Origin: Candidatus Woesearchaeota archaeon | GTDB taxonomy: Archaea > Nanobdellota > Nanobdellia > Woesearchaeales > DSVV01 | Direction of reading: 5' to 3' | Assembly: GCA_016192995.1 (NCBI GenBank) | Contig: JACPTB010000005.1 | Location: 133,503 to 197,502 of the forward strand | Length of the DNA: 64,000 bases | Part shown: positions 1 through 64,000 of the stretch, one piece after another | How the letters are laid out: each line of letters starts with the position of its first letter | How positions within the stretch are numbered: the first letter of the stretch is position 1 | The notes under the pieces: generated by a model | The model's input: only the letters and a program-made list of their open reading frames with translations | The model's database searches: none | What the model was told of the DNA's origin: nothing | Translations under genes and position numbers: made by a program

Positions 1-63
1 CAGTCTCCTCAAGGTCAAGGCGGAATGTCTGATATGCCGATGATGTAGGCTCCACACTATTGT

Positions 64-1263
64 TTATTCATTACATTCATTAATCTTAATATCCCCTACT
101 AAATAACAGCTTCCTGTAATCAGAATAAGATCTTTGTTCTGCGCAATGCTTTGAGCATATTTTATTGCTTCATTAACCTCTGTTATTTTCTTAGTTTTTT
201 TAGAAAATAACTTTTCTAAATTATCAACAGTCATTGCTTTTGGAAAAGTGCTTTGTGAAAGAATAATTGTTTTCAAATTATGCATTGTTTCAATTAATGC
301 CACGACTTTATTTATTTCAGGCCTTTGAATTGAGCCATAAATGAGAATTATATTGTTGAAATGTTTCTCGTTCATAATATTTTTTACTGCGTACAGCATA
401 GCGGTAATTCCTGGAAGATTATGGGCGCAATCAATAAGAATGTTTTTTGCAATAAACTGCATTCTTCCTGACCATTGCACTGTTGCAATCCCTTTAATCA
501 TATTCTTTTCTGAGATCGCAATACCTTTCTGCCTTAATACTTTAACAGCTTCAACAGCTAATCCAGCGTTGCGTTTCTGATGTTCTCCGTATAAACCTAC
601 TCTTAATGCTGTTTTCTTAGCTATCATTACCGGCGCTTTTAGTGCCTGTGCCTTTTCTTTGATGACAAGTAATGCTTTGCCTGAGGCACCTGTTACTACG
701 GGAATATTTTTCTTAATAATGCCGGCTTTTTCTCTTGCAATAGCTTTAACATTGCTGCCTAATATATCAACATGGTCAAGTCCAATATTGGTAATAATGC
801 TTACTAATACATCATCATCTTCAATAATGTTAGTTGCATCCAATCTACCGCCTAAGCCGACTTCTAAAACAGCAATATCAACGTTATTTTGCTTGAAATA
901 AACAAATGCCATTGCTGTAATGACTTCAAAAAAAGTTTCATCAGTTATGTATGGTTTAACTTCTTCATAAACACTTACTAATTCTTGTTCTGAAATGGTC
1001 TTATTATTTATTCTAAAACGTTCGGTGAACGAAAATAATGCAGGTGAGATATACATGCCAACATTATATCCTTGCAGGATAAGAATATTACTTACCATTG
1101 CGCAGGTGCTGCCTTTGCCATTGGTGCCAGCAACATGAATGTATTTCAATCCTCGTTCAGGATTGCCAAGTTTTTGTAGGAGCGATTTTATGCGATCAAG
1201 TCCTAATTTGATAGTATGGATTTTTCTGGCACTTAACTCCCTGATTACTTGTTCATAATTCAT
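64..1263 (-). CDS. folC: folylpolyglutamate synthase/dihydrofolate synthase (Mur ligase family)
   Basis: 399 aa; P-loop HVAGTNGKGST near N-terminus; FolC-like domain order. Confidence 0.7.
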   Translation of the reverse strand: MNYEQVIRELSARKIHTIKLGLDRIKSLLQKLGNPERGLKYIHVAGTNGKGSTCAMVSNILILQGYNVGMYISPALFSFTERFRINNKTISEQELVSVYEEVKPYITDETFFEVITAMAFVYFKQNNVDIAVLEVGLGGRLDATNIIEDDDVLVSIITNIGLDHVDILGSNVKAIAREKAGIIKKNIPVVTGASGKALLVIKEKAQALKAPVMIAKKTALRVGLYGEHQKRNAGLAVEAVKVLRQKGIAISEKNMIKGIATVQWSGRMQFIAKNILIDCAHNLPGITAMLYAVKNIMNEKHFNNIILIYGSIQRPEINKVVALIETMHNLKTIILSQSTFPKAMTVDNLEKLFSKKTKKITEVNEAIKYAQSIAQNKDLILITGSCYLVGDIKINECNE

Positions 1264-2414
1264 ATTGCCTCCTGCTTCATTCTTTTATGATAATGCTTGA
1301 AAAACAACCACAAAGGTATCATTGAAATAATAAAAAGAACTGCTGACCATAATAAAAATGTTTTTACATCCATGTAATAACCTGCAATAATTGCTATGGG
1401 CACTGCTATTCCTGAAACACCGCGAAAAAAAGCAATGGCATTGGCAAATTCCCTTTTATGATAGAGGTCTCCAATTAAGGCGTTTGCTACAGGTTTTGCA
1501 ATCGGTATTGATAGGGAAAAACAAATACTTGCTATAAAAAACACGATGTATTTTTGCGCAAACATAATTATGATTAATCCAATTATCCCCAGCAAACTTG
1601 CCAAATACATAAAGAATGATCGTTTATTATTATCAGACCATGATCCGACAATATAAGGAATCAAGATAGGAGTAACATAAATAATAAGCGTCAAAATGCC
1701 TATATCAATCATGCCAAATTTTTGGTTAATAATAATTGGCAATCTGCTGATAAGAAAGCCATACGCAAGATTTAAGGAAAAATAAACAGGAATTAATAAC
1801 CATAATGCTTTATCTGCAAAAATATTTTTAAAACTAAAATGAATATTATCATCAAAGTTTTTGTCTTCAAGAAATGAAAGCATTATGACACCGATTAATC
1901 CACACCATGCCAAAAGTATGATGAGGAAATTATACGAGAAATATTCAAGAATCAATCCACTCCCCATAATCCCTGCAATATTGCCTATTCCCATTAATGA
2001 AAAAAATAATCCGTTATTTTGTCCAAGATTATTTCCTTCATTTGCTTTAACGACGTATAATGCCTGTACGGTCCATAATACTCCGCCAGCTAACCCTAAT
2101 ATACTTGCAATAGCCATCGTTAACCAGGGTATTTTCAAGATAGTTAATGCAATAAATGCGACATAGAGAAGACCGGTGATTAGCAATGCTTTTTTCGCGC
2201 CAGTTTTTTTAATTATCCATGGCGCTAAGAAGTTTCCAATAATAAGAAAAATATAAATTAAGGCAAGACTGATGAATGCAAGTTTTTCCAATCCTATTTC
2301 AGAATAAATTGCAGTAAAATACTGCTGAAATCCATTATAACCAAGAAACAATACTGCAAAACCGCTTGACAGCAGCAATATATTCTTTGAAATGTTATGT
2401 TTTATTATGTTCAT
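1260..2414 (-). CDS. polytopic membrane transporter (MFS-like)
   Basis: 384 aa, about 12 hydrophobic helices; 4-nt overlap with upstream folC suggests an operon. Confidence 0.45.
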   Translation of the reverse strand: MNIIKHNISKNILLLSSGFAVLFLGYNGFQQYFTAIYSEIGLEKLAFISLALIYIFLIIGNFLAPWIIKKTGAKKALLITGLLYVAFIALTILKIPWLTMAIASILGLAGGVLWTVQALYVVKANEGNNLGQNNGLFFSLMGIGNIAGIMGSGLILEYFSYNFLIILLAWCGLIGVIMLSFLEDKNFDDNIHFSFKNIFADKALWLLIPVYFSLNLAYGFLISRLPIIINQKFGMIDIGILTLIIYVTPILIPYIVGSWSDNNKRSFFMYLASLLGIIGLIIIMFAQKYIVFFIASICFSLSIPIAKPVANALIGDLYHKREFANAIAFFRGVSGIAVPIAIIAGYYMDVKTFLLWSAVLFIISMIPLWLFFKHYHKRMKQEAI

Positions 2415-2958
2415 GCAAAAATGCTCCTAATGCTCTGAATGCTTTTCCTCTATGACTGATCTGGTCTTTTTGTTTTTTGCTTAATGTTGAAAGTCGAATG
2501 TTATTGTTTGTTATGAAGATTCTTTCATACGGCAAAACATCTTTGTTTTGATCTTGAACATCATCTGCAATAGCGCCATGCATTTCTTCAACAAATAATT
2601 TTGGTTTTTTTCCAGGTTCGCAATAGCCAATTGCTGTTTTGAAATATGCTTTTCTGTCTTCTCCCGCTAATACTTTTAACAACCCTTTATAACCAAGCAG
2701 ATTAAACATTAATTTTGCGTTATTACCAGGAAAATGAGGATATGCTTCAAAGAAAATGCCTGTGTCTTCCACTATCACTGCTTTTTTGTATTTGTTGGCA
2801 AATAATTCCGCATTACCTCGCGCAGTGTTTTCAACAGTCTCATCTTTATGTTCAATCTTTTCATCATTAATCTGAGTTACTTTGATACCATATTCTTTTA
2901 AAGCTAACTGCGCTTCTATGACTTTGTGGTTGTTGGTGGTTACTAAGGAGATTTCCAT
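2395..2958 (-). CDS. non-canonical purine NTP pyrophosphatase (Ham1/RdgB/ITPase family)
   Basis: 187 aa; N-terminal LVTTNNHKVIE motif and length typical of Ham1. Confidence 0.7.
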   Translation of the reverse strand: MEISLVTTNNHKVIEAQLALKEYGIKVTQINDEKIEHKDETVENTARGNAELFANKYKKAVIVEDTGIFFEAYPHFPGNNAKLMFNLLGYKGLLKVLAGEDRKAYFKTAIGYCEPGKKPKLFVEEMHGAIADDVQDQNKDVLPYERIFITNNNIRLSTLSKKQKDQISHRGKAFRALGAFLHEHNKT

Positions 2959-2991
2959 AATTTGTTGTTAATATGTTTAGTTTAAATAATT

Positions 2992-3384
2992 TTAGTAAGA
3001 AATAACTTCAAGACCATTGATGTTTTCAAAATGTTTTTTATTTCTGGTGATAATCTTACTAATCCCATTAGTTAAGAATAGTCCCGCAATTATAGAATCA
3101 AACTTTTCGATAGGTTTTCCTTTTCTTTTTAATTCCCAAGAAATAACTCTTATTTTTTCAAGAGCTTCTTTTGAGAATTCAACGAGATAAACTTCATTTA
3201 GGAATTCATCATAATACACTTTTTCAAGTTGATGACGCTTATTTTCTGGATCAAGACCAAAATAGATCTCAGCATAATTTATAATGGTGGTAGCTAAAGG
3301 TTCTTTTTGTTCTAAAATTACTTTTTTTAATTGTTCATCTCGTTCAAAGAGATCAATTATTGCAGTTGTATCAAGACCTATCAT
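2992..3384 (-). CDS. vapC: PIN-domain toxin (VapC-like)
   Basis: 130 aa; N-terminal ...LDTTAIIDL acidic PIN signature; 4-nt overlap with upstream small ORF. Confidence 0.65.
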   Translation of the reverse strand: MIGLDTTAIIDLFERDEQLKKVILEQKEPLATTIINYAEIYFGLDPENKRHQLEKVYYDEFLNEVYLVEFSKEALEKIRVISWELKRKGKPIEKFDSIIAGLFLTNGISKIITRNKKHFENINGLEVISY

Positions 3385-3590
3385 GCTAATCGCTTATTAA
3401 ATGAGTCTCTAAAATCTTGCATTTCTTTTTTATCTATGGAACTTTTCGTTATTATTCCCCAGAATCTCATAATATTCTTTTGTTTCTTCTTAAAACTCAA
3501 AATTACATCTGAGAAACTCTTATCTTCAGTTTTCAATTCCTTGAGGAAATCATACGCTTCCTTTTTAATAGCGATATTAACACTTACCAT
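3381..3590 (-). CDS. putative antitoxin partner of PIN toxin
   Basis: 69 aa, charged small protein; ATGA overlap with the downstream PIN gene. Confidence 0.45.
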   Translation of the reverse strand: MVSVNIAIKKEAYDFLKELKTEDKSFSDVILSFKKKQKNIMRFWGIITKSSIDKKEMQDFRDSFNKRLA

Positions 3591-3731
3591 AAGTACATAG
3601 TATGAGTACTCATATATATTTGTTTCGTTTAATAAGTTATTCGCTAATTGCGAATAACTATGATGAAATTACTAATTTCATCATATATATTTAAATATAA
3701 CTTCGAAAAATGCAATCTTGGTGTAATTAAT

Positions 3732-5219
3732 ATGGGTTTTGTCATAGGAAAATACGGCGGATCATCTACCTCTACTCCTAGTAGTTTGGATGAAATAGTG
3801 ATACTCTCAGAAGTTAATCCTGATCGAAGAATAGCTATTGTATCGGCGCCGGGCACTTCTAACTCTGGAAGCGAAGTCCAAGACTATAAATTAACTGATC
3901 TTCTTATTGCAAAAGCAAACAGGCATGCCCAAGAGCACTATCGTACTATTGCAGTCCCTGAAACCAATGGGAAAAAATCAACTAAAGAGCTTGATTTAGC
4001 AACTATTGATCGTTTTATTGAAATGAAATTGCGTGAAGCATATTATACTCATGATTCTACAGCTACTCTCGTTGCAGATACTATTACAGAAATTAATCAC
4101 ATGGCAGCTATGTTTAAAAATACAGCCGGTAACGAAATTAGTGTTCATCAACACTCTGTAAATGTACAATATTTAGGAGAAAAATTTGCAGCTCAAAATT
4201 TAGCTGGCGCTTATCGCGCAAAAGGCAAGGAAAAAGTAGTAGTTCTTGATCCTAAAGAGTTTATTTGTTTGAATGGAGAAAATCCCCTTGAAGGAAAGGT
4301 TTTGTTGGATGCAACTGTTGAAAAATTCAGACGATGGAAAGCAAGTGCTGATTTTGATCCTGAAGCACAGTATATTCTTCCAGGGTACTATGGGAAATCA
4401 GCCTCAGGAGAAATTTCTCTGTTAGGAAGAGATGGAACTAATATGAGCTTAGTTTTAGCTGGAATTGGCTTAGATCCAGATTTCTGTGAAAATTTTTCTG
4501 ATGTACCTGGGATTTATGAAGCAAATCCAAAGTTAGTTCCTCATGCGCGTGTTATTAAGGAAGTTACACCAAAAGAGTTGCGGGAATTAGTTTCACGCGT
4601 TGATTTTAAAGTGTTTCAAGCTCGATCATTAGCACTTCTTGAACGAGTTCCTTATTTTCCTGAAATTCAGGTTAAAGATTTTGCTCATGCCCATGAACGA
4701 GGAACTGCAATTGTATCTTGTCGAGATGTTTCTGATCAAAATATTGTTGGTATAGGCGTAAGAGATGGAGTTACTTATATTAGAATCACTGATCCTGCAA
4801 TGGCAGATCAAGAAGGTTATTTTGAAAAAGCATCAGGGATAATACGTAGTTTTGGCGCAAATATACTTCATGTTCGTGATTCAGCAACAGAAATAACTTT
4901 TTACGTATCTAAAAATTCTTATAAATCTCGCGGAGTAAAGCCAAATAATATTTATACCGCTTTAATGAAAGAGTTTAAATTTGAAAATCCAACTTCTGTA
5001 AAGATTGGCAATCATGGTTCAGTATTGGGTGTTATAGGCGGCAAAATGGACGCTCGTGTGATGGACGATATGAATGCTATCCTTAGATCTTCTGGTGTTC
5101 GCCAACAACCTTTTGTTACAGGTTCAGATGTTGCACTTTATACCATTGTTCATAAAGATGACATTACTAAATCAATTGGTAGTTTATATGATGCTTTAAT
5201 TATAACGAGAACATCTTAG
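3732..5219 (+). CDS. aspartate kinase (amino-acid kinase family with C-terminal ACT-like region)
   Basis: VIGKYGGSS, IVSAPG..TD.L and LGRDGT...DVPGIYEANPK motifs; the ATG at 3732 preceded by GGTG is a likelier start than the ORF-track start at 3648. Confidence 0.6.
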   Translation: MGFVIGKYGGSSTSTPSSLDEIVILSEVNPDRRIAIVSAPGTSNSGSEVQDYKLTDLLIAKANRHAQEHYRTIAVPETNGKKSTKELDLATIDRFIEMKLREAYYTHDSTATLVADTITEINHMAAMFKNTAGNEISVHQHSVNVQYLGEKFAAQNLAGAYRAKGKEKVVVLDPKEFICLNGENPLEGKVLLDATVEKFRRWKASADFDPEAQYILPGYYGKSASGEISLLGRDGTNMSLVLAGIGLDPDFCENFSDVPGIYEANPKLVPHARVIKEVTPKELRELVSRVDFKVFQARSLALLERVPYFPEIQVKDFAHAHERGTAIVSCRDVSDQNIVGIGVRDGVTYIRITDPAMADQEGYFEKASGIIRSFGANILHVRDSATEITFYVSKNSYKSRGVKPNNIYTALMKEFKFENPTSVKIGNHGSVLGVIGGKMDARVMDDMNAILRSSGVRQQPFVTGSDVALYTIVHKDDITKSIGSLYDALIITRTS

Positions 5220-5258
5220 ATAGAAAACATAAAAAAATAAAATGAGAAATTAATGATT

Positions 5259-5411
5259 TTAAGCTTTTCCTAAAATTCTAAATACTTTTGTTCCGCATGC
5301 TTTGCAGGTTCCTTTTGCTGCTTTCATGCCGTTTTTCATAACTGTTTCTTTTGCGTTTTCCATCTTAACTTCTTTTTTGCATTTCATGCATCTTCCTTTG
5401 TATTCAGGCAT
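5259..5411 (-). CDS. small zinc-ribbon protein (50 aa; C-x2-C ... C-x2-C)
   Basis: Unlisted ORF MPEYKGRCMKCKKEVKMENAKETVMKNGMKAAKGTCKACGTKVFRILGKA read from the reverse strand; below the 60-aa cut-off of the ORF track. Confidence 0.45.
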   Translation of the reverse strand: MPEYKGRCMKCKKEVKMENAKETVMKNGMKAAKGTCKACGTKVFRILGKA

Positions 5412-5560
5412 CTCTAACCACCTCAACGTTTAACATCATAGTAGCTTTATCAGCTAATACTGTTGTTCTAAGTACTTCTATTTATAACATTTTCCTCTTT
5501 ACAAGGAGAAAATATTCAAATTATGATAAATACATAATTTTCTTATCTTGTAGTAGTTAA

Positions 5561-6247
5561 ATGTACCTTGTTAAAACCATAATACTTATATATAGTTTTA
5601 ACCTTCTATTTTTTATGCATAAAAACCTATTGCTAATTATGTTGCTCTTATTTTCAGTTATTTTTCTATCCCAGGGTTGTTCGTCAAATAAAAATACCCT
5701 GGAACAAATTCCTGTTGTTGTTCCAGAGTCTGAACAACCAAGTTTTGTTCCTGCAGAAAATGGTAATGTAGTTATTGTTCAACAAACAACAACTGTTTCC
5801 CCGTCTGAACAAACTCCAGCAGTAAAAGAAAATGAAGCTGTTGTTTATTCTGCTAAAGTCCCTGCTTCTGCGCCAAAGCGTCAAATTCTACGCCGAGGAT
5901 CTTTCCAGCCAAAAACTCATCCTGTTGAAGGAAATTTAGTGATGTATTATAGTGATGACGAAAAAATTACTGGCACTGATGAAGAAACCTTGCTTGTTTT
6001 AGAGTTAACGAATGATTTTAGCTCAGCTTACGGACCAGATTTGCATGTTTATATAAGTACCATTCTTGATCTTGACCAAGCACATATATTTGAAGAAGGA
6101 GAGTTTGCAGATCTCGGCAGTTTAAAAGAGCTTAGTGGAAGACAATATTATGTTGTTTCTGATTATGCGAAAACATTGGAGTATAATTCTGTTGTTATTT
6201 ATGCACCTGGATATAATGAAGTATATGGTGTAGCTTATTTATATTGA
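5561..6247 (+). CDS. secreted/lipoprotein DM13-domain protein
   Basis: Signal peptide with LSQGCSS lipobox-like site; C-terminal YGPDLHVYIS ... GRQYYVV ... VVIYAPGYNEVYGVAYL matches the DM13 domain pattern. Confidence 0.5.
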   Translation: MYLVKTIILIYSFNLLFFMHKNLLLIMLLLFSVIFLSQGCSSNKNTLEQIPVVVPESEQPSFVPAENGNVVIVQQTTTVSPSEQTPAVKENEAVVYSAKVPASAPKRQILRRGSFQPKTHPVEGNLVMYYSDDEKITGTDEETLLVLELTNDFSSAYGPDLHVYISTILDLDQAHIFEEGEFADLGSLKELSGRQYYVVSDYAKTLEYNSVVIYAPGYNEVYGVAYLY

Positions 6248-6256
6248 AGTTAAATA

Positions 6257-6410
6257 GTACGTATTAAGTCTTCTTCGGGTTTAGCGCCAGTTCAGCTTAA
6301 ACGTATTATTTCGTTTGGATTTTTCTCTCTGGAACTCCGAAAAATCCACAAGGTAAGATTAAGAAGAGCTTCACAAAAGTAGGCGCTAAACCCCAGACTT
6401 AATACGTACG
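6257..6410. mobile_element. family-A palindromic MITE-like repeat (copy A1), flanked by 8-bp direct repeat GTTAAATA
   Basis: Termini GTACGTATTAAGTCT / AGACTTAATACGTAC; internal TTTAGCGCC.GTTCAGCTT and GGATTTTTCTCTCTGGAACTCCGAAAAATCC palindromes; recurs 6 times in the window. Confidence 0.8.
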
Positions 6411-6467
6411 TTAAATAACAATATTTATATACCAATGTATGGAAAAGTATACTTATGAGGTGAGTTC

Positions 6468-6662
6468 ATGAGAAAGATAGCTTTAATAGTGGTATTAATG
6501 CTGATAGCATTAATTGCAATAAGTTGTTCAAAAGGAGACGGAGAAGTAACTGATGTACCTCCGGCGTCTGCAGAAGATAGCGCTGGTGCTCCAGCAGATG
6601 GAGGAGAACAACCGACAGCAGCTCCGCCAGCATTGCCTGAAGATGCAACAGGTGGAGAATAA
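6468..6662 (+). CDS. small putative lipoprotein with Pro/Ala/Gly/Glu-rich low-complexity tail
   Basis: 64 aa; signal peptide then ISCSKG; locally GC-rich; the minus-strand ORFs at 6425-6670 overlap it and look spurious. Confidence 0.35.
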   Translation: MRKIALIVVLMLIALIAISCSKGDGEVTDVPPASAEDSAGAPADGGEQPTAAPPALPEDATGGE

Positions 6663-6709
6663 ATTAACATTGTTTTTCCTTTTTTCTTTTTCTCAATTTA
6701 TTTTGTAAA

Positions 6710-6719
6710 TATTTATTAA
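6710..6719 (+). promoter_or_regulatory. putative archaeal TATA box for tRNA gene
   Basis: TTTATTAA centred about 29 nt upstream of the tRNA 5' end. Confidence 0.3.
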
Positions 6720-6743
6720 TCAATGATTATGTCGTTAGTTTAT

Positions 6744-6860
6744 GCCCTTGTAGTATAGCCTGGATACTTGCTGACCTTGTCACGCAAGGATTAGCACGTA
6801 GTGCAAATAGTACGCAGCCCTGCGGAGGCTGCAGCCCGAGTTCGAATCTCGGCAAGGGCG
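6744..6860 (+). tRNA. intron-containing tRNA (117 nt; isotype unresolved; a 6-bp hairpin CUGCGG-AGG-CUGCAG suggests a long variable arm, possibly Leu/Ser)
   Basis: Perfect 7-bp acceptor stem GCCCTTG/CAAGGGC, D-arm GTAT-AGCCTGG-ATAC, T-arm CCGAG-TTCGAAT-CTCGG, discriminator G; about 30-40 nt more than a mature tRNA; followed by a T-tract. Confidence 0.6.
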
Positions 6861-6878
6861 TTTTTATCTTTTTTTCAT
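6861..6878 (+). terminator. T-rich tract (archaeal-type terminator) after tRNA
   Basis: TTTTTATCTTTTTTTC immediately 3' of the tRNA. Confidence 0.35.
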
Positions 6879-6891
6879 TATGATGCAACTA

Positions 6892-8097
6892 CTATTTCAA
6901 CAACGAGAATGGATTACCCGTATAATTAATAATCAAAGCAAACAATAATATGACTAATATTCCAATAGCAACAAAACTCCATAATTTCATAGCATGATGT
7001 TTGTTTTTGATTAATTTTAATAGCATTATCTTCAGCATTTGACCACCATCAACGATGCCCAACGGTAATAGATTAGCTAATCCAATAAATAAGTTCAGCC
7101 AAAACAGCCATTTGAATAAATCTTTTAACCATAATACTAATGGCGTCCACCAGACCTGTTCGTATTCATCTTTTATCTTAACATGTTTCTTGATATTATT
7201 AACACCAATATACCCTTTTCCGTGATCGTCAGGATGTGCTATAGGTACGACAGTAAATTCTGTTTCTGCAGTTGCTAAGGTAATTGGTTCGTTTGGTACA
7301 GAACAATACTGCATTTGTTCCATAAAATATTGATAATCAGTAACAGGTTTGTTATTGACTGCTAAAATAACATCACCGGTTCTTAATCCACTTTGATAAG
7401 CAGGAAGAGTTTCATTACTCACCTCAAAAGTAAATCCATTATCTTGAAGAATTTTGCCTTCTAAAGGGACAAGCACAAAAGAAGATACAAATAAAATCAA
7501 AAGCGCTAACACAACATTTGAGACTGGACCAGCAGCTAAAATTGAATACTGCACAATATCCTCTTTTTTCGCCATTTTTTTCTCATCTGGTTCAACAAAT
7601 GCAGCTGGGATAATAGGTAGTAATACTGATAAAAACGCAAATCCGCTTGATTTAACCTCAAGGTTATGGGCGCGGGCAACAACGCCATGAGAAAATTCAT
7701 GGACCACTGCAAGAATAAAAATAGCAATGAGCCAGGTAGTAAATGAAAGATATCCTAATCCCGGAATATTAGTAAATGGCAATACCGGCACAACACCTGA
7801 TGGCGTTGTTGCAGGAGCTGTAATTAATTTAATCATTAATTGGATGACCGAATAAGTAACAAAGAACATCCCTATAAATCCAACACCTGCACTGATATAT
7901 CCAAACAATTTAACCCATTCGCGATATTTAGTTGCGATTTTATCCATTAAAGAAATCCCAAACTTGCTTTTATAGAGAATCATAAAGATCAAGGGGAATA
8001 CAATCTTCTGAATATGGAGTTTATCACGTTTATGATAAAGAAACGCGGATAAAAACAGTACAAACACCATTGCCAAGACGATTTCAAAATTAAACAT
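6892..8097 (-). CDS. site-2 protease (M50 zinc metalloprotease) with PDZ domain
   Basis: HEFSHGVVA HExxH motif within a membrane helix; PDZ-like GLRTGDVILAVNNKPV; polytopic. Confidence 0.75.
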   Translation of the reverse strand: MFNFEIVLAMVFVLFLSAFLYHKRDKLHIQKIVFPLIFMILYKSKFGISLMDKIATKYREWVKLFGYISAGVGFIGMFFVTYSVIQLMIKLITAPATTPSGVVPVLPFTNIPGLGYLSFTTWLIAIFILAVVHEFSHGVVARAHNLEVKSSGFAFLSVLLPIIPAAFVEPDEKKMAKKEDIVQYSILAAGPVSNVVLALLILFVSSFVLVPLEGKILQDNGFTFEVSNETLPAYQSGLRTGDVILAVNNKPVTDYQYFMEQMQYCSVPNEPITLATAETEFTVVPIAHPDDHGKGYIGVNNIKKHVKIKDEYEQVWWTPLVLWLKDLFKWLFWLNLFIGLANLLPLGIVDGGQMLKIMLLKLIKNKHHAMKLWSFVAIGILVILLFALIINYTGNPFSLLK

Positions 8098-8272
8098 AGT
8101 TTTTAAGAATAAAGTACATTTATAAAGGTTTTGAAAATCAAGTATAAGGGCATAAATAACTCATATTGTTGCGGTACTGAGATATAATCTTGATACTTAT
8201 CCCTCTACCTTTCTTAAAATTACATAATTTAAACATCTAAATTTATAAATTAAAAAATTTAGAAAGTATTTT

Positions 8273-8572
8273 ATGTATGAAATTTACGCAACTGATACGT
8301 TTAAAGATATTTATGATTCTTTAGATAAAAATGAGCAGGATTGGATAGATAAGATTAAACAACATTTCAAAGAATATCCAACGGGAAAACCATTAGGTTA
8401 TAAATGGTTTAGGGAAAAGAAATATTTGGACAAAAGACTTTATTTTCTTATTGATGAAAATACTAAAAGAATTTTGTTCGTATCATTTGCTTCTAAAAAA
8501 GAACAACAGGAAATAATTAATTTTATTAACTTAAATATGAGTGAATTGTTGAGCTACCTTAAATCTCTTTAG
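8273..8572 (+). CDS. RelE/ParE-like toxin (putative mRNA interferase)
   Basis: 99 aa; C-terminal KRLYFLIDENTKRILFVSFASKK resembles the RelE/ParE fold signature. Confidence 0.4.
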   Translation: MYEIYATDTFKDIYDSLDKNEQDWIDKIKQHFKEYPTGKPLGYKWFREKKYLDKRLYFLIDENTKRILFVSFASKKEQQEIINFINLNMSELLSYLKSL

Positions 8573-8706
8573 AATTTACTAACTCTTCCATGCCGTATAT
8601 CTTCAAGGCTTAATTTTAATTGTATAAGAGCGTCATCTGCTATTTTTGCTTTTTTCTTTAAGGAATTATACTCTTCCATACTGATAGTAATCTTTTGTGC
8701 TTGCAT
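8569..8706 (-). CDS. small ORF (45 aa) convergent with and overlapping the RelE-like gene; possible antitoxin-like protein
   Basis: MQAQKITISMEEYNSLKKKAKIADDALIQLKLSLEDIRHGRVSKF read from the reverse strand; not in the ORF track. Confidence 0.25.
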   Translation of the reverse strand: MQAQKITISMEEYNSLKKKAKIADDALIQLKLSLEDIRHGRVSKF

Positions 8707-8738
8707 ATTATAAGTATTAGCTCTGTTATTTATAAAAT

Positions 8739-9494
8739 TTATGGCTTAGCCATCATCCACATTATATCAAAATATTTTCTAAATGAATCAGCAACTTTAG
8801 GGTTTTTGATCAAAACTACGGTTGGCTTTTTGGTGAGTATGACGATCATCGTATTATTTTTCCAAATATTGATCTCAGCAGGTGTTGTATTTTCCATGTG
8901 CCTTATTTTAGTTAAATCAGGTCTTTTCACGCTTTCCTGAATATTGCCTCGTGCAGATTCGTTAAATATAATTTTTTGCTTTATTTTTTTCTTCGCCAAC
9001 AATAATGCATGCTTATTAAAGAAATTTCTGACTCTTTCCTCATCTTCGCCTTTGCTTGCGCCAAACACATAATTAATATCTCCTTTTTTAAGGGTATCTC
9101 TCATCATTTTATAGACCGTTTCCATGCCCTGCCAGCCGGTAAAGATTTCTGCCTCAGTTTCATCGCCAACTAATTGCTGTTTTAATTTCAATGCAGGCAG
9201 TATATTTTTAATCTGCTTTTCTTGTTCAGTTATTTTATTCTTTTTATCATTGAGAAAATCAAGCAATCTATCAGGATTTACTGCTTTGAAATGCTTGGTA
9301 TTGGCAATAATAACATGGCTCACTAACCCTTTGTTTGCCAATCGTTCTAATCCATCGTATACTTTAGACGTATGTATTTCTGTTTTTTTTATCAAAGCTC
9401 CTGTTGTGGTTGAACCTAGTTCTAATAATGTTAAGTAGATTTTGATTTCATTTTTAGTTAAACCAATATTTTCAAGTATTGTTTCAGTTTCCAT
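8739..9494 (-). CDS. TrmB-family transcriptional regulator
   Basis: N-terminal wHTH IGLTKNEIKIYLTLLELGSTTTGALIKKTEIHTSKVYDGLERLANKGLV; paralogue of 27072..27812. Confidence 0.7.
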   Translation of the reverse strand: METETILENIGLTKNEIKIYLTLLELGSTTTGALIKKTEIHTSKVYDGLERLANKGLVSHVIIANTKHFKAVNPDRLLDFLNDKKNKITEQEKQIKNILPALKLKQQLVGDETEAEIFTGWQGMETVYKMMRDTLKKGDINYVFGASKGEDEERVRNFFNKHALLLAKKKIKQKIIFNESARGNIQESVKRPDLTKIRHMENTTPAEINIWKNNTMIVILTKKPTVVLIKNPKVADSFRKYFDIMWMMAKP

Positions 9495-9501
9495 TTTCTA
9501 T

Positions 9502-10590
9502 TTATTTTTTTATGAGCAGCTTTTTACTAAACTTATCAAAATCTGATTCTATCTTTTGTGTTTTATTAAATGATTCGTATTCCTTCAATGCTTTTTTCTC
9601 AGCTTGTTTAAAAGAGATTTTGCCTTTATCTTCAAGAATCCTAAATTCATTAAATTCTAAAAATTTGTTTACACTTTTTGTTAAATCATTCATCTTCATT
9701 TCTACTTTATTTTCAATAATTCTTTCAATATAATCAAAGAAACTTGAGATGGTTCTTTCAAGTTGTTTAATCTCTTTTTCAGATAAGTAATTTTTAGCAA
9801 TAACAACATCAGATCTCAATATTCTCCCTTTAGGTGCTAATTTCCAAGTTGTTAAACCCATGTTTTTCTTTTTGACATCTGCAGTTTCATAGATAATTTC
9901 AGCTGCAGTTTGTCCAGAGATTGCAAAGTGGAATTTATTTTGAACAGTTGCATAAAATTCCCGAGTAATTTCTGATTGTGGATCATAATCAATACTGCAT
10001 TCAGCAAAAATATCTGTAATCTTTTGATAAATTCTTCGTTCACTTGCTCTAATCGAACGAACTCTCTCCAGTAATTCATCAAAATAATCCTTGCCAAAAT
10101 ATTTGCCATTTTTTAATCTTGTATCATCCATAGCAAATCCTTTTATAATATATTCTTTAAGAACATGTGTTGCCCAAATTCTGAAATGCGTTGCCTGTTT
10201 AGAATTTACCCTATATCCTACTGCAATTATTGCATCTAAGTTGTAGAATATCTGTTCTCTTTCAATATCCCTATTTCCTTCTTTTTGAACTATTCGAAAA
10301 TTTCGAATAGTTGGAGTTTCATCTAATTCTTTAGAACTAAATATCTCTTTTAAGTGATAATTAATCGTGTTTGCTTCTACACCAAAAAGTTCAGCCATTC
10401 TCTTTTGTGTAAGCCATATCGTTTCATTATATAAAAATGCCTCTACTTTGACATTACCTTCAGGAGTAGTATAAATTAAAAAATCTGTACTTTTATCTCC
10501 TTGCATCAAATCTTTACTCATAAGTAAACACCATTGGGATTGTAGATAATAATGGTTTATAAGTTCTATCTTCTTTAAATAGTTTATCAT
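9502..10590 (-). CDS. RhuM-family (virulence-associated, Fic/DOC-related) protein
   Basis: N-terminal ...NVKVEAFLYNETIWLTQKRMAELFGVEANTINYHLKEIF matches the RhuM signature. Confidence 0.6.
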   Translation of the reverse strand: MINYLKKIELINHYYLQSQWCLLMSKDLMQGDKSTDFLIYTTPEGNVKVEAFLYNETIWLTQKRMAELFGVEANTINYHLKEIFSSKELDETPTIRNFRIVQKEGNRDIEREQIFYNLDAIIAVGYRVNSKQATHFRIWATHVLKEYIIKGFAMDDTRLKNGKYFGKDYFDELLERVRSIRASERRIYQKITDIFAECSIDYDPQSEITREFYATVQNKFHFAISGQTAAEIIYETADVKKKNMGLTTWKLAPKGRILRSDVVIAKNYLSEKEIKQLERTISSFFDYIERIIENKVEMKMNDLTKSVNKFLEFNEFRILEDKGKISFKQAEKKALKEYESFNKTQKIESDFDKFSKKLLIKK

Positions 10591-10669
10591 TCTCCCTTAA
10601 GGGAGGAAGAATATTAATATACTGATCTCATGTTCTATAGCTGGTGTTAAGGGGGAATAAGGGATTATT

Positions 10670-11005
10670 ATGGCAGAATATAATGAAGCACAAGTATGGT
10701 CAGCAATTCATGGCGAGAATCACCCGGCTTTAGTCGGAGATGAAAAAACTATTGCTGGTTATATGCCTTTGGTGGAAAGATTATTTCCAGGCATAAATTA
10801 TTTTTCTATAACGGGATTTAACCAAGTTATGAGAGATTATGTTCAACCTGCTTTATCAAAGAAATTTCCAGATTTAGTAAAAAAATCTGCTCAAGAAGTC
10901 AGTAGGGATAGGATTGTTGGCGTAGAAGCACTTTTGCCTTCAAAAGGATATGAACATTTAGACAATCCGCAATGGAAGGAAAGACTTGATGAACTTCTTC
11001 GATAA
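10670..11005 (+). CDS. hypothetical protein (possible degenerate N-terminal remnant of a PEP-synthase/Rph-like gene)
   Basis: 111 aa; GC-richer than surroundings; weak ALVG...F.ITG resemblance to Rph N-terminus; directly upstream of the truncated paralogue at 11248. Confidence 0.25.
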   Translation: MAEYNEAQVWSAIHGENHPALVGDEKTIAGYMPLVERLFPGINYFSITGFNQVMRDYVQPALSKKFPDLVKKSAQEVSRDRIVGVEALLPSKGYEHLDNPQWKERLDELLR

Positions 11006-11247
11006 ATCCAAAAACGAAGTTTTTGCTATCTGTTTTTCTGAAAGAAAAACCTGCGCGCGTCTCTCCTATTGGGTGGGAGAAAAAAATATTATTTCCTATT
11101 TCTTTGTTTGAACTCTAACTTGTAGGCATTCTCAAAAATTGAAACTATCAACAATTAATAAAGCTGTCTTTAATTTATTTTGGAGCTTCTACTCCTCAAG
11201 CAACATTTATTTTAGAGCAAGAAATCAAAAAAACCATAAAAAATAAA

Positions 11248-12255
11248 TTGCAACATGATGCTAAAGTTGAAGAATACTTCATTCTCCTTTCAACTCCCCC
11301 AGAAATGGATGAAACAATGAAAGAAAGAATTGAGTTCTCACATCTGATGAAACAGGAATGTGTAAGCAATAAAGAACTGGAAAATCATAGTCGAAAATAT
11401 CCTGCTTTATTTTTCAATACTTATTCAAAACAAGAAGTTTTTAACTTTCTGCAAAATAAACTTAGCCAATCTAAAACAAATGAAGAAATAGATCAGGAAA
11501 TAACAAAAATAGAACAAGGCTTGCAAAAAACAAAAAACCTGCATGAACAAATTTATGCTGAACTCCAAAATGCAGATTTGCACTATTACGCAAAAATACT
11601 TCAAAACAATGGTTTATACCGTTATAAGCTAAAGCACGTCTGGAGTGGTGCAGAGTACTTATGTTTGGATTTTATTTTAGAACTATGCAAACGAATTGGA
11701 ATTCATTTTGATGATTTTATTAAAACTTACATGTTTTCCGATATTCATGATTTTCTTTTAGGAAAAAGTGAATTGTCAAAAGCTGAAATAGAATCAAGGA
11801 AAAAATGTTTTGTTATTCACCATAAAAATCAGGCAACAAATATTTATTCTGGCGATGAAGCTATTGCTTATAAAAATAAGTTTATTATTTCAGAAGAAAA
11901 CTATAAGCAGCTATCAAACATAATTAAAGGAATGACTGCAAATAAAGGTAAAATTACCGCTAAAGCACGAGTAGTTCATGTTAAAGATTTGCAGCAATTT
12001 GCTTTAGATTGCCAGCAATTTCAAAAAGGTGAAATTCTGGTAACAACAATGACCTCTCCACTTATGGTACCTATCATTGAAAAAGCATCTGGCATTATTA
12101 CTGATGAAGGAGGCATATGTTCTCATGCAGCAATCATTTCAAGGGAGTTTGGCATTCCGTGCATTGTAGGAACAAATGGAGCATCGTTTAGCATTAAGAC
12201 TGGTGATGTTATTGAGTTGGATGGTGATAATAGTGTTATTAAAAAAATCTTGTAA
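11248..12255 (+). CDS. truncated PEP-utilising-enzyme (phosphohistidine swivel) domain protein, Rph/PEP-synthase-like
   Basis: C-terminal SGIITDEGGICSHAAIISREFGIPCIVGT...GDVIELDGDNSVIKKIL; the ORF is open upstream to 11143 with no ATG, so the start is uncertain; paralogue of 32834/34357/36141. Confidence 0.6.
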   Translation: MQHDAKVEEYFILLSTPPEMDETMKERIEFSHLMKQECVSNKELENHSRKYPALFFNTYSKQEVFNFLQNKLSQSKTNEEIDQEITKIEQGLQKTKNLHEQIYAELQNADLHYYAKILQNNGLYRYKLKHVWSGAEYLCLDFILELCKRIGIHFDDFIKTYMFSDIHDFLLGKSELSKAEIESRKKCFVIHHKNQATNIYSGDEAIAYKNKFIISEENYKQLSNIIKGMTANKGKITAKARVVHVKDLQQFALDCQQFQKGEILVTTMTSPLMVPIIEKASGIITDEGGICSHAAIISREFGIPCIVGTNGASFSIKTGDVIELDGDNSVIKKIL

Positions 12256-12282
12256 ATCATCTTAAAAACACTTAAAATTACC

Positions 12283-12436
12283 GTACGTAATAAGTCCTCC
12301 TTAGGTTTTAGCGCCGGTTCAGCTTTTGAAGTGTTCTTCAATTGGATTTTTCTCTCTGGAACTCCGAAAAATCCCCAATAAAGATATTGAGGAGCTTCAC
12401 AAAAGCAGGTGCTAAAACCCCAGACTTATTACGTAC
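12283..12436. mobile_element. family-A MITE-like repeat (A2), 8-bp TSD AAATTACC
   Basis: GTACGTAATAAGTCC...GACTTATTACGTAC with identical AAATTACC on both flanks. Confidence 0.8.
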
Positions 12437-12481
12437 AAATTACCGCAAACTATATAAACAAGTTATACTTGATGTTTAAAC

Positions 12482-12682
12482 ATGGTAGAGCTTGAACTTA
12501 AAGAATGGGGAAATTCAATTGGCGTTATTTTGCCTGCTGAAAAATTGAAAGAATTACATTTATACAAAGGAGATAAAGTAGAGATAACTATTATTCCTAA
12601 AAGAAGAGTAAATGGTTTTGGTATTTGGAAGGGTGCAAAATCATTCCAAAGAGAACATGATGATCATGAGGATTTTTGCTGA
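12482..12682 (+). CDS. AbrB/MazE-type antitoxin
   Basis: 66 aa; swapped-hairpin motif KEWGNSIGVILPAEKLKEL..GDKVEI; 7-nt overlap with the PIN gene. Confidence 0.6.
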   Translation: MVELELKEWGNSIGVILPAEKLKELHLYKGDKVEITIIPKRRVNGFGIWKGAKSFQREHDDHEDFC

Positions 12683-13068
12683 TGAGATATGTGGTTGATA
12701 CCTATGCATGGATTGAATATTTTAACGGTTCTTCTAAAGGAAAAATATTCGAAAAAATATTGTTAACTTCAGAAAATGAGTTATTAACGATTCAATGTTC
12801 ATTAGCAGAAATAATAAATTGGGCTTTACGTGAAGAAACTTCTTTTGAAGAAGCTTATAAAGTTATTAGGGCAAATTCAACTATAATTACTCTTAGTGAT
12901 TTTGATTGGATTGATGCTGGTAAAGAGCGCTTTCAACAGAGAAAAACTCAAAAAGATTTTGGTTTAATTGATGCTGTGCTGTTAGTAAAGCAAAAGCAAT
13001 ATAATGCTAAGCTTATTTCAGGCGATAAACATTTTAAAAATTTAAAGAATGTGATTTTTCTTGCATAG
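12676..13068 (+). CDS. vapC: PIN-domain toxin (VapC-like)
   Basis: 130 aa; N-terminal YVVDTYAWIEY, conserved Asp positions. Confidence 0.6.
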   Translation: MLMRYVVDTYAWIEYFNGSSKGKIFEKILLTSENELLTIQCSLAEIINWALREETSFEEAYKVIRANSTIITLSDFDWIDAGKERFQQRKTQKDFGLIDAVLLVKQKQYNAKLISGDKHFKNLKNVIFLA

Positions 13069-13082
13069 CTTAATTTAGATCA

Positions 13083-13388
13083 TTAAAATCTATATAACTT
13101 CCTTTCAAAATCAATAACTTTTCCTTTTTCAAATAAAATTCCTTCCCCTCTTAGCATCTTTATTTTCTTAGAAGAATTCATCTTTCCGCAATAACCGCCT
13201 AAACTGCCATTAGAACAAACAACTCGGTGGCAGGGAACATTTGGTGCATAAGGATTTCTTTTTAATGCATTACCTACAGCTCTATATACCTGCCCTTTTC
13301 CAAGTTTTCTACCTATCTCTTTATAGGTTGTCACTTTCCCTTTTGGAATTTTCTTGCATAATTCCCAGACTTGTTGATTGAATGACAT
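13083..13388 (-). CDS. ogt: methylated-DNA-protein-cysteine methyltransferase (MGMT/Ogt, DNA-binding catalytic domain only)
   Basis: 101 aa; active-site PCHRVV and TTYKEIGRKLG helix. Confidence 0.7.
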   Translation of the reverse strand: MSFNQQVWELCKKIPKGKVTTYKEIGRKLGKGQVYRAVGNALKRNPYAPNVPCHRVVCSNGSLGGYCGKMNSSKKIKMLRGEGILFEKGKVIDFERKLYRF

Positions 13389-13654
13389 TTTAATGTGATT
13401 AATTAAAAACTATAATCCTTTAAAAATATTTCTTAGTTCAGTATGTGAGGCTCCCCATTTTGCAGGTCTAAAATTTCTTAATTTGTCTAAAAACCTCTTT
13501 TGTAATGCAATTTTATCCATTCATTCATAGTAGTTTCACTCATTAATAAACCTATTGACATTTTTTTCGGAACTTTTTATGTTATCGTCGAAAAGTTTAC
13601 GGAATTAAGTTTAATAATTAAACAGTACTGTTTAAAAAGAAAACATTTAAATAT

Positions 13655-14011
13655 TTGTTTGATTATACGCTTTGTATGGGCGAAACAAATTTCACTTATT
13701 TTTTAGGAAATACCCCTATGGTCAGAATTTTGGATATGCTTTTAATAGGTAAACATCTAGACTACAGCATTTCAGATATTGCAGAACAAGCTGAAGTAAG
13801 TAGAGCTACTTTCTACAAAATGTTAGAAAGACTTCTTAAAGAACAGATTATTATTCCTACTAAAAAATATGGCAACATGCAATTATATCGTATTAATTTA
13901 GATAATCCTTACATTAAAGAATTAGCAAAACTTCAGGATAAATGGGCAAAATTAGGCAGTGAAGAATTGTTAACTAAACAGCAAAAGATTAAATTATCTA
14001 CAGTGATATAA
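13655..14011 (+). CDS. winged-helix transcriptional regulator
   Basis: wHTH ISDIAEQAEVSRATFYKMLERLLKEQII. Confidence 0.45.
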   Translation: MFDYTLCMGETNFTYFLGNTPMVRILDMLLIGKHLDYSISDIAEQAEVSRATFYKMLERLLKEQIIIPTKKYGNMQLYRINLDNPYIKELAKLQDKWAKLGSEELLTKQQKIKLSTVI

Positions 14012-14144
14012 TGCTATTTACCTCTTATATGGCCAACTTCAAAACATCTTTTTCTCCCAGAAATTCCAAACATCTTCTTTCATAACAACAAATTCATAAT
14101 TTCTTAGGCAATTTGCAAATTCTAATCTGATTTCATTAATAATT

Positions 14145-14483
14145 TTATACATATATCACTAATTTATTCTTTCCTTCAGGAAGCATCTCAACTTCTTTTC
14201 CTTTTTCTAATTCTAAAAACTCAATAATCTTTTTAGGGAGACGTATGTCAAGCGTTGTCCCAGCTTCACCAATTTTAGTTTTTGCTTTCAAATCCCATAA
14301 TCCTTTCTTTTTAGCAAGTGCTGTCATTTTCTTTGATTCTTCTTCATCATAAAATATTTCTCCACAAGCACTGCAAACTTGTGCATTAAATTTACCTAAA
14401 CTTACTCCGTAGAGTGTATAAGCTACTTTTTTATCATGTAAATTTCCCTTTTCACAAATATAGCATTTTTCGATAGCAATCAC
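14145..14483 (-). CDS. zinc-ribbon plus AbrB-like domain protein (putative regulator/antitoxin)
   Basis: CYICEKG...CSACGE zinc finger followed by LDIRLPKKIIEFLELEKGKEVEM swapped-hairpin-like segment. Confidence 0.35.
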   Translation of the reverse strand: MIAIEKCYICEKGNLHDKKVAYTLYGVSLGKFNAQVCSACGEIFYDEEESKKMTALAKKKGLWDLKAKTKIGEAGTTLDIRLPKKIIEFLELEKGKEVEMLPEGKNKLVIYV

Positions 14484-14519
14484 CTATTCAATCATAACAG
14501 TTTTGATAATATGTTAATT

Positions 14520-15689
14520 TTATGATCCACGATATACCCTCTCAGCTAAAACAGCAGCGCCGAGCAGATTTGGATTTATTCCCCTGTTTACAAGGTTTGA
14601 AGGACGAACATAATTAAAATGTCCCATCTCTGTTAATCTTCTTTTAAGAGTTGGTCCATAAAATGGAAGTGAAGCTAATACTCCTCCTGCTAAATAAATA
14701 GGGATGTTATCTTCAGCGCCATCAGCGTGAGCAGCAGTAAGTATTGCATGGGCAGCATCGGCAAAAATCTCTCCAAACAGAGCAAATGTCTTTAATGCTA
14801 TTGAATCATGGGAACATGCTAAATTATAGATAACCCTTCCATCAATAACAATTCCATCTAAAGATAGTTCTAATTTTTGTTTTTCTCTTTTGAGATCTGG
14901 TTTTGCTCTAAAATCTTTAGAACTATAATATATCAGGGGCAATCCAGTGCCAGACACAAGTAATTCTGTTCGTAGAGTTTTTTCATCTTTTGAAGGGCCT
15001 CGTATTTCTTTACCTAATTCAGCAAGTTTTGCTTCTAGTTCATCAAAATCAAAGTTATGCTGTGTAAATCTTTTACGTAATTCATTTTTATAAAGTGGAA
15101 CTGCATAGCCAGGCTCATTGGTAAAATGTAAGCTTTCATCTTTTTTATCCCAATCTATTGTTGGATACATTACTTCTCCATTCTGGTTTAACCATGCACC
15201 ACCAAATCCTCCGCCTAAAACCCAATATAATAGTTCTGTTTGAGCGATAATCCATTCAGCTAGTCCACCACAATCAGCGTCATTCATGATACCACATGGA
15301 ACACAAACTCTTTCTTGAACTACTTCTTTAAGATTCTGTCCATTCATGTAATCCGAATTTGCAGCTATGATGTATGATCCATCTTTTGCTAATATGCCAT
15401 TTGTTGCAATTCCAATAGAAGCAATAGTTCTCCTTTTAGAAAGTGCTTTAATCTTACTAGCTAAGTTATCAGACAATGATTCAAAAGAAGGTTCAAATTC
15501 TTGCTTAATCAGTTCTTGATAATCTATTATTTTTTTTGCATGATCAAATAAAGCTAATTTTGCTCCTGATCCAGCACCCAAGTCAATTGCTACGAAGTAT
15601 TTGTTTTTTCCCCCCATTACATGATGGAAAGTTTTGTTTTTTTTAAAGTTTATCTTTTGAAACAACCGAGATTCCATCCATTGTTTCAA
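14520..15689 (-). CDS. ASKHA-superfamily sugar kinase-like ATPase (ROK/BadF/GlcNAc-kinase-like)
   Basis: N-terminal phosphate-1 motif FVAIDLGAGSGAKLALFD; about 390 aa; adjacent to sugar-modifying genes. Confidence 0.45.
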   Translation of the reverse strand: MKQWMESRLFQKINFKKNKTFHHVMGGKNKYFVAIDLGAGSGAKLALFDHAKKIIDYQELIKQEFEPSFESLSDNLASKIKALSKRRTIASIGIATNGILAKDGSYIIAANSDYMNGQNLKEVVQERVCVPCGIMNDADCGGLAEWIIAQTELLYWVLGGGFGGAWLNQNGEVMYPTIDWDKKDESLHFTNEPGYAVPLYKNELRKRFTQHNFDFDELEAKLAELGKEIRGPSKDEKTLRTELLVSGTGLPLIYYSSKDFRAKPDLKREKQKLELSLDGIVIDGRVIYNLACSHDSIALKTFALFGEIFADAAHAILTAAHADGAEDNIPIYLAGGVLASLPFYGPTLKRRLTEMGHFNYVRPSNLVNRGINPNLLGAAVLAERVYRGS

Positions 15690-15790
15690 TGGTGGATAGG
15701 ATATCGAGCGTTGTGTTCAAGAACCACACAATGGAAGTCCGTCGGAACTTCGTTCATGCCATCTGGTCTTTGACTGGTGATTCTTGACAT

Positions 15791-17110
15791 TCAACGTTTT
15801 AGAAATTGATGCATATATTGTTTCATATCAACTCTTTGACCATTATTTTTGCGTGAGAATTCAGCAGCAAAGGCAAGCATATGGCTTTGCAATGACATTT
15901 CAGCTGTTGTTAGATTTGCATTTGGATTATTATTTCTGACTGCATCTGCAAAAGCCTTTACCAATACTCCATCTGCTCCGCCATGATCTTCCTTAGAACC
16001 ACCCTCCCAGGTAGTTATTTTGTCATACTCTGATCTGTCGTAGTTACCTTTATCTATACTTCCTCCACCGAATTTTGTTACCTCAAAACGTCCCCTGTTG
16101 ACATATCCGTATATTCTTCCCTTGGAGAAAAAAAGTTGAATTTCTCTTGAATGTTGATCCGTGTGGGCAGCTAAATAAAATTGTGCAGTTGCTCCGGAAT
16201 CAAATTGTAACATAACTGTTTGAGAGTCGCATACATCATTATCCATAGTATAAACACATCTTCCATATGGCCCTTCTCGTAAAGCTTTTTGTCTTCCTTC
16301 TATGCTTTTATCAGTGGAAATAACAGAAGGAGGCCAAATGACCTTTGACGAATCTTGCTCCGTTAAATAAAATGCCTTAGCATCATAGGGACAATCAACT
16401 TTACAATCAAGACAGTTTTCCGCTGCTCCTTCTGGCCTATTCTCTGCTTTAAAGTGATGCAGTGCTCCATATGAACTCAGAGATGAAACTTTTCCACCAA
16501 TCAGCCAGCAGAGCATGTCCAAATCATGGCAGCTTTTTGTCAAGATAACAGGTCCACTTGTTTCCTCTTTGTGCCAGTTGCCTCTGACATAACTATGGGC
16601 AAAATGCCAGTATCCAACATGTTCAGTAAGATTAATATGAAGTAGCTTTCCAAGATCACCTCTATCAATGATCTTCTTTATCTCTTTAAAAAATGGTGCA
16701 TATCTTAAGACATGAGCAACAGATAATACTTTTCCTGCTTTCTTTTGTTCATCAACAATAGCACTACAGTCTTGTGGATTATTTGCTATTGGTTTTTCCA
16801 GTAATATATTATAACCTTTCCGTAATAAGCTTATTGTGGTATCATGATGAAATCTATCAGGAGTTGCGTTTATCGCGTTATCGCAGAATCTTGTTGAGTC
16901 TAAAAAATCATCTAAGGTTTTGAATAATCGTTCTGGTGGAATATTGTGTCTCTGTCCCATCTCTTCCAGTTTTGCAGTTTCAGGGTCAACAACACCAACC
17001 ACTTTAATAGGGGATCCTTCTTCACTTGCATAAGCACCATAAGTATCTTTACCTCGGTCTCCTGCACCTATTATAACTACTTCTAACCTATCATTCTTAT
17101 CGTTAGTCAT
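15791..17110 (-). CDS. Gfo/Idh/MocA-family NAD(P)-dependent oxidoreductase
   Basis: Rossmann N-terminus LEVVIIGAGDRGKD...VVGVVDP and conserved EKP motif. Confidence 0.7.
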   Translation of the reverse strand: MTNDKNDRLEVVIIGAGDRGKDTYGAYASEEGSPIKVVGVVDPETAKLEEMGQRHNIPPERLFKTLDDFLDSTRFCDNAINATPDRFHHDTTISLLRKGYNILLEKPIANNPQDCSAIVDEQKKAGKVLSVAHVLRYAPFFKEIKKIIDRGDLGKLLHINLTEHVGYWHFAHSYVRGNWHKEETSGPVILTKSCHDLDMLCWLIGGKVSSLSSYGALHHFKAENRPEGAAENCLDCKVDCPYDAKAFYLTEQDSSKVIWPPSVISTDKSIEGRQKALREGPYGRCVYTMDNDVCDSQTVMLQFDSGATAQFYLAAHTDQHSREIQLFFSKGRIYGYVNRGRFEVTKFGGGSIDKGNYDRSEYDKITTWEGGSKEDHGGADGVLVKAFADAVRNNNPNANLTTAEMSLQSHMLAFAAEFSRKNNGQRVDMKQYMHQFLKR

Positions 17111-17199
17111 GTAGAATAAAAGAATAGAATGTGGTTTATATGTTTTATTATTTAGTAAAAGACAATTAACTTTTTAACTTAATAACTATTCCACTTATC

Positions 17200-18102
17200 A
17201 TGATATTACTTCAAAGAATTAATGATCAATATGAACAAACAGAAACTGCTTGTTTAGATGATTTAGTACTACCCCCTTTAGATCTTCTTGTTACTGGTGC
17301 ACATCAGGATGATGAAGCATTTACCTTTTTTTATCAATTAGAGGGAATTAGGAAAGGTAAAAAAGTTGGTACTGTTATCGCCACAGATGGTGTAGGAATG
17401 AATGTTACTGATAGTGAAGTATCAATGACAAAAGATGAGATCAGAGCAATGAGAAATTCTGAATCAATTAAAGCAGCAAAAGAAGTTGGCATTGATTTTC
17501 TCCTGCTTTTAAATTGCCCAAGTTCTTATCTTAAAAATACAACAACATTTCATGAATTTAAGCGTGCTATGGAAATAGTTTTTAATAAAGTGCAACCAAC
17601 AGAGATTCTCACACATTCTCCTTATGATGATCATTCTACACATCTTTTAGTTGCTGAAGCAGTTGTTACTGCAGCAAAGGCAACAGCATATAAAAATGTA
17701 CGAGGATATCCTGTATGGGGTAGTTTACTTGGTAGAGAATTAGGATTTGAACCGCAAGAGCCATTATACATAACACCAAAGCTTATGCAAAGACAGGTTG
17801 CCATTTTCAGAGCTTGTTATCCATCACAAAACCTAGCAAATGACTATCCAACAGCATTAAAAGCGCGAGGCACTTTCCAAAGGATTATGCTTAATGCACA
17901 TGAAGCAGCGCGAACACGAGGTTATATTGAATTTTTTGTTGATTATACACCTATTACATCAGGTATATTTAAAGCTGATTTTAAACTTTATGCTGCTCTT
18001 CTTGAACGATTATATTGGGTAGATAAACTCAGAGAACAAGAAGGAAAGCATAGATTAACTCGTGAAGAAAAAATTGCTTTGGCAAACTCTTTTTCTCTAT
18101 AA
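17200..18102 (+). CDS. PIG-L/LmbE-family N-acetylglucosaminyl deacetylase
   Basis: LLVTGAHQDDEAF (AHPDDE-type metal site). Confidence 0.6.
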   Translation: MILLQRINDQYEQTETACLDDLVLPPLDLLVTGAHQDDEAFTFFYQLEGIRKGKKVGTVIATDGVGMNVTDSEVSMTKDEIRAMRNSESIKAAKEVGIDFLLLLNCPSSYLKNTTTFHEFKRAMEIVFNKVQPTEILTHSPYDDHSTHLLVAEAVVTAAKATAYKNVRGYPVWGSLLGRELGFEPQEPLYITPKLMQRQVAIFRACYPSQNLANDYPTALKARGTFQRIMLNAHEAARTRGYIEFFVDYTPITSGIFKADFKLYAALLERLYWVDKLREQEGKHRLTREEKIALANSFSL

Positions 18103-18206
18103 AAAACAATATATCGCTCGGTTAGTTCTCCTCAATAATTTAGAAATGTCTAACAAGTTATAAAAAGATAACTTTTATAAATAAGTATAACCTATCTTAC
18201 TTGTAG

Positions 18207-18458
18207 GTGAAAATCATGGACGTTTGTCTTAAAAATGTAGATGAAGAAGCTTGGCGTAAATTCAAAGCTCATGCTGCAGAAAACGGCATGAAATTAGGTG
18301 ATTATTTTAAAGAAGTTGTGAATAAAGATACCAAGCCTTTGAAAAGTAATTGGCATCAAATCCTTTATGGACCAAAACCCTTAAAAGGACTTTTTACAAG
18401 CGAAGACTATAAAAAAATTAAAAAAGAAGTACGTGAAGGATTTAAATTAAGGTATTAA
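18207..18458 (+). CDS. RHH-like antitoxin (VapB-like)
   Basis: 83 aa; paralogue of 27910..28152; immediately followed by a PIN gene. Confidence 0.5.
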   Translation: MKIMDVCLKNVDEEAWRKFKAHAAENGMKLGDYFKEVVNKDTKPLKSNWHQILYGPKPLKGLFTSEDYKKIKKEVREGFKLRY

Positions 18459-18459
18459 T

Positions 18460-18858
18460 ATGAGTCTTATTCTTGATACTAGTATTCTCATTGAACTTGA
18501 GTGCGGGAATCAGAAAATTATTAATCATGTAGCTGCCTTGAAAAAAAATGATAACGACCGATTTTTTATTACTATCTTCACCTATGCAGAATATTATTTT
18601 GGAGTTATGAAACGGAATTATAAACATAGAGCTGAGTGTCTTAATAAATTAGATCAGTATCTTCTGCTAAACACAAGTAAGATGACCGGTATACTTTTTT
18701 GTAAAATTATGTATGATCTTCAAGAAAAAGGAAAGCCTATCCCTCCATTCGATGTTATGATAGCTGCGTTAGCCATAGAATCAGATATGGAATTAGTAAC
18801 CTTAGATAAAGATTTTCAGCAAATAACAAATCTTAAAAAAGTGATTTTAACAGTATAA
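18460..18858 (+). CDS. vapC: PIN-domain toxin (VapC-like)
   Basis: MSLILDTSILIELE N-terminus; paralogue of 28149..28544 (MTLILDTSILIDLE). Confidence 0.65.
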   Translation: MSLILDTSILIELECGNQKIINHVAALKKNDNDRFFITIFTYAEYYFGVMKRNYKHRAECLNKLDQYLLLNTSKMTGILFCKIMYDLQEKGKPIPPFDVMIAALAIESDMELVTLDKDFQQITNLKKVILTV

Positions 18859-18906
18859 TGATGGCATAAACGCTTCTTTTTCTATTTTCTTAAATAAGAA
18901 ATAATT

Positions 18907-19506
18907 TTATTTCCCCATAAATTCTCCTTCAAATATGATCTCATTCAAGGGTTTTCTGTCGGATGGTATTTCCCGTTCCTGTATCTCTTTAGGTAAATCT
19001 TCTTTTTTGCCTGGCTTGCCAACAGCAAACATCATTTCTACGTTGTAATCATCAGATAAATCAAACACTTTTTTTGCTTTATCATAATCAAATCCCTGCA
19101 TACCATGGACTACTAAATTCATTAGGCTGCCTTCTAAGGCCAGATTCTCCCACGCAGCGCCAGTATCAAATGAATGAGTAATCGAAGGTTGTCCGTTATG
19201 CTCAAATGTTTTCCTTGAAATAACAACAACTAACACTGCAGCGTTCTTGCACCATTGTTGGTTAAACTCAACAAGTAAATCAAAAAATTTCTGCCAGTAA
19301 TGAGTTCCTTTTTGAGCATAGACAAATCTCCATGGCTGATTATTATATGAGCTTGGCGCCCATCTTGCAGCTTCGAATAATCTCATTAATTCTGCATCAG
19401 TAATATGTTCCCCATTCATAGCTCGCGGTGACCATCTGTTGAGAAATAAAGGATCAACGTGATGCTCTTGTTTACGATGCTGTTTAACTTCAGATTTTAA
19501 TTCCAT
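18907..19506 (-). CDS. nitroreductase-family protein
   Basis: LNRWSPRAM...AARWAPSSYNNQPWRFV. Confidence 0.75.
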   Translation of the reverse strand: MELKSEVKQHRKQEHHVDPLFLNRWSPRAMNGEHITDAELMRLFEAARWAPSSYNNQPWRFVYAQKGTHYWQKFFDLLVEFNQQWCKNAAVLVVVISRKTFEHNGQPSITHSFDTGAAWENLALEGSLMNLVVHGMQGFDYDKAKKVFDLSDDYNVEMMFAVGKPGKKEDLPKEIQEREIPSDRKPLNEIIFEGEFMGK

Positions 19507-19527
19507 AACTATTCACCTAGTTTATTT

Positions 19528-19935
19528 TTATTCTTTTTGGAGTTTCTCCCTTTTAACATCATCAACTAACTTCTTAGCCAAATTGTAGAGTCCAAATTTT
19601 GTAACGACAATAACACCATATTCATCTATAACATCCTTTGACAAATTATCGGCGCCAATATAATAAACTTTTGCTTCTGGATGTACTTGTTTAAGATGTC
19701 TAGTAGCGGGAATAAAGTATTGGTAATTATCTCTCGTTGAATCAAGTGGAAAACTACCATCAATGAGGTAATGATCTGCACGATATGTGCTAAGAAGCTC
19801 TAGAAATTCAGCATAATTCTTAGCTATCTGATACTTTATGTTAGTTTCACCATCAAAGATTCTACGTAGATTAGCAATCCATTCATAATCATCTTCTAAT
19901 ACAGTAATATCAAGTGTTTCGAGTGATTGATCCAT
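19528..19935 (-). CDS. receiver(CheY)-like domain protein
   Basis: VLEDD acidic pair, candidate phospho-Asp in HYLIDGSFP, VVTKFG Lys; weak. Confidence 0.3.
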   Translation of the reverse strand: MDQSLETLDITVLEDDYEWIANLRRIFDGETNIKYQIAKNYAEFLELLSTYRADHYLIDGSFPLDSTRDNYQYFIPATRHLKQVHPEAKVYYIGADNLSKDVIDEYGVIVVTKFGLYNLAKKLVDDVKREKLQKE

Positions 19936-20017
19936 TAAAACAAGCTATGCCACAATATTTATAAAGTTAATTAGTAAGAAAACGAATATCTTAAACATTG
20001 TTAAAAAAGGTGATATT

Positions 20018-21427
20018 ATGAAACGTGCAAAAAACCACTCATCTATACTTCTAGCAATTGTTATCATGGTTGTATTGGTAGGACTGCTGTCAGCCCTTAG
20101 TGATGTGTTCAAGAATAATGTTTATGGTAGAGGAGCTTATTTCTCTGAAGATGCAGCTAAAATAGGCATAACTCCATTAACAGGAAATCTTGTTTTTGAA
20201 GGAGGACAAGTTATATTAACCGTTTCAACAACAGGCAAAGGTTATGTTTCTTCAAGCCCTTCTGGAATTATTTGTGGTGCAGCTTGCAGTGAAGCTTATT
20301 CACCAGGAACTGTAATGAGACTGACCGCAAAACCGCAAAGCGATCAATTTGTTAGTTGGGGAGGAGCATGTTCAGGAACTGAAATGACTTGTACCATCAC
20401 GCTTGATGCTGATACCACTGTTATTGCTAATTTTGGTGGTCAATCTGAACCAAAACCAGCACCACCTTCTGAAACACCACTTTATCCAATTAGTGGAGAT
20501 CCCATCCAAGAACCTGTTGCACCTATACAAACTCCTCCCTCAGAAAAATCACAACTGCATTGCTGTTTAGATCCTCGGTATAATGCAGAATATGCTTTGC
20601 AAAATCCTTGTCAATCAGGATTTATTGACAAAGGTGTTCAAAAGGATTGCAGCACTTTAGCGGCAAAGCTGAGAAAACCTATTGAAACACCTAAACCAAT
20701 CCCACCAACACCACCAAGTACTGCACCTAAATATACTCTAACTGTAGAAAAACCAAGTACAGGACAGATTAAGAGTTCGGACGGAAAAATAAACTGTCCT
20801 AACCAATGCAGTGCTCAATATGGAAAAGATGAAAATGTTGTTTTGCAAAACACTTTTGTAATGGATGGAAATAAAAAGGTTAAATTTGATATTGTTCAGG
20901 AAAACCTGCAGCCACCATCACCACCACCTACACAACCTCAGCCACCTCAACCTCCACTAATACCTACACCTTCTCCTCCTCAAAAAGGTACCTTAACAAA
21001 TCAGAATCTTGCAGGTTCGTGGCGGATTTATTCTCAAGCAATCTTTTATGATAAAGGTGGGAATAGTATTTCGCCTCCTTTATCAAGAAGATTTGAACTT
21101 AAGTCTGATGGAACATGGGAATGGGGTAATTCTAAAGGTACTTGGGAAATTAAGCTTATAGAACCAGAAGATTGGAAAAAGTGGAGTCTTCAATCCTATG
21201 GTCCAACAAGCAAAATAGTATTCAAGAATTGGGTTCCAGGATGGTCTGATGGTCCTATTGAAGAATCGCAAGGAAGCGTTGACTTTATGTGGCTAATTTT
21301 CCGCGGTCAAAGCACTAAGGGAGATGCGCCACCAGATTATGGTACTATTCAAATGAAATTAGGGCATTCTACAAGTTATGAAGCTCAAGGCGCCAGAGGT
21401 AGGAGATTTATTGAAGACGCAGGTTAA
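20018..21427 (+). CDS. secreted protein with divergent InlB B-repeat domain(s) and Pro-rich linkers
   Basis: Signal peptide; VILTVSTTGKGYVSSSPSGIICGAACSEAYSPGTVMRLTAKPQSDQFVSWGGACSGTEMTCTITLDADTTVIANFG fits the B-repeat consensus; a second partial copy; PxP-rich spacers. Confidence 0.5.
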   Translation: MKRAKNHSSILLAIVIMVVLVGLLSALSDVFKNNVYGRGAYFSEDAAKIGITPLTGNLVFEGGQVILTVSTTGKGYVSSSPSGIICGAACSEAYSPGTVMRLTAKPQSDQFVSWGGACSGTEMTCTITLDADTTVIANFGGQSEPKPAPPSETPLYPISGDPIQEPVAPIQTPPSEKSQLHCCLDPRYNAEYALQNPCQSGFIDKGVQKDCSTLAAKLRKPIETPKPIPPTPPSTAPKYTLTVEKPSTGQIKSSDGKINCPNQCSAQYGKDENVVLQNTFVMDGNKKVKFDIVQENLQPPSPPPTQPQPPQPPLIPTPSPPQKGTLTNQNLAGSWRIYSQAIFYDKGGNSISPPLSRRFELKSDGTWEWGNSKGTWEIKLIEPEDWKKWSLQSYGPTSKIVFKNWVPGWSDGPIEESQGSVDFMWLIFRGQSTKGDAPPDYGTIQMKLGHSTSYEAQGARGRRFIEDAG

Positions 21428-21436
21428 GTAGAATTA

Positions 21437-21889
21437 GTGAGGTCAATAATGGATGCTACTTTTAAAAGACTGGATATAACTATAATTTCATGGTTAAAAT
21501 GCTACGGACCACGTTTTTTACGCTATGCTTTAGCCATTATCTTTATCTGGTTTGGATTATTAAAAGTGATTCATCTATCCCCAGCAGATGAATTAGTTAC
21601 TCAAACAGTGTATTGGTTTGATCCAATATGGTTTGTCCCATTTCTTGGATGGTGGGAAGTTGTTATCGGACTTTGCCTTCTTTTCAAACCGTTGAACAGA
21701 TTAGGATTGTTATTAATGGCTGTACAAATGGCAGGCACATTCTTGCCATTAATATTACTTCCAGAGATTGTTTACCAAAACAATAATCCTTTTGCTTTAA
21801 CTATTCATGGGCAATATATTGTAAAAAATATTGTTCTTATCGGTGCTGCAATGATTGTAGGAAGTAAGGTGAAGGATAAGACTTGTTAG
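21437..21889 (+). CDS. small integral membrane protein
   Basis: 150 aa, 4 predicted TM helices. Confidence 0.35.
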   Translation: MRSIMDATFKRLDITIISWLKCYGPRFLRYALAIIFIWFGLLKVIHLSPADELVTQTVYWFDPIWFVPFLGWWEVVIGLCLLFKPLNRLGLLLMAVQMAGTFLPLILLPEIVYQNNNPFALTIHGQYIVKNIVLIGAAMIVGSKVKDKTC

Positions 21890-21901
21890 AGATGCGAGGA
21901 T

Positions 21902-22858
21902 TCATCCCCGCATTACAATAATATAAATATAAATAATATACATCAGAACAAAACAAATACCCTGCCATCTTTCTAAGCGATGTTTTTCTCCCATAAACAT
22001 GAATATAAACAACAACAACGTTGTTATTAAAAGCATGATTAAATCAAAGTTGACAAATGAAGGAACATTAATTGGCGCGATTAATGCAGTTATCCCAAGA
22101 ATAAAGAATACATTAAATATATTGCTTCCTATAATGGTGCCGAGGGCAAGATCAGCATTTTTTTTAAACATTGCAACAATACTGGTTACTAATTCAGGCA
22201 AAGAAGTGCCAACAGCAATAATAGTTGCAGATATGAGAAACTCACTAATCCCAAGTACTTTGGCAATGGAAACTGCACTTTTTACTACTAATTCTCCGCC
22301 ATACAATAATCCTGCAAAGCCAAGAATAATATAAGCTGTCATTTTTAAATTAGACAATATTTTAATGTCGCTGTTGTCTTTATTTCTTTCAAGCTTTGAA
22401 GAATAATACAAATAATAGAGGAATATTGAAAAGAATAGTAAAAAGATGATTCCATCTACTCTATGCAGAGTAAACAGTGGTTTACCTAAAATAAGATATT
22501 TGTTAGATAACACGAGAAGAACTAAACATGATAATATACCAAACGGAATTTCCCTCCAAGTTAACGTATGTTTTACACGGATTTCGGTAATTATGCTCGC
22601 GAGTCCTAACCCTATAAGAATATTAACAACATTACTTCCAATAATATTTCCTAATGCAATATCAGATGCTCCATTGAGAGCAGCAATAACATTAACAATA
22701 AGTTCAGGCGCAGAGGTGCCGAATGCTACAATTGTTAACCCAATGACTAAACTTGAAACACCAAACTTCTCTGCCAAAGCTGCAGATCCATCAACTAATA
22801 GATCAGCTCCTTTGACGAGAAATACAAAACCAATGATAAAAAGGAAATATTCAAGCAT
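21902..22858 (-). CDS. Ca2+/cation antiporter (CaCA, YrbG-like sodium/calcium exchanger)
   Basis: Duplicated alpha-repeats GTSAPELIVNV.A and GTSLPELVTSIVA. Confidence 0.7.
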   Translation of the reverse strand: MLEYFLFIIGFVFLVKGADLLVDGSAALAEKFGVSSLVIGLTIVAFGTSAPELIVNVIAALNGASDIALGNIIGSNVVNILIGLGLASIITEIRVKHTLTWREIPFGILSCLVLLVLSNKYLILGKPLFTLHRVDGIIFLLFFSIFLYYLYYSSKLERNKDNSDIKILSNLKMTAYIILGFAGLLYGGELVVKSAVSIAKVLGISEFLISATIIAVGTSLPELVTSIVAMFKKNADLALGTIIGSNIFNVFFILGITALIAPINVPSFVNFDLIMLLITTLLLFIFMFMGEKHRLERWQGICFVLMYIIYIYIIVMRG

Positions 22859-22901
22859 AGCTTCTTTTTAAATTAAGTATTTATAAAATTAATGAAATAA
22901 C

Positions 22902-23010
22902 TGGGCCCAGCCAGATTTGAACTGGCGATCTTCTCGAATTTGAGTTAATAAAGAGATTAAAACCTTATTAATACGTCAACGAGATGTCATAGCCGCTAGA
23001 CCATGAGCCC
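22902..23010 (-). tRNA. intron-containing tRNA-Val (anticodon GAC), about 36-nt intron near position 37/38
   Basis: Reverse strand: GGGCTCA-TG-GTC..GAC-A-TCTCG-TTGACG[intron]T-CGAGA-AGATC-GCCAG-TTCAAAT-CTGGC-TGGGCCC-A; all stems pair. Confidence 0.7.
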
Positions 23011-23035
23011 TTGTTCAGGTAAAAATAGGAAATGT

Positions 23036-23041
23036 TTTAAA
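23036..23041 (-). promoter_or_regulatory. putative TATA box upstream of tRNA-Val
   Basis: TTTAAA about 26-31 nt upstream of the tRNA 5' end. Confidence 0.3.
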
Positions 23042-23064
23042 TATTTTATTATATCAAAAAGCAT

Positions 23065-24606
23065 ATGGAAGAAGATTACGATCTACAGAAATCTGGTGAA
23101 GTACAGAAGCCTGATCAAGATACCAAGGCTAAAATCAAGCTTGCTAATCAAAGAATTCAAGAAAAGCTGAACAAAGAAAGCATGAATAATGCAATTAAAG
23201 AAGGATCTGCGTTTTCAGTTATGAGCAGCTTTGGACAGAACTATGTTTCTGCATTTGCCATTGCTCTCCAAGCATCAAATACTCAATTATCATTGCTTAA
23301 TTCATTGCCTGGGTTGCTTACAAACTCTTTTCAACACTTAGGGATAAAACTTGCAGAATACTTTCATAGCAGAAAAAAAATAATTGTCATAACGGTTTTT
23401 CTTCAAGCATTCACTTGGCTGCCCTTATTTGTACTTCCTTTAATCTTCAAAGAATATAGTTTTATGTTCTTGATAACGTTTCTTATTCTTTTTAATCTTC
23501 TTGGAGCATTGCATCAATCTATTTGGAGCAGTATGATGACTGATATTGTTTCAAGTGATTTTCGCGGCAGATATTTTGGATTGAGAAATAAAGTGATTGG
23601 AGGCGTAGCATTTGTTGCTGAGATTATCGGAGGTATTATTTTATTTATATTTGAAGATATCAATGTATGGATAGGGTTTGGCATTTTGTTTACCGTAGCA
23701 TGCATAGCAAGGCTTTTTTCATACTATTACATGAAAAAAATTATTGAACCAACATTTGCTCCTGAAGAACAAAAGCATTTTACGGTCAGGCAATTTATTA
23801 AAAGCTTAAAGGAAACTAATTACGGGAAATTTGTCGTTGCTACTTCTTTTCTGAGATTTACCGTAAACATAGCTTCTCCTTTTTTCTCAGCGTTTATTTT
23901 GAGAGATTTAGGATTTTCTTACCTTCAATATACCCTTATTACCGCAGCGTCAACTATAGCTTCGTTCATGTCGATGCATTATTGGGGAAAATATAGTGAT
24001 AAATATGGCCATAAACGGATTGCAGGAATTACAAGCTGGTTGATTCCGTTGATACCATTAGGATGGGCATTTACCTCAAATTGGTATCTGATTATTGGCA
24101 TTCAGATTCTAAGCGGTATTTCATGGGCAGGATTCCAACTAGCAGAATCAAATTATATTTATGACTCCATCTCACCAAAAATCAGATCTCGAGGTGTTGC
24201 CTATGCTAATAGCATGCGAAATGGGATGGTATTTGTTGGTTCAATATTAGGCGGTTTCTTGGCAAATTACCTCCCTCCTCTCAGTTTTCAAGCTTCAAAC
24301 CTGCAGTTAGTTTTCCTTATTTCTGCAGCGCTAAGGGTTATAGCGATTGTTATATACTTGCCTATGTTTAGAGAATTGCATCAAACATCTGATGGAAAAA
24401 AAGATCATGAATTATTCGTAGAATTGGTTGCAGTACGCCCAATCTCAGGACTTATTTTTAAAGCAGTGAGACACGTAGATAAAGTAACTAAATTGGTTAA
24501 AAAAACGAAAAGTGATGATGATAGTGGAATAAAAATAAAAGATAATGTAACTATCAAACTAAAAGACAACCCTCCTTTAAATCCTGCGCTAAAGATTTAT
24601 AAATAA
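23065..24606 (+). CDS. MFS-type transporter
   Basis: 513 aa, about 12 TM helices; DFRGRYFG loop motif. Confidence 0.5.
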   Translation: MEEDYDLQKSGEVQKPDQDTKAKIKLANQRIQEKLNKESMNNAIKEGSAFSVMSSFGQNYVSAFAIALQASNTQLSLLNSLPGLLTNSFQHLGIKLAEYFHSRKKIIVITVFLQAFTWLPLFVLPLIFKEYSFMFLITFLILFNLLGALHQSIWSSMMTDIVSSDFRGRYFGLRNKVIGGVAFVAEIIGGIILFIFEDINVWIGFGILFTVACIARLFSYYYMKKIIEPTFAPEEQKHFTVRQFIKSLKETNYGKFVVATSFLRFTVNIASPFFSAFILRDLGFSYLQYTLITAASTIASFMSMHYWGKYSDKYGHKRIAGITSWLIPLIPLGWAFTSNWYLIIGIQILSGISWAGFQLAESNYIYDSISPKIRSRGVAYANSMRNGMVFVGSILGGFLANYLPPLSFQASNLQLVFLISAALRVIAIVIYLPMFRELHQTSDGKKDHELFVELVAVRPISGLIFKAVRHVDKVTKLVKKTKSDDDSGIKIKDNVTIKLKDNPPLNPALKIYK

Positions 24607-24624
24607 TAACTTCCAAAAAACAAT

Positions 24625-25797
24625 ATGCCTCAATCCTCACTTACCCTTATTGTTATTGTCCTAACAGTTTCTTTAATTATGTCTGAACTTTTTTATCGCT
24701 TGAAATATCCGCGTGTTATAGGGCAGTTAGTAACAGGGATATTATTTTCATTTCCCTTGTTCAAAGCTTTTTTAACGCAGGATTTCCTTTTAGACATCAA
24801 ATTTCTGTCAGATATGGGAATTGTGTTTTTGCTCCTTCTTGCTGGGATGGAAATTGACTTAAAAAAATTCAAAAAATCAGAAAAAGATTCAGTAATCATA
24901 GCTGTTTCTTGCGCGTTATTGCCTTTTCTTCTTGGCGTTGTTCTCATGAAACTATTAGGATTCTCAAATATTATCGCTGTTGTTGTCGGAGCATCGCTTG
25001 CATTAACTGCAGAAGGCACAAAATTAATTGTCCTGCTGGAGATGAAAGCATTGCGTACAAGAGTTGGAACTATTATGGTTGAAGCAGGAATCCTTGATGA
25101 TATTTTTGAAATTGGTTTCCTTGCCTTAGTATTGTTGTTAGCAAATGGCACTGCTCAGGAGGTAAGTGTTTTTCCTTTAAAGCTGATATTTTTTATAGTT
25201 ATAGTAGTAGCCACGTACCTTTACCTTCCTAAGCTCTTGCGCTTAATTCATAAAGAACATAACCCTGTTGCGGTATTTTCAACGGTATTGGTTATTGGAT
25301 TAATTATTGCCTTGGTTTCAGAACAATTTGGTTTAGGTCCTATTATAGGTGCATTTATTGCAGGAATTATCATCCAAATTGCAGATAAAGATAAAAAAGA
25401 AGAGCACACCATTGTTAATGAATTAAAAATACTTACCTTTGCGTTAGTAATTCCATTCTTCTTCTTAAATATAGGGTTGCATTTTGATTATACAGCAATT
25501 CTTCAAAATAGCTGGTTTGTTATCTTAGTTATTCTTGTTGCCACTATCGGAAAAGTGCTTGGCGCCATGGCAGTTACACCATTGACTGATCTTTCTTTAA
25601 AGCAAACACATCTTATTGGTTGGGGAATGAATTCCCGCGGCGCAGTGGAATTAATTATTGCAGAAATTGCCCGTTCGAGCGGCATTATTTCTATAAAGAT
25701 TTATTCTGCCATTGTTGCCATGACCATATTTACCACACTGATATTCCCTATTATATTAAAGAAAACTGTTCAGCAAAATAGGAATATTTTAAAGTAG
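24625..25797 (+). CDS. cation:proton antiporter (CPA/Na+-H+ exchanger family)
   Basis: 390 aa polytopic; KefB/NapA-like layout. Confidence 0.6.
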   Translation: MPQSSLTLIVIVLTVSLIMSELFYRLKYPRVIGQLVTGILFSFPLFKAFLTQDFLLDIKFLSDMGIVFLLLLAGMEIDLKKFKKSEKDSVIIAVSCALLPFLLGVVLMKLLGFSNIIAVVVGASLALTAEGTKLIVLLEMKALRTRVGTIMVEAGILDDIFEIGFLALVLLLANGTAQEVSVFPLKLIFFIVIVVATYLYLPKLLRLIHKEHNPVAVFSTVLVIGLIIALVSEQFGLGPIIGAFIAGIIIQIADKDKKEEHTIVNELKILTFALVIPFFFLNIGLHFDYTAILQNSWFVILVILVATIGKVLGAMAVTPLTDLSLKQTHLIGWGMNSRGAVELIIAEIARSSGIISIKIYSAIVAMTIFTTLIFPIILKKTVQQNRNILK

Positions 25798-25802
25798 TAG
25801 TA

Positions 25803-25965
25803 GGCTCTGTCCCAAATCTCGGCTAACGCCTCGGTTTTGGTGCCGTGATTATCCCACTTGTTGATAAGAACGAAAAAATTCCCATTGGAATTCCCTTTTT
25901 TCTCGATTATTTATTTGTAGGATAATCACAAGCATGGCACCAAAAACTACATTTGGGACAGAGCC
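25803..25965. mobile_element. family-B palindromic MITE-like repeat (B1), 9-bp TSD GTAGTAGTA
   Basis: GGCTCTGTCCCAAAT...GGTTTTGGTGCCGTGATTATCC...GGATAATCAC..GGCACCAAAAAC...ATTTGGGACAGAGCC; identical 9-mer on both flanks. Confidence 0.8.
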
Positions 25966-26010
25966 GTAGTAGTACAAACTTTTATAAATTATATCCTATT
26001 CGATTACATA

Positions 26011-26709
26011 ATGACTTTAATGCCAAAACATATTGCTATTATTATGGATGGCAATCGAAGATATGCTAAGAAGAATAAACTTTTATTACTTGAAGGCCAT
26101 CGTAAAGGCGCTGAAAAACTGAAAGAAGTTCTTGCATGGTGCAAGGAATACAACATCAAAGAGCTAACTTTGTACACTTTTTCTATACAAAACTTTTCAA
26201 GAATAAAAGACGAAGTAGATTACTTAATGAATTTGTTTAGAGAATATTTTGATGCGTTTTTCAAAGATAAAATCTTTGATGAAGATAAAATTAAAGTAAA
26301 TATTATCGGAAGAAAGCAATTATTTCCAAGCGACATCCAGGAAAAAATGAATCAAGTGGAAGAGAAAACAAAAAACTATTCTCAACATATTCTTAATTTT
26401 GCTATGGGTTATGGAAGTCGAGAGGAACTTGTTGATGCATTCCAAGCATTAGCGAAAAAGGTTGAAAACAAAACTCTTTCTTCAGAACAAATTACAGAAG
26501 AGACCATTAACCCTGCTTTATATCTTTCTCATGCACCTGATATTTTAATTCGCACTGGAGGAGAAAAACGGCTTTCTAATTTCTTATTATGGCAGTGCAG
26601 TTATACTGAACTCTTTTTTATTGACAGTTTCTGGCCGGAATTTTCAAAACAGGAATTTACTTCAATCATTAAGAAGTTCACAGAACGAGAAAGAAGATTC
26701 GGGAAATAA
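26011..26709 (+). CDS. uppS: undecaprenyl-diphosphate synthase family cis-prenyltransferase
   Basis: HIAIIMDGNRRYAKK and C-terminal RTGGEKRLSNFLLWQ. Confidence 0.8.
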   Translation: MTLMPKHIAIIMDGNRRYAKKNKLLLLEGHRKGAEKLKEVLAWCKEYNIKELTLYTFSIQNFSRIKDEVDYLMNLFREYFDAFFKDKIFDEDKIKVNIIGRKQLFPSDIQEKMNQVEEKTKNYSQHILNFAMGYGSREELVDAFQALAKKVENKTLSSEQITEETINPALYLSHAPDILIRTGGEKRLSNFLLWQCSYTELFFIDSFWPEFSKQEFTSIIKKFTERERRFGK

Positions 26710-26714
26710 GTTTT

Positions 26715-26993
26715 TTATTTAATTGCTTTTTCAACAGCTTTTAAGAACGTATCATTTAATTTATGAATGGCTTTAAGTGAATCTTCAACTGCTTTAACTG
26801 GTGATTTTCCTTTAGTCTCAACCACTAAACGAGGAACATTGAGTAAAGGATGCTCAATATAGTATCCTCCTACTTTAACTTCTTTATCATCACGTAATTG
26901 ATGCGCTAGAAGATTAAATAAGGTATGTGTTTCTGCACCAGGAAAATCAACAACAAGTTTGTGTTTGGTATTCTCTAATACTTTAACTTCCAT
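26715..26993 (-). CDS. rpo11: DNA-directed RNA polymerase subunit Rpo11 (L)
   Basis: 92 aa; MEVKVLENTKHKLVVDFPGAETHTLFNLLAHQL matches the RpoL/Rpb11 N-terminus. Confidence 0.6.
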   Translation of the reverse strand: MEVKVLENTKHKLVVDFPGAETHTLFNLLAHQLRDDKEVKVGGYYIEHPLLNVPRLVVETKGKSPVKAVEDSLKAIHKLNDTFLKAVEKAIK

Positions 26994-27071
26994 AACTATA
27001 CATTTTTGGGTTTATTTATAAATGTTATTATTACTATTAGAATTGCCATAATCAAGTGGTGAAAGTACTAG

Positions 27072-27812
27072 CTAAGGCTTTGCCATCTTCCAAAAGAAGT
27101 TGAAATACTGCATATACGCAAATGCTATCTGCTTGTTTTCAATCATAATCGCTTCAATATCATCATCTTCTACATGGATCATCAAAACATAAGCTTCATT
27201 AATATCAATAACAACAGGACTGGCATATTTATCAGGAACAAATCGTACTTCACCATTGCTAAACCCAACATCTGATCCTCGTTTGCCTTCATGATAAATC
27301 ATTTTGTTAGGTATATTGTTTCCAACGATATACCTTCTGAATTTTTCAAAATGATGTTGTAAATATTTTCTTGTTGAACCAGTGCTGCCAAAGCAATAAA
27401 TTGGTTTTTTGTTGGCAAAGAATTTTGTCAGAGCATTAATAACACCCTGCCTCCCTTTGTAATAGGTTACCGTCTGTTTTTCTTCAGCAGCATTATATTG
27501 TTTCATTAATTCAGGCAGATGCTTGTTGATAAGATCAAGCTTTTCCTGTTTTTTCTGAATAATATCCTGCAATGATTCGGGTGATGCTGCTTGAAATATA
27601 TTTTTTTCTTTTCTTGTGACATTGCTTACTAATCCTTTTTCCCGCAATCGCTCCAAAGCATCGTAAATATTAACTCTATGGACGTCTACTTTCTTTGCCA
27701 GATCACTGACACTGCCAGAACCCAATTTTAATAATCCCAGATATACTTTTGCCTCATTAATGCTAAAACCAATCTCAAGCAATAATTGCGTGATTTCTTC
27801 TTTTGACAACAT
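27072..27812 (-). CDS. TrmB-family transcriptional regulator
   Basis: wHTH EAKVYLGLLKLGSGSVSDLAKKVDVHRVNIYDALERLREKGLV. Confidence 0.7.
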   Translation of the reverse strand: MLSKEEITQLLLEIGFSINEAKVYLGLLKLGSGSVSDLAKKVDVHRVNIYDALERLREKGLVSNVTRKEKNIFQAASPESLQDIIQKKQEKLDLINKHLPELMKQYNAAEEKQTVTYYKGRQGVINALTKFFANKKPIYCFGSTGSTRKYLQHHFEKFRRYIVGNNIPNKMIYHEGKRGSDVGFSNGEVRFVPDKYASPVVIDINEAYVLMIHVEDDDIEAIMIENKQIAFAYMQYFNFFWKMAKP

Positions 27813-27909
27813 AACATTATTAGAATAATTGTTTTATTTAAAGTTTTGTATTGAAGTATACTACTACCATTTAGTAATATTTAAATACTAGTATTACTTT
27901 AATACCATT

Positions 27910-28152
27910 ATGGCAATTAAAACTATTAAAGATGTTGATGAAGAAACGTGGTATAGATTGAGAAAGTTATCAATAAAAAATAGAACACCTATGGGGAAAT
28001 TGATACATGCTATGGTTGACATTTATGAAAAGAAAACTGAAAATGTATGGGAAAATATCCTCAATGGTGAAAAACTCATCTCTGATAAAGAAGCTGATAC
28101 TATGGAGAAGAAATTATTAAAAGTAAGAAAAGAATATGGTTTTAGAGTATGA
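27910..28152 (+). CDS. RHH-like antitoxin (VapB-like)
   Basis: 80 aa; 4-nt overlap with the PIN gene. Confidence 0.5.
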   Translation: MAIKTIKDVDEETWYRLRKLSIKNRTPMGKLIHAMVDIYEKKTENVWENILNGEKLISDKEADTMEKKLLKVRKEYGFRV

Positions 28153-28544
28153 CACTTATACTGGATACATCAATACTTATTGATTTAGAAAGAAAAAGAA
28201 AATCAACATTAGAAAGATTATCTGAATTATGCAAGAATTATCCTGACACTCCAAAGATTGCGTTTATTACGTTATTTGAAATCCTTCTTGGATCAAAAGA
28301 GAAAAATAAAACAAATCAGCAGAAATGTTTAGAGTTTGTTAAACAATTCACCGTATTGCAGACATCAACAAAAACTGCCCCAATACTTGCTGAATTAAAA
28401 TATAAATATGATCAAAAAGGGATTCCATTATCACTTTCTGATTCGCTTATTGCGGCATTAGCAATTGAGAATGGCTTAATTCTTGTTACTAAAGATAAAG
28501 ATTTTAATAATATAACTGAGATAAGAAAGATTATATTAAATTAG
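28149..28544 (+). CDS. vapC: PIN-domain toxin (VapC-like)
   Basis: MTLILDTSILIDLE. Confidence 0.65.
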   Translation: MTLILDTSILIDLERKRKSTLERLSELCKNYPDTPKIAFITLFEILLGSKEKNKTNQQKCLEFVKQFTVLQTSTKTAPILAELKYKYDQKGIPLSLSDSLIAALAIENGLILVTKDKDFNNITEIRKIILN

Positions 28545-28545
28545 T

Positions 28546-29724
28546 TTATGCAGCTTTTCTATATTGTTGCTCATACTGTTTTTCAATGCGGCCATAATTT
28601 GATTCAGGATGTTTACGTATCTTTTTAGATCCATCAACAACATCAAGCATCATCTCATTAATGACTTTATGCTGTCCTGAATCTCCAAAGTGTGTGGCGT
28701 CTTTATGATGAAGTATGTTATGTGTGTTTGCATGCTGATAAACAGTTTTTTTAGGAGGTACTAATCCAGATTTTTCTCCTGCAATGACATGAACTTCTGC
28801 ATCTCCATAAGGCTGTGTGGCGTAAAGTTTGATAATATCTCTTCTTGCTTTAGGGCTTGTTACATCATCTTTATCCAGTTTTACACCAGCTGCTTTGGCA
28901 ACATACTCTGCAGCTTTCTGATCAAGATTTGAAAGCTCCATACCAGAAGGACTTGGTTCGACAGCATAGAATTTTCCAATCCCATACTGCTTTCTTCGTG
29001 GATCCTGCGCTGCATAGATTGCAACATTGGCTCCTTCGCTATGACCCAGAAAATGATCTCTGTTCTCTCTTTGTTTTCCTGTTAATCCTGTTTTTTTGTA
29101 TAACGTGTCAACTTGCTGATAAAATTTATCCCTATTTTGGTCTCGAGTTTCATGTTCATGGTTAAATTTAATAAGATGAGGGGCATAGCCTCTTTTTCGC
29201 GCTTGCCGCGCTAATTGTCTCATTGAGCCTCGATTCTGAAAATAACCATGTCCAAGATGCAGTATCTCTTTATTCGGATTTTTTTTTAAATCACGCTTAG
29301 TTCTCCAGTTTTCAACGCCGGATAAAACATTTCCAACTGTGTTTTCATACATATTTCTCGGAACATTTCTTGTTAAATTTCTAAATCTATTTTTCCATTT
29401 ATCCCATCCTTTTATCTCTTCAGGCATTCTGTTGGTAATATCTTCCTCTTGTTTCTTAATTTGACCAACACGCCATCCAGTATATTTTGGCGACAATGCT
29501 CCACGAGCTTCAAGATTTCTCTTTCGAATTTCATAATCTGCTGCATCAGCTTGTCCTTCTTTATTTTCACCTGGATTTGCCATTGCTTCTTGGACAATTT
29601 TATCTAATTGTTCTTCAGCTTTTTTTCCAGATGAGTTTTTCTGAAATAATGATATAAGAAATAAAGAGAGAAAAGTAACTACGGTAAAGCTGATCATAGT
29701 GAATGTCACGTCCAAGATAAACAC
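28546..29724 (-). CDS. membrane-anchored alpha/beta-hydrolase-fold protein
   Basis: N-terminal TM helix; GxSxG nucleophile elbow LGHSEGANVA; basic linker. Confidence 0.4.
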   Translation of the reverse strand: MFILDVTFTMISFTVVTFLSLFLISLFQKNSSGKKAEEQLDKIVQEAMANPGENKEGQADAADYEIRKRNLEARGALSPKYTGWRVGQIKKQEEDITNRMPEEIKGWDKWKNRFRNLTRNVPRNMYENTVGNVLSGVENWRTKRDLKKNPNKEILHLGHGYFQNRGSMRQLARQARKRGYAPHLIKFNHEHETRDQNRDKFYQQVDTLYKKTGLTGKQRENRDHFLGHSEGANVAIYAAQDPRRKQYGIGKFYAVEPSPSGMELSNLDQKAAEYVAKAAGVKLDKDDVTSPKARRDIIKLYATQPYGDAEVHVIAGEKSGLVPPKKTVYQHANTHNILHHKDATHFGDSGQHKVINEMMLDVVDGSKKIRKHPESNYGRIEKQYEQQYRKAA

Positions 29725-29756
29725 CTCTCAGGATATGTCTTTTTCTTCGAAAAATT

Positions 29757-29790
29757 TTATTATTATTATTATTATTATCGTAATTATTTC
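29757..29790. repeat. (ATT)n microsatellite
   Basis: TTATTATTATTATTATTATTATCGTAATTATTTC between the hydrolase and pta genes. Confidence 0.8.
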
Positions 29791-30791
29791 TGTACCTGCA
29801 TTGCGCAGCATGCAATATGCTCTTCGATCATTTTTGCTGTTGCACTTCTCCCTAAAATACTCACTGGTTTCTGCAATCCGCTTAATATAGTGCCAATCAT
29901 TTCACAGGTGCTTAATTGTATCAATAAGTGCACAACTATATTCGCAACCTGCAAATTAGGAAATACTAATACATTTGCCTCTCCTTTTAACGGTGATGTT
30001 GGACATTTTCTTGCAGCAGATTTTGGATTGACCGCAGCATCACCCTGCATTTCTCCGTCGACTAAAAACTTGTTCCTGCTTTTGACCAAGGCAACAGCAT
30101 CTTTGACAAACTTAACTTCTGGCTTATCTGCTCCTCCACTGCCATAGGTTGAAAAGGAAAGCAAGGCAACTTTTGGTTCAAAGTCAAACATCTCAGCAAT
30201 CTTTGCTCCATTTTCAGCAATAACAGCTAATTCTTCAACCGTTGGATTTGGATTTAAGCTGCAGTCAGTAATAAATAAAACACGATCATTTTTATTATCC
30301 TTCATAAAAGAAACTTCACTGACTAAAGCATCTTTTTTTCTGAGGATTCTCATAACTGGACTCATTAATGCAGCTGTTGAACAAATACAGGATCCTGCAA
30401 CAGCGTCAGCATAGCCGCAGTAGGCATACATGCAGCCAAAATAATTTTCATCTTCCAAAAGCTGCGCAGCTTCTTCCAATGTCATGCCTTTATGCTGTCT
30501 TAATAGATACAGCTTTTGGATAAATTCTTTTTTAAGCGGAGAATGTTTATAATCGATAATCTCTGTTTTTCCAAGGTCAAAGCCTTTTTCTTTGGATTTT
30601 TTTTTAATTTGATCAGGAGTTCCTAATAATACTAATGAACAGACATTATTTTTAACTAAATTATGGGCAGCTTCAAGAACACGTTCATCCCATCCTTCGC
30701 AAACCACAATTTTGGCTTTTTTCTTTTTTGCCTTTGCAAACATTAAAGCAACAATGTCTTTCATGGAATCACCTAAGTATACATTTATCAT
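29784..30791 (-). CDS. pta: phosphate acetyl/butyryl-transferase (PTA_PTB family)
   Basis: 335 aa; KIVVCEGWDERVLEAAHNL N-terminus and PTA_PTB layout. Confidence 0.65.
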   Translation of the reverse strand: MINVYLGDSMKDIVALMFAKAKKKKAKIVVCEGWDERVLEAAHNLVKNNVCSLVLLGTPDQIKKKSKEKGFDLGKTEIIDYKHSPLKKEFIQKLYLLRQHKGMTLEEAAQLLEDENYFGCMYAYCGYADAVAGSCICSTAALMSPVMRILRKKDALVSEVSFMKDNKNDRVLFITDCSLNPNPTVEELAVIAENGAKIAEMFDFEPKVALLSFSTYGSGGADKPEVKFVKDAVALVKSRNKFLVDGEMQGDAAVNPKSAARKCPTSPLKGEANVLVFPNLQVANIVVHLLIQLSTCEMIGTILSGLQKPVSILGRSATAKMIEEHIACCAMQVQK

Positions 30792-31110
30792 GTCTCTTTT
30801 TTACTTGTAAAAGAACTTGCAAACCTTGTTTGTATTCTTCTATTGTTTCACTAGAGTCTATACCTTCTTTTGCAGCTTCTTCCATTATTTCACCAACAGT
30901 CAATCCTACTTTATTTGCAGCGTAATCTAATGAGCATTTTCCATCCTTGTACATATCTAAATATTTTTTTAGAAGATATTGTTTTCTTCCAAGCTGTATC
31001 AACTCTTTTAATGCTCTTGTTTTATCTACCTGTTCTTCATGAGCTGTTTTTTCCACCATCTCAACTATATCTTGTTCTAATCGTGCGCCTAAAAATATTA
31101 CTTTAGTCAT
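30769..31110 (-). CDS. UPF0175-family antitoxin-like protein
   Basis: KDGKCSLDYAANKVGLTVGEIMEEAAKEGI helix-turn-helix typical of UPF0175; 8-nt overlap with the DUF3368 gene. Confidence 0.5.
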   Translation of the reverse strand: MTKVIFLGARLEQDIVEMVEKTAHEEQVDKTRALKELIQLGRKQYLLKKYLDMYKDGKCSLDYAANKVGLTVGEIMEEAAKEGIDSSETIEEYKQGLQVLLQVKKRHDKCILR

Positions 31111-31606
31111 GCTGTAAATCCTCCTTTATTTTTTCAATCAGATAATGGTTAAACCATCCTTCTTTTTTTAAGACTGAAATGCTCCCCAATGCTTTTTTCA
31201 AGGTAATCTTTTTGCTTTTATAAAGGTGAGTGATAATTGAAAAACTGCTAAACATAGGTAAACTATAAAGTACAGCACATTTTCGAGCTTGTTTACTATC
31301 TGTTGCAAGAGCAAATTCTTTTTTATCAATTGCAACTGCTAAAATAGATGCTTCTCCATTATCCATGTTAAAGTCATATTTAAGTTTAACCATGATCCTT
31401 TTTTTATAATCGATAATAGTCACTTTTCCCTGGTGGTATAATTTTTCAAATAATAATGCATCATAGCGTTTTTTAACTTTACCCATCATTACTTCATCGT
31501 ATATTGCTTGAGTAATATAAACATAGTAGTTTTCAACGAATGTCTCTAGTACTGTTGCTTTTGCTAATAAGATAATAGTGCATGAGTCAACTATGATTTG
31601 TTCCAT
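31103..31606 (-). CDS. DUF3368-type PIN-like nuclease (toxin partner of UPF0175)
   Basis: MEQIIVDSCTIILLAKA N-terminus; genomic pairing with UPF0175. Confidence 0.5.
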   Translation of the reverse strand: MEQIIVDSCTIILLAKATVLETFVENYYVYITQAIYDEVMMGKVKKRYDALLFEKLYHQGKVTIIDYKKRIMVKLKYDFNMDNGEASILAVAIDKKEFALATDSKQARKCAVLYSLPMFSSFSIITHLYKSKKITLKKALGSISVLKKEGWFNHYLIEKIKEDLQHD

Positions 31607-31753
31607 TTAACATTATTTAATATTGTTAAATATTTAAATCTTTCTCTTAAATGCAGGATCTTAGTACACAATTCTTCTTAAAATATTGTTGTATATAACA
31701 ATACTACAATTTATTAAATAATTCTCTCCCTTCCATAAGGATTGGTGATTATT

Positions 31754-31882
31754 ATGGAACAAGCGTCATATGTTATGCATTATGAACAAAATAAGCCAAC
31801 TCCACCACAAACCACACTATCTTATAGTACTATTTGGTGGGTTGTACTCATGGTGCTTATCATAGTATTGTGGTTGCATTGA
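31754..31882 (+). CDS. small membrane protein (42 aa)
   Basis: MEQASYVMHYEQNKPTPPQTTLSYSTIWWVVLMVLIIVLWLH with GGTGA 6 nt upstream; unlisted. Confidence 0.3.
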   Translation: MEQASYVMHYEQNKPTPPQTTLSYSTIWWVVLMVLIIVLWLH

Positions 31883-31981
31883 CATTCTTAAGTGCATAGT
31901 TGAATAACTCTCCTTAGTTGTATGTATATATACAACATCTATTTAAATACAGGTGATTGACTTTATCAATCAGGAGTAACT

Positions 31982-32803
31982 ATGGGGCAAGCAACTGCAG
32001 TAAGAAAAGTTTGGACTATTTTTGATATACATAATACTAGTGTTGTTTATGTGCGTGCTTCTTATGTTCCTTGGTATACAGGCAAGGTTATTTCAAAAGG
32101 ACAAATGATTGATCCCCATAATAGTCCAGGATTTAGGCTTGCATTAGGGAAATCTCAGTTAGCTGTTCAAGATCAATATCAAGAATGGGCAAAGATGCAT
32201 AACAAAGAGATCGGTGACTTAACACCTGATGATGAATTAGAAGCAGAATCACATTTTGTTCTTTCTGGTTTAGAACAATTAACTGCGTTAGAAACTGGAA
32301 GAAGAGATAAAATTAATTTACATGCTGCCAATGCAACCTTTGTTGTTCCCATAGCTGGCGCCAAAGAAGTTTATCAGCATGCATTAGAAGATCGTGCAGT
32401 TGATGGAACTCGTCATCTTGGCTGCGTTGCAGTTATTTCTTCTTCAAAAACAGAACAATCTTCAGCAATAGTCAGATACTTGTTAGGTGATAGAGTATAT
32501 GGAGAATTTGTTCAATCTGGAAGATTAATTGTTGTCAATGCAGTTCGTCCAAATAGAAACCTGATGCGAGATGGAACAACACTGACGCTTCCAGAATATC
32601 AACAACCACTTTCAAAATCAGATCCACAAACATGGTTAACAGCGTATGTCAATGCTGGGATTACAGCGCAAACACCAATAGTGAGGATTTATGAAGATAA
32701 ACCTGCAAATCTTAAAGCAGCGATGCTTGCTGCACAACAACTAGGTCACCATCCAGAAACATATGCTTCAGTAGTTGAGAGAGTGAATCTTCAATCGTTA
32801 TAA
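31982..32803 (+). CDS. hypothetical protein (GC-richer, no recognisable motif)
   Basis: 273 aa; GGAGT RBS-like sequence upstream; composition differs from neighbours. Confidence 0.4.
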   Translation: MGQATAVRKVWTIFDIHNTSVVYVRASYVPWYTGKVISKGQMIDPHNSPGFRLALGKSQLAVQDQYQEWAKMHNKEIGDLTPDDELEAESHFVLSGLEQLTALETGRRDKINLHAANATFVVPIAGAKEVYQHALEDRAVDGTRHLGCVAVISSSKTEQSSAIVRYLLGDRVYGEFVQSGRLIVVNAVRPNRNLMRDGTTLTLPEYQQPLSKSDPQTWLTAYVNAGITAQTPIVRIYEDKPANLKAAMLAAQQLGHHPETYASVVERVNLQSL

Positions 32804-32833
32804 TTAGAAAACTTCAACAACAATGATAATAAC

Positions 32834-34342
32834 ATGGAATACACTCAAGGCTCATTGGAAAAAAATAAAAGAAATATTAATAACATTCAGTGGTATCATC
32901 AGCGTTTTGATGGCTGTCCTTTTTTCCTCCATGTTATTTCAGAAGCAGAATCAACTAATGAACAGCGAAAACATGGTTGGATATTTCAGCATAAGGTATG
33001 CTTTTACCATAATGATCGGGCAGATTGGTATATCGACATGCTTTCTATCAATAAAATTGCCAAAGAAATGCTCGAAGAATTGCAGCAAAATCCTTATTTA
33101 AGCAAACAATTAATTGCAGCATGGTATGAAGATGACAACAAATTTTATGAGATTTGTAAGAGCATAGATCGCCTTGAGGTGAATATATTGTCAGACAAAG
33201 AATTGTTTGAGTTATTCAAAATATTCTGCCAGCAAACAATAAAGCGAGAAACCTCAAGTTCAATTATAGACGGTTTTGCACTAGGTTCAGATACTTTTGT
33301 TGCAGAGCAGATTCAAGATTTTCTTAAGATTAAAGGCAGAGAAAAAGAATTCACTAAACTCTTTCCTATCTTAACAGCGCCAACAAAACAATCTTTTATC
33401 AATGAAGCTGAAGTAAGCTTGTTAAAAATAGCATTTCTTAAAAAAGACCATCAACAATATGCTGATTGCCTTAAAGATCATCAAGAGCGCTATTTCTGGA
33501 GTAAAAATAATTATGTTCAAGCGCATTATTTAGATCAAGCTTATTTTGAAAAAGAGATTAACCATCTATTGAACGACCACAAGACAAAGGAAGATTTACA
33601 ACAGCACATTGATAAGCTTGAAAGAACGCCAATAAAAAATAAAGAAGCAAAAACTAAATTAATTAAAGAACTACCGTTATCACCTTACATTATTAGTTTG
33701 CTTACCATATCAGATGACTTTACTTGGTGGCAGGATGAACGAAAAAAATCGACGTATTGGTATATTCATTATGGATGCAAGCTTTTGGAAGAGATTGCAA
33801 AGCGAAAAGGATTTACCCTTCATCAATTAAAGTATACAACTCCTCCAGAAATTTTATCAATGCTGGAAGGAAAAACGCATTACACACACGATCAACTTAA
33901 TGCAAGAATTAAAGAATGCGCATATTATTGGAATCCAGATCAATTTGAATGTATTACTGATAAAAAACAACTTGAAGAATTAAAAAATATTATTCTTAAA
34001 AAACAAGATTACTCCAAAATTACCTCATTTAAAGGGCTCTGCGCTAATTCAGGAAAAGTTAACGGTATGGTTAAAATTGTTAAAAGCGCAACAGAAGTTC
34101 ACAAAATTGAAAAAGGAGATATTCTTGTAGCAGTTATGACAAGACCAGATTATATTACTGGCATGAAAAAAGCAGCAGCCATTGTTACTAACGAGGGCGG
34201 AATTACCTGTCATGCAGCAATTGTCAGCAGGGAGATTAATATTCCCTGCATTATCGGCACAAAGATTGCAACTGAAGTGTTAAAAGATGGTATGATGATT
34301 GAAGTTGATGCGAATAATGGCATAGTTAAGATATTAAATTAA
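32834..34342 (+). CDS. Rph/PEP-synthase-like protein lacking ATP-grasp domain: substrate-binding-like helical domain plus phosphohistidine swivel domain
   Basis: C-terminal GDILVAVMTRPDYITGMKKAAAIVTNEGGITCHAAIVSREINIPCIIGT; central WWQDERKK..YWYIHYGCKLLEEIAKRKG resembles the Rph RIF-binding/swivel junction. Confidence 0.6.
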   Translation: MEYTQGSLEKNKRNINNIQWYHQRFDGCPFFLHVISEAESTNEQRKHGWIFQHKVCFYHNDRADWYIDMLSINKIAKEMLEELQQNPYLSKQLIAAWYEDDNKFYEICKSIDRLEVNILSDKELFELFKIFCQQTIKRETSSSIIDGFALGSDTFVAEQIQDFLKIKGREKEFTKLFPILTAPTKQSFINEAEVSLLKIAFLKKDHQQYADCLKDHQERYFWSKNNYVQAHYLDQAYFEKEINHLLNDHKTKEDLQQHIDKLERTPIKNKEAKTKLIKELPLSPYIISLLTISDDFTWWQDERKKSTYWYIHYGCKLLEEIAKRKGFTLHQLKYTTPPEILSMLEGKTHYTHDQLNARIKECAYYWNPDQFECITDKKQLEELKNIILKKQDYSKITSFKGLCANSGKVNGMVKIVKSATEVHKIEKGDILVAVMTRPDYITGMKKAAAIVTNEGGITCHAAIVSREINIPCIIGTKIATEVLKDGMMIEVDANNGIVKILN

Positions 34343-34356
34343 TCACGATTGATATT

Positions 34357-35922
34357 ATGAATATAAATATCCGAGAATTAGCTCATCAGAAATGGAGCAT
34401 ACAGGGATTTAATGCCTGCGCTAATTATATTTCTCTTGCAGGAATGTCCGGAATAGAGGACATGCATAAAGTATTAGGTTATGGGTATACACAGATTCTT
34501 CTTGCTTTTAAAAAAGATTATCTTGAATTCCACTATCTTGAAAAGGATTTTCAAGATATCGGCGCTGAATTCATGAAGCGCTATCGTCAAAATGAAAATT
34601 ATTTTACTAGTCTTCTTGGCAAAGATAAGGAATTCAATGAACAATCATCAAAAGTATATCAAGAAATTAAACAACAGCTTTTGTTACATGATAGAAATAC
34701 ATCAAAATGGTCAAAAGAAGATATTATCAGACTGCATCATCAAGCTTTTGAAGCATACCATAATGCGTTATCAGTCGCTCATATTATTGAAGGCATTACC
34801 TATGTTTTGGAAAAAGAAATACTCAGCCTATTAATCAAAGAACTTCAACTTAATGATACAAAACACGCTGCAAAAATAATGAATGAATTAAGCCAGCCAA
34901 TACGACCTTCATTTATTACCGAAGAACATATTGATCTCTTGAAAATTCTTAATATAATTGTTAATAATAATGAGATTCTCTCATTGTTTAAAACTAAAAA
35001 AACAGAAGAAATATTTGTTTTACTTCCTGAAACTTTGAAGAAAAAAATAGAGCAGCATGCAGAAACATATTTTTATTATCAGCTTAATTATTATCATGCT
35101 GAAAGTCTGAAGCCATTAGATTATGTTAAAGAATTACGGGAAATGATTTTACAAGAAACTGATCCACAACAACAAATTACGCAGGAAATACAGCGTTATA
35201 AAGAAAATATAACTCGGCGGGATCAAAAATTAAAAGAATTAAAACTAAGTCAAGAAGCAAAGCAACTTCTTGATCTTTCTGTTGAAATTCTTCATTGGCA
35301 GGATGACAGAAAAAAATTCATTCTTATTGGAGCTTATTATATGCATAAAACCCTTAAGCTCATTGCAGATACTTTTGCAATCCCCCTGGAATTGCTCAAA
35401 CGTTTACATCCTCCAGAAATAACTCTTGAACTATTGCACCATTTTGATGAAGCAGCAATAAAAAAGCGTGTCGATCATTTCATCTTATTTCATTGGTATG
35501 ATGATAACCATAAACAGATGAAAACAAAAGTATTTGATGAAACTGAATATAATTTTTTTATGGAGCAATGTCGCAAACAACATAACCAGATTGAAGATCT
35601 TCATGGTTTAAGCGCAAGTACCGGAAAAGCAATAGGAAAAGTAAGAATCTGTAAAACAAAAGAAGATATTGCGTTGTTTGAGCAAGGTGAAATTCTTGTA
35701 GCAAGTATGACAAGACCTGAATTTATTCCAGCAATGAAAAAAGCAGCAGCAATAGTAACTGATGAAGGAGGAATAACTTGTCATGCTGCAATTATCAGTC
35801 GTGAATTAAATATTCCCTGTGTTATCGGAACAAAAATTGCTACAAAAATTCTGAAAAATGGCATGATGGTTGAAGTCAGAGCAAATCACGGATTGGTTAA
35901 GATAATTTCATTAATCCTCTAA
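34357..35922 (+). CDS. Rph/PEP-synthase-like paralogue (no ATP-grasp) with phosphohistidine swivel domain
   Basis: GEILVASMTRPEFIPAMKKAAAIVTDEGGITCHAAIISRELNIPCVIGT; 14-nt spacing from the upstream paralogue. Confidence 0.6.
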   Translation: MNINIRELAHQKWSIQGFNACANYISLAGMSGIEDMHKVLGYGYTQILLAFKKDYLEFHYLEKDFQDIGAEFMKRYRQNENYFTSLLGKDKEFNEQSSKVYQEIKQQLLLHDRNTSKWSKEDIIRLHHQAFEAYHNALSVAHIIEGITYVLEKEILSLLIKELQLNDTKHAAKIMNELSQPIRPSFITEEHIDLLKILNIIVNNNEILSLFKTKKTEEIFVLLPETLKKKIEQHAETYFYYQLNYYHAESLKPLDYVKELREMILQETDPQQQITQEIQRYKENITRRDQKLKELKLSQEAKQLLDLSVEILHWQDDRKKFILIGAYYMHKTLKLIADTFAIPLELLKRLHPPEITLELLHHFDEAAIKKRVDHFILFHWYDDNHKQMKTKVFDETEYNFFMEQCRKQHNQIEDLHGLSASTGKAIGKVRICKTKEDIALFEQGEILVASMTRPEFIPAMKKAAAIVTDEGGITCHAAIISRELNIPCVIGTKIATKILKNGMMVEVRANHGLVKIISLIL

Positions 35923-36108
35923 ATTCTTGAATATAATTTCCATATTTTCAGATCCAGTTCCAATCAAATTCTCTTTAGCTAATATATCAAAAAATTCAAA
36001 ATAACGTACTCCTGCAATTTCAGCTCCTTCTCGTATGGTGCATTTACCTTCTTTATAACAGGTAATTGCTTTTTCTCTGACTTTTATATTTTTCGATTTT
36101 TTCCACAT
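35911..36108 (-). CDS. UPF0175-like small protein (solo)
   Basis: KEGKCTIREGAEIAGVRYFEFFDILAKENL; on the opposite strand between paralogues 2 and 3. Confidence 0.35.
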   Translation of the reverse strand: MWKKSKNIKVREKAITCYKEGKCTIREGAEIAGVRYFEFFDILAKENLIGTGSENMEIIFKNLED

Positions 36109-36140
36109 AACATTTATATTTAATCTAAATTCTTCCTATT

Positions 36141-37601
36141 TTGATGATGGTTACTTGGAAATGGGAATTTCAGAGAAATATGGATATAATTAAACGATTA
36201 GGATTTGCTCCTTCTTTTGCAGAATTTACGGGAATATGTGCTTATACCAGCAGGAATGGCAATATCAATTTTTATTGGAATGTTGAAGGAGCTGATAAAA
36301 AATCACTTGCATTAGTTGAAGCCATTAAAGCAGACTCCTCTTTTACCGAAAACTGGGTGCATGACCTTAATAAAAAAGCAGAACAGTGGAAGAAATTCAC
36401 TGAAACTATTTATTTAACAAATTTAACAAATCCAGCAAAACTTTCAGATACAGAACTCTTTACTTTTTATCAACAATTCCTTGATTTACATCCGCAAATT
36501 GCTTCATTTGCAGCATGGATTAGAATAATTATTCATCAAGGGGTTCTTACTTTTGAGAAAATACTGAAAGAAAAAATAAAAGATGAGGCTGAATATAAAA
36601 ATGCATTAACGGTTTTGACTTCAACACCAAAACAAAGTTTTAATGGAGAAGAAGAGGAAGCTTTTTTAGAACTTGCATTTAACATTTTAAATAAAGAGCA
36701 GAATTTTGAAGAACTTAATGAACTCTCTCAACCATCATTAGCTCTTCTCACAAAACATCGGAATAATTATTGCTGGATTCCATGCGGTTATTATGATGAA
36801 CCAGCGCATGATTTAGATTATTATTTTCATCGATTGCTCCGTGTGAAGAAAGATCGAGTGCATTCACGACAAGCGTTAAGCACCTTGCAGGAACTATCTG
36901 AGCTTATTGAACAAAAACAATATGTCCTTTTGCAGAATCTTAAACTCAGCAAAGAAGCTCTGCGTTTAATGGAATGCCTCCAGGAATGTGTTTATTACAA
37001 AGATTATGTTCGAGGAGTTCTCAATAAAGGCTATTATCTTTGCTATCCTTTGTTTGAAGAATTAGGGAAACGCGTGAAGCTAAGCATGCTTGATGTCAAA
37101 TTTTTGCTTGAGGAAGAATATGAACAAGCATTGTTTTCCAAAACAGATTTTACCGCCTTGATAAGCAAGCGAAAAAAGTTCCATATAATGGTTGTTGAAA
37201 AGGGAAAACCAATTAAGCTGATGTATGGGAAAGAAGCAGAACAATTAGTTCAGGAAATTGAAGGCAAGCTTGATGACGTTAAAGAAATCAAAGGCATGTC
37301 TGCAAGTCCAGGCTACGCTAAAGCGAGAGTAAGAATTTTGAAAAATCCAGCAGACATACAGAATGAAACTCATGATTTTATCCTCGTTGCCAGCATGACA
37401 ACACCTGAATTTATTGTAGCCATGCAAAAAGCATTGGCTATTGTAACTGATGAAGGCGGTATAACCTGCCATGCAGCGATAGTTGCCCGGGAGATGAACA
37501 AACCTTGTGTTATAGGCACTAAATTAGCCAGTAAAGTTCTTAAGGATGGTATGATTGTAGAAGTTGATGCTGATAGAGGGATTATCAAGATAGTTTCTTA
37601 G
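36141..37601 (+). CDS. Rph/PEP-synthase-like paralogue (no ATP-grasp) with phosphohistidine swivel domain
   Basis: HDFILVASMTTPEFIVAMQKALAIVTDEGGITCHAAIVAREMNKPCVIGT. Confidence 0.6.
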   Translation: MMMVTWKWEFQRNMDIIKRLGFAPSFAEFTGICAYTSRNGNINFYWNVEGADKKSLALVEAIKADSSFTENWVHDLNKKAEQWKKFTETIYLTNLTNPAKLSDTELFTFYQQFLDLHPQIASFAAWIRIIIHQGVLTFEKILKEKIKDEAEYKNALTVLTSTPKQSFNGEEEEAFLELAFNILNKEQNFEELNELSQPSLALLTKHRNNYCWIPCGYYDEPAHDLDYYFHRLLRVKKDRVHSRQALSTLQELSELIEQKQYVLLQNLKLSKEALRLMECLQECVYYKDYVRGVLNKGYYLCYPLFEELGKRVKLSMLDVKFLLEEEYEQALFSKTDFTALISKRKKFHIMVVEKGKPIKLMYGKEAEQLVQEIEGKLDDVKEIKGMSASPGYAKARVRILKNPADIQNETHDFILVASMTTPEFIVAMQKALAIVTDEGGITCHAAIVAREMNKPCVIGTKLASKVLKDGMIVEVDADRGIIKIVS

Positions 37602-37651
37602 AACGTACAGTTAATCTAAAATTATTTAAATCCATTCATAATTAGTATGGT

Positions 37652-38485
37652 ATGGAATTAATTATCATTATTCTTGCACTAGCTGCGTTAGCAATCGGCT
37701 CGTATACTGATATTAAATCTCGAGAAGTGCCTGATGTAATCAATTATGGTCTTGTTTTTCTCGGTGTTGGATTAGGAATAGTTTTTTCAATTATTAGCAA
37801 AGATTGGCATATTCTTCTCAATAGTTTACTTGGTTTCTTGATTATGTTTATTTTTGGAGCAGTTATGTTTTATACAGGACAATGGGGCGGCGGAGATGCT
37901 AAGATGCTGATGGGCATTGGAGCATTGGTTGGATTAGAAGCATCCATTAAAACATGGTTAACTAACATCCCTTTTCTTTTTTTTTTCATAGGATTAGTAC
38001 TGATTGTTGGGGGAGGTTATGGATTAATCTGGGGTATAGTAATAGGAATCCAGCATAAGAAACAATTTCTTGAAGAAGTAAAGAAGCGTTTGTATCAATC
38101 AACTATTAAAAGAACAAAGGTAATTTTAGTTATCGCAAGCCTGCTCTTGATTGGCTATTCCTTTACCTTAACGTTCTATTTACGCCTGCTTGTTTTAATC
38201 TTAGTTCTTTTATTATTAGTATCATTTTATTTAATTATATTTATTAAAATCATCGAAGAACTTGGCATGGTTAAAGAAATCCCTCTTTCTCAACTTACCG
38301 AAGGGGATTGGATTAATAAAGAAATTAAAGTTAAGGGAAAATATATTGCAGGACCTAAAGATTTAGGAGTGAGCAAAGAACAAATAGCTTTACTTAAGAA
38401 ACTAAATATAAAAAAAGTAGAAGTGAAATATGGTATGCCTTTTGTACCTGCATTTTTAGTGGCATTTATTATTGCGTTGATCTAA
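37652..38485 (+). CDS. A24-family prepilin/preflagellin peptidase (FlaK/PibD-like)
   Basis: GSYTDIKSREVPD (catalytic Asp 1) and GGGDAKMLMGIG (Asp 2); polytopic. Confidence 0.6.
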   Translation: MELIIIILALAALAIGSYTDIKSREVPDVINYGLVFLGVGLGIVFSIISKDWHILLNSLLGFLIMFIFGAVMFYTGQWGGGDAKMLMGIGALVGLEASIKTWLTNIPFLFFFIGLVLIVGGGYGLIWGIVIGIQHKKQFLEEVKKRLYQSTIKRTKVILVIASLLLIGYSFTLTFYLRLLVLILVLLLLVSFYLIIFIKIIEELGMVKEIPLSQLTEGDWINKEIKVKGKYIAGPKDLGVSKEQIALLKKLNIKKVEVKYGMPFVPAFLVAFIIALI

Positions 38486-39092
38486 TATGCTTTATTTTAA
38501 CAGCATATTTATAAGCAATGTACAAGGGTTCTGGCAATTTATGACCTTGTAAATATTGTTTTGTTAATTCTACAGCAGTTTTTAAGCTGATTTTATTGCC
38601 TTGTGAAACATACAAGGGTTTTGCTTTTTCTTTCGTTGGGATGATTTTTGCAACGACTTCTTTATGCACAACAACAGTATCTCCTGTTTTTTGACCAAAA
38701 AGTTGTTTTGAGGAAACACCAATGGTTGGAGTGTCAGTTAATAAGCCGATATAACTAGCAGTACCCATTTTCCGAGGATGCAATATTCCTGTGCCTTCTA
38801 TAAAGAAAAAATCCGGTTTTTTTGTTACTTTTTCATATGCCATCATCACGGTTGGTCCTTCCCTAAAACAAATAAATTCAGGAGAATGCTTGAAAGCTGC
38901 TTCTTGTGAAGCTGAAACTCTCTCAATAACTACTTTTTTTGCTGCATCGTAAATGACAATGGCAGTGATGATCATTTCACCACTATACATTGTTGCTATT
39001 GCACCAATAAGAGAGCTGCATTCGATATTATCAACTAAGAGCAACTTCTCTGCAAGTTTATCCTGCTCATTTCGCAATTTTTCTAGATTCAT
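38469..39092 (-). CDS. nfi: endonuclease V
   Basis: GILHPRKMGTASYIGLLTDTPTIGVSSKQLFG matches the Nfi core. Confidence 0.7.
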   Translation of the reverse strand: MNLEKLRNEQDKLAEKLLLVDNIECSSLIGAIATMYSGEMIITAIVIYDAAKKVVIERVSASQEAAFKHSPEFICFREGPTVMMAYEKVTKKPDFFFIEGTGILHPRKMGTASYIGLLTDTPTIGVSSKQLFGQKTGDTVVVHKEVVAKIIPTKEKAKPLYVSQGNKISLKTAVELTKQYLQGHKLPEPLYIAYKYAVKIKHIRSTQ

Positions 39093-39097
39093 GGTTA

Positions 39098-40057
39098 CTA
39101 ATCAAATACTTTTTTTAATTTTTTCTTCACTATTTTTTCTTCCTTCAAAATGAAGCGTTTTTCTCGAATAAAAAAAGCTGCCAAACCTGCAATACTGATC
39201 ATTATAACCGTTGCTGTCGTAATAATTTCCTTGTAGGTATGCACTTTTGTTTCAATAAGAGCTGCGCCAAATATTAACACAACTGCCATAGCAAGAAATA
39301 TACCAGCATCAGTCACAATATGATTGAATTTTTCTGAAAAAAGCTTTTCCCTTAATACTGCTTTTGAAATAACACCGCCAACAATTGCTGCTGAAAGGTA
39401 TGCTGTTGTTTCTCCAATCAAATGCGGCAAAATAGGAATTATTTCAATAAAAAAGGTTTCTGGTGTTTTAAATGCAACCCCAAACACAATTCCCCATACT
39501 GAAGCGTTCCATGCTAAAAACAATACTGAACCAGCCCCATAGACTAAAGATAGGATAAAGCAAACAAATAACACTAAGAGATTATTCATAAAAATCTCTA
39601 TCATAAATGGATCTAAACCAAAAGCTTTTCCTGTGTAGCCAGCCGCCTGCAATTGAGATGAAAATGCTTGATAAGTATATATTTCTGGCATAAGCAAGGC
39701 AATGCCAGCAAAGATGATAAAAACACCCATAAACATGAAAAAATAGATTTCAAATATGTCAGCATGATCTTTGAGAAGCAATCTCAAAGAGAGTTTTTTC
39801 TCCCGGATTTCCCGATTTTCTTCATCACTTAAGAGCTTATTTAAAGAAGGAATCAGTAATATTGCCGTAAAAGCTACTGACATTATGCTTGAACTATTAG
39901 GAAAGATTATTCTTGCACTGATAATACCTATGCTTGCATAGATAACACCGAGAACAAATGCATAGAGGGGTCTTTTTTCAAGCCAATTTGCTTTGAAAAG
40001 CTGTTCTAAAACCATATGATGTTTATGATAAGCACTTTTTATATAGTTTTTCATCAT
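39098..40057 (-). CDS. SpoIIM/DUF95-family membrane protein
   Basis: FFIEIIPILPHLIGETTAYLSAAIVGG resembles the DUF95 HG.FE.PA motif. Confidence 0.4.
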   Translation of the reverse strand: MMKNYIKSAYHKHHMVLEQLFKANWLEKRPLYAFVLGVIYASIGIISARIIFPNSSSIMSVAFTAILLIPSLNKLLSDEENREIREKKLSLRLLLKDHADIFEIYFFMFMGVFIIFAGIALLMPEIYTYQAFSSQLQAAGYTGKAFGLDPFMIEIFMNNLLVLFVCFILSLVYGAGSVLFLAWNASVWGIVFGVAFKTPETFFIEIIPILPHLIGETTAYLSAAIVGGVISKAVLREKLFSEKFNHIVTDAGIFLAMAVVLIFGAALIETKVHTYKEIITTATVIMISIAGLAAFFIREKRFILKEEKIVKKKLKKVFD

Positions 40058-40095
40058 AATGATACTATTTTCTACAAAAAGAAATTATGATTCCT

Positions 40096-40497
40096 CTATT
40101 CTAGCTTTATTCGCTTTATGCTTTTAACTTTATCAAAATCCACATCATCACTTACTATTAAGGTTACATTAAGTAGTTCCATAACTGCAAGATGAAAAGA
40201 ATCTCGAGGTTTTAAATTATATTTCTCCATGAAATCCAATGCTTTAACAGGAACTATGGGTGAAACTTCTTTTATGCTGAGATTAGGCATAGCATAAATA
40301 TCTTGAATTACTTGACGAATTAAAGCTTTCTTTTTATTTTTAATTATTACCCACATTACTTCCTCTAATGCTAAAACAGAGGTAACTGCAGTTTTCTTCC
40401 CGTCAATAATCTCTTTCTGCAGTGAACGTGCATTCTGACCTTTTTTCATTATATCAAAAAGCGCAAAAATAAAGAAATTTGCATCAAGGTATAACAT
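40096..40497 (-). CDS. vapC: PIN-domain toxin (VapC-like)
   Basis: MLYLDANFFIFALFD; 1-nt overlap with the upstream AbrB gene. Confidence 0.6.
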   Translation of the reverse strand: MLYLDANFFIFALFDIMKKGQNARSLQKEIIDGKKTAVTSVLALEEVMWVIIKNKKKALIRQVIQDIYAMPNLSIKEVSPIVPVKALDFMEKYNLKPRDSFHLAVMELLNVTLIVSDDVDFDKVKSIKRIKLE

Positions 40498-40748
40498 TAA
40501 AACTCCCCTTCATATAATTTATCCCCATACACAAAGCTCTTTGTCACATTTCCGCCTTCTTTTTTTGCGATTTCTTCCCATGCCTTTACTAAATCTCGTT
40601 CTGGAGCTGAGGTTATTTTAAGCACTTTTTTATCTACTTCTAAAAAAATCGTCTGGTCTTCATTGATACCAAGGCTTTCCCTAATCAGTTTAGGTATAAC
40701 AATTTGCCCCCGTGCCCCTACTTTTGTTTGTATCTGGATCATACCCAA
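40497..40748 (-). CDS. AbrB/MazE-type antitoxin
   Basis: IQTKVGARGQIVIPKLIRESLGINEDQTIFLEVD. Confidence 0.6.
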   Translation of the reverse strand: MGMIQIQTKVGARGQIVIPKLIRESLGINEDQTIFLEVDKKVLKITSAPERDLVKAWEEIAKKEGGNVTKSFVYGDKLYEGEF

Positions 40749-40825
40749 CTATAAAACATAACTGATATATAAAATTTCCTATTTATGGTATGAAAAAATC
40801 ATATCAAAAGTATGTATTTAAAAAA

Positions 40826-41146
40826 TCAGCTATAATCCCTGGTAACGCTCTTGCATTTCTCGCATTTGTAGAATTTTGTTTCAGGCTCGTCTGATGCCCG
40901 TGTTTGAACTGTCCAGAAATATGCTCTTTTATGCCCGCATTTTTTACAGCCAGAGAATTCAATCAGCGGATAAGCTTCTTTTTCTTCTTCAACAACACCA
41001 GCAGATTTAACATGGTCATGTTTTACGATATCTTTAAGCTTAATATCAGCTTTCTGTCCTGAATCGCCGCATTTTTTACAGAACATTACTGTTTTATCTT
41101 TGACCTTTGTTGGCATTAATATTGATCCGCATTGTTTACAAAACAT
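40826..41146 (-). CDS. tfs: transcription factor S (RNA polymerase subunit M paralogue)
   Basis: N-terminal CKQCGS...CKKCG ribbon and C-terminal CKKCGHKRAYFWTVQTRASDEPETKFYKCEKC with acidic DE loop. Confidence 0.75.
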   Translation of the reverse strand: MFCKQCGSILMPTKVKDKTVMFCKKCGDSGQKADIKLKDIVKHDHVKSAGVVEEEKEAYPLIEFSGCKKCGHKRAYFWTVQTRASDEPETKFYKCEKCKSVTRDYS

Positions 41147-41184
41147 TAGTATCAACCGTCCTTATTTTTATTTACTATTATTAC

Positions 41185-41883
41185 TTAATACTTCATACAT
41201 GCAATAAATGGCATGCCTTTTAGTTTTTTATAACCACAAACTGCAGTTACTTTTATCCAACCGAGATAGGGTACTCTTAAAAAAGCTTTTCCTAAATACC
41301 TGCGTTGATGAATATCATTTTCTCCTAATTCAACATGAGTTTTGCTGTTATGATCGCCTTTAGTGGTAAAATGATAACCATCTTCTTTCTTTTCTATATT
41401 TACTACACGATGGATAATAGGATGCGATGCTGCATTTGACTGAAAAACAATAACATCCCCTATTTGCACTTTTTCAGGTTTTTTAGCTGATTTCAAAAGC
41501 ATGATATCTGCCTTGTTAAAGCCATTCTTAAACGGAAATGCTTTGAATTGTTCTTTGGTAATATTTGTGTTGGAAGTATACCACCCCCCGCATAATTCCC
41601 AGTAAGCATCAAAATTCAACCGTTTTTCTTCTTCAAAGTTTTTTCCACAAATAGCTGGAGGCAGATTGTAATACGGCTCTACAATCTTATGCTCCATACT
41701 TCCAGAAACAACAGCTACAATAGGCAATGATGTTCCAAATGCAAAACTTAATCCTGGATATAATAAAAATCTAATAATAACAAATGCAAGAATAATATTC
41801 ACTATCCAGCTTGCTGCACTGTCATCTTCCCATACAAAATGCCAGAATTGCTTCAGTTTTTGCTTGAGGTCTTGTTTATCCAT
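41185..41883 (-). CDS. signal peptidase I (archaeal Sec11/S26B type)
   Basis: N-terminal TM helix then VVSGSMEH catalytic Ser box. Confidence 0.6.
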   Translation of the reverse strand: MDKQDLKQKLKQFWHFVWEDDSAASWIVNIILAFVIIRFLLYPGLSFAFGTSLPIVAVVSGSMEHKIVEPYYNLPPAICGKNFEEEKRLNFDAYWELCGGWYTSNTNITKEQFKAFPFKNGFNKADIMLLKSAKKPEKVQIGDVIVFQSNAASHPIIHRVVNIEKKEDGYHFTTKGDHNSKTHVELGENDIHQRRYLGKAFLRVPYLGWIKVTAVCGYKKLKGMPFIACMKY

Positions 41884-41932
41884 TATGTTACGATACTTTC
41901 ATCCTTTCGTTTTAAAATCTTGTGGTCTAAAA

Positions 41933-42148
41933 GGCTCTGGTGAAAATCTTTCAGGTTTTAGCGCCGGTTCAGCTTTTTAAGTGGATTTCGATTGGATTTT
42001 TCTCTCTGGCACTCCGAAAAATCCTCGATATCTCCTAAGAAGAGCTTCACGAAATAGGCGCTAAAACTATACGAATCAAAGAAAGTGTTGGATAACATTT
42101 GACTTTCTTTGATGGTATATTGCTGCGCAATACATTTTCACCAGAGCC
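41933..42148. mobile_element. hybrid MITE-like repeat (H1): family-B-type termini GGCTCTGGTGAAAAT enclosing a family-A core
   Basis: GGCTCTGGTGAAAATCTTTCAGG+TTTTAGCGCCGGTTCAGC...GGATTTTTCTCTCTGGCACTCCGAAAAATCC...GCGCTAAAACT...ATTTTCACCAGAGCC; fills the divergent promoter region between the signal peptidase and nmd3 genes. Confidence 0.75.
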
Positions 42149-42193
42149 TAAAACTAAGTTAATTATATAAATACTCATCGCTTTTTTACGGTT

Positions 42194-43207
42194 ATGAAAT
42201 GCATTATATGCGGTAAAAAGGCTGAACATGAAGTATTATGCGAAAAATGCCATGTTGATAAATATACTGCTATCGTTTCATTCACTAAATTTGATCTTAA
42301 AATATGCGGCACGTGCAATGCCTATATGTATGGCAAATCATGGCATCCACCTCTTAAATTAGAACAAGCTGTTCGGAAAGCGTTTTATGATTCAACTAAA
42401 TTTCATAAAAAACCCCAGGAATATGAAGCAGTTATTACCCTGCCAAAACATGAAGTTAAAATCGGCAATAAAGTAGTTGGCAAAGTAATAGTTACTATTA
42501 AAACCTCTATTAGCAACTCAATCAAAGAAGAAACTATGCACTATCCTCTTAAAATAAGATACACGCGATGTGATAATTGTTCAAAAAATATGAGCGGCTA
42601 TTTTCAAGGAGTCCTGCAATTGCGCAATGACAAAAGCAAGCAATTTGCTGCTGCTGCTGATTTTATCAGGAAAAAGACTGCTGAGAAAAAAGGCGTTGAA
42701 ATCACTAAGGAGGATCCTGTCAAAAATGGCATTGATTTCTATATCACTTCCAAAGCATATCTTAACACCCTGGGAAAAATAGTAAGCAATCAATTTGGCG
42801 CAGAACTTAAAGTTGCAGCTGAACTATTTACGCAAGATAAACAAACCAGCAAAGAAGTGTATCGCACTAATCTTCTGATAAGATTGCCTCAGTTTAACAT
42901 TGGTGATGTTATCAGCTTGAATCGAAAACTGATATTAATAAAAACAATTAGGGATAAATCAGTTGAAGGGATTGATTTGAAAACAAATAAATACGTTAAA
43001 GAACACTATCTCGGCAAAGAATATGAAATTGTTGCTGCTTCTGATGATTTTCTTGAAGCAGATATTACCAGAAAAAAACCATTTCTTGAAATTTTAGATC
43101 CAAAAACATATCAACCAGTAAAAGTCGAAAATGAACAAGTGCTTGAACCTCAACAAGATAAAGTTTCTGTTGTTTGTATTAATGATAGATGGTATCTGGT
43201 TCAGTGA
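42194..43207 (+). CDS. Nmd3-family ribosomal large-subunit export/biogenesis factor (archaeal)
   Basis: Four CxxC pairs (CIICGKK, CEKCH, CGTC, CDNCSK) in the N-terminal domain and length typical of archaeal Nmd3. Confidence 0.5.
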   Translation: MKCIICGKKAEHEVLCEKCHVDKYTAIVSFTKFDLKICGTCNAYMYGKSWHPPLKLEQAVRKAFYDSTKFHKKPQEYEAVITLPKHEVKIGNKVVGKVIVTIKTSISNSIKEETMHYPLKIRYTRCDNCSKNMSGYFQGVLQLRNDKSKQFAAAADFIRKKTAEKKGVEITKEDPVKNGIDFYITSKAYLNTLGKIVSNQFGAELKVAAELFTQDKQTSKEVYRTNLLIRLPQFNIGDVISLNRKLILIKTIRDKSVEGIDLKTNKYVKEHYLGKEYEIVAASDDFLEADITRKKPFLEILDPKTYQPVKVENEQVLEPQQDKVSVVCINDRWYLVQ

Positions 43208-43380
43208 AGAGAACTTTGCAAAATACTCGCATAGCTCGGGTTACTGCCAGTTCGCATTGAGATATATGCTTGACAAAGCAATTTTCTCTCTGGAACTCCG
43301 AAAATTGCCCGATAAGTATTTCGAAAATGCTCACAAAATAGGCAGTAACCATAATTTTGCAAAGTTCTCCGAAGAAGAAC

Positions 43381-44808
43381 CTATCCATTGAAATTTCCTT
43401 CTTTAAAGCAAGCATATCTTGTTCTTATTTCTATTCCTAATTCAGTAGTTACTTGAGTACGATTATGAAGATCTCTTGGAATAAAATCCTCAAGATCTGA
43501 TAATCGTAAAGCAAAACAGTTATTTCGAACTGCTCGATAATCATTTTCAGTTGTCATTTCCGCTGAAACTACATAAATTCCTTTTGCCATTAACGGTGTT
43601 CTACACATTTCACTAAAAGGAATACCATATCTAGTGTTTAATCTTCCTGCAGAATAAATTGCAAACGGTTCAATAATTAGATCATTAAAGTCATCATTAA
43701 TTATTTCATCGAATAATCTTACTTTTATATCATATAATTGAGCTTCGTTGTCTATCTTCCCTAAAAGTACATAGAAATTAAAAGGAGTTAAATAAACAAC
43801 TTTTATACCTTTTGTTTCAGAACCTATTCTTTCTGTCTTAAAATGTTGTGGATTAGTATCAATTTTTCTTCTCAAATTGCTCCGATCAGGCATAAAACGA
43901 CCATCGTCACATAAATCTCTTAAGAGATATGGTTTAACCCCAAAAGAATACCAACTTGGTAAATTGCCTTGAGCTCGAGAGCTTTTCACTGTTCTCTTGA
44001 ATTTATCAGGAATGTCTTCTACTTCAATTATCCCTCTTCGTTTATCTAAAGCAAATCGCTCAACTACTGATCGCAATTCCCTCACATTTCCCGGCCAAGA
44101 ATAACATTGTAGAAGTTCTAAAGCTTCTTCACTAATACCTTCTAAACTAACACCATGGTTACTATACCTATCATTATATTGTTTGATAAAATATGACAAC
44201 AATGGTAAGATATCTTGTCTCCTATCTCGAAGAGGTGCTAATCCTAGGGTATACGTATTTAACCGATAGAATAAATCTTGCCTAAATCTTCCTTCTTTTA
44301 TACAAGCTTCTAAATCGTGATTGGTTGCTGAAACAACACGAACATCAACCTCTGTTATTGCAGTGCTTCCTACTCTGGTTACTTTCCTGTCTTCTAAAAC
44401 TCTTAAAATCTTTGCTTGCAAATCAGGAGACATATCACCAATCTCATCAAGAAACAACGTGCCAGTGTTTGCAGCTTCAAATTTACCACTACGATCACTG
44501 GTAGCACCAGTAAATGATCCTTTCTTATGACCAAATAATTCTGATTCAAGTAAGTCTCGTGGTATAGCTGCACAGTTTACTGTAACAAAAGGTGCATACC
44601 TTCGAAAACTATTATAATGAAGTGCCTTCGCAACAACTTCTTTTCCTGTTCCAGTTTCTCCAGTAATTAAAACAGGCGTTGGAAAATTAGCAATTCGTTC
44701 TAATGTTTTTACTAACCCTAAAATATGATTACTTGTACCAACTAAATGACCATTATTACTACCTATTGCTAAACCTGTCTCTGCATAATCAGCTACTAAA
44801 TAAACCAT
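43381..44808 (-). CDS. sigma-54-activator-type (bEBP/NtrC-clade) AAA+ ATPase with novel C-terminal domain, no HTH
   Basis: Walker A GETGTGKE, Walker B LFLDEIGD, GAFTGA-like GSFTGA, R-finger RQDLFYRL; about 220-aa C-terminal region of unknown fold; GC-richer. Confidence 0.65.
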   Translation of the reverse strand: MVYLVADYAETGLAIGSNNGHLVGTSNHILGLVKTLERIANFPTPVLITGETGTGKEVVAKALHYNSFRRYAPFVTVNCAAIPRDLLESELFGHKKGSFTGATSDRSGKFEAANTGTLFLDEIGDMSPDLQAKILRVLEDRKVTRVGSTAITEVDVRVVSATNHDLEACIKEGRFRQDLFYRLNTYTLGLAPLRDRRQDILPLLSYFIKQYNDRYSNHGVSLEGISEEALELLQCYSWPGNVRELRSVVERFALDKRRGIIEVEDIPDKFKRTVKSSRAQGNLPSWYSFGVKPYLLRDLCDDGRFMPDRSNLRRKIDTNPQHFKTERIGSETKGIKVVYLTPFNFYVLLGKIDNEAQLYDIKVRLFDEIINDDFNDLIIEPFAIYSAGRLNTRYGIPFSEMCRTPLMAKGIYVVSAEMTTENDYRAVRNNCFALRLSDLEDFIPRDLHNRTQVTTELGIEIRTRYACFKEGNFNG

Positions 44809-44850
44809 TTTTAAGAGGAAGTTATCTTGTTTTATAAAGATTAATAATAT

Positions 44851-45372
44851 CTACCATACATCCCAATGTTCGTTGCCTTTAGTCTGCATATCAAGAACTT
44901 CTTTGACCACATTCTGCAGTTCGTACATTTTAAACCGGAGATTATCTTCCCATAATGAATCGAAGAATTCTTTGAAGACCTTTTGATATAAGAATTTCAG
45001 CATATGTTTTTTTAAGGTTGATTTTCCAAAACTATCAGTATAATCAAAATCAAGATTTCTTGTTAAACGGACATACATTCTTGCTTTCATTAATTTCTTT
45101 ACTTGGCCATCAGGTTGTGTTACATTAACATATTCTATTTCCCAAACTTGATAATGCACGAGAAGTTTAAACTTAACTACTTCATTGACTTTTTTCCATG
45201 CATCCCAATCTATACGAAGCTCTCTGCCATGGTCTTTATGCTCATAACGTATTTCATGAAGCTGATAACCCCTATAAATCAGCCAGTCATTTACTTTTTT
45301 ATAAAGATCCTGATAATCAAAAACACCTTTGAATAAAAGGTGCAGATCGAAAGGTGGAAAGGTTATGGGCAT
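44851..45372 (-). CDS. hypothetical protein (co-oriented upstream of the AAA+ gene)
   Basis: 173 aa, no recognisable motif; 42-nt spacing to the AAA+ gene. Confidence 0.4.
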   Translation of the reverse strand: MPITFPPFDLHLLFKGVFDYQDLYKKVNDWLIYRGYQLHEIRYEHKDHGRELRIDWDAWKKVNEVVKFKLLVHYQVWEIEYVNVTQPDGQVKKLMKARMYVRLTRNLDFDYTDSFGKSTLKKHMLKFLYQKVFKEFFDSLWEDNLRFKMYELQNVVKEVLDMQTKGNEHWDVW

Positions 45373-45416
45373 GATAGTTTAAAGAAATTGTCTTTTATAA
45401 ATATTATGCGACAAAC

Positions 45417-45616
45417 GGCTCTGGTGAAAATCTTTCAGGTTTTATTAAAAATCACTATTTTTAATCCCTGAGATCCTTCGGATTCAGGTAGCGCCGGTTC
45501 AGCTTTTGAAGTGTAGTTTGATTGGATTTTTCTCTCTGGAACTCCGAAAAATCCCCAAAATGAAGTTGAGGAGAGCTTCACAATATTGGCGCTAAAACTG
45601 CATTTTCACCAGAGCC
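45417..45616. mobile_element. hybrid MITE-like repeat (H2) with TSD GCGA(C/T)AAAC
   Basis: B-type termini plus A-type core plus extra internal palindrome; near-identical 9-mers on both flanks. Confidence 0.75.
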
Positions 45617-45975
45617 GCGATAAACCATTCTTTCACAAGTATCCCAACATATAAAGAACTATCAATAATACAATGATAAGAGCTAAAGCTACCCTATCCC
45701 TCTTTTTATAAAATGCATATACAATCGCTACTCCAACAAGAGTAATACCCACAAATTCAAGGCCTTTCATCAATTCTCACCAACAGCGATAAATAATGAT
45801 CCAATACCTATTAATGCTGTACCCACAATAGTCATTCGATTAGCCAATAATAAAAAACCTACTGCACCTAATACACCACCAATCATTCTTAAAACAAAGG
45901 AGTTTAATACTTTACCTTTCTTGTCAAACATACAAATTTATAGATGACAATACTTATATTTTTTTCCGTTTTATG

Positions 45976-46126
45976 TGCGTAATAAGTCTTATTAGGTTTT
46001 AGTGCCGGTTCAGCTTTTGAAGTGTATATCAATTGGATTTTTCTCTCTGGAACTCCGAAAAATCCCCACCGGGTTATAAGAAGAGCTTCACAATATTGGC
46101 GCTAAAACCCCAGACTTATTACGCAC
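45976..46126. mobile_element. family-A MITE-like repeat (A3; variant termini GTGCGTAATAAGTCT)
   Basis: Same core as A1/A2; its right end supplies the last codons and the stop codon of ribH. Confidence 0.7.
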
Positions 46127-46589
46127 TCAAAGTACGAAGCATAGCATCTAAAGCAGCTATTGCTCTTCGCCCATATTCTTCTTTTCTCGCATCTGCTGCT
46201 TCATAGCTTGCTTTTGGACCAATAACACCAAGAGTTACTGGTTTCTTATATTTTAAGCTTAATTCTGTGCAAGCTTGAGCACAGCAATGTGCTACAAGAA
46301 CATCATGATCTGTAGCACCTTGGATAACAGCTCCAAGCACTGCAACTCCTGCAATATCTTTTCTTTCGAGGAGTTGCTGCACTGCAAGAGGCGCATCATA
46401 CATTCCAGGTACTGTTATTACTTTAGCAACTTCTAATTTCAACAACTGCGCTGTTTTTCTTGCTGTTTCCAACATTACTAAAGTGATCTCTTGATTAAAT
46501 TCCCCTACTACAATACCAATGTTTGTTGGATTATTGTTTGCAATATTATTGTTATTAATGACCATGTTGAATAGAACCTGCATCTTCAC
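46119..46589 (-). CDS. ribH: 6,7-dimethyl-8-ribityllumazine synthase
   Basis: IGIVVGEFNQEIT...VPGMYDAPLAVQQL...VLGAVIQGATDHD. Confidence 0.7.
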   Translation of the reverse strand: MKMQVLFNMVINNNNIANNNPTNIGIVVGEFNQEITLVMLETARKTAQLLKLEVAKVITVPGMYDAPLAVQQLLERKDIAGVAVLGAVIQGATDHDVLVAHCCAQACTELSLKYKKPVTLGVIGPKASYEAADARKEEYGRRAIAALDAMLRTLSA

Positions 46590-47067
46590 TTCCTTGTCTT
46601 CTGCCAGTACCTGCTTGATGCGTCAAGGTAGTTTTTCCTTGTAATAAGGCGAGGGCATTCAAGGTATGTTTGTAAGCCCTATTTTTACAAAGAGTGTATA
46701 ATTTAGTTTCATCAAGTTTTCCATTGACACATGCCTCATCTATATGGACAAAAACTTCTAAAATATGCTTGTTAGTCATAAGTTGCACTTGTTGCAATCC
46801 AAGAGATGCTTCATGACTGCATTGTTTATCTATGGGTTCAGGACCTGCCATGCCTAAGGCAATAACAATATCACAATTATATTCTTCAATTAATTTTTTG
46901 CAGGCAATGGGTAAATCTTTGAACCCTGGAACTGTGTAGCGTTCTATGGTGCAAGAAAGAGTGTATTGCTGTTTGCCATCTTTGAGAGCTTGCTCTACAA
47001 AAGGAAAATAATCAACTCTTGAAAAGGTTGTATCTGCAATGCCGATTTTGATGTCAGTTGTTTTCAT
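46555..47067 (-). CDS. ribC: archaeal-type riboflavin synthase (lumazine-synthase-like)
   Basis: 170 aa; KIGIADTTFSRVDY ... ALGMAGPEP typical of MJ1184-type riboflavin synthase; overlaps ribH. Confidence 0.6.
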   Translation of the reverse strand: MKTTDIKIGIADTTFSRVDYFPFVEQALKDGKQQYTLSCTIERYTVPGFKDLPIACKKLIEEYNCDIVIALGMAGPEPIDKQCSHEASLGLQQVQLMTNKHILEVFVHIDEACVNGKLDETKLYTLCKNRAYKHTLNALALLQGKTTLTHQAGTGRRQGSEDAGSIQHGH

Positions 47068-47083
47068 TGTTTACCTTTTTATT

Positions 47084-47246
47084 GGCTCTGGTGAAAATGT
47101 AGTTTTTGGTGCCATGCTGGTGATTATCCTTCCAATTAATACGTGGGAAAAAAGGAAGTTCCAGTAGGAATTTTTTCCTTGTTAAACTTAGGTGAGATAA
47201 TCACGGCACCAAAACCGAGGCGTTAGCCGAGATTTTCACCAGAGCC
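47084..47246. mobile_element. family-B MITE-like repeat (B2)
   Basis: GGCTCTGGTGAAAATGTAGTTTTTGGTGCCATGCTGGTGATTATCC...GGATAATCACGGCACCAAAACCGAGGCGTTAGCCGAGATTTTCACCAGAGCC; abuts the ribK stop and the ribC start. Confidence 0.8.
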
Positions 47247-47896
47247 TATTCTATTATTATCTCACTTCCATCTTCTAACTCAAACTCACCTCTCAAATAA
47301 ACCGGAGCAATGATTTCGATAATATTTTCCGTATGAGTAGAACGCAATGGTTTGATTAAATAACCTGGCAGTTTTTTGTTTATTTTAATAGGATAGCAAA
47401 GTATTCCGCCAAAGGTTCTTTCTTTTGTGACAAAACCTTCAATTATAATCTGATTTTTTGTCTGGAAAAATTCTTTTAATTCCACGGGATTAACTTCAAT
47501 ATTCAAGGTTCCTGGATAGGGTGTCAGATTGAGTTTCTCTTTAAACTGTTTCTGGTAACCTTCAATTTGAACATAATATCTCCCTTCTCCTAAACCACTA
47601 ATAACTTTGCCGGTCCATTGTTTTAATGCTGTTCCAAATAATGATTTTAAGGTGATATAATTTTGCTCTAATAATTGCTTTGCCTCCAGAGTTAAGCTTA
47701 GTTTCATCCCTTCTGCAACTAATTCCTTATTTAAAAATCCCTTTTCTTCCAATTCTTTTATTTTTCTTGATGCTGTCTGCTGGGAAAAGCCAAGAGCATT
47801 GCCTAACTCCAAGGTAGACATAATAATGACATCATGCAATTTTGTCTTATATGCCATATATAATAATAGTGGCAGTTCTTCATTATAAGTATCCAT
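47246..47896 (-). CDS. ribK: CTP-dependent riboflavin kinase with N-terminal HTH (archaeal RibK)
   Basis: TPYPGTLNIE and C-terminal beta-barrel pattern; N-terminal wHTH. Confidence 0.65.
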   Translation of the reverse strand: MDTYNEELPLLLYMAYKTKLHDVIIMSTLELGNALGFSQQTASRKIKELEEKGFLNKELVAEGMKLSLTLEAKQLLEQNYITLKSLFGTALKQWTGKVISGLGEGRYYVQIEGYQKQFKEKLNLTPYPGTLNIEVNPVELKEFFQTKNQIIIEGFVTKERTFGGILCYPIKINKKLPGYLIKPLRSTHTENIIEIIAPVYLRGEFELEDGSEIIIE

Positions 47897-47989
47897 ATTA
47901 AGTACGATAAGAATAGTAAACTACTTATAAATGTTATGGTTAGCAGAAATGAGTATTATGTATAGATAAGAACTAAAGAAAGACAAACA

Positions 47990-49396
47990 TTATTTCTTCT
48001 TTGGATTTAATTCCAGATATGCTTTTCCTTTATCTTCATCATACGTAAAGGTAAATGTTCCATCATTTGGCGCTGGGAAACATATTTGACCTTCTGGTGT
48101 TACCGTTGCACTAGGTATAGTAATCATAGGAGCAACTATTGGACCAGTATATTTTAATGGCACACAGGCACCATCTTTACAATACGTAGCAGAAGGGCAA
48201 TCAATTTCACCTGCTTTTTGAATAATGTTTTTACCATAATCACAGAAATACTCAGTAATTTTTGTTGGTTGATTTTTTACACATTCATCAGTAAGTTTTT
48301 CCCATTTTCCATAATCATTTTTACCATAAACAGTTCCCTGCACATAGGGATTAATATATCCATACTTGCTTACTGGTTCAAATGATTTATAGTTTTTATC
48401 AGTGACATCTGTGTCTGAACAAAGAATATCTTGAGCAACTTTCGCTGGAGCTACTTTTGCAGGTGGAGGAGTTTTCGGTTTAATATCTTTACAGTCACAC
48501 AATCCTGACCATCCTTCTAACATAGGATCTGCGGAATTGCTCTCTTCACTCATTAATCCTTTATTAATCAGTTCCTTCCATGAAGAATCTGAAGCTTTAT
48601 TCCCCCAGTCAGTTGAACTATAATAAAAACTATTTTTAGCCTCTAAATGTGCAGTTTTGACTTCGCCATTGCTTAAAGTGATTATGATATCAACATAAGG
48701 AACTGTTGCACAGGTTAAACCTGGTTGGCAAATATCTCCATACCACTGCTTGATTTCAAGTTCATTTCCAACTAACCCATCATATTTGCTTAAAACAGAT
48801 TTACTTGGAAACAAATAATGCTTAAATTCACAGGTTGTTTTACCTAAACAGTTAATAACATATTGAGGTAATGAATCTTCAAGAGCTTTTGCTTGTTCAG
48901 TTGTTCCTTTCTTTAACGTACCTGTTTTTACACCTATTCCAGGCTCGCCTGGAACAACAACATTAATATCTGAAATAGCTAAATTAGTTTTAAAGTACAT
49001 AGAAACGAAATATCCTGGCAAAGTTGTAGTATCAGATCCTGAAGATTCAAAAATAACATTCTGCCCTGGCATAACTGCATTTTTAAAAAATGCAGTATCT
49101 CTATAGACATATACCGTACCACTGACTTTTCCTTGCAGTGGCTGATCTTCGACAAGCTCCTGTGGATTAGAAAATTTTTGAGAAGGTTTTTTACTAGTAT
49201 CATATGCAGGAAGTGCCCTTGATACTTCTCTCACATCTCTCGCTGCAAATCCAGTAATACTATCAGAACTTGATGTTCCAGAATCACCTATGAAGATGAT
49301 TGCAACAATAACAACAGCTAAAACACCATACGCAATATATGCTTTATATTCCATGTTCTTTTTGAGAATACTTGATTTATATATTTTTTCATCCAA
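47990..49396 (-). CDS. membrane-anchored extracellular Cys-rich protein
   Basis: N-terminal TM helix, about 20 Cys, no known motif. Confidence 0.4.
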   Translation of the reverse strand: MDEKIYKSSILKKNMEYKAYIAYGVLAVVIVAIIFIGDSGTSSSDSITGFAARDVREVSRALPAYDTSKKPSQKFSNPQELVEDQPLQGKVSGTVYVYRDTAFFKNAVMPGQNVIFESSGSDTTTLPGYFVSMYFKTNLAISDINVVVPGEPGIGVKTGTLKKGTTEQAKALEDSLPQYVINCLGKTTCEFKHYLFPSKSVLSKYDGLVGNELEIKQWYGDICQPGLTCATVPYVDIIITLSNGEVKTAHLEAKNSFYYSSTDWGNKASDSSWKELINKGLMSEESNSADPMLEGWSGLCDCKDIKPKTPPPAKVAPAKVAQDILCSDTDVTDKNYKSFEPVSKYGYINPYVQGTVYGKNDYGKWEKLTDECVKNQPTKITEYFCDYGKNIIQKAGEIDCPSATYCKDGACVPLKYTGPIVAPMITIPSATVTPEGQICFPAPNDGTFTFTYDEDKGKAYLELNPKKK

Positions 49397-49397
49397 T

Positions 49398-49639
49398 GTA
49401 CGTATTAAGTCTGGTGGTTTAGCGCCTACTTTTGTGAAGCTCCTCTCGTATATTTATCGGGGATTTTTCGGAGTTCCTTGCCGATAGGCAAGTCTTATAA
49501 TCCCAGACGCAAGCCAAATTATGACTCCTTGATTTATATTATTGAGGGAGTCGGGATTATATTTATAGAGAGAAAAATCCAATTGAACTAACTTGAAAAG
49601 CTGAACCGGCGCTAAACCCGAAGAAGACTTAATACGTAC
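49398..49639. mobile_element. family-A MITE-like repeat (A4) carrying a nested insertion; 8-bp TSD CATCCAAT
   Basis: Termini GTACGTATTAAGTCT/AGACTTAATACGTAC; about 85-bp internal extra palindrome; identical flanking 8-mers; fills the whole divergent intergenic region. Confidence 0.8.
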
Positions 49640-49679
49640 CATCCAATAATTATTTAAACAACTGCTTATTAATCCGATC

Positions 49680-52181
49680 ATGCCTAAAGCAGAATTGAAA
49701 CCAGTTAGCTTCAAGCCAAATAAATCTGCCTTTATCTATTATCCACTGCTCATAGGTTTTATCATAAATGCAGTTGTATTCATTGTTCTCTTTAGTATTG
49801 CAAGTTTTCTCCTCCAAACAATTTCTCCTTTGCCTTTTATTCTGATTTTTCTGATAGTAGAAACGTATAGCATAATCAATAGACACCTACGTTATAACAA
49901 AGAAGAATACCTTATATATTCAGATAGACTTATTCAAAAAGGCGGTTCAATATTCTCAAACTACCAGACTGAATTAATCGTCAAGAATATTACCCATGTC
50001 AAAATGAGCATGCCATTTATAGAAAGCAAATGGTATGGGACTGGCAATATTCTTATACAATCCGCTGGCTCAGCTGCTACGCAAATCTATTTGCATGCTA
50101 TTGACACTCCAGAAAAGATTTACAATCAAATTGCAACCCTTATGCAGAAGAATGGTTTTAGATTAACAGGAAAGCAATTATTGCAGCAGGAATCACCTGA
50201 TACCTTAGGAGCGTTTTTTGAAGTTGGCAAGCAAAGCATTGGTATAGTAGCTGGTTTTTTTATTGCAGGGTCATGGTTGTTTGGCGCAAGCATCCTTATC
50301 TTGAAAAAAGCAACAGGAAAAGTGAATTTTGATATTATAGTGATTATAAGCGCACTTGTTATTGCTTTAATTATTCTGTTAATCTACCTTATTTTTCATT
50401 TCATTGATTTGATCAGAAGAAAATATTATATTTATACGGACATGATTATTTATACTGAAGGATTTTTAACCAAACATTATGCGTTTATGCCGGTTGAAAA
50501 CCTTGCAGATTCTGAAACTAATCAGACCATTATTGATAGAATATTTGGATTGTATGATGTTATTATTAGCTGCCAAGGTTCTGGCCAGGAAATCGTGTTC
50601 AAAAATATGAGAAATGGCCAAGAATTAGAGAAAAACATTGATGCATTAATTGCAAAATATGCTTCTCTTGCAAGAACTAAAGAAACAAGTTCAGGAATGT
50701 CAGCAATGACCGAGGAAAAAACACAGAAAATAGCAACAAGCTCAAGATTAAGCGCAGCAAAAGTCAGTCCTACCAGTTCTGCAATCCATAAAATCACGAC
50801 AACTAATTTTACTGGCGAATATAAGATGAATACGGTGCGGGCAATTGCTCCTGTGTTCATGGTGCTACCCTTATTTATCATTTTATTTCCAATCTTGATT
50901 TATTGGGGAATCTATCTTGTTAGTGTAATTATTCAGATGGTTGGCACCTCTTATTATATCAAGCAAAACAGTATTGAAGAGCGGTTTAAATTTATACATA
51001 TTAAAAATAAAGAATTTAGCTTAGATAAAATCACGTTAGTTATAATACGAGAAAGCATCATTGACAAATGGTTTGATACTATTAAAGTCGAATTCAGATC
51101 CATTGGCTCTTCAGGAAGCATTGTTTTCAAACACCTCAAAAAAACACCAGATTTAATCCCAAATATTCTTGCAAAAACAGGGATACAACAAGATCAGCTG
51201 CTTTACTCGGTTGCCGCGGATTTTAGTTTTGGTGAAATGATTAAGGCAAAACTATTTTCAACGATAGTATGGCTGCTGATTTTTGCTGCAACAATTATAA
51301 GCGGATTATTCTGGAGTCCATTGGTATTTATAGGAACCATACTTATGATTGTTGCTCTTATACCAACAATATTGTATCTTCAAGCTTATTATGAAGACAC
51401 CAAGCTTTCATTTTTCAAGAATTATGTTTACTGTAAAAAAGGACTAATTGTTAAAGAACATTTTTATGCGCATTATCCTAATATTAAGGATTTAACCATA
51501 ACAAAATATGCATGTTCAAACCATGGAACAGCATATTTTAATGTTGCAGGAGAAATGCTTGTCAGCACCGGAAAAAGCCAAACTATTGTTTCTAGCGGAT
51601 TCAGCATTAATTATGTGCCAAACATTCAAGACAAGGATGAATTGATAGATATTATACTTGATAGACATCCTTCATCTGAACAAATAAAAAAGATAGAACA
51701 AAATATTAATGCTCATAAAGAGACACCACTAATGCTTGTTAAACCTAGTATTGCAAACAGCATGATAAAAACAATAATCTTTTTGACGATTATTACGATG
51801 GTTGGAATTTCAGCGGCAATGTTTTTAGTGCCGCAAGCAGAAGGGTTAAGGGATCTGATTATTGCTGGAATAATAGGATTAATAATAGCGTTTGATCTTT
51901 TTATATTGATTCTTGTAATTATATCGGTTAAAGTTAAATCATATGCCATTGAATCATACAGAGTTGTAGAAAAATCAGGTATCATTTACAAAAAACAAAC
52001 ATCTATTATCTTTGATAAAATTGATTTTATTAATACCTATGAAGGTATGCTTAACAAGCTGTTTAGGAACGGAAATATTACGGTTAACACTGCAGGAAGC
52101 TCAGCTCCTGAATTGGTTATAAGCAATATTCCTGAATACAAAGAATTTTATGAGATGTTGAAAAAGTATTATAAGAAATAG
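49680..52181 (+). CDS. YdbT-like membrane protein with four repeated bPH_2 (bacterial PH) domains
   Basis: 833 aa; repeated unit of a TM hairpin followed by about 80 aa (e.g. ...GLYDVIISCQGSGQEIVFKNMRNGQELEKNIDALI). Confidence 0.55.
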   Translation: MPKAELKPVSFKPNKSAFIYYPLLIGFIINAVVFIVLFSIASFLLQTISPLPFILIFLIVETYSIINRHLRYNKEEYLIYSDRLIQKGGSIFSNYQTELIVKNITHVKMSMPFIESKWYGTGNILIQSAGSAATQIYLHAIDTPEKIYNQIATLMQKNGFRLTGKQLLQQESPDTLGAFFEVGKQSIGIVAGFFIAGSWLFGASILILKKATGKVNFDIIVIISALVIALIILLIYLIFHFIDLIRRKYYIYTDMIIYTEGFLTKHYAFMPVENLADSETNQTIIDRIFGLYDVIISCQGSGQEIVFKNMRNGQELEKNIDALIAKYASLARTKETSSGMSAMTEEKTQKIATSSRLSAAKVSPTSSAIHKITTTNFTGEYKMNTVRAIAPVFMVLPLFIILFPILIYWGIYLVSVIIQMVGTSYYIKQNSIEERFKFIHIKNKEFSLDKITLVIIRESIIDKWFDTIKVEFRSIGSSGSIVFKHLKKTPDLIPNILAKTGIQQDQLLYSVAADFSFGEMIKAKLFSTIVWLLIFAATIISGLFWSPLVFIGTILMIVALIPTILYLQAYYEDTKLSFFKNYVYCKKGLIVKEHFYAHYPNIKDLTITKYACSNHGTAYFNVAGEMLVSTGKSQTIVSSGFSINYVPNIQDKDELIDIILDRHPSSEQIKKIEQNINAHKETPLMLVKPSIANSMIKTIIFLTIITMVGISAAMFLVPQAEGLRDLIIAGIIGLIIAFDLFILILVIISVKVKSYAIESYRVVEKSGIIYKKQTSIIFDKIDFINTYEGMLNKLFRNGNITVNTAGSSAPELVISNIPEYKEFYEMLKKYYKK

Positions 52182-52207
52182 CTTATGGAACTTTTGAGAG
52201 AATCATG

Positions 52208-52257
52208 GTACGTAATAAGTCTTCTATGATTTTAGTGTCGGTTCAGCTTTTGAAGTG
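52208..52257. repeat. solo left half of a family-A repeat
   Basis: GTACGTAATAAGTCTTCTATGATTTTAGTGTCGGTTCAGCTTTTGAAGTG with no right half. Confidence 0.6.
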
Positions 52258-52272
52258 AAATTCAAAAAATAA

Positions 52273-53094
52273 TTATGTTTCCCCTTTTTTCTGTTCATTA
52301 ATAAATTCTAATGTTTTTTCAACCATCATAGAATAACTAACAAACAAGCTATAATCTGGAAAATGTTTTAGTGCCTGATCAATTAATTCCTTTGCCTTTT
52401 GGTATTGTTTTACCGCAAAAAGAAGATTAAATAAATGATCATAAAGACGAACACTTTCTTTGCTTTTCATATTTAGGTTAATTCCGTGAGTAAACATCTC
52501 TAATGCTTTCATGGGATTGTTCATTTTAATGGAAAGCAAGCCATAATCATCATGCAGTTGTTGATCTTGGGGAAGAATCTGCAGTGCTTTATCAAGGAGT
52601 TTAACGCAAGCATCGTATTGTTTTTGATCAAATAAGATTTTAAAAAGATTATGAGTAGCAGATTGATGGGCTGGCTGCAACTGCAAGATTTTAAAAAATA
52701 ATTTTTTGGCGTGAGAAAATTGTTTTGTTTTTCCCTGCAGTAATCCATAGCTGAATAATGCAGGTATAAAATCTGGTTTTATTTTTAATGCTTTTCCAAA
52801 ATACGGCAGCGCAAGATCATATTTTTTCTTACGCATAAACAGCTCTCCTATACGGGCTGCTGCAATAAAATTCTTGTTGTCATTATCAAAAGTGTCAATA
52901 TAATGATCAATCGCTTGGTCAGCATTCCCTAATAGTTCAGCTACTTCACCCAGTTGAGCGTGATATTTTGGATTTTTAGGATCTTGCTCTGATTGCTTTT
53001 TGATTTCATCATATTTAGCTTGGAGCTGAGCTTCAGAAAGCACTTGTTTTCCTTGTTCTGTTGGCAATGGTGTGACCATAGCAAAGAAAAACAA
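52273..53094 (-). CDS. TPR-repeat protein
   Basis: Multiple 34-aa helical repeats with the W-LG-Y/A-F-A-P pattern. Confidence 0.6.
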   Translation of the reverse strand: MFFFAMVTPLPTEQGKQVLSEAQLQAKYDEIKKQSEQDPKNPKYHAQLGEVAELLGNADQAIDHYIDTFDNDNKNFIAAARIGELFMRKKKYDLALPYFGKALKIKPDFIPALFSYGLLQGKTKQFSHAKKLFFKILQLQPAHQSATHNLFKILFDQKQYDACVKLLDKALQILPQDQQLHDDYGLLSIKMNNPMKALEMFTHGINLNMKSKESVRLYDHLFNLLFAVKQYQKAKELIDQALKHFPDYSLFVSYSMMVEKTLEFINEQKKGET

Positions 53095-53142
53095 AGAGGT
53101 GTTTTTAAAGTTTGTTGTTGCTGTTAGTTGAATAAGATAGCG

Positions 53143-53358
53143 TCATTTCTTTTTTATTAATTTGCTCAAAAGCTCTTGACTTTTTTTAACTTGATCTTCA
53201 GAAGCGCTTAAAACAATTTCTCTTTCTTCTGCTAAGTTATGAATATCATAAATGCTAAGTTCCAATACTTCTGCAGCTTTCCCTATTGAAATTCTCCCTT
53301 TTGAACATAAATCTAAAACATATTCTTGAAGACCTCTGTATAATAATTGCTTTGTCAT
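53143..53358 (-). CDS. UPF0175-family small protein (solo)
   Basis: CSKGRISIGKAAEVLELSIYDIHNLAEE. Confidence 0.4.
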   Translation of the reverse strand: MTKQLLYRGLQEYVLDLCSKGRISIGKAAEVLELSIYDIHNLAEEREIVLSASEDQVKKSQELLSKLIKKK

Positions 53359-53588
53359 AGTATCATCCTAATATTTATTTTGTAGTTTTAAAATGTTTTG
53401 AATTAATGATTCAAGTGTATATTAGTAATAGAAACTTTCATATATTGCTAATATATAAAATGTTGTGATAAAAATAAATTAGTTCCTGCATGGAAATGGC
53501 TGCTGAAGGATTGAAGTGTATTACCTTAAGTGTTTCTTGTCCATTTTGATTGGCACCCTTCAGTGCATATCTTTTTAAAACAATGATA

Positions 53589-56057
<2,469 letters not shown>

Positions 56058-56170
56058 TTATTTATATAATTTGTGATGAAAGTCGTATTAATTTCTATAT
56101 TGAAAATAAATAATAAGCTAAGATAAATAACCATTGGTTTTAAAAACAAAAAATAATTTCCTTAAGTAAA

Positions 56171-57094
56171 ATGTTTCAGAAACGTAAACCACAGCAATTA
56201 TGGACAGATTATCTTGTTGAACGGCTTCACGATGAAGGGTACACACAGGTTAAACCATTCTCAGAATGTGAAAGAGCTTATTTTCCTGATGATATACATA
56301 GGGAACATCATATTACCTTAGAAACAATAATAAGTAATGGTGATGTAGAAATAATTTTACAAAGAGGATTTGATACAGTTGATATTGGTGAACAAGGACT
56401 AAGAACTGCTGCTGGATATTATACACCAGATCGTCTTACTGAAATTCTTAAAAATGCCAAATCGTATGATGATATACCATTTATTATAATGCATCAACTC
56501 GGGTTGCTTAGAGAATCTCTCATGTTAATTTTCAAAGATAAAAGTGGGTGGGAAGAGCTGGTAACACTCCAGTTTGAAGATTATAGAGTATTACGTGGGT
56601 CTATTTCTAGTTCAATAGCTGCACCTCATTTGTTGAGAGAATATTTACAAGAAGCAGATAATGTTGTTCAATTTACTCCCCAAAGATTCGCAAATGCTCT
56701 TGTTAAATATGTTAAAACCACCGTAAAACCTGTTGGTGAATCATCTTCTGCCAGAGAAGAACGTCAAGAATTATCAAGATGCTATCAACGACCAGAAAAT
56801 GCTGATTATGGTGCTGGAGTAGTACATGAGGAAGTAGCTGCACAATTAGAGAAAAATCCTCGTGAAATTAGATTAAAGAGTTTTGAAGGTCAAAATATCT
56901 ATGAACTCTACCTATTAAAAAATAATCATCAACCAAAAATAAGAGGGAGGGGATATACCTTACGAGGCGTGGTTGATAAAGTAGAAGTAGTTAAAAGAGT
57001 AAGGAAGTTATTTCAGCGTATACGCACAACACCTCAAGATATGAGAATTGTATATCAAAAAGATGGTCAAAAATATGCTATTTATACGAGATAA
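56171..57094 (+). CDS. hypothetical protein
   Basis: 307 aa, GC-richer, no recognisable motif. Confidence 0.4.
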   Translation: MFQKRKPQQLWTDYLVERLHDEGYTQVKPFSECERAYFPDDIHREHHITLETIISNGDVEIILQRGFDTVDIGEQGLRTAAGYYTPDRLTEILKNAKSYDDIPFIIMHQLGLLRESLMLIFKDKSGWEELVTLQFEDYRVLRGSISSSIAAPHLLREYLQEADNVVQFTPQRFANALVKYVKTTVKPVGESSSAREERQELSRCYQRPENADYGAGVVHEEVAAQLEKNPREIRLKSFEGQNIYELYLLKNNHQPKIRGRGYTLRGVVDKVEVVKRVRKLFQRIRTTPQDMRIVYQKDGQKYAIYTR

Positions 57095-59659
57095 TATGTT
57101 CTCCTTATCCACTTGACTAATTCATTCACTATAATCATGCTTAAACCAGTAACAAAAATAATACTCCAATCAGTAAAACTTAATGGGACTGCATGAAAAT
57201 AACCTGCAATACGTGGAACTGAAATAATGATAATAGTTGAAAGTATTGAAATAATAACTCCACCAAGCAAGAATTTATTTGAAAGCAAATGTTTATTAAA
57301 AATACTCTGTTTGCTATCACGGCAATTAAATATATTAATCATTTGACAAACAATGATAGTTACAAACGGAATAGTAGCTGCTTTTTCAGGCATTCCTTGA
57401 TATAAAAACCAAGAATAGAGTATGATAGCGCTGAGAGCAATAACAACGCTATTAGCAAGAATCCTGATTAATATTTCTTTCCCTAAAATTGACTTTGTTC
57501 TATCTCTTGGTTTTTCTTTCATGATATCGTGAGATACAGGATCAACGCTTAAAGCAAGCGCTGGCAATACTTCTGTTCCCAGATCAATCCATAATATCTG
57601 CACTGCCGACAACAAATTCCCAACACCAGGTAATAACGAGAACATTACAACAAAAAACTCAGCAGTTATTCCTGAAAACACGTAGAGTATAAACTTGATA
57701 ATGTTATTATAGATTATTCTCCCTTCTTTAACAGCATGTACGATAGTTGAAAAGGAATCATCAAGCAAAACCATTTTAGAAGCTTCTTTGCTGACATCAG
57801 TTCCTGTTCTGCCCATAGCAACACCGATATCTGCCTTTTTCAAAGCAGGAGCATCATTAACGCCATCTCCAGTCATAGCAACAATATGCCCTTGCTCTTG
57901 CAGCAGCGTAACTATCCTTAATTTTTGTTGCGGATTAATATGAGCAAACACACGAACAGTTTTCAAAGAATCTTTTAATTGTTCATCAGTCATGGTTAAG
58001 AGTTCATCCCCTGTAATCACTGAATCTCCACCAGCAATAATACCAACCTCTTTTGCTATGGCAGATGCTGTTGTCTTTTGATCGCCAGTTGTCATGATTA
58101 CGGTGATTCCTGCAGTTTTACATAATCGTATGGCTTCTTTGACCTCAGAACGCGGCGGATCAATCATCCCTACAAAACCGACAAAGATCATGTTTTGCTC
58201 TAATTGTTTTTTGTCACTTAGTTTATACGATGACAATGATTTGTAAGCGCATGCAAGAACACGTAGAGCGCGATCACCCATTGCATGATTTACTTCAAGA
58301 ATTTTCTTTTTCTCTTGAGAAGTAAATTTTTTAACCTTTCCATTTATTTTAATATGCGTGCAATGAGCAACAACTTCATAGGGAGCGCCTTTAGTATAAG
58401 AAAGATATTTTTTAACAGTTTTATGAACAGTAGTCATGATTTTACGTTCAGAAGTAAAAGAGATTTCATCGATCCTTTGAAAAGTATTTTTAAGAACATC
58501 AACATTAAGATTGCTCTTTGCTGCAGCAACAAGGAGTGCAAGCTCAGTCGGATCGCCAACAAGAGTATTCTCTGAAAACTGAGCATTATTGCACAGGCTC
58601 GATATCTGTAAAATATCTCGGTAGTTACAATTATTTTTTGTTCCTGGAACAAAAATTTCTTTAACGGTCATTTCATTTTTAGTCAATGTTCCTGTTTTAT
58701 CGGTGCAAATAACCGTAGTGCAGCCAAGCGTTTCAACAGAAGAAAGCTTTCGAATAATAGCATTTTGCGCTGCCATTTTTTTAACACCCATAGCTAAAGC
58801 AATAGTAACTGTAGCAGGCAATCCTTCAGGAACAACAGCAACTGCTAATGCAATGGAAAATAAAAATACCTCATGTAAGACCGAAAGAGAAAATCCTGAT
58901 TGCCATAAACTATGACCAATAACTAATAAAGATATGCTTACGGCAACCTTAGCAATAAACATGCCAATCTTATTTAATTCTTGCTGAAGAGGACTCTCGT
59001 CAAGAGAGACTTTTGTCGTGATATGGGCAATCTTTCCAAGTTCTGTATTCATACCTATACTGGTGATCACAGCTTTAAGGTGCCCGGATTGCAGCAAAGT
59101 TCCAGCATAGAGACTGTTTTCCTTCGCCATCGCCATAAGCTATTTTAGATTGAGGGAGTGATTCACCTGTCAAAGATGCTTCATTGACATGGACATTAAC
59201 TGCTTCCAAGATAACAGCATCTGCAGGGATGTTAGTTCCTTCTTCAAGGAGGATAATATCTCCAACAACTAAATCACGCACAGATAGTACACTGATAGTT
59301 CCATCACGTAATACTTGGCAGGTTGAAGCAACCATTTTTTTCAATGCTTCTATTGATTTTTCTGCTTTAAATTCCTGTATAAATCCTATGCAAATATTAA
59401 TCAAAACTATAATCAGAATTAACCACGCATCTGAACCAGCTCCGGTAAGCCAAGCAACAAATGCTGCGATAATTAAGAGTATAATAAGCATGTCTTTAAA
59501 CTGATGAAAAAAGAGTCTCAATACATTAAAACCAGTTGTCCTTTTAAGTTCGTTATAACCATATTGTTTTTGCCGCGCTTGAACTTCAGATTGGCTTAAG
59601 CCTCGAACCTTAGTATTAAACTTCTTATAAAACCTTGCAGAATAACTATGTTGAGCCAT
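57082..59659 (-). pseudogene. cation-transporting P-type ATPase split by a frameshift (ORFs 59075..59659 and 57082..59136 overlap out of frame)
   Basis: N-terminal ORF ends ...LTGESLPQSK; second ORF continues NSLYAGT... with DKTGTLT, TGDGVNDAPALKKADIGVAMG; the frames differ by 1 around 59100-59136. Confidence 0.65.
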
Positions 59660-59703
59660 ATCATTTTTATAGCACTTACTCTTAAAAAAGTTAACTATTT
59701 TAT

Positions 59704-59866
59704 GGCTTCGGTGAAAATGTAGTTTTTGGTGCCATGCTGGTGATTATCTTTCAAATTAATGAGCGAGAAAAAAGGAAATTCCAATAGGAATTTTTTCCTT
59801 CTTATCAACAAGTGGGATAATCACGGCACCAAAACCGAGGCGTGAGCCGAGATTTTCACTGAAGCC
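59704..59866. mobile_element. family-B MITE-like repeat (B3; termini GGCTTCGGTGAAAAT), TSD about TATTTTAT
   Basis: Conserved B core; sits in the divergent promoter region between the ATPase and rSAM genes. Confidence 0.75.
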
Positions 59867-59928
59867 ATATTTTATATCATTTTATATAAAGAATAAGATT
59901 AGCTACTACAAGTAGGAGGTTTATCTAC

Positions 59929-61293
59929 ATGATTAATGTTCTTTTAGTCTATCCACCATTCTGCACACCTGCTGCTCCACCTTATTCAATAACTTATTTA
60001 CATACGTTTCTTCGAAATAATCTTCCAGAAGAATATACCGTAAGTGTGATAGATCTCAATATTTTTTTTCATAATAAGAAATTTCAAGAATATCATACTT
60101 ATTAAAAAAAATATGATAAAAAAACTTATTCAGGAAAAACTAAGCAATTTCTCGCATTAACAAATCAATGCTACGCAGAAAACAATAAAAAAGTGGTTAA
60201 TAACTTAGAACCTGAATTACTAGAGGAATCTCTCCGTTATATTTTAAGTAAAGCGCCTGATGTTGTTGCATTCAGCATAGTTTATTCGAGCCAAGCATTT
60301 TATGCCTATGCTTTGCTTAAAGAGTTAAAAAAACAAGGCATTAAAACAGGTATAGGCGGCCCATGCATTAATAACAAACTAAAAGGGATTGCAGATGTTA
60401 CGTGCAGTAATGAAGTTGTGTTTTTGGAATATATACTTACTATACTTAAATATTCCATAGATCATAATGCATTGAAGACAAATAGAATCCTTGATTTTTC
60501 AATATATAATCTCGAAGATTATTTTACTTTTTCTCCAGTATTGTCTTTAAAAACATCAAATAGCTGTTATTATAAACAATGTACTTTCTGCACCCACCAT
60601 GGCAATGCGCAATATAGAGAACACTCTTTGGAAGATATTAAGAAAACTATTGTCAAATCACAACAAAAATATTTCTTTCTTGTTGATGAAATGATCCCAA
60701 AAAACAGGTTATTAGAAATTGCCGAATTACTTAAGCCGTTAAATATCATCTGGATGTGCCAACTGCGTCCGACAAAAGATTTAGACAAAACAACCTTGGA
60801 AACATTAAGAAAAGCAGGATTGAAGGCAATTTTATGGGGTGTTGAATCTGCAAGTGATCGCATTTTGCAGCTGATGAAAAAAGGCACTAATAAAAAAGAT
60901 ATTAGTTTAGTTATTAACAATGCAAAAGAAGCTGGCATTACTAATGTAACCTATATTATGTTTGGGTTTCCTACTGAAACAAAAGAAGAGTTCATTGAAA
61001 CCATTGATTTTTTAAAGGCGCATGAAAAAAGTATTGACTTAATCTCGCCAACAATTTTTGGTTTGCAAAAAGATGCGCCGATGTTTAACAAGCCTGAGCA
61101 ATATGGCATCACCCAAATAATAACTGAACAAAGAACTATTCTTGAGCCGAAAATTACCTATAAACTTTCTCAAGGATTATCGCATGAACAGGTGATAAAG
61201 CTCAGCAAAGCTTACAAGCAAACACTTCAAAAAATTAATAAATTTCCTAAAGAAATGAATTTCTTCCGAGAGCATATGTTAGTGTTGTTATAG
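59929..61293 (+). pseudogene. B12-binding radical SAM protein interrupted by one in-frame TAA at 60103-60105
   Basis: GGAGGT 8 nt before ATG 59929; MINVLLVYPPF... B12-domain start; same frame continues through the TAA into ORF 60193..61293 with CYYKQCTFC radical-SAM cysteine triad. Confidence 0.6.
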
Positions 61294-61453
61294 GCAGTGT
61301 AGAAAATCTCGGCATAGCCTCGGTTTTGGTGCCGTGATTATCTCACTTGTTTATAAGAAGGAAAAAATTCCTATTGGAATTTCCTTTTTTCCCACATATT
61401 AATTTGAAGGATAATCACAAGGGTGGCACCAAAAACTACATTTTCTACACTGC
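61293..61453. mobile_element. family-B MITE-like repeat (B4; termini GGCAGTGTAGAAAAT), 9-bp TSD TGTTGTTAT
   Basis: Conserved B core; identical 9-mers on both flanks; starts right at the rSAM stop codon. Confidence 0.75.
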
Positions 61454-61498
61454 TGTTGTTATGATCAACTATTTAAACAACTCTTTTTTCTCATAATT

Positions 61499-61981
61499 AT
61501 GACACTAGAAGTTATTGGTTTGTTAGAGAAACATCATATTGCATACAAACTCCATACTCATAAAGCTGTATTTACCTGTGCTGAAGCAGAAGAACATTGT
61601 AAACATATTCCTGGATTAGCATGCAAAAATCTTTTTCTTAAAGATAAATATACCCATCAATGCTATCTTGTTATTCTTCCTGCTGCTAAGAAAATGGATT
61701 TTAAAAAATTTGAGAAAATGCTCGGCAGTAAGAAAATAATGTTTGGAGATGAAAATCAATTAATGGATATTCTGAAGTTAACAAAAGGTGCTGTTAGTCC
61801 ATTTGGATTATTGAACGACACCGAACTGAAAACAGAAGTGTATATTGACCAAGAAGTTTGGGAAGCAGACATTGTTAGTTTTCATCCTAATATCAATACT
61901 GAAACATTGGAATTAAGCAAGGAGATGTTTCAGAAGTTTATTAAAACATTGAAGCATATTTACACGGTAATTTTATTTTAA
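61499..61981 (+). CDS. YbaK/ProX-family aminoacyl-tRNA deacylase
   Basis: KNLFLKDK..YLVIL ... LTKGAVSPFGL. Confidence 0.6.
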   Translation: MTLEVIGLLEKHHIAYKLHTHKAVFTCAEAEEHCKHIPGLACKNLFLKDKYTHQCYLVILPAAKKMDFKKFEKMLGSKKIMFGDENQLMDILKLTKGAVSPFGLLNDTELKTEVYIDQEVWEADIVSFHPNINTETLELSKEMFQKFIKTLKHIYTVILF

Positions 61982-61991
61982 CTTTCCTTGC

Positions 61992-62723
61992 TTAACTGAA
62001 AAAGAGTATTCCGTCATAAATAAATTTAATGCTGACTGCTGCAATTGATAACAAAACTATTATTCTAAATTTATCTTGAGGAATTTTTGCAACAATCTTT
62101 TTACCTATATAAGACCCAATAACGGCGATTACAACGAGGAGAGGAATAATTCCATAAAACTCTGAAGGCAAAAATCCACTGCTTAAATAAACTGGAAGCC
62201 TTGTTGCATCTACTGCAAGCGCAATTGCCGCAGCTGTTGCGATGTATAAAGACTTTTCAAGGTTATATGATGCGAGAAATGCTCCTCGTATTGCCCCTCC
62301 TGTGCCTATAAGTCCTGCAAAGAATCCTGAAAAAGAACCGCCATAAATATTATTGATGACTGTTGGTTTTAATGAAAGCTTTTTTGTTCTGAATGAGATT
62401 ACTACAAAGCAGAGTAGAAATAAACCCAATATCATCTTTAAAATCTGAGGAGAAAAATAATTAACTGAAAAAGCTCCAAGTAAGGTTAGAATTACACTTG
62501 GTATTCCAAACCAGAACAGCAATTTTTTGTCAAGGGCTTTTCTAAAAAAAGTAATTCTTCCCAAATTCCCTGCAATATGAAACACTGCAACAAAGACAAG
62601 CGCTGTTTTGAATTCAAAGAAAAACAATGCAATCGGCAAGAAAATAGTTGATGATCCAAATCCCGCTATAGTTCCAGCAATTCCTGCAAACAATGCCCCT
62701 ATGAATAATAGCATACTTACCAT
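61992..62723 (-). CDS. TauE/SafE-family sulfite/anion exporter
   Basis: 243 aa, 7-8 TM helices, duplicated G-rich helices (AGIAGTIAGFGSS, GLIGTGGAIRG). Confidence 0.55.
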   Translation of the reverse strand: MVSMLLFIGALFAGIAGTIAGFGSSTIFLPIALFFFEFKTALVFVAVFHIAGNLGRITFFRKALDKKLLFWFGIPSVILTLLGAFSVNYFSPQILKMILGLFLLCFVVISFRTKKLSLKPTVINNIYGGSFSGFFAGLIGTGGAIRGAFLASYNLEKSLYIATAAAIALAVDATRLPVYLSSGFLPSEFYGIIPLLVVIAVIGSYIGKKIVAKIPQDKFRIIVLLSIAAVSIKFIYDGILFFS

Positions 62724-62768
62724 GTCTTATATAATTTCATGTAAGTTTAAAAATATTGTGCATGGTAA

Positions 62769-63362
62769 TTATTCTTTTAAGTAATTAATTATCTGCTGAA
62801 TACTAATTACTCTTAGATCATGTTCTTTTGCAAACTCAAATGTTTGTTCTTGATTCATCATAGTACCATTGTCATTCATTAATTCTGAAATAATTGCAAC
62901 GTCCTTTAATCCTGCTAATCTGCACAACGTAATAGAAGCTTCAGTATGCCCTTGACGTTCAAATAAAGAATCTCTGCTTATTAACGGAAAAATGTGCCCT
63001 GGCCTTGCCAAATTTTGCGCAGTTCCTGAAACAAGCTTTTGGATAGTTATTGTCCGGTCATGGCTTGAAACACCTGTTGTCATTGCTGGATCAAGGGCAT
63101 CAACTGATACGGTAAAGTTAGTGCCATGTTTTTCAGTATTATCCTGCACCATTAAAGGTAATTTTAATTCCTCACCACGTTGTTTAGTTAAGGGAACGGT
63201 TAAAATACCAGAGGTATTTTTAATCATAAATGTTATTTTTTCTTCAGTAACATATTCTGCTGCCAAGATAAGATCAGACTCACACTCTCGAGTTTCATCT
63301 ATAACAATAATCATAGTTCCTTGTTTGAATAAGGTTATTGCTTCTGGAATCGATGAGTACAT
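62769..63362 (-). CDS. ribB: 3,4-dihydroxy-2-butanone-4-phosphate synthase
   Basis: IVIDETRECESDLILAAE, HTEASITLCRLAGL. Confidence 0.75.
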   Translation of the reverse strand: MYSSIPEAITLFKQGTMIIVIDETRECESDLILAAEYVTEEKITFMIKNTSGILTVPLTKQRGEELKLPLMVQDNTEKHGTNFTVSVDALDPAMTTGVSSHDRTITIQKLVSGTAQNLARPGHIFPLISRDSLFERQGHTEASITLCRLAGLKDVAIISELMNDNGTMMNQEQTFEFAKEHDLRVISIQQIINYLKE

Positions 63363-63408
63363 AGTATAAATAAGAAATAGTTATCAATTTAAATACTTAC
63401 TTAAACAG

Positions 63409-63561
63409 TACGTAATAAGTCTTCTTTAGTTTTAGCGCCGGTTCAGCTTCAACATATTATTTCGATTGGATTTTTCTCTCTGGCACTCCGAAAAATCCCC
63501 TATATAAAATTAAGAAGAGCTTCACAAAAGCAGGCGCTAAAACCCCAGACTTATTACGTAC
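63409..63561. mobile_element. family-A MITE-like repeat (A6), TSD about TTAAACA
   Basis: GTACGTAATAAGTCT...AGACTTATTACGTAC between ribB and archease. Confidence 0.8.
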
Positions 63562-63576
63562 ATTAAACAACTAAAC

Positions 63577-64000
63577 TTAGATATCAACCACAACCTGCAC
63601 CATAACTTTTCTATTCTTCTGGTTGTAGTTTTCATCAATAATCATATCATTATACGTTGCAGCTTTGATATCACCATGCACTTCATAGTTTTTATAGCTG
63701 TCACCATAAACTGTCGTTTGGATAATAAATTCATTTTCTTTTTTCAAAATAATAAAATCATCTATTTCGCAGGGAATAAATCCTTCAGTATCAACAAGAA
63801 ATAATAATTCATCAATAAAATCATACAATAATGCCTCTTTTGATGAAGCTTCAACTTTAATGTTGTGGCTAATCTTTGGTTTTATTTTTTTAACATTGGT
63901 TAACAAATTAAACATTCCTACACCTGCGCTAATAAACGCTTGCTCAAGTGTCTGCCCATATGCCTGGAATTTAGCATCTGCAGTGTGTTCAAGGAATTTT
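63577..64000 (-). CDS. archease (partial; runs off the window edge)
   Basis: The ORF continues upstream of the listed Met: ...KFLEHTADAKFQAYGQTLEQAFISAGVGMFNLL... then C-terminal YNDMIIDENY. Confidence 0.6.
   Translation of the reverse strand, partial: KFLEHTADAKFQAYGQTLEQAFISAGVGMFNLLTNVKKIKPKISHNIKVEASSKEALLYDFIDELLFLVDTEGFIPCEIDDFIILKKENEFIIQTTVYGDSYKNYEVHGDIKAATYNDMIIDENYNQKNRKVMVQVVVDI

Follow-up and report, generated by a model that had tools for sequence, protein, structure and literature searches.

Long-hairpin MITE-like elements adjoin leaderless promoters in a woesearchaeal genome and its relatives

The genomes of DPANN archaea are very small and densely packed with genes. The window analysed here, a stretch of 64,000 nucleotides of woesearchaeal DNA, nevertheless holds 13 related hairpin elements, which raises the question of what kind of element this is and how so many copies can be carried in so little DNA. 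We consider it likely that Family A, the group from which the analysis started, is a non-autonomous cut-and-paste MITE that is mobilised in trans, lands upstream of BRE/TATA sequences and has a hairpin that is constrained as DNA. MITEs as a kind are already known; what is new is the promoter-adjacent placement together with the conserved core. No description of this family, and no report of TATA-proximal transposon targeting in archaea, was found in the literature.

Family A and its superfamily

Family A is represented in the window by five full copies and a sixth that is truncated, all intergenic and with termini GTACGTAATAAGTCT. Three further elements combine the same core with different termini, and four belong to a sister family (Table 1). 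With up to three mismatches allowed, the terminus gave 12 matches in the window where 1.4 would be expected by chance, and 11 of these are accounted for by the paired ends of the five full copies and by the unpaired left end at 52208. An earlier reading made from the sequence only had listed the same copies; our re-derived coordinates agree with it within 1 nt. It had also called the copies strictly intergenic, which is true and reflects a precise placement, nearly always 6 bp upstream of a TATA box.

Table 1. Hairpin elements in the 64-kb window. Offsets are distances read outward from the element end; an exact TATA is TTTAWAWA.
Element	Position	Strand	Termini	TSD	TATA and other features
Family A copy 1, 153 bp	6257..6409	+		GTTAAATA at 6249-6256 and 6410-6417	promoter TATA TTTATATA at 6424-6431, 6 nt past right TSD
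Family A copy 2, 154 bp	12283..12436	+		AAATTACC at 12275-12282 and 12437-12444	TATA TATATAAA at 12451-12458, then ATG 31 nt on
Sister family	25803..25965	-			exact TATA at offset 15
Family-A-like core	41933..42148	+	GGCTCTGGTGAAAATC		~67-nt hairpin insert in right arm (42067-42133)
Divergent superfamily member	43211..43367	+	GAACTTTGCAAAAT		same invariant apical loop
Family-A-like core	45417..45616	+	GGCTCTGGTGAAAATC	9 bp, GCGACAAAC / GCGATAAAC	TATA at offset 15, left side; ~45-nt insert in left arm
Family A copy 3, 152 bp	45975..46126	+	GTGCGTAATAAGTCT	none	no TATA at usual offset
Sister family	47084..47246	+	GGCTCTGGTGAAAATGTAG		centre GAAAAAAGGAAGTTCCAGTAGGAATTTTTTC
Family A copy 4	49398..49639	-		CATCCAAT at 49390-49397 and 49640-49647	between two divergent promoters, TATA 49376-49383 (minus strand) and 49653-49660 (plus strand); 89-nt foreign insert at 49478-49566, within apical loop
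Family A, truncated	52208..52265	+			left arm only; remainder deleted
Sister family	59704..59866	+		8/9 match, CTATTTTAT / ATATTTTAT	exact TATA at offset 14
Sister family	61293..61459	-			partner of 59704-59866 in long inverted repeats
Family A copy 5, 154 bp	63408..63561	+		CTTAAACA / ATTAAACA, 7/8 match	minus-strand TATA 63386-63393, 6 nt past left TSD, serves gene 62769-63362

The interpretation of Family A as a MITE, already proposed from the sequence, is supported by terminal inverted repeats (TIRs; 14-16 of the 16 terminal bases are complementary in each copy), by target-site duplications (TSDs) of constant length, and by small, non-coding copies (152-154 bp for full copies without an insert) that are dispersed between genes at unrelated loci. 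Four copies had been described as bracketed by direct repeats; three of these pairs are perfect 8-mers on direct reading of the sequence, and the fourth, around copy 5, is one base short of a perfect match. Copy 3, which has no such repeats, is probably old or rearranged. Copy 4, the only Family A copy in the opposite orientation, is longer than the others because of the insert in its apical loop. All six short-read contigs with the neighbour gene of copy 2 end 57 nt past that gene, 30 nt into the element, and there is no empty site among them. The copies are old and only 80-90% identical, therefore Family A may be extinct in this genome.

Outside the window, the invariant central motif TTTTCTCTCTGGNACTCCGAAAA was found at 49 loci, 19 of them in genomes (Nanoarchaeota, Woesearchaeota and 'Methanosarcinales' MAGs) and 30 in groundwater metagenomes. 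These loci are long-hairpin elements of 150-165 bp with TSDs of the 8- or 9-bp type. The exact 31-nt centre of Family A had no match in 185,579 species genomes, and it is the shorter loop motif alone that finds relatives. The terminal repeats vary among subfamilies, with sister subfamilies starting GGCTCTG, GGCTTTG or GGCGKYATTG. Family A is thus real, as the sequence-only reading had it, but as one terminus variant of an old and much larger long-hairpin superfamily of DPANN-type archaea rather than as a family of its own.

That reading had also named a result that would count against mobility, namely that the flanking repeats vanish when more copies are aligned. With at least 40 additional relatives in the alignment, they persist. 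Of 39 relatives in other genomes, 23 had TSDs with at most one mismatch, all of which differ in sequence from locus to locus and are 8 or 9 bp long according to the type of terminus. The length does not follow the type of core, as can be seen in the window element at 45417, where a Family-A-like core is combined with GGCTCTG ends and a 9-bp TSD. One further element (L005:4797-5114) shares the class of termini but has an unrelated interior, and it still shows a TSD matching at 7/8 positions and a TATA at offset 14; the termini alone therefore appear to be sufficient for insertion and targeting.

Within the sister family, the element at 47084 has a centre related to that of Family A when the latter is read as its reverse complement. 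Two other members, 59704-59866 and 61293-61459, bracket a radical-SAM gene.

The covarying hairpin and its core

The central 31-mer of Family A occurs six times in the window against an expectation of zero. It had been described as a palindrome, which was not borne out: the centre consists of a stem of 9 bp closed by a 13-nt loop that is asymmetric. Folding, which had been suggested as a check, gave one long hairpin for the whole element (z = -8.7 as RNA and -7.3 as DNA). In the arms, 97.2% of cells were paired, compared with 35-48% when the partners were slid. Double changes occurred at 30 of 42 pairs, none of 500 shuffles attained the observed score, and pairs 52:136 and 55:133 each showed all four combinations. 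G.U and A.C cells were equally numerous, at 13 each, so that wobble pairs are not enriched. Across subfamilies whose termini have diverged fully, the apical loop and the internal motif GGYUCRGCU / AGCYUCRCA are invariant or nearly so.

A hairpin of this kind could belong to a structured RNA gene or a cis-regulatory RNA that is selected by the host, its invariant loop binding a protein or the whole acting as a terminator or insulator, with a functional core and only incidental mobility. We regard this as unlikely, although the near-invariant core between exchanged termini, the strong covariation and the folding score are what such an RNA would give, and the runs of T4-5 on both strands at the centre could be bidirectional archaeal termination signals. 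Against it, no Rfam model matched any part of the window at its gathering score, copy 2 giving only sub-threshold chance matches with E up to 10. The elements have no preferred orientation with respect to the neighbouring genes, with 7 co-oriented and 7 anti-oriented tandem, 8 divergent and 4 convergent cases, or with respect to the promoter next to them (16:15). The equal numbers of G.U and A.C are unlike those of RNAs selected on one strand. Moreover, relatives whose interior differs (L005:4797-5114) or without an apical hairpin (L039:13759-13849) are still flanked by TSDs. A C/D-box or H/ACA sRNA was also considered and rejected, the candidate boxes not being conserved in the family of the window.

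A constraint at the DNA level, rather than on one functional RNA strand, is the reading that we infer for the interior. The imperfect hairpin with its fixed asymmetric loops would be maintained through strand-symmetric compensatory changes, and it may serve, for example, as paired protein-binding sites, as a cruciform or as a fold that unites both ends. The swapped termini around a covarying core make this superfamily a clean case in which constraints on a hairpin at the DNA and RNA levels can be separated.

Integration upstream of BRE and TATA

Nineteen of the 34 exact TATA matches flanking the elements lie at only two offsets, 14 (11 matches) and 15 (8 matches; binomial p = 2.9e-18). Nearly all other offsets between 0 and 49 hold 0-2 exact matches; the exception is offset 17, where 5 matches form a secondary peak. 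When one mismatch was allowed, 31 of 48 insertions had a TATA at offsets 13-16, compared with 1-11 of 48 in ten control windows. The offset of 14-15 corresponds to the TSD plus a spacer of 6 nt, which is A-rich and BRE-like; the spacer is constant, because the peak moves by exactly 1 nt with the length of the TSD (8 or 9). Distances from TATA to ATG peak at 29-32 nt, and with the ATG about 30 nt past the TATA, the promoters are therefore leaderless. The promoter is on the right of the element in 16 cases and on the left in 15.

Integration is thus non-random, with a staggered cut on 8-9 bp just upstream of the BRE-like spacer and TATA of a leaderless gene. The core promoter is left intact on one side of the element, and either orientation of the element is allowed.

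Such a pattern could also arise by survivorship, that is, by near-random insertion into AT-rich DNA in which only copies just outside the BRE/TATA of short spacers are tolerated. The compact genomes of DPANN archaea, in which most intergenic spacers contain a promoter, and the age of the copies (80-90% identity), which leaves time for selection, speak for this; even so, it seems to us improbable, a little more so than a structured RNA. Selection would permit any site upstream of the BRE, yet each of the offsets 18-49 holds only 0-1 exact TATA against the 19 at 14-15. The shift of the peak by exactly 1 nt with TSD length, keeping the 6-nt spacer, also argues against it, as does the persistence of the pattern at elements whose other neighbouring gene is at a distance of hundreds of bp. 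The loss of insertions harmful to promoters or genes could strengthen the TATA peak, but it would not fix the peak at one exact offset.

Under targeted integration, insertion just upstream of BRE/TATA would explain how 13 elements per 64 kb can be borne without killing the host. The placement is a sequence-level handle on the recognition of archaeal promoters by something beyond the transcription machinery. The copies can also be used as free promoter annotation, since each marks a BRE/TATA together with a leaderless start, and this in organisms for which culture on their own is not yet possible.

Mobilisation and comparison with known systems

The sequence-only reading had proposed a DDE transposase acting in trans and had reported none in the window. 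The second statement holds: Pfam scans of all large ORFs in the window found no transposase, and tblastn of the window and 51 loci with the IS1595 DDE domains of ISPna2, ISOar1, ISH4, ISNwi1 and ISAba36 (five query domains of this family, taken from PMC8101967) gave nothing below E = 1. A longer element with matching termini, for which that reading had suggested a search, was not found in the window, in 49 related loci (~0.4 Mb) or in viral contigs. Inverted repeats 600-4000 bp apart and lone termini, searched for by pattern and with nhmmer end-profiles, returned only MITE pairs, and the viral contigs gave 0 matches to the core motif and only chance single matches to the 16-nt terminus pattern. 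As the autonomous partner was not found in the DNA searched, the DDE enzyme in trans is one that we can only infer.

A transposase encoded elsewhere would bind both TIRs and make staggered target cuts of 8 bp for Family A and of 9 bp for subfamilies with GGCTYTG or GGGGTTG ends. It may find its site by direct recognition of the BRE/TATA, either as a sequence or by its bent shape, or through promoter-bound TBP/TFB. Should a transposase of such specificity come to light, it could be developed into a tool for promoter-proximal insertion in archaea.

TSD lengths were compared with those of known insertion sequences, as also suggested earlier. The IS1595 family (ISPna2 group) and eukaryotic Merlin elements have GG(C) termini and 8- or 9-bp TSDs (PMC8101967). 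ISOar1, for example, has ends GGCTCAATT... and the 8-bp TSD TATATCTT. The TSDs fit, with 8 bp for Family A and either of the two lengths for the sister subfamilies, but a GG start is found only in related subfamilies (GGCTCTG, GGCTTTG, GGCGKY), whereas Family A starts GTACGT; the assignment is therefore weakest for Family A itself. ISL3 elements have GGCTCTT ends and an 8-bp TSD, and IS256 elements an 8-9 bp TSD, and on these features both fit about as well. The candidate enzymes would be IS1595/Merlin-like or ISL3-like.

Transposition of a REP/BIME-like or IS200/IS605-type palindromic element by an HUH transposase (RAYT or TnpA) recognising the hairpin would suit the long-hairpin architecture with conserved loops, and the one orientation shared by 8 of the 9 core-bearing window copies under a one-directional cumulative GC skew, but it is highly improbable, since single-strand transposition leaves no TSD and needs no TIRs, whereas fixed-length TSDs flank perfect TIRs here, no Y1/HUH gene is in the window, and the 8:1 bias comes from too few copies (n = 9) to interpret and becomes 10:3 once the sister family is included.

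As a MITE, Family A has close parallels. Prokaryotic MITEs such as the Correia elements of Neisseria and SM1-SM4 of Sulfolobus are non-coding elements of ~80-200 bp with TIRs, fixed-length TSDs, many intergenic copies and long-hairpin folding, and Correia elements carry a conserved internal protein-binding site. The elements described here share the size, the lack of coding capacity, the TIRs, the fixed TSD length, the many intergenic copies and the long hairpin. They differ in having swapped termini around a core that has stayed conserved over phylum-level diversity, in having stems that co-vary around fixed asymmetric loops, and in inserting at a set distance from a TATA and not at a short word in the target, for example TA. 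Identity with a Sulfolobus SM MITE, considered from the low GC and the tRNA intron, was rejected, as the relatives are DPANN MAGs. A bacterial origin of the DNA, to which a sigma-54-type AAA+ domain and bPH domains had pointed, was likewise rejected in view of NMD3, a CTP-dependent riboflavin kinase, the intron-bearing tRNA and the leaderless promoters with BRE/TATA.

Promoter-targeted elements are known from eukaryotes, including Ty3 (through TFIIIB, which contains TBP and Brf1), TRE5-A of Dictyostelium and Tf1 of S. pombe. The likeness is that integration takes place a short, constant distance away from a core promoter to which TBP-family factors bind, and that the promoter stays intact. However, those are LTR or non-LTR retroelements with known tethering partners, whereas ours is an archaeal DNA element of the TIR type with a putative tether. 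One tentative reading, which we think possible but would not favour, joins two features: the transposase is tethered via promoter-bound TBP/TFB or the bend that they make in the DNA, and the core is a second functional module. Under this reading, integration would occur precisely at the upstream boundary of the BRE, and the superfamily could give the first demonstration of an archaeal transposon tethered to the transcription pre-initiation complex. The core could be a docking site for a host factor or the transposase, or a bidirectional insulator. Tethering, if true, would be for an archaeal DNA transposon what targeting through TFIIIB is for Ty3; the core module, if true, would let the element adjoin promoters harmlessly and explain why the core is conserved despite the exchanged termini.

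A census of prokaryotic MITEs places a woesearchaeal genome, with 105 per Mb, among those archaeal genomes that are densest in MITEs (PMC11602168). The census gives this as a catalogue-level count, and at that level it does not deal with conservation of a core, covariation of stems or placement next to promoters. The window itself is of low GC, with a cumulative GC skew that runs in one direction throughout.

Insertion next to TATA boxes

The main new result of this analysis is target choice at a fixed distance from a TATA box. Both ends of 48 insertions (96 flanks) were read outward for the exact archaeal TATA consensus TTTAWAWA, with offsets counted in nt from the element end. Exact matches occurred 11 times at offset 14, eight times at offset 15 and five times at offset 17, and nearly all other offsets between 0 and 49 had 0-2; 19 of the 34 matches fell within two of the fifty offsets (p = 2.9e-18). 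When up to one mismatch was allowed, a TATA box was present at offsets 13-16 in 31/48 insertions, compared with 1-11/48 in ten control windows. Offsets 14 and 15 correspond to a target-site duplication (TSD) of 8 or 9 bp followed by a spacer that is always 6 nt long; its composition (purine, A/T, A, A, N, A) agrees with the archaeal BRE consensus. The gene on the TATA side is directed away from the element, and in 27 of 38 cases its ATG was found 27-34 nt beyond the first base of the TATA box (peak 29-32), a spacing that indicates working promoters of leaderless genes. As the promoter was on the right of the element in 16 cases and on the left in 15, targeting is independent of element orientation. 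Among the five full Family A copies, four obey the distance rule (table). The sequence-only reading had described the copies as strictly intergenic, which is true and can be explained by insertion beside promoters at a fixed distance.

Survivorship may contribute to these promoter-adjacent positions. However, survivorship alone would be expected to give neither a peak at a single exact distance nor a shift of that peak that matches the one-base difference in TSD length exactly. TATA-proximal placement is, in our judgement, probably a real target choice, while tethering to TBP/TFB is put forward only tentatively as its mechanism. Promoter-tethered integration is known for eukaryotic retroelements such as Ty3, which would be the nearest functional analogy; this is a likeness of behaviour rather than membership, and any tether here is hypothetical.

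Family A and related elements in the window

All of the Family A copies proposed earlier could be read in the sequence. A window search with the 15-nt terminus GTACGTAATAAGTCT (up to three mismatches) gave 12 matches against 1.4 expected, 11 of which were the two ends of five elements and one unpaired left end, and the 31-nt centre occurred six times (0 expected). The direct repeats reported around the copies were recovered as three perfect 8-mers and a fourth matching at 7/8 positions, with none at 45975. The suggestion that the element might fold as one long hairpin was borne out (z = -8.7 as RNA, -7.3 as DNA), but the supposed central palindrome is in fact an asymmetric 13-nt loop on a 9-bp stem (GGATTTTTC / GAAAAATCC). 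The reading of the elements as MITEs, proposed for Family A, is supported. Pairwise identity among the Family A copies is 80-90%, therefore they do not represent a recent burst.

Positions of elements and inserts in the window
Feature	Position	TSD	Ends or structure	Flanking arrangement
Family A, full copy	6257-6409	GTTAAATA, perfect 8-mer		GTTAAATA-acaata-TTTATATA
Family A, full copy	12283-12436	AAATTACC, perfect 8-mer		AAATTACC-gcaaac-TATATAAA
Family A, full copy	45975-46126	none		
Family A, full copy	49398-49639	CATCCAAT, perfect 8-mer	opposite orientation	divergent promoters on both sides
Family A, full copy	63408-63561	CTTAAACA / ATTAAACA, 7/8 match		matching TSD-spacer-TATA arrangement, left side
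Family A, unpaired left end	52208			
Family A core, other termini	41933-42148		GGCTCTGGTGAAAATC	
Family A core, other termini	43211-43367			
Family A core, other termini	45417-45616	9 bp	GGCTCTGGTGAAAATC	
Sister family	25803, 47084, 59704, 61293		GGCTCTGGTGAAAATGTAG ends, related centre	
89-nt insert, apical loop of 49398 copy	49478-49566		own inverted ends TATAATCCC(A)GAC	
~67-nt insert, right arm of 41933 copy	42067-42133		hairpin	
~45-nt insert, left arm of 45417 copy	about 45445-45489			

Together with the elements carrying other termini and the sister family, 13 elements were identified in the 64-kb window. A bulk census of MITEs has already put the MITE density of a Woesearchaeal genome among the highest in archaea (PMC11602168). 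The 89-nt insert accounts for the greater length of the 49398 copy. None of the three small foreign inserts occurs a second time within the window. Eight of the nine copies with a Family A type core share one orientation, and cumulative GC skew declines steadily along the window; nine core-bearing copies are too few to decide on a relationship with replication direction. Two sister-family elements, inverted to each other (59704-61459), flank a radical-SAM / B12-binding gene (60193-61293), an arrangement that looks like a composite transposon.

Termini and hairpin core across genomes

The full Family A centre had no exact match across GTDB (one genome per species). The loop motif TTTTCTCTCTGGNACTCCGAAAA was found at 19 loci in Nanoarchaeota, Woesearchaeota and 'Methanosarcinales' MAGs and at a further 30 metagenome loci, many of them from groundwater, with 0 matches in viral contigs. 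All matches were 150-165 bp elements of like build, the terminal repeats of which differ wholly between subfamilies (GGCGGCATTGAAAAGTCT, GGCGTTATTGAAAAGTCC, GGCTTTGTCCGAAAAGTC, GGCTCTGTCC... and GGGGTTGTTGCGAAATTC). Direct repeats persisted when these additional copies were compared, as TSDs were found throughout the superfamily, each of a different sequence. In the GGCGKYATTG group these measure 8 bp, while members of the GGCTYTG and GGGGTTG groups have TSDs of 9 bp. The 45417 copy combines a Family-A-like core and GGCTCTG ends with a 9-bp TSD, indicating that TSD length goes with the termini; this would be expected if they select the acting enzyme.

Two elements at related loci have atypical interiors. 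L005:4797-5114 has termini of the same class (GGCTGCATTGAAAAGTCC), a 7/8 TSD and a TATA box at offset 14, with an unrelated, GC-rich interior (53% against 36% for the locus) that folds very strongly (z = -8.35), has no match in Rfam and may be structured-RNA cargo. L039:13759-13849 belongs to the GGCTCTGTCC subfamily but is a short form of 91 nt; it has no apical hairpin, and an 8-bp TSD (TTTTAATG) flanks it. As both keep a TSD, and the first also a TATA box at offset 14, mobility and targeting appear to reside in the termini and not in the core.

Four loci (L003, L006, L016 and L019) are in contigs of MAGs labelled Methanosarcinales; either these are mis-binned DPANN contigs or the family is present outside DPANN. 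At L024, L036 and L043, one element flank is common to different loci and the other is not, a pattern suggestive of copies having recombined with one another or of chimeric assembly at the repeat.

In an alignment of 33 non-redundant elements, RNAalifold predicted one long hairpin with compensatory double changes in 31/43 pairs. For the named 42-pair structure, 97.2% of cells were paired, compared with 35-48% when partners were slid by 1-3 columns; both sides had changed in 30 of the 42 pairs, and none of 500 shuffles reached its covariation score. Three asymmetric features are kept in all subfamilies: an internal motif (left arm 5'-GGYTCRGCT, right arm AGCYTCRCA-3'), the sequence of the apical loop (UCUCUGGAACUCC), and an additional bulge or mini-hairpin that only the left arm has. 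In the internal motif the TC/TC mismatch is fixed, and the Y:R and R:Y pairs around it co-vary, with each of the four combinations represented. These common asymmetries rule out freshly made perfect palindromes as the origin of the arms, and indicate descent from one asymmetric ancestor with complementarity maintained by selection.

An RNA selected on one strand is expected to tolerate G.U far more than A.C. With one helix-end pair left out, 13 cells were G.U and 13 were A.C, of about 1,340, therefore complementarity is strand-symmetric. This symmetry, the unbiased orientation of elements relative to adjacent genes and the lack of an Rfam match point to a core constraint that would act at the DNA level. 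Candidates, judged from sequence, are a protein that binds paired sites in the two arms, folding of the DNA as a cruciform or as a single strand, or a need for both strands to fold. Our literature search found no paper on a core conserved across DPANN with exchanged termini, on covarying arms around fixed asymmetric loops in such elements, or on insertion at one set spacing from a TATA box.

Mobilising enzyme and gene content

The reported absence of a transposase from the window holds, as none of its ORFs resembles one. Within the window and 49 related loci (about 0.4 Mb), an autonomous partner was not found by long-range inverted repeats, or via lone termini by pattern or nhmmer end-profiles, and tblastn with five IS1595-family DDE domains (from PMC8101967) against the window and 51 loci detected no IS1595-type transposase. 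Merlin elements have 5'-GG termini and TSDs of 8 or 9 bp, and the TSD of IS1595 members is usually 8 bp (PMC8101967). ISOar1, of the ISPna2-group, has ends GGCTCAATTCGCATTAGCTATGCAC and TSD TATATCTT. The sister subfamilies resemble Merlin/IS1595 in their GG termini and 8/9-bp TSDs; ISL3 and IS256 presumably fit them about as well. Family A, in contrast, begins GTACGT instead of GG and is therefore placed in no IS family. We are fairly confident that it is a trans-mobilised TIR transposon.

The window (33% GC) is archaeal, because it codes for NMD3 and a CTP-dependent riboflavin kinase, carries an intron-bearing tRNA and has BRE/TATA promoters ~30 nt from the start codon. The tRNA gene (22902-23010, minus strand; Rfam tRNA, 51 bits) has a ~38-nt intron beside the anticodon loop; ARAGORN in bacterial mode missed it and called a doubtful 98-nt tRNA-Ile(AAT) at 53369-53466. 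The DNA gyrase B gene (53589-56039, minus strand) is split by an intein, with an Intein_splicing domain between the GyrB and Toprim domains. A P-type cation ATPase lies in two overlapping minus-strand ORFs (N-terminal part 59075-59659, remainder 57082-59136), which could be a frameshift, pseudogene or sequencing error, and is adjoined by the sister-family MITE at 59704. A PEP-utilising mobile domain lies at the end of four paralogous genes (11248-12255, 32834-34342, 34357-35922 and 36141-37601), three of which stand in tandem; the 3' ends of these genes make up a 227-nt repeat family.

Follow-up and report, generated by a model that had tools for sequence, protein, structure and literature searches.

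A MITE family is usually recognised by its conserved ends, which correspond to those of a parent insertion sequence (IS). In Acinetobacter, ISAba12 and MITEAba12 (IS5 family) have ends GGCTTTGTTGCACAAA and 9-bp duplications (PMC6382973), and these ends hardly vary across MITEAba12 and its IS relatives, with which MITEAba12 has nothing else in common. The ~155-bp MITE-like repeat bcr1 of the Bacillus cereus group has terminal direct repeats and a long double-stranded fold kept by compensatory changes (PMC3184786), while REPINs (REP doublets mobilised by RAYTs) are non-autonomous hairpin-forming elements that conserve the pairing, but not the sequence, of part of the stem and frequently show compensatory changes (PMC3116915). 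Recombination and conversion between the terminal inverted repeats (TIRs) of ISWpi1 (IS5 family, Wolbachia) make both TIRs identical (PMC3004938). A survey of MITEs lists one Woesearchaea genome with 105 MITEs per Mb, a density near the top of the archaeal range (PMC11602168). Compensated MITE-like repeats and MITE-rich Woesearchaea have both been reported before, and the compensated ends described here add a new twist to a known type of selfish DNA without constituting a novel type of system.

The stretch analysed, referred to here as the window, comprised 64 kb from an archaeon labelled Candidatus Woesearchaeota by NCBI. Thirteen elements were located in the window, four copies of family B together with nine of family A, of which eight are full and one is partial, and these occupied ~3.3% of the sequence at a density of ~200 per Mb, for which the survey above (PMC11602168) offers a comparison of counts only. 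The four family-B copies were found where a preliminary description had placed them, and the 21-mer GGTTTTGGTGCCGTGATTATC occurred exactly four times against zero expected. Their MITE-like nature was borne out by terminal inverted repeats, multiple copies, a lack of coding sequence, target duplications and an empty-site allele for the copy B1. The family-B repeats are genuine MITEs of a DPANN archaeon and have moved recently. Coding capacity was nil, with no ORF of at least 120 aa within any element, and in 45417-45616 and 45975-46126, the A copies inspected for this, the overlapping chance ORFs did not exceed 57 aa. No transposase domain was detected in any larger ORF of the 64-kb window.

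Each element is a rod-like imperfect palindrome, typically of 150-165 bp, with family B at ~163 bp and all full A and B copies between 152 and 242 bp. The layout consists of a 15-bp terminal stem (P1), a short linker, 12-bp P2 arms (GGTTTTRGYGCC / GGYRCYAAAAC) that are conserved and common to both families, and a family-specific interior of ~90 nt closing in an oligo-T/oligo-A hairpin. Ends starting with GGC were present on B1 to B4 and on the A copies beginning at 41933 and 45417.

B1 (25803-25965, plus strand, 163 bp) has the terminal stem GGCTCTGTCCCAAAT / ATTTGGGACAGAGCC and is flanked by the 9-bp target duplication GTAGTAGTA (9/9; 25794-25802 and 25966-25974), the left copy of which contains the stop codon of the ORF 24625-25797. 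B4 shares the B1 orientation (61293-61454, plus strand, 162 bp) and has the terminal stem GGCAGTGTAGAAAAT / ATTTTCTACACTGCT and the duplication GTTGTTATA / GTTGTTATG, matching at 8/9 at symmetric boundaries; at its start the flanking TA and the first G of the element form the stop codon TAG of the ORF 60193-61293. The other two copies have the opposite orientation. B2 (47084-47246, minus strand, 163 bp) has a terminal stem, GGCTCTGGTGAAAAT, complementary at 15/15, flanking 9-mers that match at 6/9 only, and a last base that belongs to the stop codon of the minus-strand ORF 47246-47896. B3 (59704-59866, minus strand, 163 bp) has the terminal stem GGCTTCAGTGAAAAT / ATTTTCACCGAAGCC with one A.C (G.T on the opposite strand) and the duplication CTATTTTAT / ATATTTTAT (8/9). 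Of the flanking 9-mer matches reported earlier those of B1 (9/9) and B3 (8/9) stood, whereas that of B4 reaches 9/9 only with a 1-nt offset and is otherwise 8/9. The core string reported for family B likewise reflects real repeats, but its (A/G)TG.TGG ambiguity is an artefact that arose because two B orientations were merged into one string.

Among the family-A copies, 8-bp duplications flank four with GTACG-type ends, namely 6257-6409 (plus strand; terminus variant GTACGTATTAAGTCT, compensated A>T; duplication GTTAAATA, 8/8), 12283-12436 (plus; terminus GTACGTAATAAGTC(C); AAATTACC, 8/8), 49398-49639 (minus; terminus GTACGTATTAAGTCT; CATCCAAT, 8/8) and 63408-63561 (plus; terminus GTACGTAATAAGTCT; CTTAAACA / ATTAAACA, 7/8). 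In the third of these the apical loop is enlarged by a hairpin-rich insertion of 89 nt (49478-49566). The copy at 45975-46126 (plus) has the terminus variant GTGCGTAATAAGTCT / AGACTTATTACGCAC, compensated A>G, with no target duplication, and its right terminus contains the stop codon of the minus-strand ORF 46119-46589. Two A cores carry the terminus of B2, GGCTCTGGTGAAAAT: 41933-42148 (plus), which is without a clear target duplication and has a 65-nt insertion of two hairpins (42068-42132), and 45417-45616 (plus), which has the 9-bp duplication GCGACAAAC / GCGATAAAC (8/9) and a 45-nt hairpin insertion including C(TTCG)G (45445-45489). A diverged, mosaic A copy at 43209-43369 (plus) has a third terminus type, GAGAACTTTGCAAAAT, and a B-like 5' linker, ACTCGCATAGCTCGG; its P2 (GGTTACTGCC / GGCAGTAACC) and apical stem (GCAATTTTC / GAAAATTGC) are both compensated while the loop TCTCTGGAACTCC is unaltered. 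The truncated copy at 52208-52265 (plus) retains the 5' terminus and a decayed P2 arm only. The hairpin insertions of three A copies were considered as further repeat families and rejected, as none had a second copy in the window.

The outer 15-mers of the four B copies were as previously listed, and when each end was compared with the reverse complement of its own partner the matches were 15/15, 15/15, 14/15 and 14/15. Across all 12 full copies the inverted ends of 15-16 bp were complementary at 14-15 of 15 positions, so that 177 of 180 P1 positions were paired. Eight terminus types (nine distinct arm pairs) were distinguished, which matched their own partners at 14-15/15 versus a mean of 7.2/15 for foreign partners. 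Among the B copies the centre of P1 had a pairwise difference of 0.57 per site versus 0.26 for internal loops and 0.00 for P2, and seven of the eight pairs at P1 positions 4-11 were variable. A covariation check showed the terminal variability to be compensatory, with 7/7 of the pairs changed on both sides in a B-only alignment located in the terminal helix. For 10 distinct A and B variants, P1 and P2 were 99.2% paired versus 73% in shuffles, and none of 500 shuffles was as high; these pairs were counted on equal-length P1 and P2 constructs joined via an artificial GAAA loop, because MAFFT alignment of whole A copies mis-registers unrelated termini. Single-base changes mirrored on both arms included A>T at position 8 and A>G at position 3. 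The elements fold strongly (z about -9) and the two strands fold equally well. An RNA-level function had been suggested should the terminal variability preserve base-pairing; the pairing is preserved, but compensation alone does not show an RNA role and G.T and A.C pairs are about equally frequent on the two strands. The variable P1 centre was also considered as captured target sequence and rejected, since it shows no resemblance to the target duplications and is inverted and not direct. A bulge-helix-bulge splicing motif at the P1/linker junction was rejected on loop size (15 versus 3 nt).

Mobility was evident from an empty site. One Logan contig (L131) reads ...GGAATATTTTAAA|GTAGTAGTA|CAAACTTTT..., with one 9-mer between the B1 flanks, a second (L130) represents the filled allele, and further contigs terminate exactly at 25802 and at 25966, the edges of B1. 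Because the empty site holds a single GTAGTAGTA, B1 is an insertion of 163 bp that duplicated 9 bp of target sequence, and the sampled population is polymorphic for its presence. Target duplications surround 8 of the 12 full copies, being 9 bp in four GGC-type copies (9/9, 8/9, 8/9 and 8/9) and 8 bp in the four GTACG-type copies listed above, while the flanks of the other four copies are unclear in this respect. Logan contigs also break ~30 nt (k-1) into B1, B3 and the 43209 element, which implies that each seemingly unique terminus variant exists elsewhere in additional identical copies and is thus competent for transposition. In a relative (L127) whose neighbouring gene is 64% identical, two corresponding intergenic sites are element-free and consist of 38-nt spacers. 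Protein look-ups retrieved nothing longer than short Logan contigs interrupted at the elements, and those for undecaprenyl-diphosphate synthase gave no result.

Searches for related sequences were otherwise negative. Rfam 15 gave no element match at gathering score across the whole window, and at permissive thresholds the region 41800-49800 gave only a chance-level miRNA match (E = 0.73). The degenerate gapped pattern GGTTTTRGYGCC N{80,110} GGYRCYAAAA had 106 single scattered matches in unrelated bacteria, none multi-copy, in a genome-contig collection that does not include the source genome, and these were attributed to chance. Metagenome contigs had no match to the exact B 21-mer or to an A apical 31-mer, viral contigs had none to three patterns, BLAST of B2 against phage and plasmid collections had none, and literature searches with exact element strings returned nothing relevant.

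Kinship of the two families, as proposed in the preliminary description, is supported by the shared P2, core length and terminus and by a mosaic copy, but the similarity of the interiors is marginal (z 0.6-2.8). The shared arm motif is real in both A and B, while CTGGAAC, described earlier as common to both, was located in B2 alone among the four B copies. The span from GGTTTT to AAAA is exactly 113 nt in both families, the identical terminus GGCTCTGGTGAAAAT occurs on B2 and on the A copies at 41933 and 45417, one A core was found with GGC-type and with GTACG-type ends, and the mosaic at 43209-43369 combines a B-type linker with an A-type loop. Relationships by P1 conflict with those by the interior, which points to module exchange and not stepwise drift.

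Compared with the described systems, the elements share features with MITEAba12, which is also small, AT-rich and non-coding, has ~16-bp inverted ends starting GGCT.TG.TG, and makes 9-bp duplications on insertion into AT-rich intergenic sequence (PMC6382973). The terminus GGCTCTGGTGAAAAT resembles the ISAba12-type ends GGCTTTGTTGCACAAA, with ~10 of the 14 first bases the same as GGCTTTGTTGCACA of ISAba12 (PMC6382973), although this is a resemblance only. In contrast to MITEAba12, the ends here are the most variable part and the interior is conserved, the host is an archaeon and no parent IS was seen in the window. The bcr1 repeats differ in having 5-bp direct repeats, shown transcription and no sequence relationship to A or B, and an exchange of termini between two core families, as seen here, is not described for them. 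In REPINs the ends are conserved and the spacer varies, no target duplication is made and a RAYT gene is linked, whereas the elements here have variable ends and 8-9-bp duplications with no RAYT seen in the window.

Families A and B are probably non-autonomous DNA transposons moved in trans, with arms kept complementary by copying and/or by selection for fold-back. One or more DDE-type transposases encoded beyond the window would mobilise them, probably two enzymes because the duplication length varies with the end type. Insertion takes place at staggered cuts, with 9-bp duplications for GGC...AAAT ends and 8-bp duplications for GTACG ends. It counts against this explanation that an ordinary DDE transposase recognises its ends by their sequence, which neither predicts nor accounts for a hypervariable TIR centre. 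The enzyme may read no more than the tips (GGC, AAAT) and the subterminal sequence, leaving the central 8 bp of P1 to drift freely. The arms would be copied repeatedly from each other through TIR-TIR gene conversion or hairpin-templated repair, and/or only copies able to fold back as a single strand would propagate further, while recombination through the conserved P2 arms may reshuffle cores and termini between copies. The process described for ISWpi1 is a DNA-level precedent for compensated end changes without RNA selection (PMC3004938), although it concerns rare inversions of a full-length IS, whereas here 15-bp arms lie 130 bp apart in an archaeon. It also speaks against this explanation that the window contains neither a matching transposase nor a complete IS bounded by such ends, that the rates and the recombination were inferred from 13 copies only, and that the copies at 41933 and 45975 are without target duplications. 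The copy at 43209 is compensated also in its internal stems (P2 and apical) with the loop unaltered, a pattern that resembles selection on a folded molecule more than TIR-TIR conversion alone. Any effect on the host is probably incidental; the elements occupy intergenic gaps, often border or contribute stop codons, and introduce T5-6 runs behind genes on both strands.

That the elements are primarily structured-RNA genes or modules, with P1 as a closing helix constrained to pair though not in sequence, P2 and the apical loop functional, covariation due to selection at the RNA level and mobility secondary, was judged unlikely. A conserved core with a covarying peripheral helix is the classical structured-RNA pattern, the folds are strong, the 13-nt loop TCTCTGGAACTCC is conserved even in the diverged copy in which all stems are changed and compensated, the A versus B differences in P2 are transitions with G.T intermediates in two copies, and three A copies have gained additional sequence invariably in the form of local hairpins, of which one includes a C(UUCG)G tetraloop. 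However, fold quality is equal on both strands, non-Watson-Crick pairs (~5 G.T versus 3 A.C in the reference orientation) favour no strand, and orientation relative to neighbouring genes goes both ways. Most double changes in P1 are transversion flips, which are impossible via G.U, and the divergence of the P1 centre, over twofold that of the loops, does not agree with stepwise compensation. The absence of an Rfam match and the DNA insertion demonstrated by target duplications and the empty site also argue against a primary RNA role.

It is likewise improbable that each terminus variant has its own co-evolved, related transposase, as IS species within a family do, with arm identity a mere reflection of enzyme specificity and shared cores spread among the shells by recombination. 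The two end classes with 9- versus 8-bp duplications do point to a minimum of two enzymes, the relationships of termini and of interiors are incongruent, A and B cores carry one same terminus and every variant appears to be multi-copy. Against this, a small DPANN genome would have to encode about as many transposase specificities as there are variants, of which at least five are of GGC/GAG type and three are single-base variants of GTACG type, and enzyme specificity does not account for single-base changes mirrored on both arms. The 64 kb hold 13 elements without a transposase, and many different IS of the ISAba12 group have almost the same ends (PMC6382973).

A bolder reading, for which we see only a slim chance, is that the 113-nt P2-bounded core is a functional, folded ssDNA or RNA module present in at least two unrelated transposon shells (GGC-type with 9-bp and GTACG-type with 8-bp duplications) and moved by an enzyme that recognises the fold-back structure of the ends and not their sequence. 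Such an enzyme would represent a structure-reading, target-duplicating mode of transposition undescribed in archaea.

Movement of REPIN-like hairpins as ssDNA by a structure-recognising HUH enzyme (RAYT or IS200/IS605-type) is very unlikely. HUH single-strand transposition (IS200/IS605) is not known to yield 8-9-bp target duplications. The hairpin architecture and frequent compensatory changes are as in REPINs (PMC3116915), but the 8-9-bp duplications, the clean empty site with a single 9-mer and the absence of a RAYT or TnpA gene from the 64-kb window speak against it. Immobile palindromic regulatory or terminator sites, conserved and repeated by chance, would fit the position at gene ends and the T5-6 runs in both orientations, but this is refuted by the B1 empty-site allele and contradicted by the duplications flanking 8 of the 12 full copies and by the element-free relative, and can be dismissed with near certainty.

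The fastest-changing part of these elements is the ends, which are nonetheless perfectly paired, and a single core is combined with two classes of ends whose target duplications differ. Were this pattern to extend across the genome, it would tell what the mobilising enzyme reads, namely tips and structure. The pattern bears on how palindromic repeats hold their arms in step, and is relevant to transposon annotation, which relies on conserved inverted repeats. Should ordinary arm-to-arm gene conversion be responsible, the elements would be a clean natural example of it with no new principle. For DPANN genome dynamics, these tiny genomes apparently tolerate ~200 insertions per Mb, packed against stop codons.

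Four family-B elements (B1, 25803-25965; B2, 47084-47246; B3, 59704-59866; B4, 61293-61454) were confirmed by direct reading and alignment where the preliminary description had placed them, and their outer 15-mers agreed with those listed there. The copies are 161-163 bp long, with a mean identity of 91% per alignment column when all four are set in a common orientation, and the window contains the 21-mer GGTTTTGGTGCCGTGATTATC exactly four times, where none would be expected. B1 and B4 lie one way and B2 and B3 the opposite way, so the single B core string given earlier mixes both arms. A BLAST search of the elements against the window returned the four B copies, eight full family-A copies (named by start: 6257, 12283, 41933, 43209, 45417, 45975, 49398 and 63408) and one truncated A copy (52208). 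Together these 13 elements account for about 3.3% of the window (approximately 2.1 kb). Outside it, two matching Logan metagenome contigs (L119, 8858-8882; L121, 4050-4078) show the start of a further GTACGTAATAAGTCT-type A element approximately 2.6 kb to the left of position 1. No other inverted-repeat-bounded units were found in a scan of the window, and a transposase domain was absent from all window ORFs of at least 120 aa, including four ORFs without a Pfam match at E <= 1.

The mobility of family B was evidenced directly at B1, in support of the proposed MITE reading. One Logan contig (L131) follows the window leftward from 27900 as far as 25966 and continues into the reverse complement of 25773-25793, an allele with the left flank, one GTAGTAGTA, the right flank and no element, while a contig from another run (L130) carries the filled allele. 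Other Logan contigs stop exactly at 25802 and 25966, the branch points expected if the assembly graph contains both alleles. B1 is therefore an insertion of 163 bp that duplicated 9 bp of its target, and the sampled population is polymorphic for its presence. Logan contigs of several runs also break at 27872-27900, at the 22-bp AT-rich palindrome TAGTAATATTTAAATACTAGTA; a self-complementary k-mer probably causes these breaks during assembly.

Target duplications were scored at exact element boundaries. Copies with GGC-type ends (GGC...AAAT tips) matched at 9/9 positions for B1 and 8/9 for each of B3, B4 and 45417, and copies with GTACG-type ends at 8/8 for 6257, 12283 and 49398 and 7/8 for 63408. 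The duplications previously described for B1 and B3 hold; B4 gives the 9/9 identity described for it when read with a 1-nt offset. The flanking 9-mers of B2 matched at 6/9 only, and a clear target duplication was not seen at the exact boundaries of 41933, 43209 and 45975.

Each element folded into a long rod from either strand (z about -9). Outermost is a 15-bp terminal stem (P1), followed inward by a linker (5-6 nt in most A copies; in B, one side measures 15 nt and contains a 3-bp mini-hairpin), the conserved P2 arms GGTTTTRGYGCC / GGYRCYAAAA(C), and a family-specific interior closing in an A/T-run hairpin. Three A copies carry insertions made of local hairpins at three different places, namely 45 nt inside a P2 arm (45445-45489), 65 nt in the 3' linker (42068-42132) and 89 nt in the apical loop (49478-49566), none of which has a second copy in the window.

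The A and B families appear to be related, as supported by their common P2 arms, a GGTTTT-to-AAAA distance of exactly 113 nt in both, a common terminus and the mosaic copy 43209, in which an A-type interior is joined to a B-type linker and a third kind of terminus. The common origin proposed earlier stands on these features; interior similarity was marginal (z 0.6-2.8), and the CTGGAAC motif said to be shared is present in one B copy only.

The terminal differences proved compensatory, with 177 of 180 P1 positions pairing. The nine distinct arm pairs represent eight terminus sequence types, and own partners were complementary at 14-15 of 15 positions per arm pair against a mean of 7.2 for foreign partners. 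In a B-only alignment, seven pairs had changed on each arm, every one of them in P1 (columns 4-11), and helices outside P1 were invariant or varied without pairing. Among ten distinct variants, 99.2% of P1 and P2 cells were paired compared to 73% in shuffles (0 of 500 as high) and 35-48% in slid controls, and 19 of 25 pairs were changed on both sides, these counts being inflated by unrelated terminus types. Independent of that inflation are the mirrored changes within a type, where GTACG variants carry A>T at position 8 (two related copies) or A>G at position 3 (another) on both arms.

A constraint acting on RNA or on single strands was retained as an alternative. In the diverged 43209 copy the P2 and apical stems are altered with full compensation around an unchanged 13-nt loop, the A/B differences in P2 are of the transition type with G.T intermediates, and one A-copy insertion contains a C(UUCG)G hairpin. 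However, the strands fold equally well, non-canonical pairs in the reference orientation comprise about five G.T and three A.C, the elements point either way with respect to adjacent genes and none matched an Rfam family, which together favour no single transcribed strand.

Slow stepwise compensation does not fit the combined pattern of terminus variation. Per-site difference among B copies was 0.57 at the P1 centre (near saturation), 0.26 in internal loops and 0.00 in P2, with the tips GGC and AAAT fixed. Kinship based on P1 contradicts that based on the interior, B1 and B3 being nearest in interior and furthest in P1, and transversion flips make up most of the double changes in P1. B2 and two A cores have the identical terminus GGCTCTGGTGAAAAT, and Logan contigs end approximately 30 nt (k-1) inside three elements (B1, B3 and 43209), which implies that each terminus variant has further copies elsewhere. 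Together with the mosaic copy, these observations point to exchangeable modules and a process coupling both arms.

All copies are intergenic, and six of the 12 full copies overlap a stop codon or sit at most 10 nt away. The stop of ORF 24625-25797 lies within the duplicated 9-mer of B1, and the terminal G of B4 and of B2 is used by the stops of ORF 60193-61293 and ORF 47246-47896 (-), respectively. An A-element terminus supplies the last codons and stop of ORF 46119-46589 (-), the downstream member of two overlapping DMRL_synthase (lumazine-synthase) paralogues (the other is 46555-47067, -) that adjoin riboflavin kinase and DHBP synthase genes. T5-6 runs occur on both strands of each element; oligo-T tracts can act as terminators in archaeal transcription.

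The window has a G+C content of 33% and includes genes for an intron-containing tRNA (22902-23010, -; its anticodon region holds an intron-like insertion of 39 nt), NMD3, a CTP-dependent riboflavin kinase and an intein-bearing GyrB (53589-56039, -; Pfam Intein_splicing listed for the identical product on contig L107), a gene content that identifies the host as an archaeon. Its proteins were found on short Logan contigs of runs SRR121133xx and SRR121134xx. A 98-nt tRNA-Ile(aat) (53369-53466, +) was called by ARAGORN alone and a weak tRNA (6794-6860, +) by Rfam. The product of ORF 43381-44808 (-) is an AAA+ sigma-54 activator of the bacterial type (PF00158), here in an archaeal genome; NCBI names an identical protein, assigned to a Candidatus Woesearchaeota archaeon, 'sigma-54-dependent Fis family transcriptional regulator', the nearest relative is only 64% identical, and HTH_8 is not listed, in contrast to most bacterial matches. 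The P-type ATPase gene (57082-59659, -) is split at 59110 into two overlapping ORFs where the window is without the 11 nt GATAGTGTATT present in L107, whose uninterrupted product of 886 aa is truncated by the contig end; the split reflects a frameshift allele or else a mistake in assembly. Four paralogues (11248-12255, 32834-34342, 34357-35922 and 36141-37601, +), three of them in tandem, have a C-terminal PEP-utilising mobile domain as their sole recognised part and are the source of repeat family D1. Five PIN-domain (VapC-like) ORFs (2992-3384, 12676-13068, 18460-18858, 28149-28544 and 40096-40497) lie within the 64 kb, several with small antitoxin-like genes upstream on matching Logan contigs.

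A Woesearchaea genome was among the most MITE-dense archaea in a survey (PMC11602168). Compensatory changes in hairpin repeats have been described for REPINs (PMC3116915) and for the Bacillus cereus repeat bcr1 (PMC3184786). The REPIN/RAYT model fails given the target duplications of the present elements. ISAba12 and MITEAba12 have GGCTTTGTTGCACAAA ends that resemble the GGC-type ends and likewise make 9-bp duplications (PMC6382973), but their ends are nearly invariant. A DNA-level precedent for a homogenisation of the arms exists in an IS5-family element, where TIR-TIR recombination with gene conversion is documented to make both ends identical (PMC3004938). Two features of the 13 copies sampled here are not usual in MITEs: termini that are hypervariable yet complementary, and the sharing of one core between two classes of ends.

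What the first reader, a model, noticed from the sequence alone, without database searches (positions are those of the whole stretch)
32834..37601. Tandem array of three paralogues carrying only the C-terminal half of a rifampin-phosphotransferase/PEP-synthase-like enzyme (no ATP-grasp domain)
ORFs 32834-34342, 34357-35922 and 36141-37601 (486-521 aa) all end with a typical PEP-utilising-enzyme phosphohistidine swivel domain: ...GG(I)TCHAAI(V/I)SRE(I/L)N(I/K)PC(I/V)IGTK...DG..(I/V)EVDA..G(I/L)VKI. Upstream of it is a block (WWQDERKK.TYWYIHYGCKLLEEIAKRKG...PPEI) resembling the junction of the rifampin-binding domain with the swivel domain in Rph-type phosphotransferases. The first 300-350 aa are helical and highly diverged between copies. 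None has the N-terminal ATP-grasp (GGKGxNLG) domain that would load the histidine from ATP. This suggests either a separately encoded ATP-grasp partner that serves several divergent substrate-binding modules, or a distinct phosphoryl donor. The diversified N-terminal domains suggest different small-molecule substrates, which could mean antibiotic or xenobiotic inactivation. A fourth, truncated copy lies at 11248-12255.
Basis: partly seen in the sequence, partly recalled or inferred. Interest (0 to 1): 0.8.

Follow-up and report, generated by a model that had tools for sequence, protein, structure and literature searches.

The report
Split dikinase modules lacking their ATP-grasp
Three adjacent genes, plus a truncated fourth, in this Woesearchaeota genome encode the substrate-binding and phosphate-carrying part of a rifampin-phosphotransferase-like kinase, members of a large uncharacterised family of ultra-small archaea and bacteria that elsewhere is encoded beside, or fused to, a single separate ATP-binding protein, though none lies in this window and the substrates are unknown.

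Summary
ORFs 32834-34342, 34357-35922 and 36141-37601, plus a 5'-truncated copy at 11248-12255, each end in a PEP-utilizers swivel domain with the catalytic His. None has an ATP-grasp domain. AlphaFold models of P1 and P3 match only rifampin phosphotransferase (Rph) over most of their length, through its rifampin-binding and swivel domains.

- About 315-aa stand-alone ATP-grasp genes flank such arrays in 38 of 84 loci, never more than one per locus.
- Arrays hold up to 11 modules.
- Natural fusions exist, from ATP-grasp plus one module to ATP-grasp plus seven modules in one ORF.

No ATP-grasp gene lies in this 64-kb window, so a partner in this genome is predicted, not shown.

The paralogues are ancient subfamilies. 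Swivel domains are 54-63% identical, while N-terminal parts are 21-27% identical.

A conserved gene set accompanies the arrays: Pta, a hexapeptide transferase, a GHSxG protein, HAD and histidine phosphatases, and a TrmB-like regulator. One protein fuses Pta between modules.

Substrates are unknown, and antibiotic inactivation is unlikely. This is a new variant of the known two-component dikinases (PpsAB, CreHI, HpeHI).

The parts
32834..34342 (+). P1, 502 aa: subfamily A, the core type. N-terminal Rph-like substrate-binding domain (about residues 1-390) and C-terminal swivel domain (about nt 34025-34339); catalytic His460 codon at 34211-34213.
34357..35922 (+). P2, 521 aa: subfamily N module, 14 nt downstream of P1; catalytic His476 codon at 35782-35784.
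   Evidence: N-domain orthologues at 43% (L049) and 40% (L059) identity, against 23% to P1. 33% identical to the module fused directly upstream of Pta in polyprotein P0307.
36141..37601 (+). P3, 486 aa (ATG at 36144 is the more likely start): the most divergent module; catalytic His444 codon at 37470-37472.
   Evidence: AF2 pLDDT 82; Foldseek top six hits are Rph, E 5.4e-15, TM 0.59; N-domain orthologue in L015 at 38%, no BLAST hit to the P1 or P2 N-domains.
11248..12255 (+). P4, 335 aa: 5'-truncated module lacking roughly the first 130-170 residues of the N-domain. The swivel domain is intact (GGICSHAAI; His293 codon at 12124-12126). It may be a decaying copy or a short form.
   Evidence: Homologues L046 and L020 align only from their residue 127-135 onward, and no upstream remnant was found.
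29784..30791 (-). Phosphate acetyltransferase (Pta, PTA_PTB): a member of the gene set that travels with these arrays in DPANN.
   Evidence: PF01515 E 4e-90. Homologues lie in or beside arrays in 12 loci. Same position in the closest relative, L091. A PTA_PTB domain is fused between modules in P0307. The CPR counterpart u287 belongs to the PTA_PTB superfamily (hhalign probability 96.5%).
28546..29724 (-). 392-aa protein with no Pfam or NCBIfam match (cluster 'ghsg'; the GHSxG motif was read in its L016 homologue): a conserved member of the array-associated gene set.
   Evidence: No family hits. Homologues in 9 array loci at 31-39% identity; also in L090 and, by position, L091.
27072..27812 (-). 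TrmB-family regulator. Homologues sit divergently upstream of subfamily A genes in many DPANN loci, so it is a candidate regulator of the array.
   Evidence: PF01978 E 4e-16; cluster found in 12 loci, with the pattern 'trmb- A'.
8739..9494 (-). Second TrmB-family regulator, 1.7 kb upstream of the truncated copy P4.
   Evidence: PF01978 E 2e-15; same cluster as 27072-27812.
31982..32803 (+). 273-aa ORF of unknown function, 30 nt upstream of P1 on the same strand; a probable operon partner specific to this lineage.
   Evidence: No Pfam, NCBIfam or PDB match. A homologue lies directly upstream of the A-type gene in L012 (33% identity, E 5e-26). A 273-aa gene occupies the same position in L091.

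Best explanation
P1, P2 and P3 are the acceptor subunits of a split, ATP-dependent dikinase of the Rph / phenylphosphate-synthase type. P4 may be a decayed fourth copy.

Each protein joins a helical substrate-binding domain, which differs between paralogues, to a C-terminal phosphohistidine swivel domain, which is conserved between them.

Proposed cycle, by analogy with PpsAB, HpeHI and Rph:
1. A separate ATP-grasp protein of about 315 aa, of the PEP-synthase type, binds ATP. It is not encoded in this window.
2. The swivel His (His460, His476 or His444) attacks the beta-phosphate. The gamma-phosphate is released as Pi and AMP leaves.
3. The phospho-His domain swings back onto its own N-domain.
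4. There, a conserved set of residues (D301, R303, K304, E320, R324, E339, R358) helps transfer the phosphoryl group to a small molecule bound by subfamily-specific residues.

One ATP-grasp protein is proposed to load many different modules.

Shown here: domain content, fold, His conservation, ancient divergence of the paralogues, linkage and fusion with the ATP-grasp in other genomes, and the co-travelling gene set.

Inferred: catalysis, stoichiometry, the existence of the partner in this genome, and all substrates.

My best guess for the substrates is polar metabolites. The guess rests on the polar and charged conserved residues and on the neighbouring Pta, phosphatase, acyltransferase and TrmB genes.
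For: - **Sequence.** The profile aligns to Rph residues 698-866 and to the PEP synthase swivel at E 7.5e-46.
- **Catalytic His.** Present in 355 of 355 swivel domains.
- **Partner.** More than 7,800 stand-alone PPDK_N proteins of about 315 aa, 65-78% identical across CPR and Woesearchaeota. They lie adjacent to family genes and on the same strand in L003, L005-L009 and L090. An ATP-grasp gene occurs in 38 of 84 loci, never two per locus.
- **Natural fusions.**
  - ATP-grasp + family N-domain + swivel: L058, L069.
  - ATP-grasp + two modules: L056.
  - ATP-grasp + three modules: P0295.
  - ATP-grasp + six modules: P0267.
  - ATP-grasp + seven modules: L037, with no stop codon in 9,978 nt.
  - Source calls: 47, 48, 86-88.
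- **Shared partner.** Swivel domains are 54-63% identical while N-parts are 21-27% identical, as expected if all modules dock on one ATP-grasp.
- **Ancient paralogues.** Each has closer orthologues in other genomes than in its own array.
- **Conserved core.** A common set of N-domain residues is conserved across 314 modules.
Against: - No ATP-grasp gene lies in the 64-kb window. tblastn and Pfam scans of the ORFs of 250 aa or more found none. The rest of the MAG could not be read.
- 46 of the 84 loci, each up to 10 kb either side of a family gene and many cut short by contig ends, also show no ATP-grasp.
- There is no biochemical evidence for any member.
- The N-domain has no sequence match to HpeH/PpsA-type models (PRK08296 matches only the swivel), so the analogy rests on fold and architecture.
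- The P3 model used an alignment dominated by P1-type sequences.
- Some organism labels of the MAGs are unreliable.
Confidence: 0.7

Rival explanations
1. The modules work without an ATP-grasp. The swivel His is loaded from a phospho-metabolite and passes the phosphoryl group on, or the module merely exchanges phosphate between related compounds. The most obvious donor would be acetyl phosphate made by the linked Pta.
For: Pta is linked to the arrays in 12 DPANN loci including the window. A PTA_PTB-superfamily gene accompanies them in 8 CPR loci. Pta is fused between modules in P0307. The window has no ATP-grasp gene. HpeH alone catalyses phosphotransfer from product to substrate (PMC12167813).
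Against: The highly conserved ATP-grasp gene is adjacent to or fused with modules in many genomes, including L090, which also carries the Pta fusion. I know of no case of acetyl phosphate directly loading a swivel His. Pta linkage is equally explained if a module makes or uses an acyl phosphate.
Confidence: 0.1
2. They are Rph-like resistance enzymes that inactivate antibiotics or xenobiotics, with each paralogue aimed at a different compound.
For: The fold is closest to Rph. The substrate domains are diversified.
Against: - Even natural full-length fusions score 367-377 bits against the Rph equivalog model, whose cut-off is 999, and only the end domains match.
- Subfamilies are ancient and orthologous across CPR and DPANN.
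- The conserved neighbours are Pta, HAD and histidine phosphatases, an acyltransferase and TrmB-type regulators, not resistance or efflux genes.
- Four to eleven copies in genomes of about 1 Mb argues for core physiology.
- The conserved residues are polar and charged.
Confidence: 0.07
3. They are pieces of an ordinary PEP synthase or PPDK, either split genes or mis-assembled fragments, as public annotation suggests ('phosphoenolpyruvate synthase/pyruvate phosphate dikinase').
For: The swivel and the partner ATP-grasp are closest in sequence to PEP synthase. JGI gives such names.
Against: No PEP-utilizers_C TIM-barrel domain occurs in the proteins or in any annotated neighbour. In its place is a roughly 390-aa helical Rph-like domain. 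True PpsA-like genes, with the swivel directly after the ATP-grasp, exist separately in L041 and L064. Curated PEP synthase cut-offs are not reached.
Confidence: 0.02
4. They are non-catalytic phospho-carrier or regulatory proteins, a His phospho-relay that senses ligands through the variable domain.
For: The swivel domain is a generic phospho-carrier. Thr at position -2, a regulatory site in PEP synthase and PPDK, is kept in 85% of modules. TrmB regulators are linked.
Against: No downstream acceptor domain was found in the loci examined. The N-domain keeps a conserved polar residue set typical of an active site. All characterised proteins with this architecture are enzymes.
Confidence: 0.06

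Closest known systems
Two-component small-molecule dikinases: phenylphosphate synthase PpsAB (Thauera aromatica), CreHI (Corynebacterium glutamicum) and HpeHI (Rhodococcus rhodochrous) (PMC12167813)
   Same: The architecture is split. One protein carries an Rph-like substrate-binding domain plus a C-terminal swivel His, and a separate protein of about 315-340 aa is the ATP-grasp, often encoded next to it. Among solved structures, only Rph covers most of the acceptor subunit. The presumed chemistry is ATP to AMP + Pi + phospho-substrate through a phospho-His.
   Different: - The N-domain has no detectable sequence match to that group's models; only the swivel matches.
- The proteins are about 500 aa, against about 71 kDa for HpeH.
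- The residue two before the His is Thr, as in PEP synthase, not Met as in the HpeH group.
- One ATP-grasp accompanies up to 11 diversified modules, and polyproteins occur, instead of a 1:1 pair.
- The hosts are CPR bacteria and DPANN archaea with no aromatic catabolic genes nearby.
- The neighbours are Pta, phosphatases and an acyltransferase.
Rifampin phosphotransferase Rph (PDB 5hv1, 5fbs, 5fbt, 5fbu; PMC4844700)
   Same: Best structural match over the rifampin-binding-like and swivel domains. Rare natural fusions in this family (L058, L069) have the same domain order: ATP-grasp, substrate domain, swivel.
   Different: Sequence identity is 13-18%. The Rph equivalog model is far from its cut-off. 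The family is usually split. There is no evidence for an antibiotic substrate. The swivel motif is of the PEP synthase type.
PEP synthase (pyruvate, water dikinase; for example PDB 8a8e, 2ols)
   Same: Closest sequence relatives of the swivel domain (E 7.5e-46) and of the partner ATP-grasp (341 bits). The GGxTCH motif is the same.
   Different: The PEP/pyruvate-binding TIM barrel is absent and an unrelated helical domain stands in its place, N-terminal to the swivel.
Prodigiosin and undecylprodigiosin ligases PigC and RedH, and glucan water dikinase
   Same: These also combine an ATP-grasp and a swivel His with a non-pyruvate substrate domain. They show that the scaffold is reused for varied chemistry: carbonyl activation and polymer phosphorylation.
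   Different: Both are single polypeptides. Their curated models match only the end domains here. Their substrate domains and biological contexts differ.

Membership tests
Two-component dikinases (PpsAB / CreHI / HpeHI type) | Acceptor subunit made of an Rph-like substrate-binding domain followed by a C-terminal phosphohistidine swivel domain, with no ATP-grasp | tested here: met
   Pfam finds only PF00391 at the C-terminus. The AF2 models of P1 and P3 match Rph over the substrate and swivel domains.
Two-component dikinases (PpsAB / CreHI / HpeHI type) | A separately encoded ATP-grasp (PPDK_N) subunit in the same genome, usually adjacent | tested here: inconclusive
   Absent from the 64-kb window. 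Present next to or fused with family members in 38 of 84 related loci. The rest of this MAG could not be read.
Two-component dikinases (PpsAB / CreHI / HpeHI type) | Conserved catalytic His in the swivel motif | tested here: met
   H460 is invariant in 50 sequences. 355 of 355 complete swivel domains keep it.
Two-component dikinases (PpsAB / CreHI / HpeHI type) | Sequence homology of the substrate-binding domain to PpsA, CreH and HpeH (about 45% identity among those three) | tested here: not met
   The NCBIfam PRK08296 models (about 600 aa with a C-terminal swivel) align only to the last 110 or so residues. My assignment of PRK08296 to the PpsA/HpeH group is from memory, not tested. No Pfam or NCBIfam model covers the N-domain.
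Two-component dikinases (PpsAB / CreHI / HpeHI type) | ATP-dependent phosphorylation of a small molecule, giving AMP + Pi | not testable with these tools
   Needs enzymology.
Rifampin phosphotransferase (Rph) | Score at or above the curated cut-off of the Rph equivalog model (NF041857, 999 bits), covering all three domains in one polypeptide | tested here: not met
   P1-P4 score 59-65 bits, on the C-terminal 100-215 residues only. The natural fusions L058 and L069 score 367-377 bits, on the ATP-grasp and swivel only.
Rifampin phosphotransferase (Rph) | Rifampin-binding-domain fold | tested here: met
PEP synthase / PPDK | C-terminal PEP/pyruvate-binding TIM-barrel domain (PEP-utilizers_C, PF02896) | tested here: not met
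   No PF02896 hit in P1-P4, in the fusions or in annotated neighbours.
PEP synthase / PPDK | Curated whole-protein cut-off (NF005057, 598 bits; TIGR01418, 740 bits) | tested here: not met
   P1-P4 score 106-130 bits. The fusions score 454-461 bits.
PigC / RedH ligases | Curated cut-off (1300 / 1350 bits) | tested here: not met
   P1-P4 score 59-101 bits. The fusions score about 310-319 bits.
Known anti-phage defence proteins (PADLOC) | Match to a PADLOC model | tested here: not met
   No meaningful hit.

The most novel reading that the evidence does not exclude
CPR bacteria and DPANN archaea share a modular phosphorylation platform in which one conserved ATP-grasp protein charges the swivel His of many diversified acceptor modules, sometimes all strung on one polyprotein of more than 3,300 aa. 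At least one module would phosphorylate a carboxylate to an acyl phosphate. The co-encoded or fused Pta would then convert that to an acyl-CoA for the neighbouring hexapeptide acyltransferase. This would be the first acyl-phosphate-forming dikinase, and a previously unrecognised route by which these genome-reduced symbionts capture and activate scavenged metabolites.
Probability: 0.15. Interest if true: 0.85.

Novelty: new variant of a known kind. Interest (0 to 1): 0.7.

Why it matters
CPR bacteria and DPANN archaea have genomes of about 1 Mb and very few biosynthetic pathways. Even so, many of them keep four to eleven diverged copies of this roughly 500-aa module plus one highly conserved ATP-grasp gene. 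That is a large investment for such small genomes, so the function is probably central to their scavenging way of life.

Public annotation calls these genes PEP synthase, PPDK or pyruvate, water dikinase. One DPANN study inferred phenol degradation from genes annotated as phenylphosphate synthase (PMC8091004); I did not check whether those genes belong to this family. If they do, metabolic reconstructions that count such genes as gluconeogenic or aromatic-degrading enzymes are probably wrong.

The work gives a testable model: one ATP-grasp, many acceptor modules, and a linked set of Pta, phosphatase and acyltransferase genes. It also supplies natural fusion proteins that should make expression and substrate discovery easier.

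The known two-component dikinases would then extend beyond aromatic catabolism in a few cultivated bacteria to a family shared across the two domains.

Tried and rejected
**Dead ends**
- Looking for the ATP-grasp in the window. tblastn with the L002 and L003 ATP-grasp sequences and Pfam scans of the ORFs of 250 aa or more found none.
- Extending the window's own contig. The NCBI gene call for P1 is not on record. Genes at the window edges lie only on short Logan contigs. The presence of a partner in this MAG therefore stays open.
- The afdb50 fold library was not available.
- Literature. Six of ten searches found no paper that describes this family. They found the two-component dikinase papers and one DPANN paper that annotates 'phenylphosphate synthase' genes.
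- The 273-aa ORF upstream of P1 and the 392-aa GHSxG-cluster protein have no Pfam, NCBIfam or PDB sequence match.

**Readings considered and rejected**
- Divergent ATP-grasp in the N-terminus: the fold is helical and Rph-like.
- Split PEP synthase: there is no TIM barrel.
- Recent tandem duplication: each paralogue has closer orthologues elsewhere.
- Defence system: PADLOC is negative.
- Read-through artefact for the polyproteins: L037 has no stop codon of any kind in 9,978 nt. L090 translates exactly to P0307. P0267 comes from an organism in which UGA encodes Gly, shown by Trp at conserved Gly positions, so its true stop codons remain valid.

**No clear result**
- No single module subfamily sits consistently next to Pta.

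Full report
**1. Observation**

The window is AT-rich (GC 0.29-0.38). It is archaeal: it has intron-containing tRNAs, and P1 is 100% identical to a protein of a Candidatus Woesearchaeota MAG.

The four ORFs exist as described. Each carries one PF00391 swivel domain at its C-terminus (E about 1e-25) and no PPDK_N domain. NCBIfam models for PEP synthase, PPDK, Rph, PigC/RedH and PRK08296 all align only to the last 100-240 residues and fall far below their curated cut-offs.

The catalytic motif is GGITCHAAI in P1-P3 and GGICSHAAI in P4. P1 and P2 are 14 nt apart. P2 and P3 are 218 nt apart, with a 65-aa antisense ORF in the gap.

**2. What the proteins are**

P1 belongs to a large family of about 500 aa. 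The word-indexed search returned more than 4,600 hits, with full-length identity of 45-50% in Woesearchaeota, Nanoarchaeota and many Patescibacteria. Sources name them only 'hypothetical', 'PEP-utilizing enzyme' or 'phosphohistidine swiveling domain-containing protein'.

The N-domain alone (P1 residues 1-388) finds 1,151 representatives of 50%-identity clusters at E <= 1e-3. No Pfam or NCBIfam model covers it.

An AlphaFold model of P1 is confident (pLDDT 94, pTM 0.90). It shows a small beta element, then long helices up to about residue 360, then the swivel fold.
- With Foldseek, the top six hits are all Rph (E about 1e-12, TM 0.52-0.57 for the conformers in which the swivel docks on the rifampin-binding domain). 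Every other hit covers only the swivel.
- P3 is the most divergent paralogue. Its model (pLDDT 82) gives the same result. The caveat is that its alignment was dominated by P1-type sequences.

Rph consists of an ATP-grasp (residues 1-314), a rifampin-binding domain (327-754) and a swivel (767-865) (PMC4844700). The family profile aligns collinearly to Rph residues 698-866. The N-terminus is therefore an Rph-like substrate domain and not a degenerate ATP-grasp.

**3. The missing ATP-grasp**

Split dikinases of this build are already known. In PpsAB, CreHI and HpeHI, one protein carries the substrate and swivel domains and a second protein is the ATP-grasp. For HpeH, too, Rph is the only structure covering most of the protein (PMC12167813).

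Related loci show the same arrangement here:
- In Woesearchaeota loci L005-L007, a 314-aa PPDK_N gene lies directly upstream of a 501-aa family member.
- In L008 and L009, one ATP-grasp gene heads three modules.
- In L003, an ATP-grasp gene lies about 3.6 kb downstream of a run of five modules; two more modules lie further upstream.

A search with the ATP-grasp domain returned more than 7,800 proteins. Most are about 312-320 aa with PPDK_N only, and they are 65-78% identical across CPR and Woesearchaeota. They are of the PEP-synthase type and not the PPDK type (341 against 64 bits).

I scanned 77 loci from species-representative genomes plus the earlier loci with HMMs for the N-domain, the swivel and the ATP-grasp.
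- The median is 4 modules per locus (each locus up to 10 kb either side of a family gene) and the maximum is 11.
- 45 of the 77 loci have three or more modules.
- 38 of the 84 non-redundant loci contain an ATP-grasp gene. It is nearly always on the same strand as the modules, most often at one end of the array, and there are never two.

Natural fusions tie the parts together:

| Protein or locus | Content |
|---|---|
| L058, L069 | ATP-grasp + family N-domain + swivel |
| L056 | ATP-grasp + two modules |
| P0295 | ATP-grasp + three modules |
| P0267 | ATP-grasp + six swivel modules |
| L037 | ATP-grasp + seven modules, no stop codon in 9,978 nt |

In the window itself, no ATP-grasp gene was found by tblastn or by Pfam scans of the ORFs of 250 aa or more. 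The contig could not be extended. L010 shows the reverse case, an ATP-grasp gene with no module nearby, so unlinked arrangements do occur.

**4. The paralogues are old and specialised**

| Comparison | Identity |
|---|---|
| Swivel domains among P1-P3 | 54-63% |
| N-terminal parts among P1-P3 | 21-27% |

By BLAST, the N-domains of P1 and P2 are 23% identical, and P3 finds neither of them.

Each paralogue nevertheless has a clear orthologue elsewhere: P1 at 46%, P2 at 43% and P3 at 38% N-domain identity.

Clustering 348 modules gave 15 subfamilies and many singletons. P1 falls in the largest, subfamily A, with 47 members.

Over 314 modules of all subfamilies, a small polar set is conserved: W222, D301, R303, K304, E320, R324, E339 and R358. 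The other motifs of subfamily A are not shared: WYHQRFDG, SSSIIDGFALGTD, NNY and TPxxNK.

This pattern fits a common phosphotransfer core with a subfamily-specific substrate pocket. The conserved swivel fits docking on one shared ATP-grasp. All 355 complete swivel domains keep the His, and Thr at position -2 is kept in 85% of them.

P4 lacks roughly the first 130-170 residues of the N-domain, with no remnant upstream.

**5. Conserved company**

Clustering the other genes in and around the arrays found recurrent partners:

| Partner | Loci |
|---|---|
| HAD phosphatase | 15 |
| Hexapeptide-repeat transferase | 13 |
| Pta | 12, including the window |
| TrmB-family regulator | 12, with two copies in the window |
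| Histidine-phosphatase-like proteins (two clusters; only the 7-locus one has a Pfam His_Phos_1 hit) | 10 and 7 |
| Unannotated GHSxG-cluster protein | 9, including the window ORF 28546-29724 |
| Further HAD-like proteins | 8 and 6 |
| 287-aa protein in CPR (u287) | 8 |

The 287-aa CPR protein matches Mmp4/MtxX. By profile-profile comparison it belongs to the PTA_PTB superfamily (probability 96.5%, E 9e-10).

DPANN loci repeat the order 'trmB(-) A hexa ghsg HAD-like pta', with an ATP-grasp gene in some of them. The window has 'trmB(-) ghsg(-) pta(-) | 273-aa ORF, A, N, P3', with a toxin-antitoxin-like pair inserted. The closest relative, L091 (80% identity for P1), has the same layout without that insertion.

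P0307 is a single 1,836-aa protein: a module 33% identical to P2, then PTA_PTB (PF01515, E 4e-70), then two more modules. In its contig it is followed by the hexapeptide transferase, the GHSxG-like protein, the HAD-like protein and a stand-alone ATP-grasp.

The window lacks the hexapeptide transferase and the HAD-like genes.

**6. Mechanism and function**

The best-supported reading is a split dikinase in which one ATP-grasp serves many acceptor modules (confidence about 0.7).

Substrates are unknown. Polar conserved residues, phosphatases, a sugar-type regulator and the Pta link all point to metabolites and away from antibiotics.

The Pta linkage and fusion allow two further readings:
- A module makes an acyl phosphate that Pta converts to acyl-CoA. 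This is my novel case, at about 0.15.
- Acetyl phosphate from Pta is an alternative phosphoryl donor. This is a rival, at about 0.1.

**7. Novelty**

I found no paper that describes this family. A DPANN metagenome study annotated 'phenylphosphate synthase' genes, found no downstream pathway and proposed novel aromatic degradation (PMC8091004). Locus L014, from an isolate named DPANNHV, carries nine modules and an ATP-grasp.

The principle of a two-component dikinase is known. What is new:
- the N-domain family itself;
- the one-to-many organisation, including polyproteins;
- its spread across CPR and DPANN;
- its fixed gene company.

I therefore rate it a new variant of a known kind.

Noticed in passing
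window 43381-44808 (-): A 475-aa protein with a strong Sigma-54 interaction domain (PF00158, E 8e-70) plus an AAA lid, in an archaeal (DPANN) genome. Archaea have no sigma-54, so this is probably a bacterial transfer or an AAA+ protein used for something other than sigma-54 activation.
   Followed up: no
window 53589-56039 (-): The DNA gyrase B gene is interrupted by an intein (Intein_splicing PF14890, residues 434-613) that splits the Toprim region.
   Followed up: no
window 30769-31606 (-): A toxin-antitoxin-like pair (113-aa UPF0175-like and an overlapping 167-aa ORF) sits between pta and the 273-aa ORF upstream of P1. It is absent from that position in the closest relative (L091), so it is a recent insertion into the divergent promoter region.
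   Followed up: partly
window 35911-36108 (-): A 65-aa antisense ORF fills the 218-nt gap between P2 and P3 and overlaps the P2 stop codon. It may interrupt co-transcription of P3 with P1 and P2.
   Followed up: no
window 32834-33037: The public gene call for P1 (P0001, 434 aa) starts 68 codons too late. It removes the WYHQRFDGxP motif, which is nearly invariant in homologues that align from residue 1.
   Followed up: yes
L037 2-9979 (+) (Parcubacteria MAG JBDKJL010000038.1): A stop-free ORF of at least 3,326 aa encodes one ATP-grasp domain followed by seven modules, each ending in a swivel domain. A single stop codon then separates it from an eighth module in the same frame.
   Followed up: yes
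L090 4315-9825 (+) (protein P0307): A single 1,836-aa protein with the order module, PTA_PTB, module, module. It is followed by the hexapeptide transferase, the GHSxG-like protein, the HAD-like protein and a stand-alone ATP-grasp gene.
   Followed up: yes
protein P0267 (2,648 aa): Trp appears at positions that are invariant Gly elsewhere (for example EGWITCHAAI). The source organism therefore reads UGA as Gly (code 25) and the protein was translated with a Trp-type code. The polyprotein architecture itself is not affected.
   Followed up: partly
window 9502-10590 (-) and 8739-9494 (-): A RhuM-family gene and a second TrmB-like regulator lie just upstream of the truncated copy P4. This hints that the P4 region is a rearranged or mobile remnant of another array.
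   Followed up: no
P3 residues 364-457; also P0307, P0295, P0241: Recurrent faint Pfam matches to UDP-GlcNAc 2-epimerase (PF02350, profile positions about 173-284) over the linker and the start of the swivel domain. This is probably a local fold resemblance.
   Followed up: no
window 14520-18102: A ROK-family kinase, a GFO/IDH/MocA oxidoreductase and a PIG-L-type deacetylase lie together, a small sugar or amino-sugar gene group in the same window as the dikinase modules.
   Followed up: no

Follow-up and report, generated by a model that had tools for sequence, protein, structure and literature searches.

A bEBP-family AAA+ ATPase in a woesearchaeal genome, a candidate sigma-54-independent regulator or remodeller

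The standard example of an AAA+ motor with one dedicated client, sigma-54, is given by the bacterial enhancer-binding proteins (bEBPs). To our knowledge, archaea have no sigma factors and hence no sigma-54, and a bEBP-type ATPase encoded between archaeal genes raises the question of what its motor might act on. A gene of this kind is found in the window, the whole 64-kb stretch of DNA that was analysed. Archaea are also held in the literature to lack sigma factors, and the 380 archaeal proteomes surveyed in a 2025 study contained no sigma-54 EBPs (PMC12316311); likewise, no description of such proteins was found in the literature on archaeal bEBPs.

The ATPase core and its relatives

The product of the gene is an exact match to a database protein (P0003) whose organism of record is Ca. 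Woesearchaeota archaeon, annotated at NCBI as 'sigma-54-dependent Fis family transcriptional regulator'. The gene and its parts are as follows.

43381..44808 (stop codon included), minus strand: bEBP-family AAA+ ATPase gene, 475 aa (NCBI MBI3032729.1), from the list of open reading frames
44638..44661, minus strand: Walker A, GETGTGKE, aa 50-57
44503..44520, minus strand: L1 loop GSFTGA, of the GAFTGA type, aa 97-102
44434..44457, minus strand: Walker B, LFLDEIGD, aa 118-125
44260..44289, minus strand: R-finger and sensor region, RFRQDLFYRL, aa 174-183
44245..44745, minus strand: AAA+ core, Sigma-54 interaction domain, aa 22-188 (Pfam PF00158 Sigma54_activat, E 7.8e-70)
43975..44229, minus strand: AAA+ lid, aa 194-278, including sensor II GNVREL at aa 240-245 (AAA_lid_14, PF25601, E 1.6e-22)
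43384..43974, minus strand: C-terminal domain, aa 279-475 (~197 aa), of a four-member family

The core covers positions 1-167 of the 168 in the PF00158 profile with 234.4 bits against a gathering score of 20.2, and the hallmarks named in the preliminary description, namely Walker A, Walker B, GSFTGA, RQDLFYRL and a short N-terminal extension (21 aa only), are all in place. In the alignment of homologues GETGTGKE, LFLDEIGD, RFRQDLFYRL and GNVREL are all invariant; Walker A is unchanged in the four archaeal-type homologues, FLDEIGDMS is unchanged across the homologues, and the invariant residues of the R-finger region include F175, R176, D178, L179, Y181, R182 and L183. The loop pattern G[ASV]FTGA is matched by 117 of the 122 retrieved proteins, a set composed of 120 bEBP hits and two proteins of the neighbouring 173-aa gene. 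All Pfam, NCBIfam, PADLOC and PDB matches are confined to aa 16-280. The nearest solved structure is 6jdi, a chain of 263 residues filed under the name 'Nitrogen assimilation regulatory protein' (aa 16-272, E 2e-75), followed by the AAA+ domain of FleQ (E 1.2e-74). As also anticipated in the preliminary description, the Fis-type HTH (HTH_8, PF02954), which is present in most of the bacterial hits, is matched neither by the full protein at E up to 0.01 nor by the C-terminus alone at E up to 5. The NCBI name of MBI3032729.1 is therefore wrong on both counts, since the Fis HTH is missing and the presence of a sigma-54 is unlikely. To judge from these motifs, the protein is a genuine member of the bEBP clade, encoded by an archaeal genome and with its GAFTGA-type loop intact.

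Four relatives have the same short N-terminus, GAFTGA-type core and lid: P0004 from the independent assembly L001, P0006, a 456-aa protein of the contig L089, and P0019 of L008. The L1 loop reads GAFTGA in the first three and GVFTGA in P0019. All of them are located on low-GC or DPANN-like contigs, the one in L089 at 4.3 kb from a thermosome gene. The five archaeal-type cores group with a bootstrap of 26% in a neighbour-joining tree, and the core is 52-56% identical to metagenomic and bacterial bEBPs. A full-length alignment against GTDB genome representatives retrieved 594 bEBP loci, the best 80 of which are bacterial except L085; this 2.6-kb contig of a 'Methanococcoides' MAG was rejected as an archaeal case, as it encodes a classical PAS-AAA-HTH8 protein and is most likely a binning contaminant.

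The protein is best read, by analogy with its family, as an ATP-driven regulator or remodeller that has been domesticated and works independently of sigma-54. As in the bacterial bEBPs, the subunits would form a ring whose L1 loops, powered by ATP hydrolysis, hold and remodel a partner. This partner would be other than sigma-54 since archaea lack the latter, and could belong to the archaeal transcription apparatus or be some other protein; the C-terminal domain would replace the bacterial Fis-type HTH in targeting. That the gene is a stand-alone accessory one, established in a few low-GC DPANN-type lineages and encoding such a sigma-54-independent machine, is held here with middling confidence.

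The C-terminal domain

The preliminary description assigned about 220 aa to a C-terminal domain of unknown fold, and while no recognisable family was found for it, the domain is shorter, at ~197 aa. Its four-member family comprises the window protein, P0004, P0006 and the L089 protein, in each of which it is fused to an AAA+ core of this one type, and at least one of the three relatives, that in L089, is found on an archaeal contig. The C-terminus had no match among 5.8 billion proteins in a word-indexed search, and when 1.84 billion representatives were searched exhaustively with HMMER, P0004 was the only real one; P0123 and P0124 were rejected as relatives, being additive artefacts on TPR and WD40 repeats. 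Profile searches of GTDB genome representatives and of viral contigs returned nothing, and nothing credible was found among PDB sequences. An excisionase/MerR-type winged HTH was not matched by Pfam in the C-terminus at E up to 10, and hhalign against five exemplars of that type (HTH_17-like) gave probabilities below 1%, which is a weak negative.

The AF2 model of the C-terminus is of low confidence (pLDDT 55) and predicts two beta-alpha-alpha-beta-beta-alpha units at approximately aa 292-348 and 382-442, with a long helix at the end. An internal repeat was not detected when the two units were compared with hhalign. Foldseek gave nothing at E below 0.1 with this model, and its list also contains KH and ACT tandem domains; the consistent structural matches are weak and consist only of DNA-binding winged helices. 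The first unit is basic (pI 9.7), the second and the linker are acidic. On this low-confidence model, the C-terminal domain may be built of two small winged-helix-like modules, which would again bring the protein closer to a regulator that binds DNA. Its probable role is in targeting, with nucleic-acid binding as the most likely means, as suggested by the basic first module and by structural matches to winged helices only.

The same domain is central to a non-transcriptional explanation, in which the protein is an AAA+ unfoldase or chaperone whose L1 loops thread protein and whose C-terminal domain serves as an adaptor or in substrate recognition and not as a nucleic-acid binder. The bEBPs do act on polypeptides, with the sigma-54 N-terminus reportedly engaged in the hexamer pore in cryo-EM of PspF, and the negative sequence tests for a C-terminal HTH, the acidic second unit and linker, and the secreted proteins and trypsin-like protease encoded beside the L089 relative are all consistent with this role. 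However, the winged helices among the structural matches disagree with it, and so does P0019, whose shorter, different C-terminus by eye resembles a degenerate Fis-type HTH not detected by Pfam and points to a DNA-binding ancestry. Furthermore, the genes adjoining the AAA+ relatives differ at every locus and no neighbour is conserved that could suggest a substrate. An unfoldase or chaperone is possible, though we consider it unlikely.

The locus, sigma-54 and selection

The surroundings of the gene contain the following further features.

43209..43369, plus strand: diverged copy of a dispersed palindromic repeat, between the stop codons of the AAA+ gene and NMD3
44831..44838, minus strand: TATA-like box TTTATAAA of the AAA+ gene, starting 30 nt upstream of its ATG
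44851..45372, minus strand: gene for a 173-aa orphan protein (MBI3032730.1), without a family match
45394-45401: TATA-like box of the 173-aa gene
45416..45617, plus strand: copy of the same palindromic repeat, 44 nt upstream of the 173-aa gene

The archaeal setting assumed in the preliminary description is borne out by the direct neighbours on both sides, which are archaeal (NMD3, a TFS-type Zn ribbon, a CTP-dependent riboflavin kinase and an archaeal-type riboflavin synthase) and are accompanied by an intron-containing tRNA among the flanking genes; the order ribH, 173-aa gene, AAA+ gene, NMD3 is reproduced in L001. The contig L090 is syntenic with the window over ~11 kb at 72-80% DNA identity and reads ribH, 173-aa gene, NMD3, with 77 nt at the place of the AAA+ gene. 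Other insertions in this syntenic block are a VapBC pair and the repeat elements, and the AAA+ gene itself is a lineage-specific addition that separates two core genes which are conserved. The upstream repeat, described earlier as a hybrid repeat 'H2' in front of a gene pair, does exist, but as a copy of a dispersed palindromic element. Both copies are missing at the orthologous positions in L001 and L090 and, by this comparison, are evidently simple insertions relative to these contigs. Integron attC-type cassette boundaries were considered and rejected for them, as the copies are dispersed among housekeeping genes and inserted in this simple manner; R' and R'' core sites were not seen by eye in the copies.

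A TATA-like box is present at -24 to -42 in 17 of the 53 window genes, compared to 2.9% of random positions, and that of the AAA+ gene is kept at the same distance in L001. The gene thus appears to have an archaeal promoter of its own, implying a leaderless mRNA. Its composition likewise follows the host. The gene had been taken to be richer in GC than its neighbours, which would have hinted at acquisition from bacteria; its GC content of 0.338 is practically that of the window mean (0.337, the 51st percentile of windows of the same size), and its GC3 of 0.166 is below the 0.24-0.32 of the neighbours and fully adapted to the AT-rich host, so that base composition gives no hint of a recent acquisition from bacteria.

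The promoter bears on whether the protein could be an ordinary sigma-54 activator after all, working either with an RpoN that went undetected in the MAG or, the archaeon being probably symbiotic, with the sigma-54 holoenzyme of a bacterium that hosts or accompanies it. All five archaeal-type homologues keep the GAFTGA-type loop that TyrR and Rhodobacter capsulatus NtrC have lost; FlgR and CtcC are bEBPs without a DNA-binding domain and still activate from solution; and the identity of the core to bacterial bEBPs is considerable, as given above. In addition to the general lack of sigma factors in archaea, however, no RpoN-box motif is found in the six frames of the window, and sites resembling the -24/-12 promoter (TGGCAC-N5-TTGCW with at most 2 mismatches) are not enriched there, with 41 observed against 30.9 +/- 4.4 expected and none perfect. 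The gene is read from an archaeal promoter, and a signal peptide or export feature is not evident in the protein by eye. Dependence on sigma-54 is therefore highly improbable, and a target other than sigma-54, as proposed in the preliminary description, is the natural inference from the missing RpoN box and the lack of enrichment.

Next, the 173-aa gene and the AAA+ gene had been regarded as a pair forming an ATP-driven remodelling or defence-type module. They share a strand and are separated by 42 nt, as first described, their adjacency is kept in L001, other accessory insertions including VapBC are present in the region, and the AAA+ relatives adjoin PIN-domain genes. The distribution of the two genes nevertheless largely refutes the module. 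The 173-aa gene occurs without the AAA+ gene in L090, where it is placed between ribH and NMD3, and also in L002-L007 and L091-L092, and in its more distant homologues the next gene is an unrelated one of 351-363 aa. Conversely, a recognisable 173-aa gene does not accompany the AAA+ relatives of L089 and L008, nor was one seen on the P0006 contig outside a 32-aa gene fragment upstream of P0006. The two genes have separate TATA boxes and are under very different constraint, with a dN/dS between the window and L001 of 0.018 for the 173-aa gene and 0.23 for the AAA+ gene. Recombination as the cause of the greater divergence of the latter was rejected because the dS values are comparable (1.08, 0.54, 0.72), and the gap thus reflects constraint. 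As for defence, among the systems of PADLOC-DB 2.0 only the AAA+ part of RtcR-type models was matched and the 173-aa protein remained unmatched, and relatives of either gene are missing from viral contigs. The 173-aa protein itself gave no family match in Pfam, NCBIfam, PADLOC or PHROGs and nothing credible among PDB sequences, its profile found nothing in JGI metagenomes and viral contigs, its AF2 model is of low confidence (pLDDT 54.7), and its homologues are limited to P0001, P0002, P0125 and P0127. The 173-aa gene thus appears to adjoin the AAA+ gene without a functional link, and a joint module is very improbable indeed.

Finally, selection has been uneven along the AAA+ gene. Against L001, dN/dS is 0.107 in the core and 0.084 in the lid, compared to 0.476 in the fast-evolving C-terminus, and the AAA+ core is under purifying selection. 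A decaying remnant of horizontal transfer without a current function, as might be suggested by the patchy distribution, the absence from a close syntenic relative and the high ratio in the C-terminus, is very improbable, given a reading frame intact across 475 codons in two lineages at a dS of ~1, the low ratios of core and lid, the invariant catalytic motifs, the conserved TATA box and the host-adapted GC3.

Possible functions and comparison with known systems

Within the preferred reading of a sigma-54-independent regulator or remodeller, a more specific version is that in some DPANN archaea the GAFTGA-loop motor, which to date is known solely in obligate partnership with bacterial sigma-54, has been re-targeted to an archaeal substrate via a new nucleic-acid-binding C-terminal domain. 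Such an 'archaeal enhancer-binding protein' would remodel the TBP/TFB/RNAP initiation complex, or a repressor, in an ATP-dependent manner. The loop in five homologues, the purifying selection, the archaeal promoter and the weak winged-helix hints mildly favour the re-targeting, which in this specific form is nonetheless tentative and rather doubtful. We know of no ATP-dependent transcription activators in archaea, and, if true, this would be a new regulatory principle for them. A general remodeller, or a protein dependent on an overlooked RpoN, would instead make this a curious case of horizontal transfer into the genomes of DPANN archaea. If a bEBP has been kept by selection with its grip loop intact and without sigma-54, the motor can be redeployed, and with this protein one could ask concretely which targets other than sigma-54 are recognised by the GAFTGA loop.

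Among the known systems, RtcR is the best PADLOC match (PDLC01993-01995, E 1.5e-99, AAA+ part only) and the top match in NCBIfam, where it is essentially tied with AtoC and NifA at ~1e-91 and aligned over profile positions 181-446 only. The NCBIfam equivalog scores are all far under their cut-offs, with 308 against 650 for RtcR and 308 against 529 for NifA. RtcR is a CARF-AAA+-HTH activator of RNA repair, whereas the window protein has neither CARF nor HTH, and neither rtcA nor rtcB is found near its gene, the neighbours being NMD3 and the 173-aa orphan gene. TyrR, R. capsulatus NtrC and PhhR provide a precedent for bEBP-type AAA+ domains that work without sigma-54, and these have lost the GAFTGA motif and kept the HTH; the window protein, in contrast, has GSFTGA and lacks the HTH. 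The alignment of the AAA+ core and lid with bEBPs of the FleQ/FlrA, NtrC/NtrX and PspF types runs over their full length, and the Walker A and B motifs, the GAFTGA-type L1 loop, the R-finger and sensor II are common to both; PspF and HrpR/S are likewise devoid of an N-terminal sensory domain. What sets the window protein apart from the bEBPs is its archaeal host, the absence of HTH_8, the family-less C-terminal domain in its place and a promoter of the archaeal leaderless type.

Domain architecture of the AAA+ protein

43381-44808, minus strand: AAA+ gene, ORF of 475 aa

The protein (P0003) is identical to MBI3032729.1, found on a 264,827-bp contig and named by NCBI 'sigma-54-dependent Fis family transcriptional regulator [Candidatus Woesearchaeota archaeon]'. 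Pfam assigns a complete Sigma-54 interaction domain to residues 22-188 (E 7.8e-70) and an AAA+ lid to residues 194-278, and more than 25 NCBIfam equivalog models of bacterial enhancer-binding proteins (bEBPs) match at about 1e-91 to 1e-60, each over the central domain only and with a score far under its curated cut-off. The nearest solved structures are the AAA+ domains of FleQ, NtrC and PspF (E 2e-75, residues 16-272). The bEBP motifs named in the preliminary description, GETGTGKE, GSFTGA, LFLDEIGD and RQDLFYRL (here within RFRQDLFYRL), are all read in the protein, as is GNVREL, and the observation of a bEBP-type AAA+ protein is sound. The reported lack of a Fis-type HTH is likewise borne out, as Pfam finds no HTH_8 in the full 475 residues and assigns nothing to the final ~197; the C-terminal domain indeed has no recognisable family, its size being ~197 rather than the proposed ~220 residues.

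A word-indexed search with this domain returned nothing, and in an exhaustive search of 1.84 billion representatives the sole true match is P0004, the AAA+ homologue on the syntenic locus L001 (48% identity, E 4e-54). Two more matches were rejected as repeat-protein artefacts. The C-terminus of another relative, P0006, is weakly homologous (26% over 137 aa, E 6e-6, BLASTP), and a metagenome scan yielded a fourth member, a 456-aa protein on a 183.8-kb contig (locus L089) that is archaeal, since a group II chaperonin is encoded 4.3 kb away. Twenty positions are invariant in the alignment of the four domains. There is no match in the viral collection, none to the C-terminal profile in GTDB representative genomes, and no sequence similarity in Pfam or PDB. 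The domain is real, conserved and very narrowly distributed, and nucleic-acid binding by it is plausible.

Archaeal setting and origin

The neighbours of the AAA+ gene are archaeal: NMD3, a TFS-type Zn-ribbon protein, a DMRL-synthase-like riboflavin synthase pair and a CTP-dependent riboflavin kinase. The contig is not chimeric, because independent assemblies reproduce the same gene arrangement, and the archaeal setting is real. A tRNA missed by ARAGORN with bacterial settings fits an archaeal genome:

22902-23010, minus strand: tRNA match of 109 nt (Rfam, 51 bits), long enough for an intron

The gene had been described as GC-richer than its neighbours, hinting at transfer from bacteria. The GC difference does not hold: at 0.338 the gene is level with the window mean of 0.337 and stands at the 51st percentile of windows of its size, and its GC3 of 0.166 is lower than the 0.24-0.32 of the flanking genes, therefore no compositional sign of recent transfer from a GC-richer bacterium is present.

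Five archaeal-type proteins have in common a short N-terminus, no sensory domain and a GAFTGA-type loop, which reads GSFTGA in P0003, GVFTGA in P0019 and GAFTGA in P0004, P0006 and the L089 protein. In an NJ tree with 116 bacterial top matches the five group together with a bootstrap of only 26%, and the P0006/P0019/L089 subgroup with 100%; the shared C-terminal domain is a stronger argument for common origin than the tree grouping. Core identity to bacterial bEBPs (52-56%) is similar to that between the two archaeal subgroups, so the gene likely came from bacteria by a transfer that was not recent. A 2025 survey with 380 archaeal proteomes as negative control recorded zero sigma-54 EBPs (PMC12316311), and literature searches on archaeal bEBPs found no paper describing them.

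P0019 is a 384-aa AAA+ relative (locus L008, 3746-4900) whose end, ...SKSEVRELIRRGLTQTQGSYKILTRLFNIEHTEYKKFLNFLRKH, looks by eye like a degenerate Fis-type HTH, where Pfam finds none; it may represent a step from bacterial bEBPs towards the new C-terminal domain. In L089, a stretch of about 4.9 kb at 11400-16300, downstream of a secreted 592-aa protein, holds no ORF of at least 60 aa apart from a few short ones, and is probably one giant ORF running off the locus end, unlisted by the ORF tool.

The 173-aa neighbour and mobile insertions

44851-45372, minus strand: 173-aa gene, upstream neighbour of the AAA+ gene

The preliminary description took this neighbour for an unknown partner and the pair for a possible defence-type module, and neither idea survives the co-occurrence check. 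The syntenic locus L090 (GCA_053531935.1; window 38.5-49.4 kb, 72-80% DNA identity) has the order riboflavin kinase - ribC - ribH - 173-aa gene - 77 nt - NMD3 (convergent) - 232-aa gene - TFS, with the AAA+ gene absent and the 232-aa gene a homologue of window ORF 41185-41883 without a Pfam match. The 173-aa gene is not beside the AAA+ relatives in L089 (neighbours: secreted proteins, a trypsin-like protease) and L008 (PIN and AAA_14 genes), and none is seen on the P0006 contig (DUF2283, PIN and ArgRS), while its distant homologues in L002-L007, L091 and L092 are followed by an unrelated 351-363-aa gene. Each gene has its own TTTATAAA box upstream of the ATG, at 30 nt (AAA+) and 29 nt (173-aa). 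Among 53 genes of the window, 17 have a TATA-like motif at such a position, compared with 2.9% of random sites; the AAA+ gene's box is kept in L001 despite a spacer of 126 nt there against 42 nt in the window. The RtcR-type PADLOC models match the AAA+ part only. Compared with their L001 counterparts, the 173-aa gene has a dN/dS of 0.018 and the AAA+ gene one of 0.23, their dS values being similar, so the former is a conserved lineage-specific core gene; the latter is an accessory gene, either inserted beside it or lost from L090, and the two do not form a module. The 173-aa protein is extremely constrained (99% identical in amino acids where the DNA is 91% identical), has the invariant C-terminus GNEHWDVW and is seen solely in this Woesearchaeota lineage, with ribH always adjoining where context is visible.

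The hybrid repeat noted upstream of the pair is present at 45416-45617, and its supposed link to the AAA+ gene is not upheld. Its invariant core, TTCTCTCTGGAACTCCGAAAA, occurs in seven copies against zero expected by chance, each a palindromic hairpin of about 130-200 nt:

6255-6435, plus strand: repeat copy
12285-12460, plus strand: repeat copy
41940-42110, plus strand: repeat copy
43209-43369, plus strand: repeat copy, diverged
45416-45617, plus strand: repeat copy
45970-46131, plus strand: repeat copy
63405-63585, plus strand: repeat copy

In the diverged copy, seven pairs with compensatory changes on both sides preserve the stems. The repeat matches no Rfam family, nor anything in viral contigs or the loci retrieved for comparison. 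Three local copies are missing at the orthologous sites of both L001 and L090, so the repeats are mobile, MITE-like insertions, unrelated to the AAA+ gene; their uniform orientation and hairpin resemble REP/PATE-type elements mobilised by HUH (IS200/IS605-like) transposases. The copy at 45970-46131 replaced the last codons and stop of ribH (lumazine synthase; 46112-46131, ribH 3' end 46119-46150), which ends in ...LDAMLRTLSA against ...LDRMINILK in L001, each followed by the stop. Between two copies lie two small overlapping ORFs of 46 and 53 aa (45633-45931, minus strand), and L001 and L090 lack the entire ~740-nt segment 45406-46145, which is suggestive of cargo carried by a composite insertion. 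The two ORFs, absent from both loci, resemble single- or double-pass membrane peptides. A further insertion relative to L090 sits between the TFS and SpoIIM-like genes, and the otherwise conserved stretch has gathered several accessory elements:

40096-40748, minus strand: VapBC pair (PIN, E 2.6e-17; MazE/AbrB-type antitoxin, E 4.8e-10)

Another dispersed repeat family, with units of about 100 nt, has the hairpin GGAAAAAATTCC-N-GGAATT-CCTTTTTTC; besides three window copies, one lies upstream of the 173-aa-gene homologue in L002, L003, L006 and L007:

25872-25965; 61360-61443; 59715-59798 (reverse complement): window copies
L002 97-189: copy upstream of the 173-aa-gene homologue

Possible mode of action

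Proteins of the bEBP family act as hexamers in which ATP hydrolysis moves the L1 loops that grip the partner. By analogy with the family, the AAA+ protein would form a hexamer whose L1 loops, moved by ATP hydrolysis, hold a partner, and the C-terminal domain, in place of the enhancer-binding HTH, would most likely target the motor. The gene itself would be expressed from a predicted archaeal promoter. The partner is presumably not sigma-54, because the 64-kb window has no RpoN box and no excess of -24/-12 sites and archaea are not known to have sigma factors. We give about even chances to a sigma-54-independent, ATP-driven regulator or remodeller targeted by its C-terminal domain, and for such a protein DNA binding appears the favoured function. 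That the motor is a non-transcriptional unfoldase seems rather unlikely, and dependence on an unseen sigma-54 is improbable in view of the window survey. A two-gene module with the adjacent 173-aa gene, a pairing broken in L090, is more doubtful still. The ATPase is, judged by its sequence, intact and selectively maintained (dN/dS 0.107 in the core and 0.084 in the lid), and a dead remnant is the least credible reading.

The protein is a rare variant among bEBPs: it joins a GAFTGA AAA+ motor to a new C-terminal domain, and a few DPANN-type archaea keep its gene as an accessory one. It would become far more interesting if a client other than sigma-54 came to light. Known sigma-54-independent bEBP relatives such as TyrR have lost the GAFTGA loop, whereas all five archaeal-type homologues retain it, which suggests that the loop still acts on some client.
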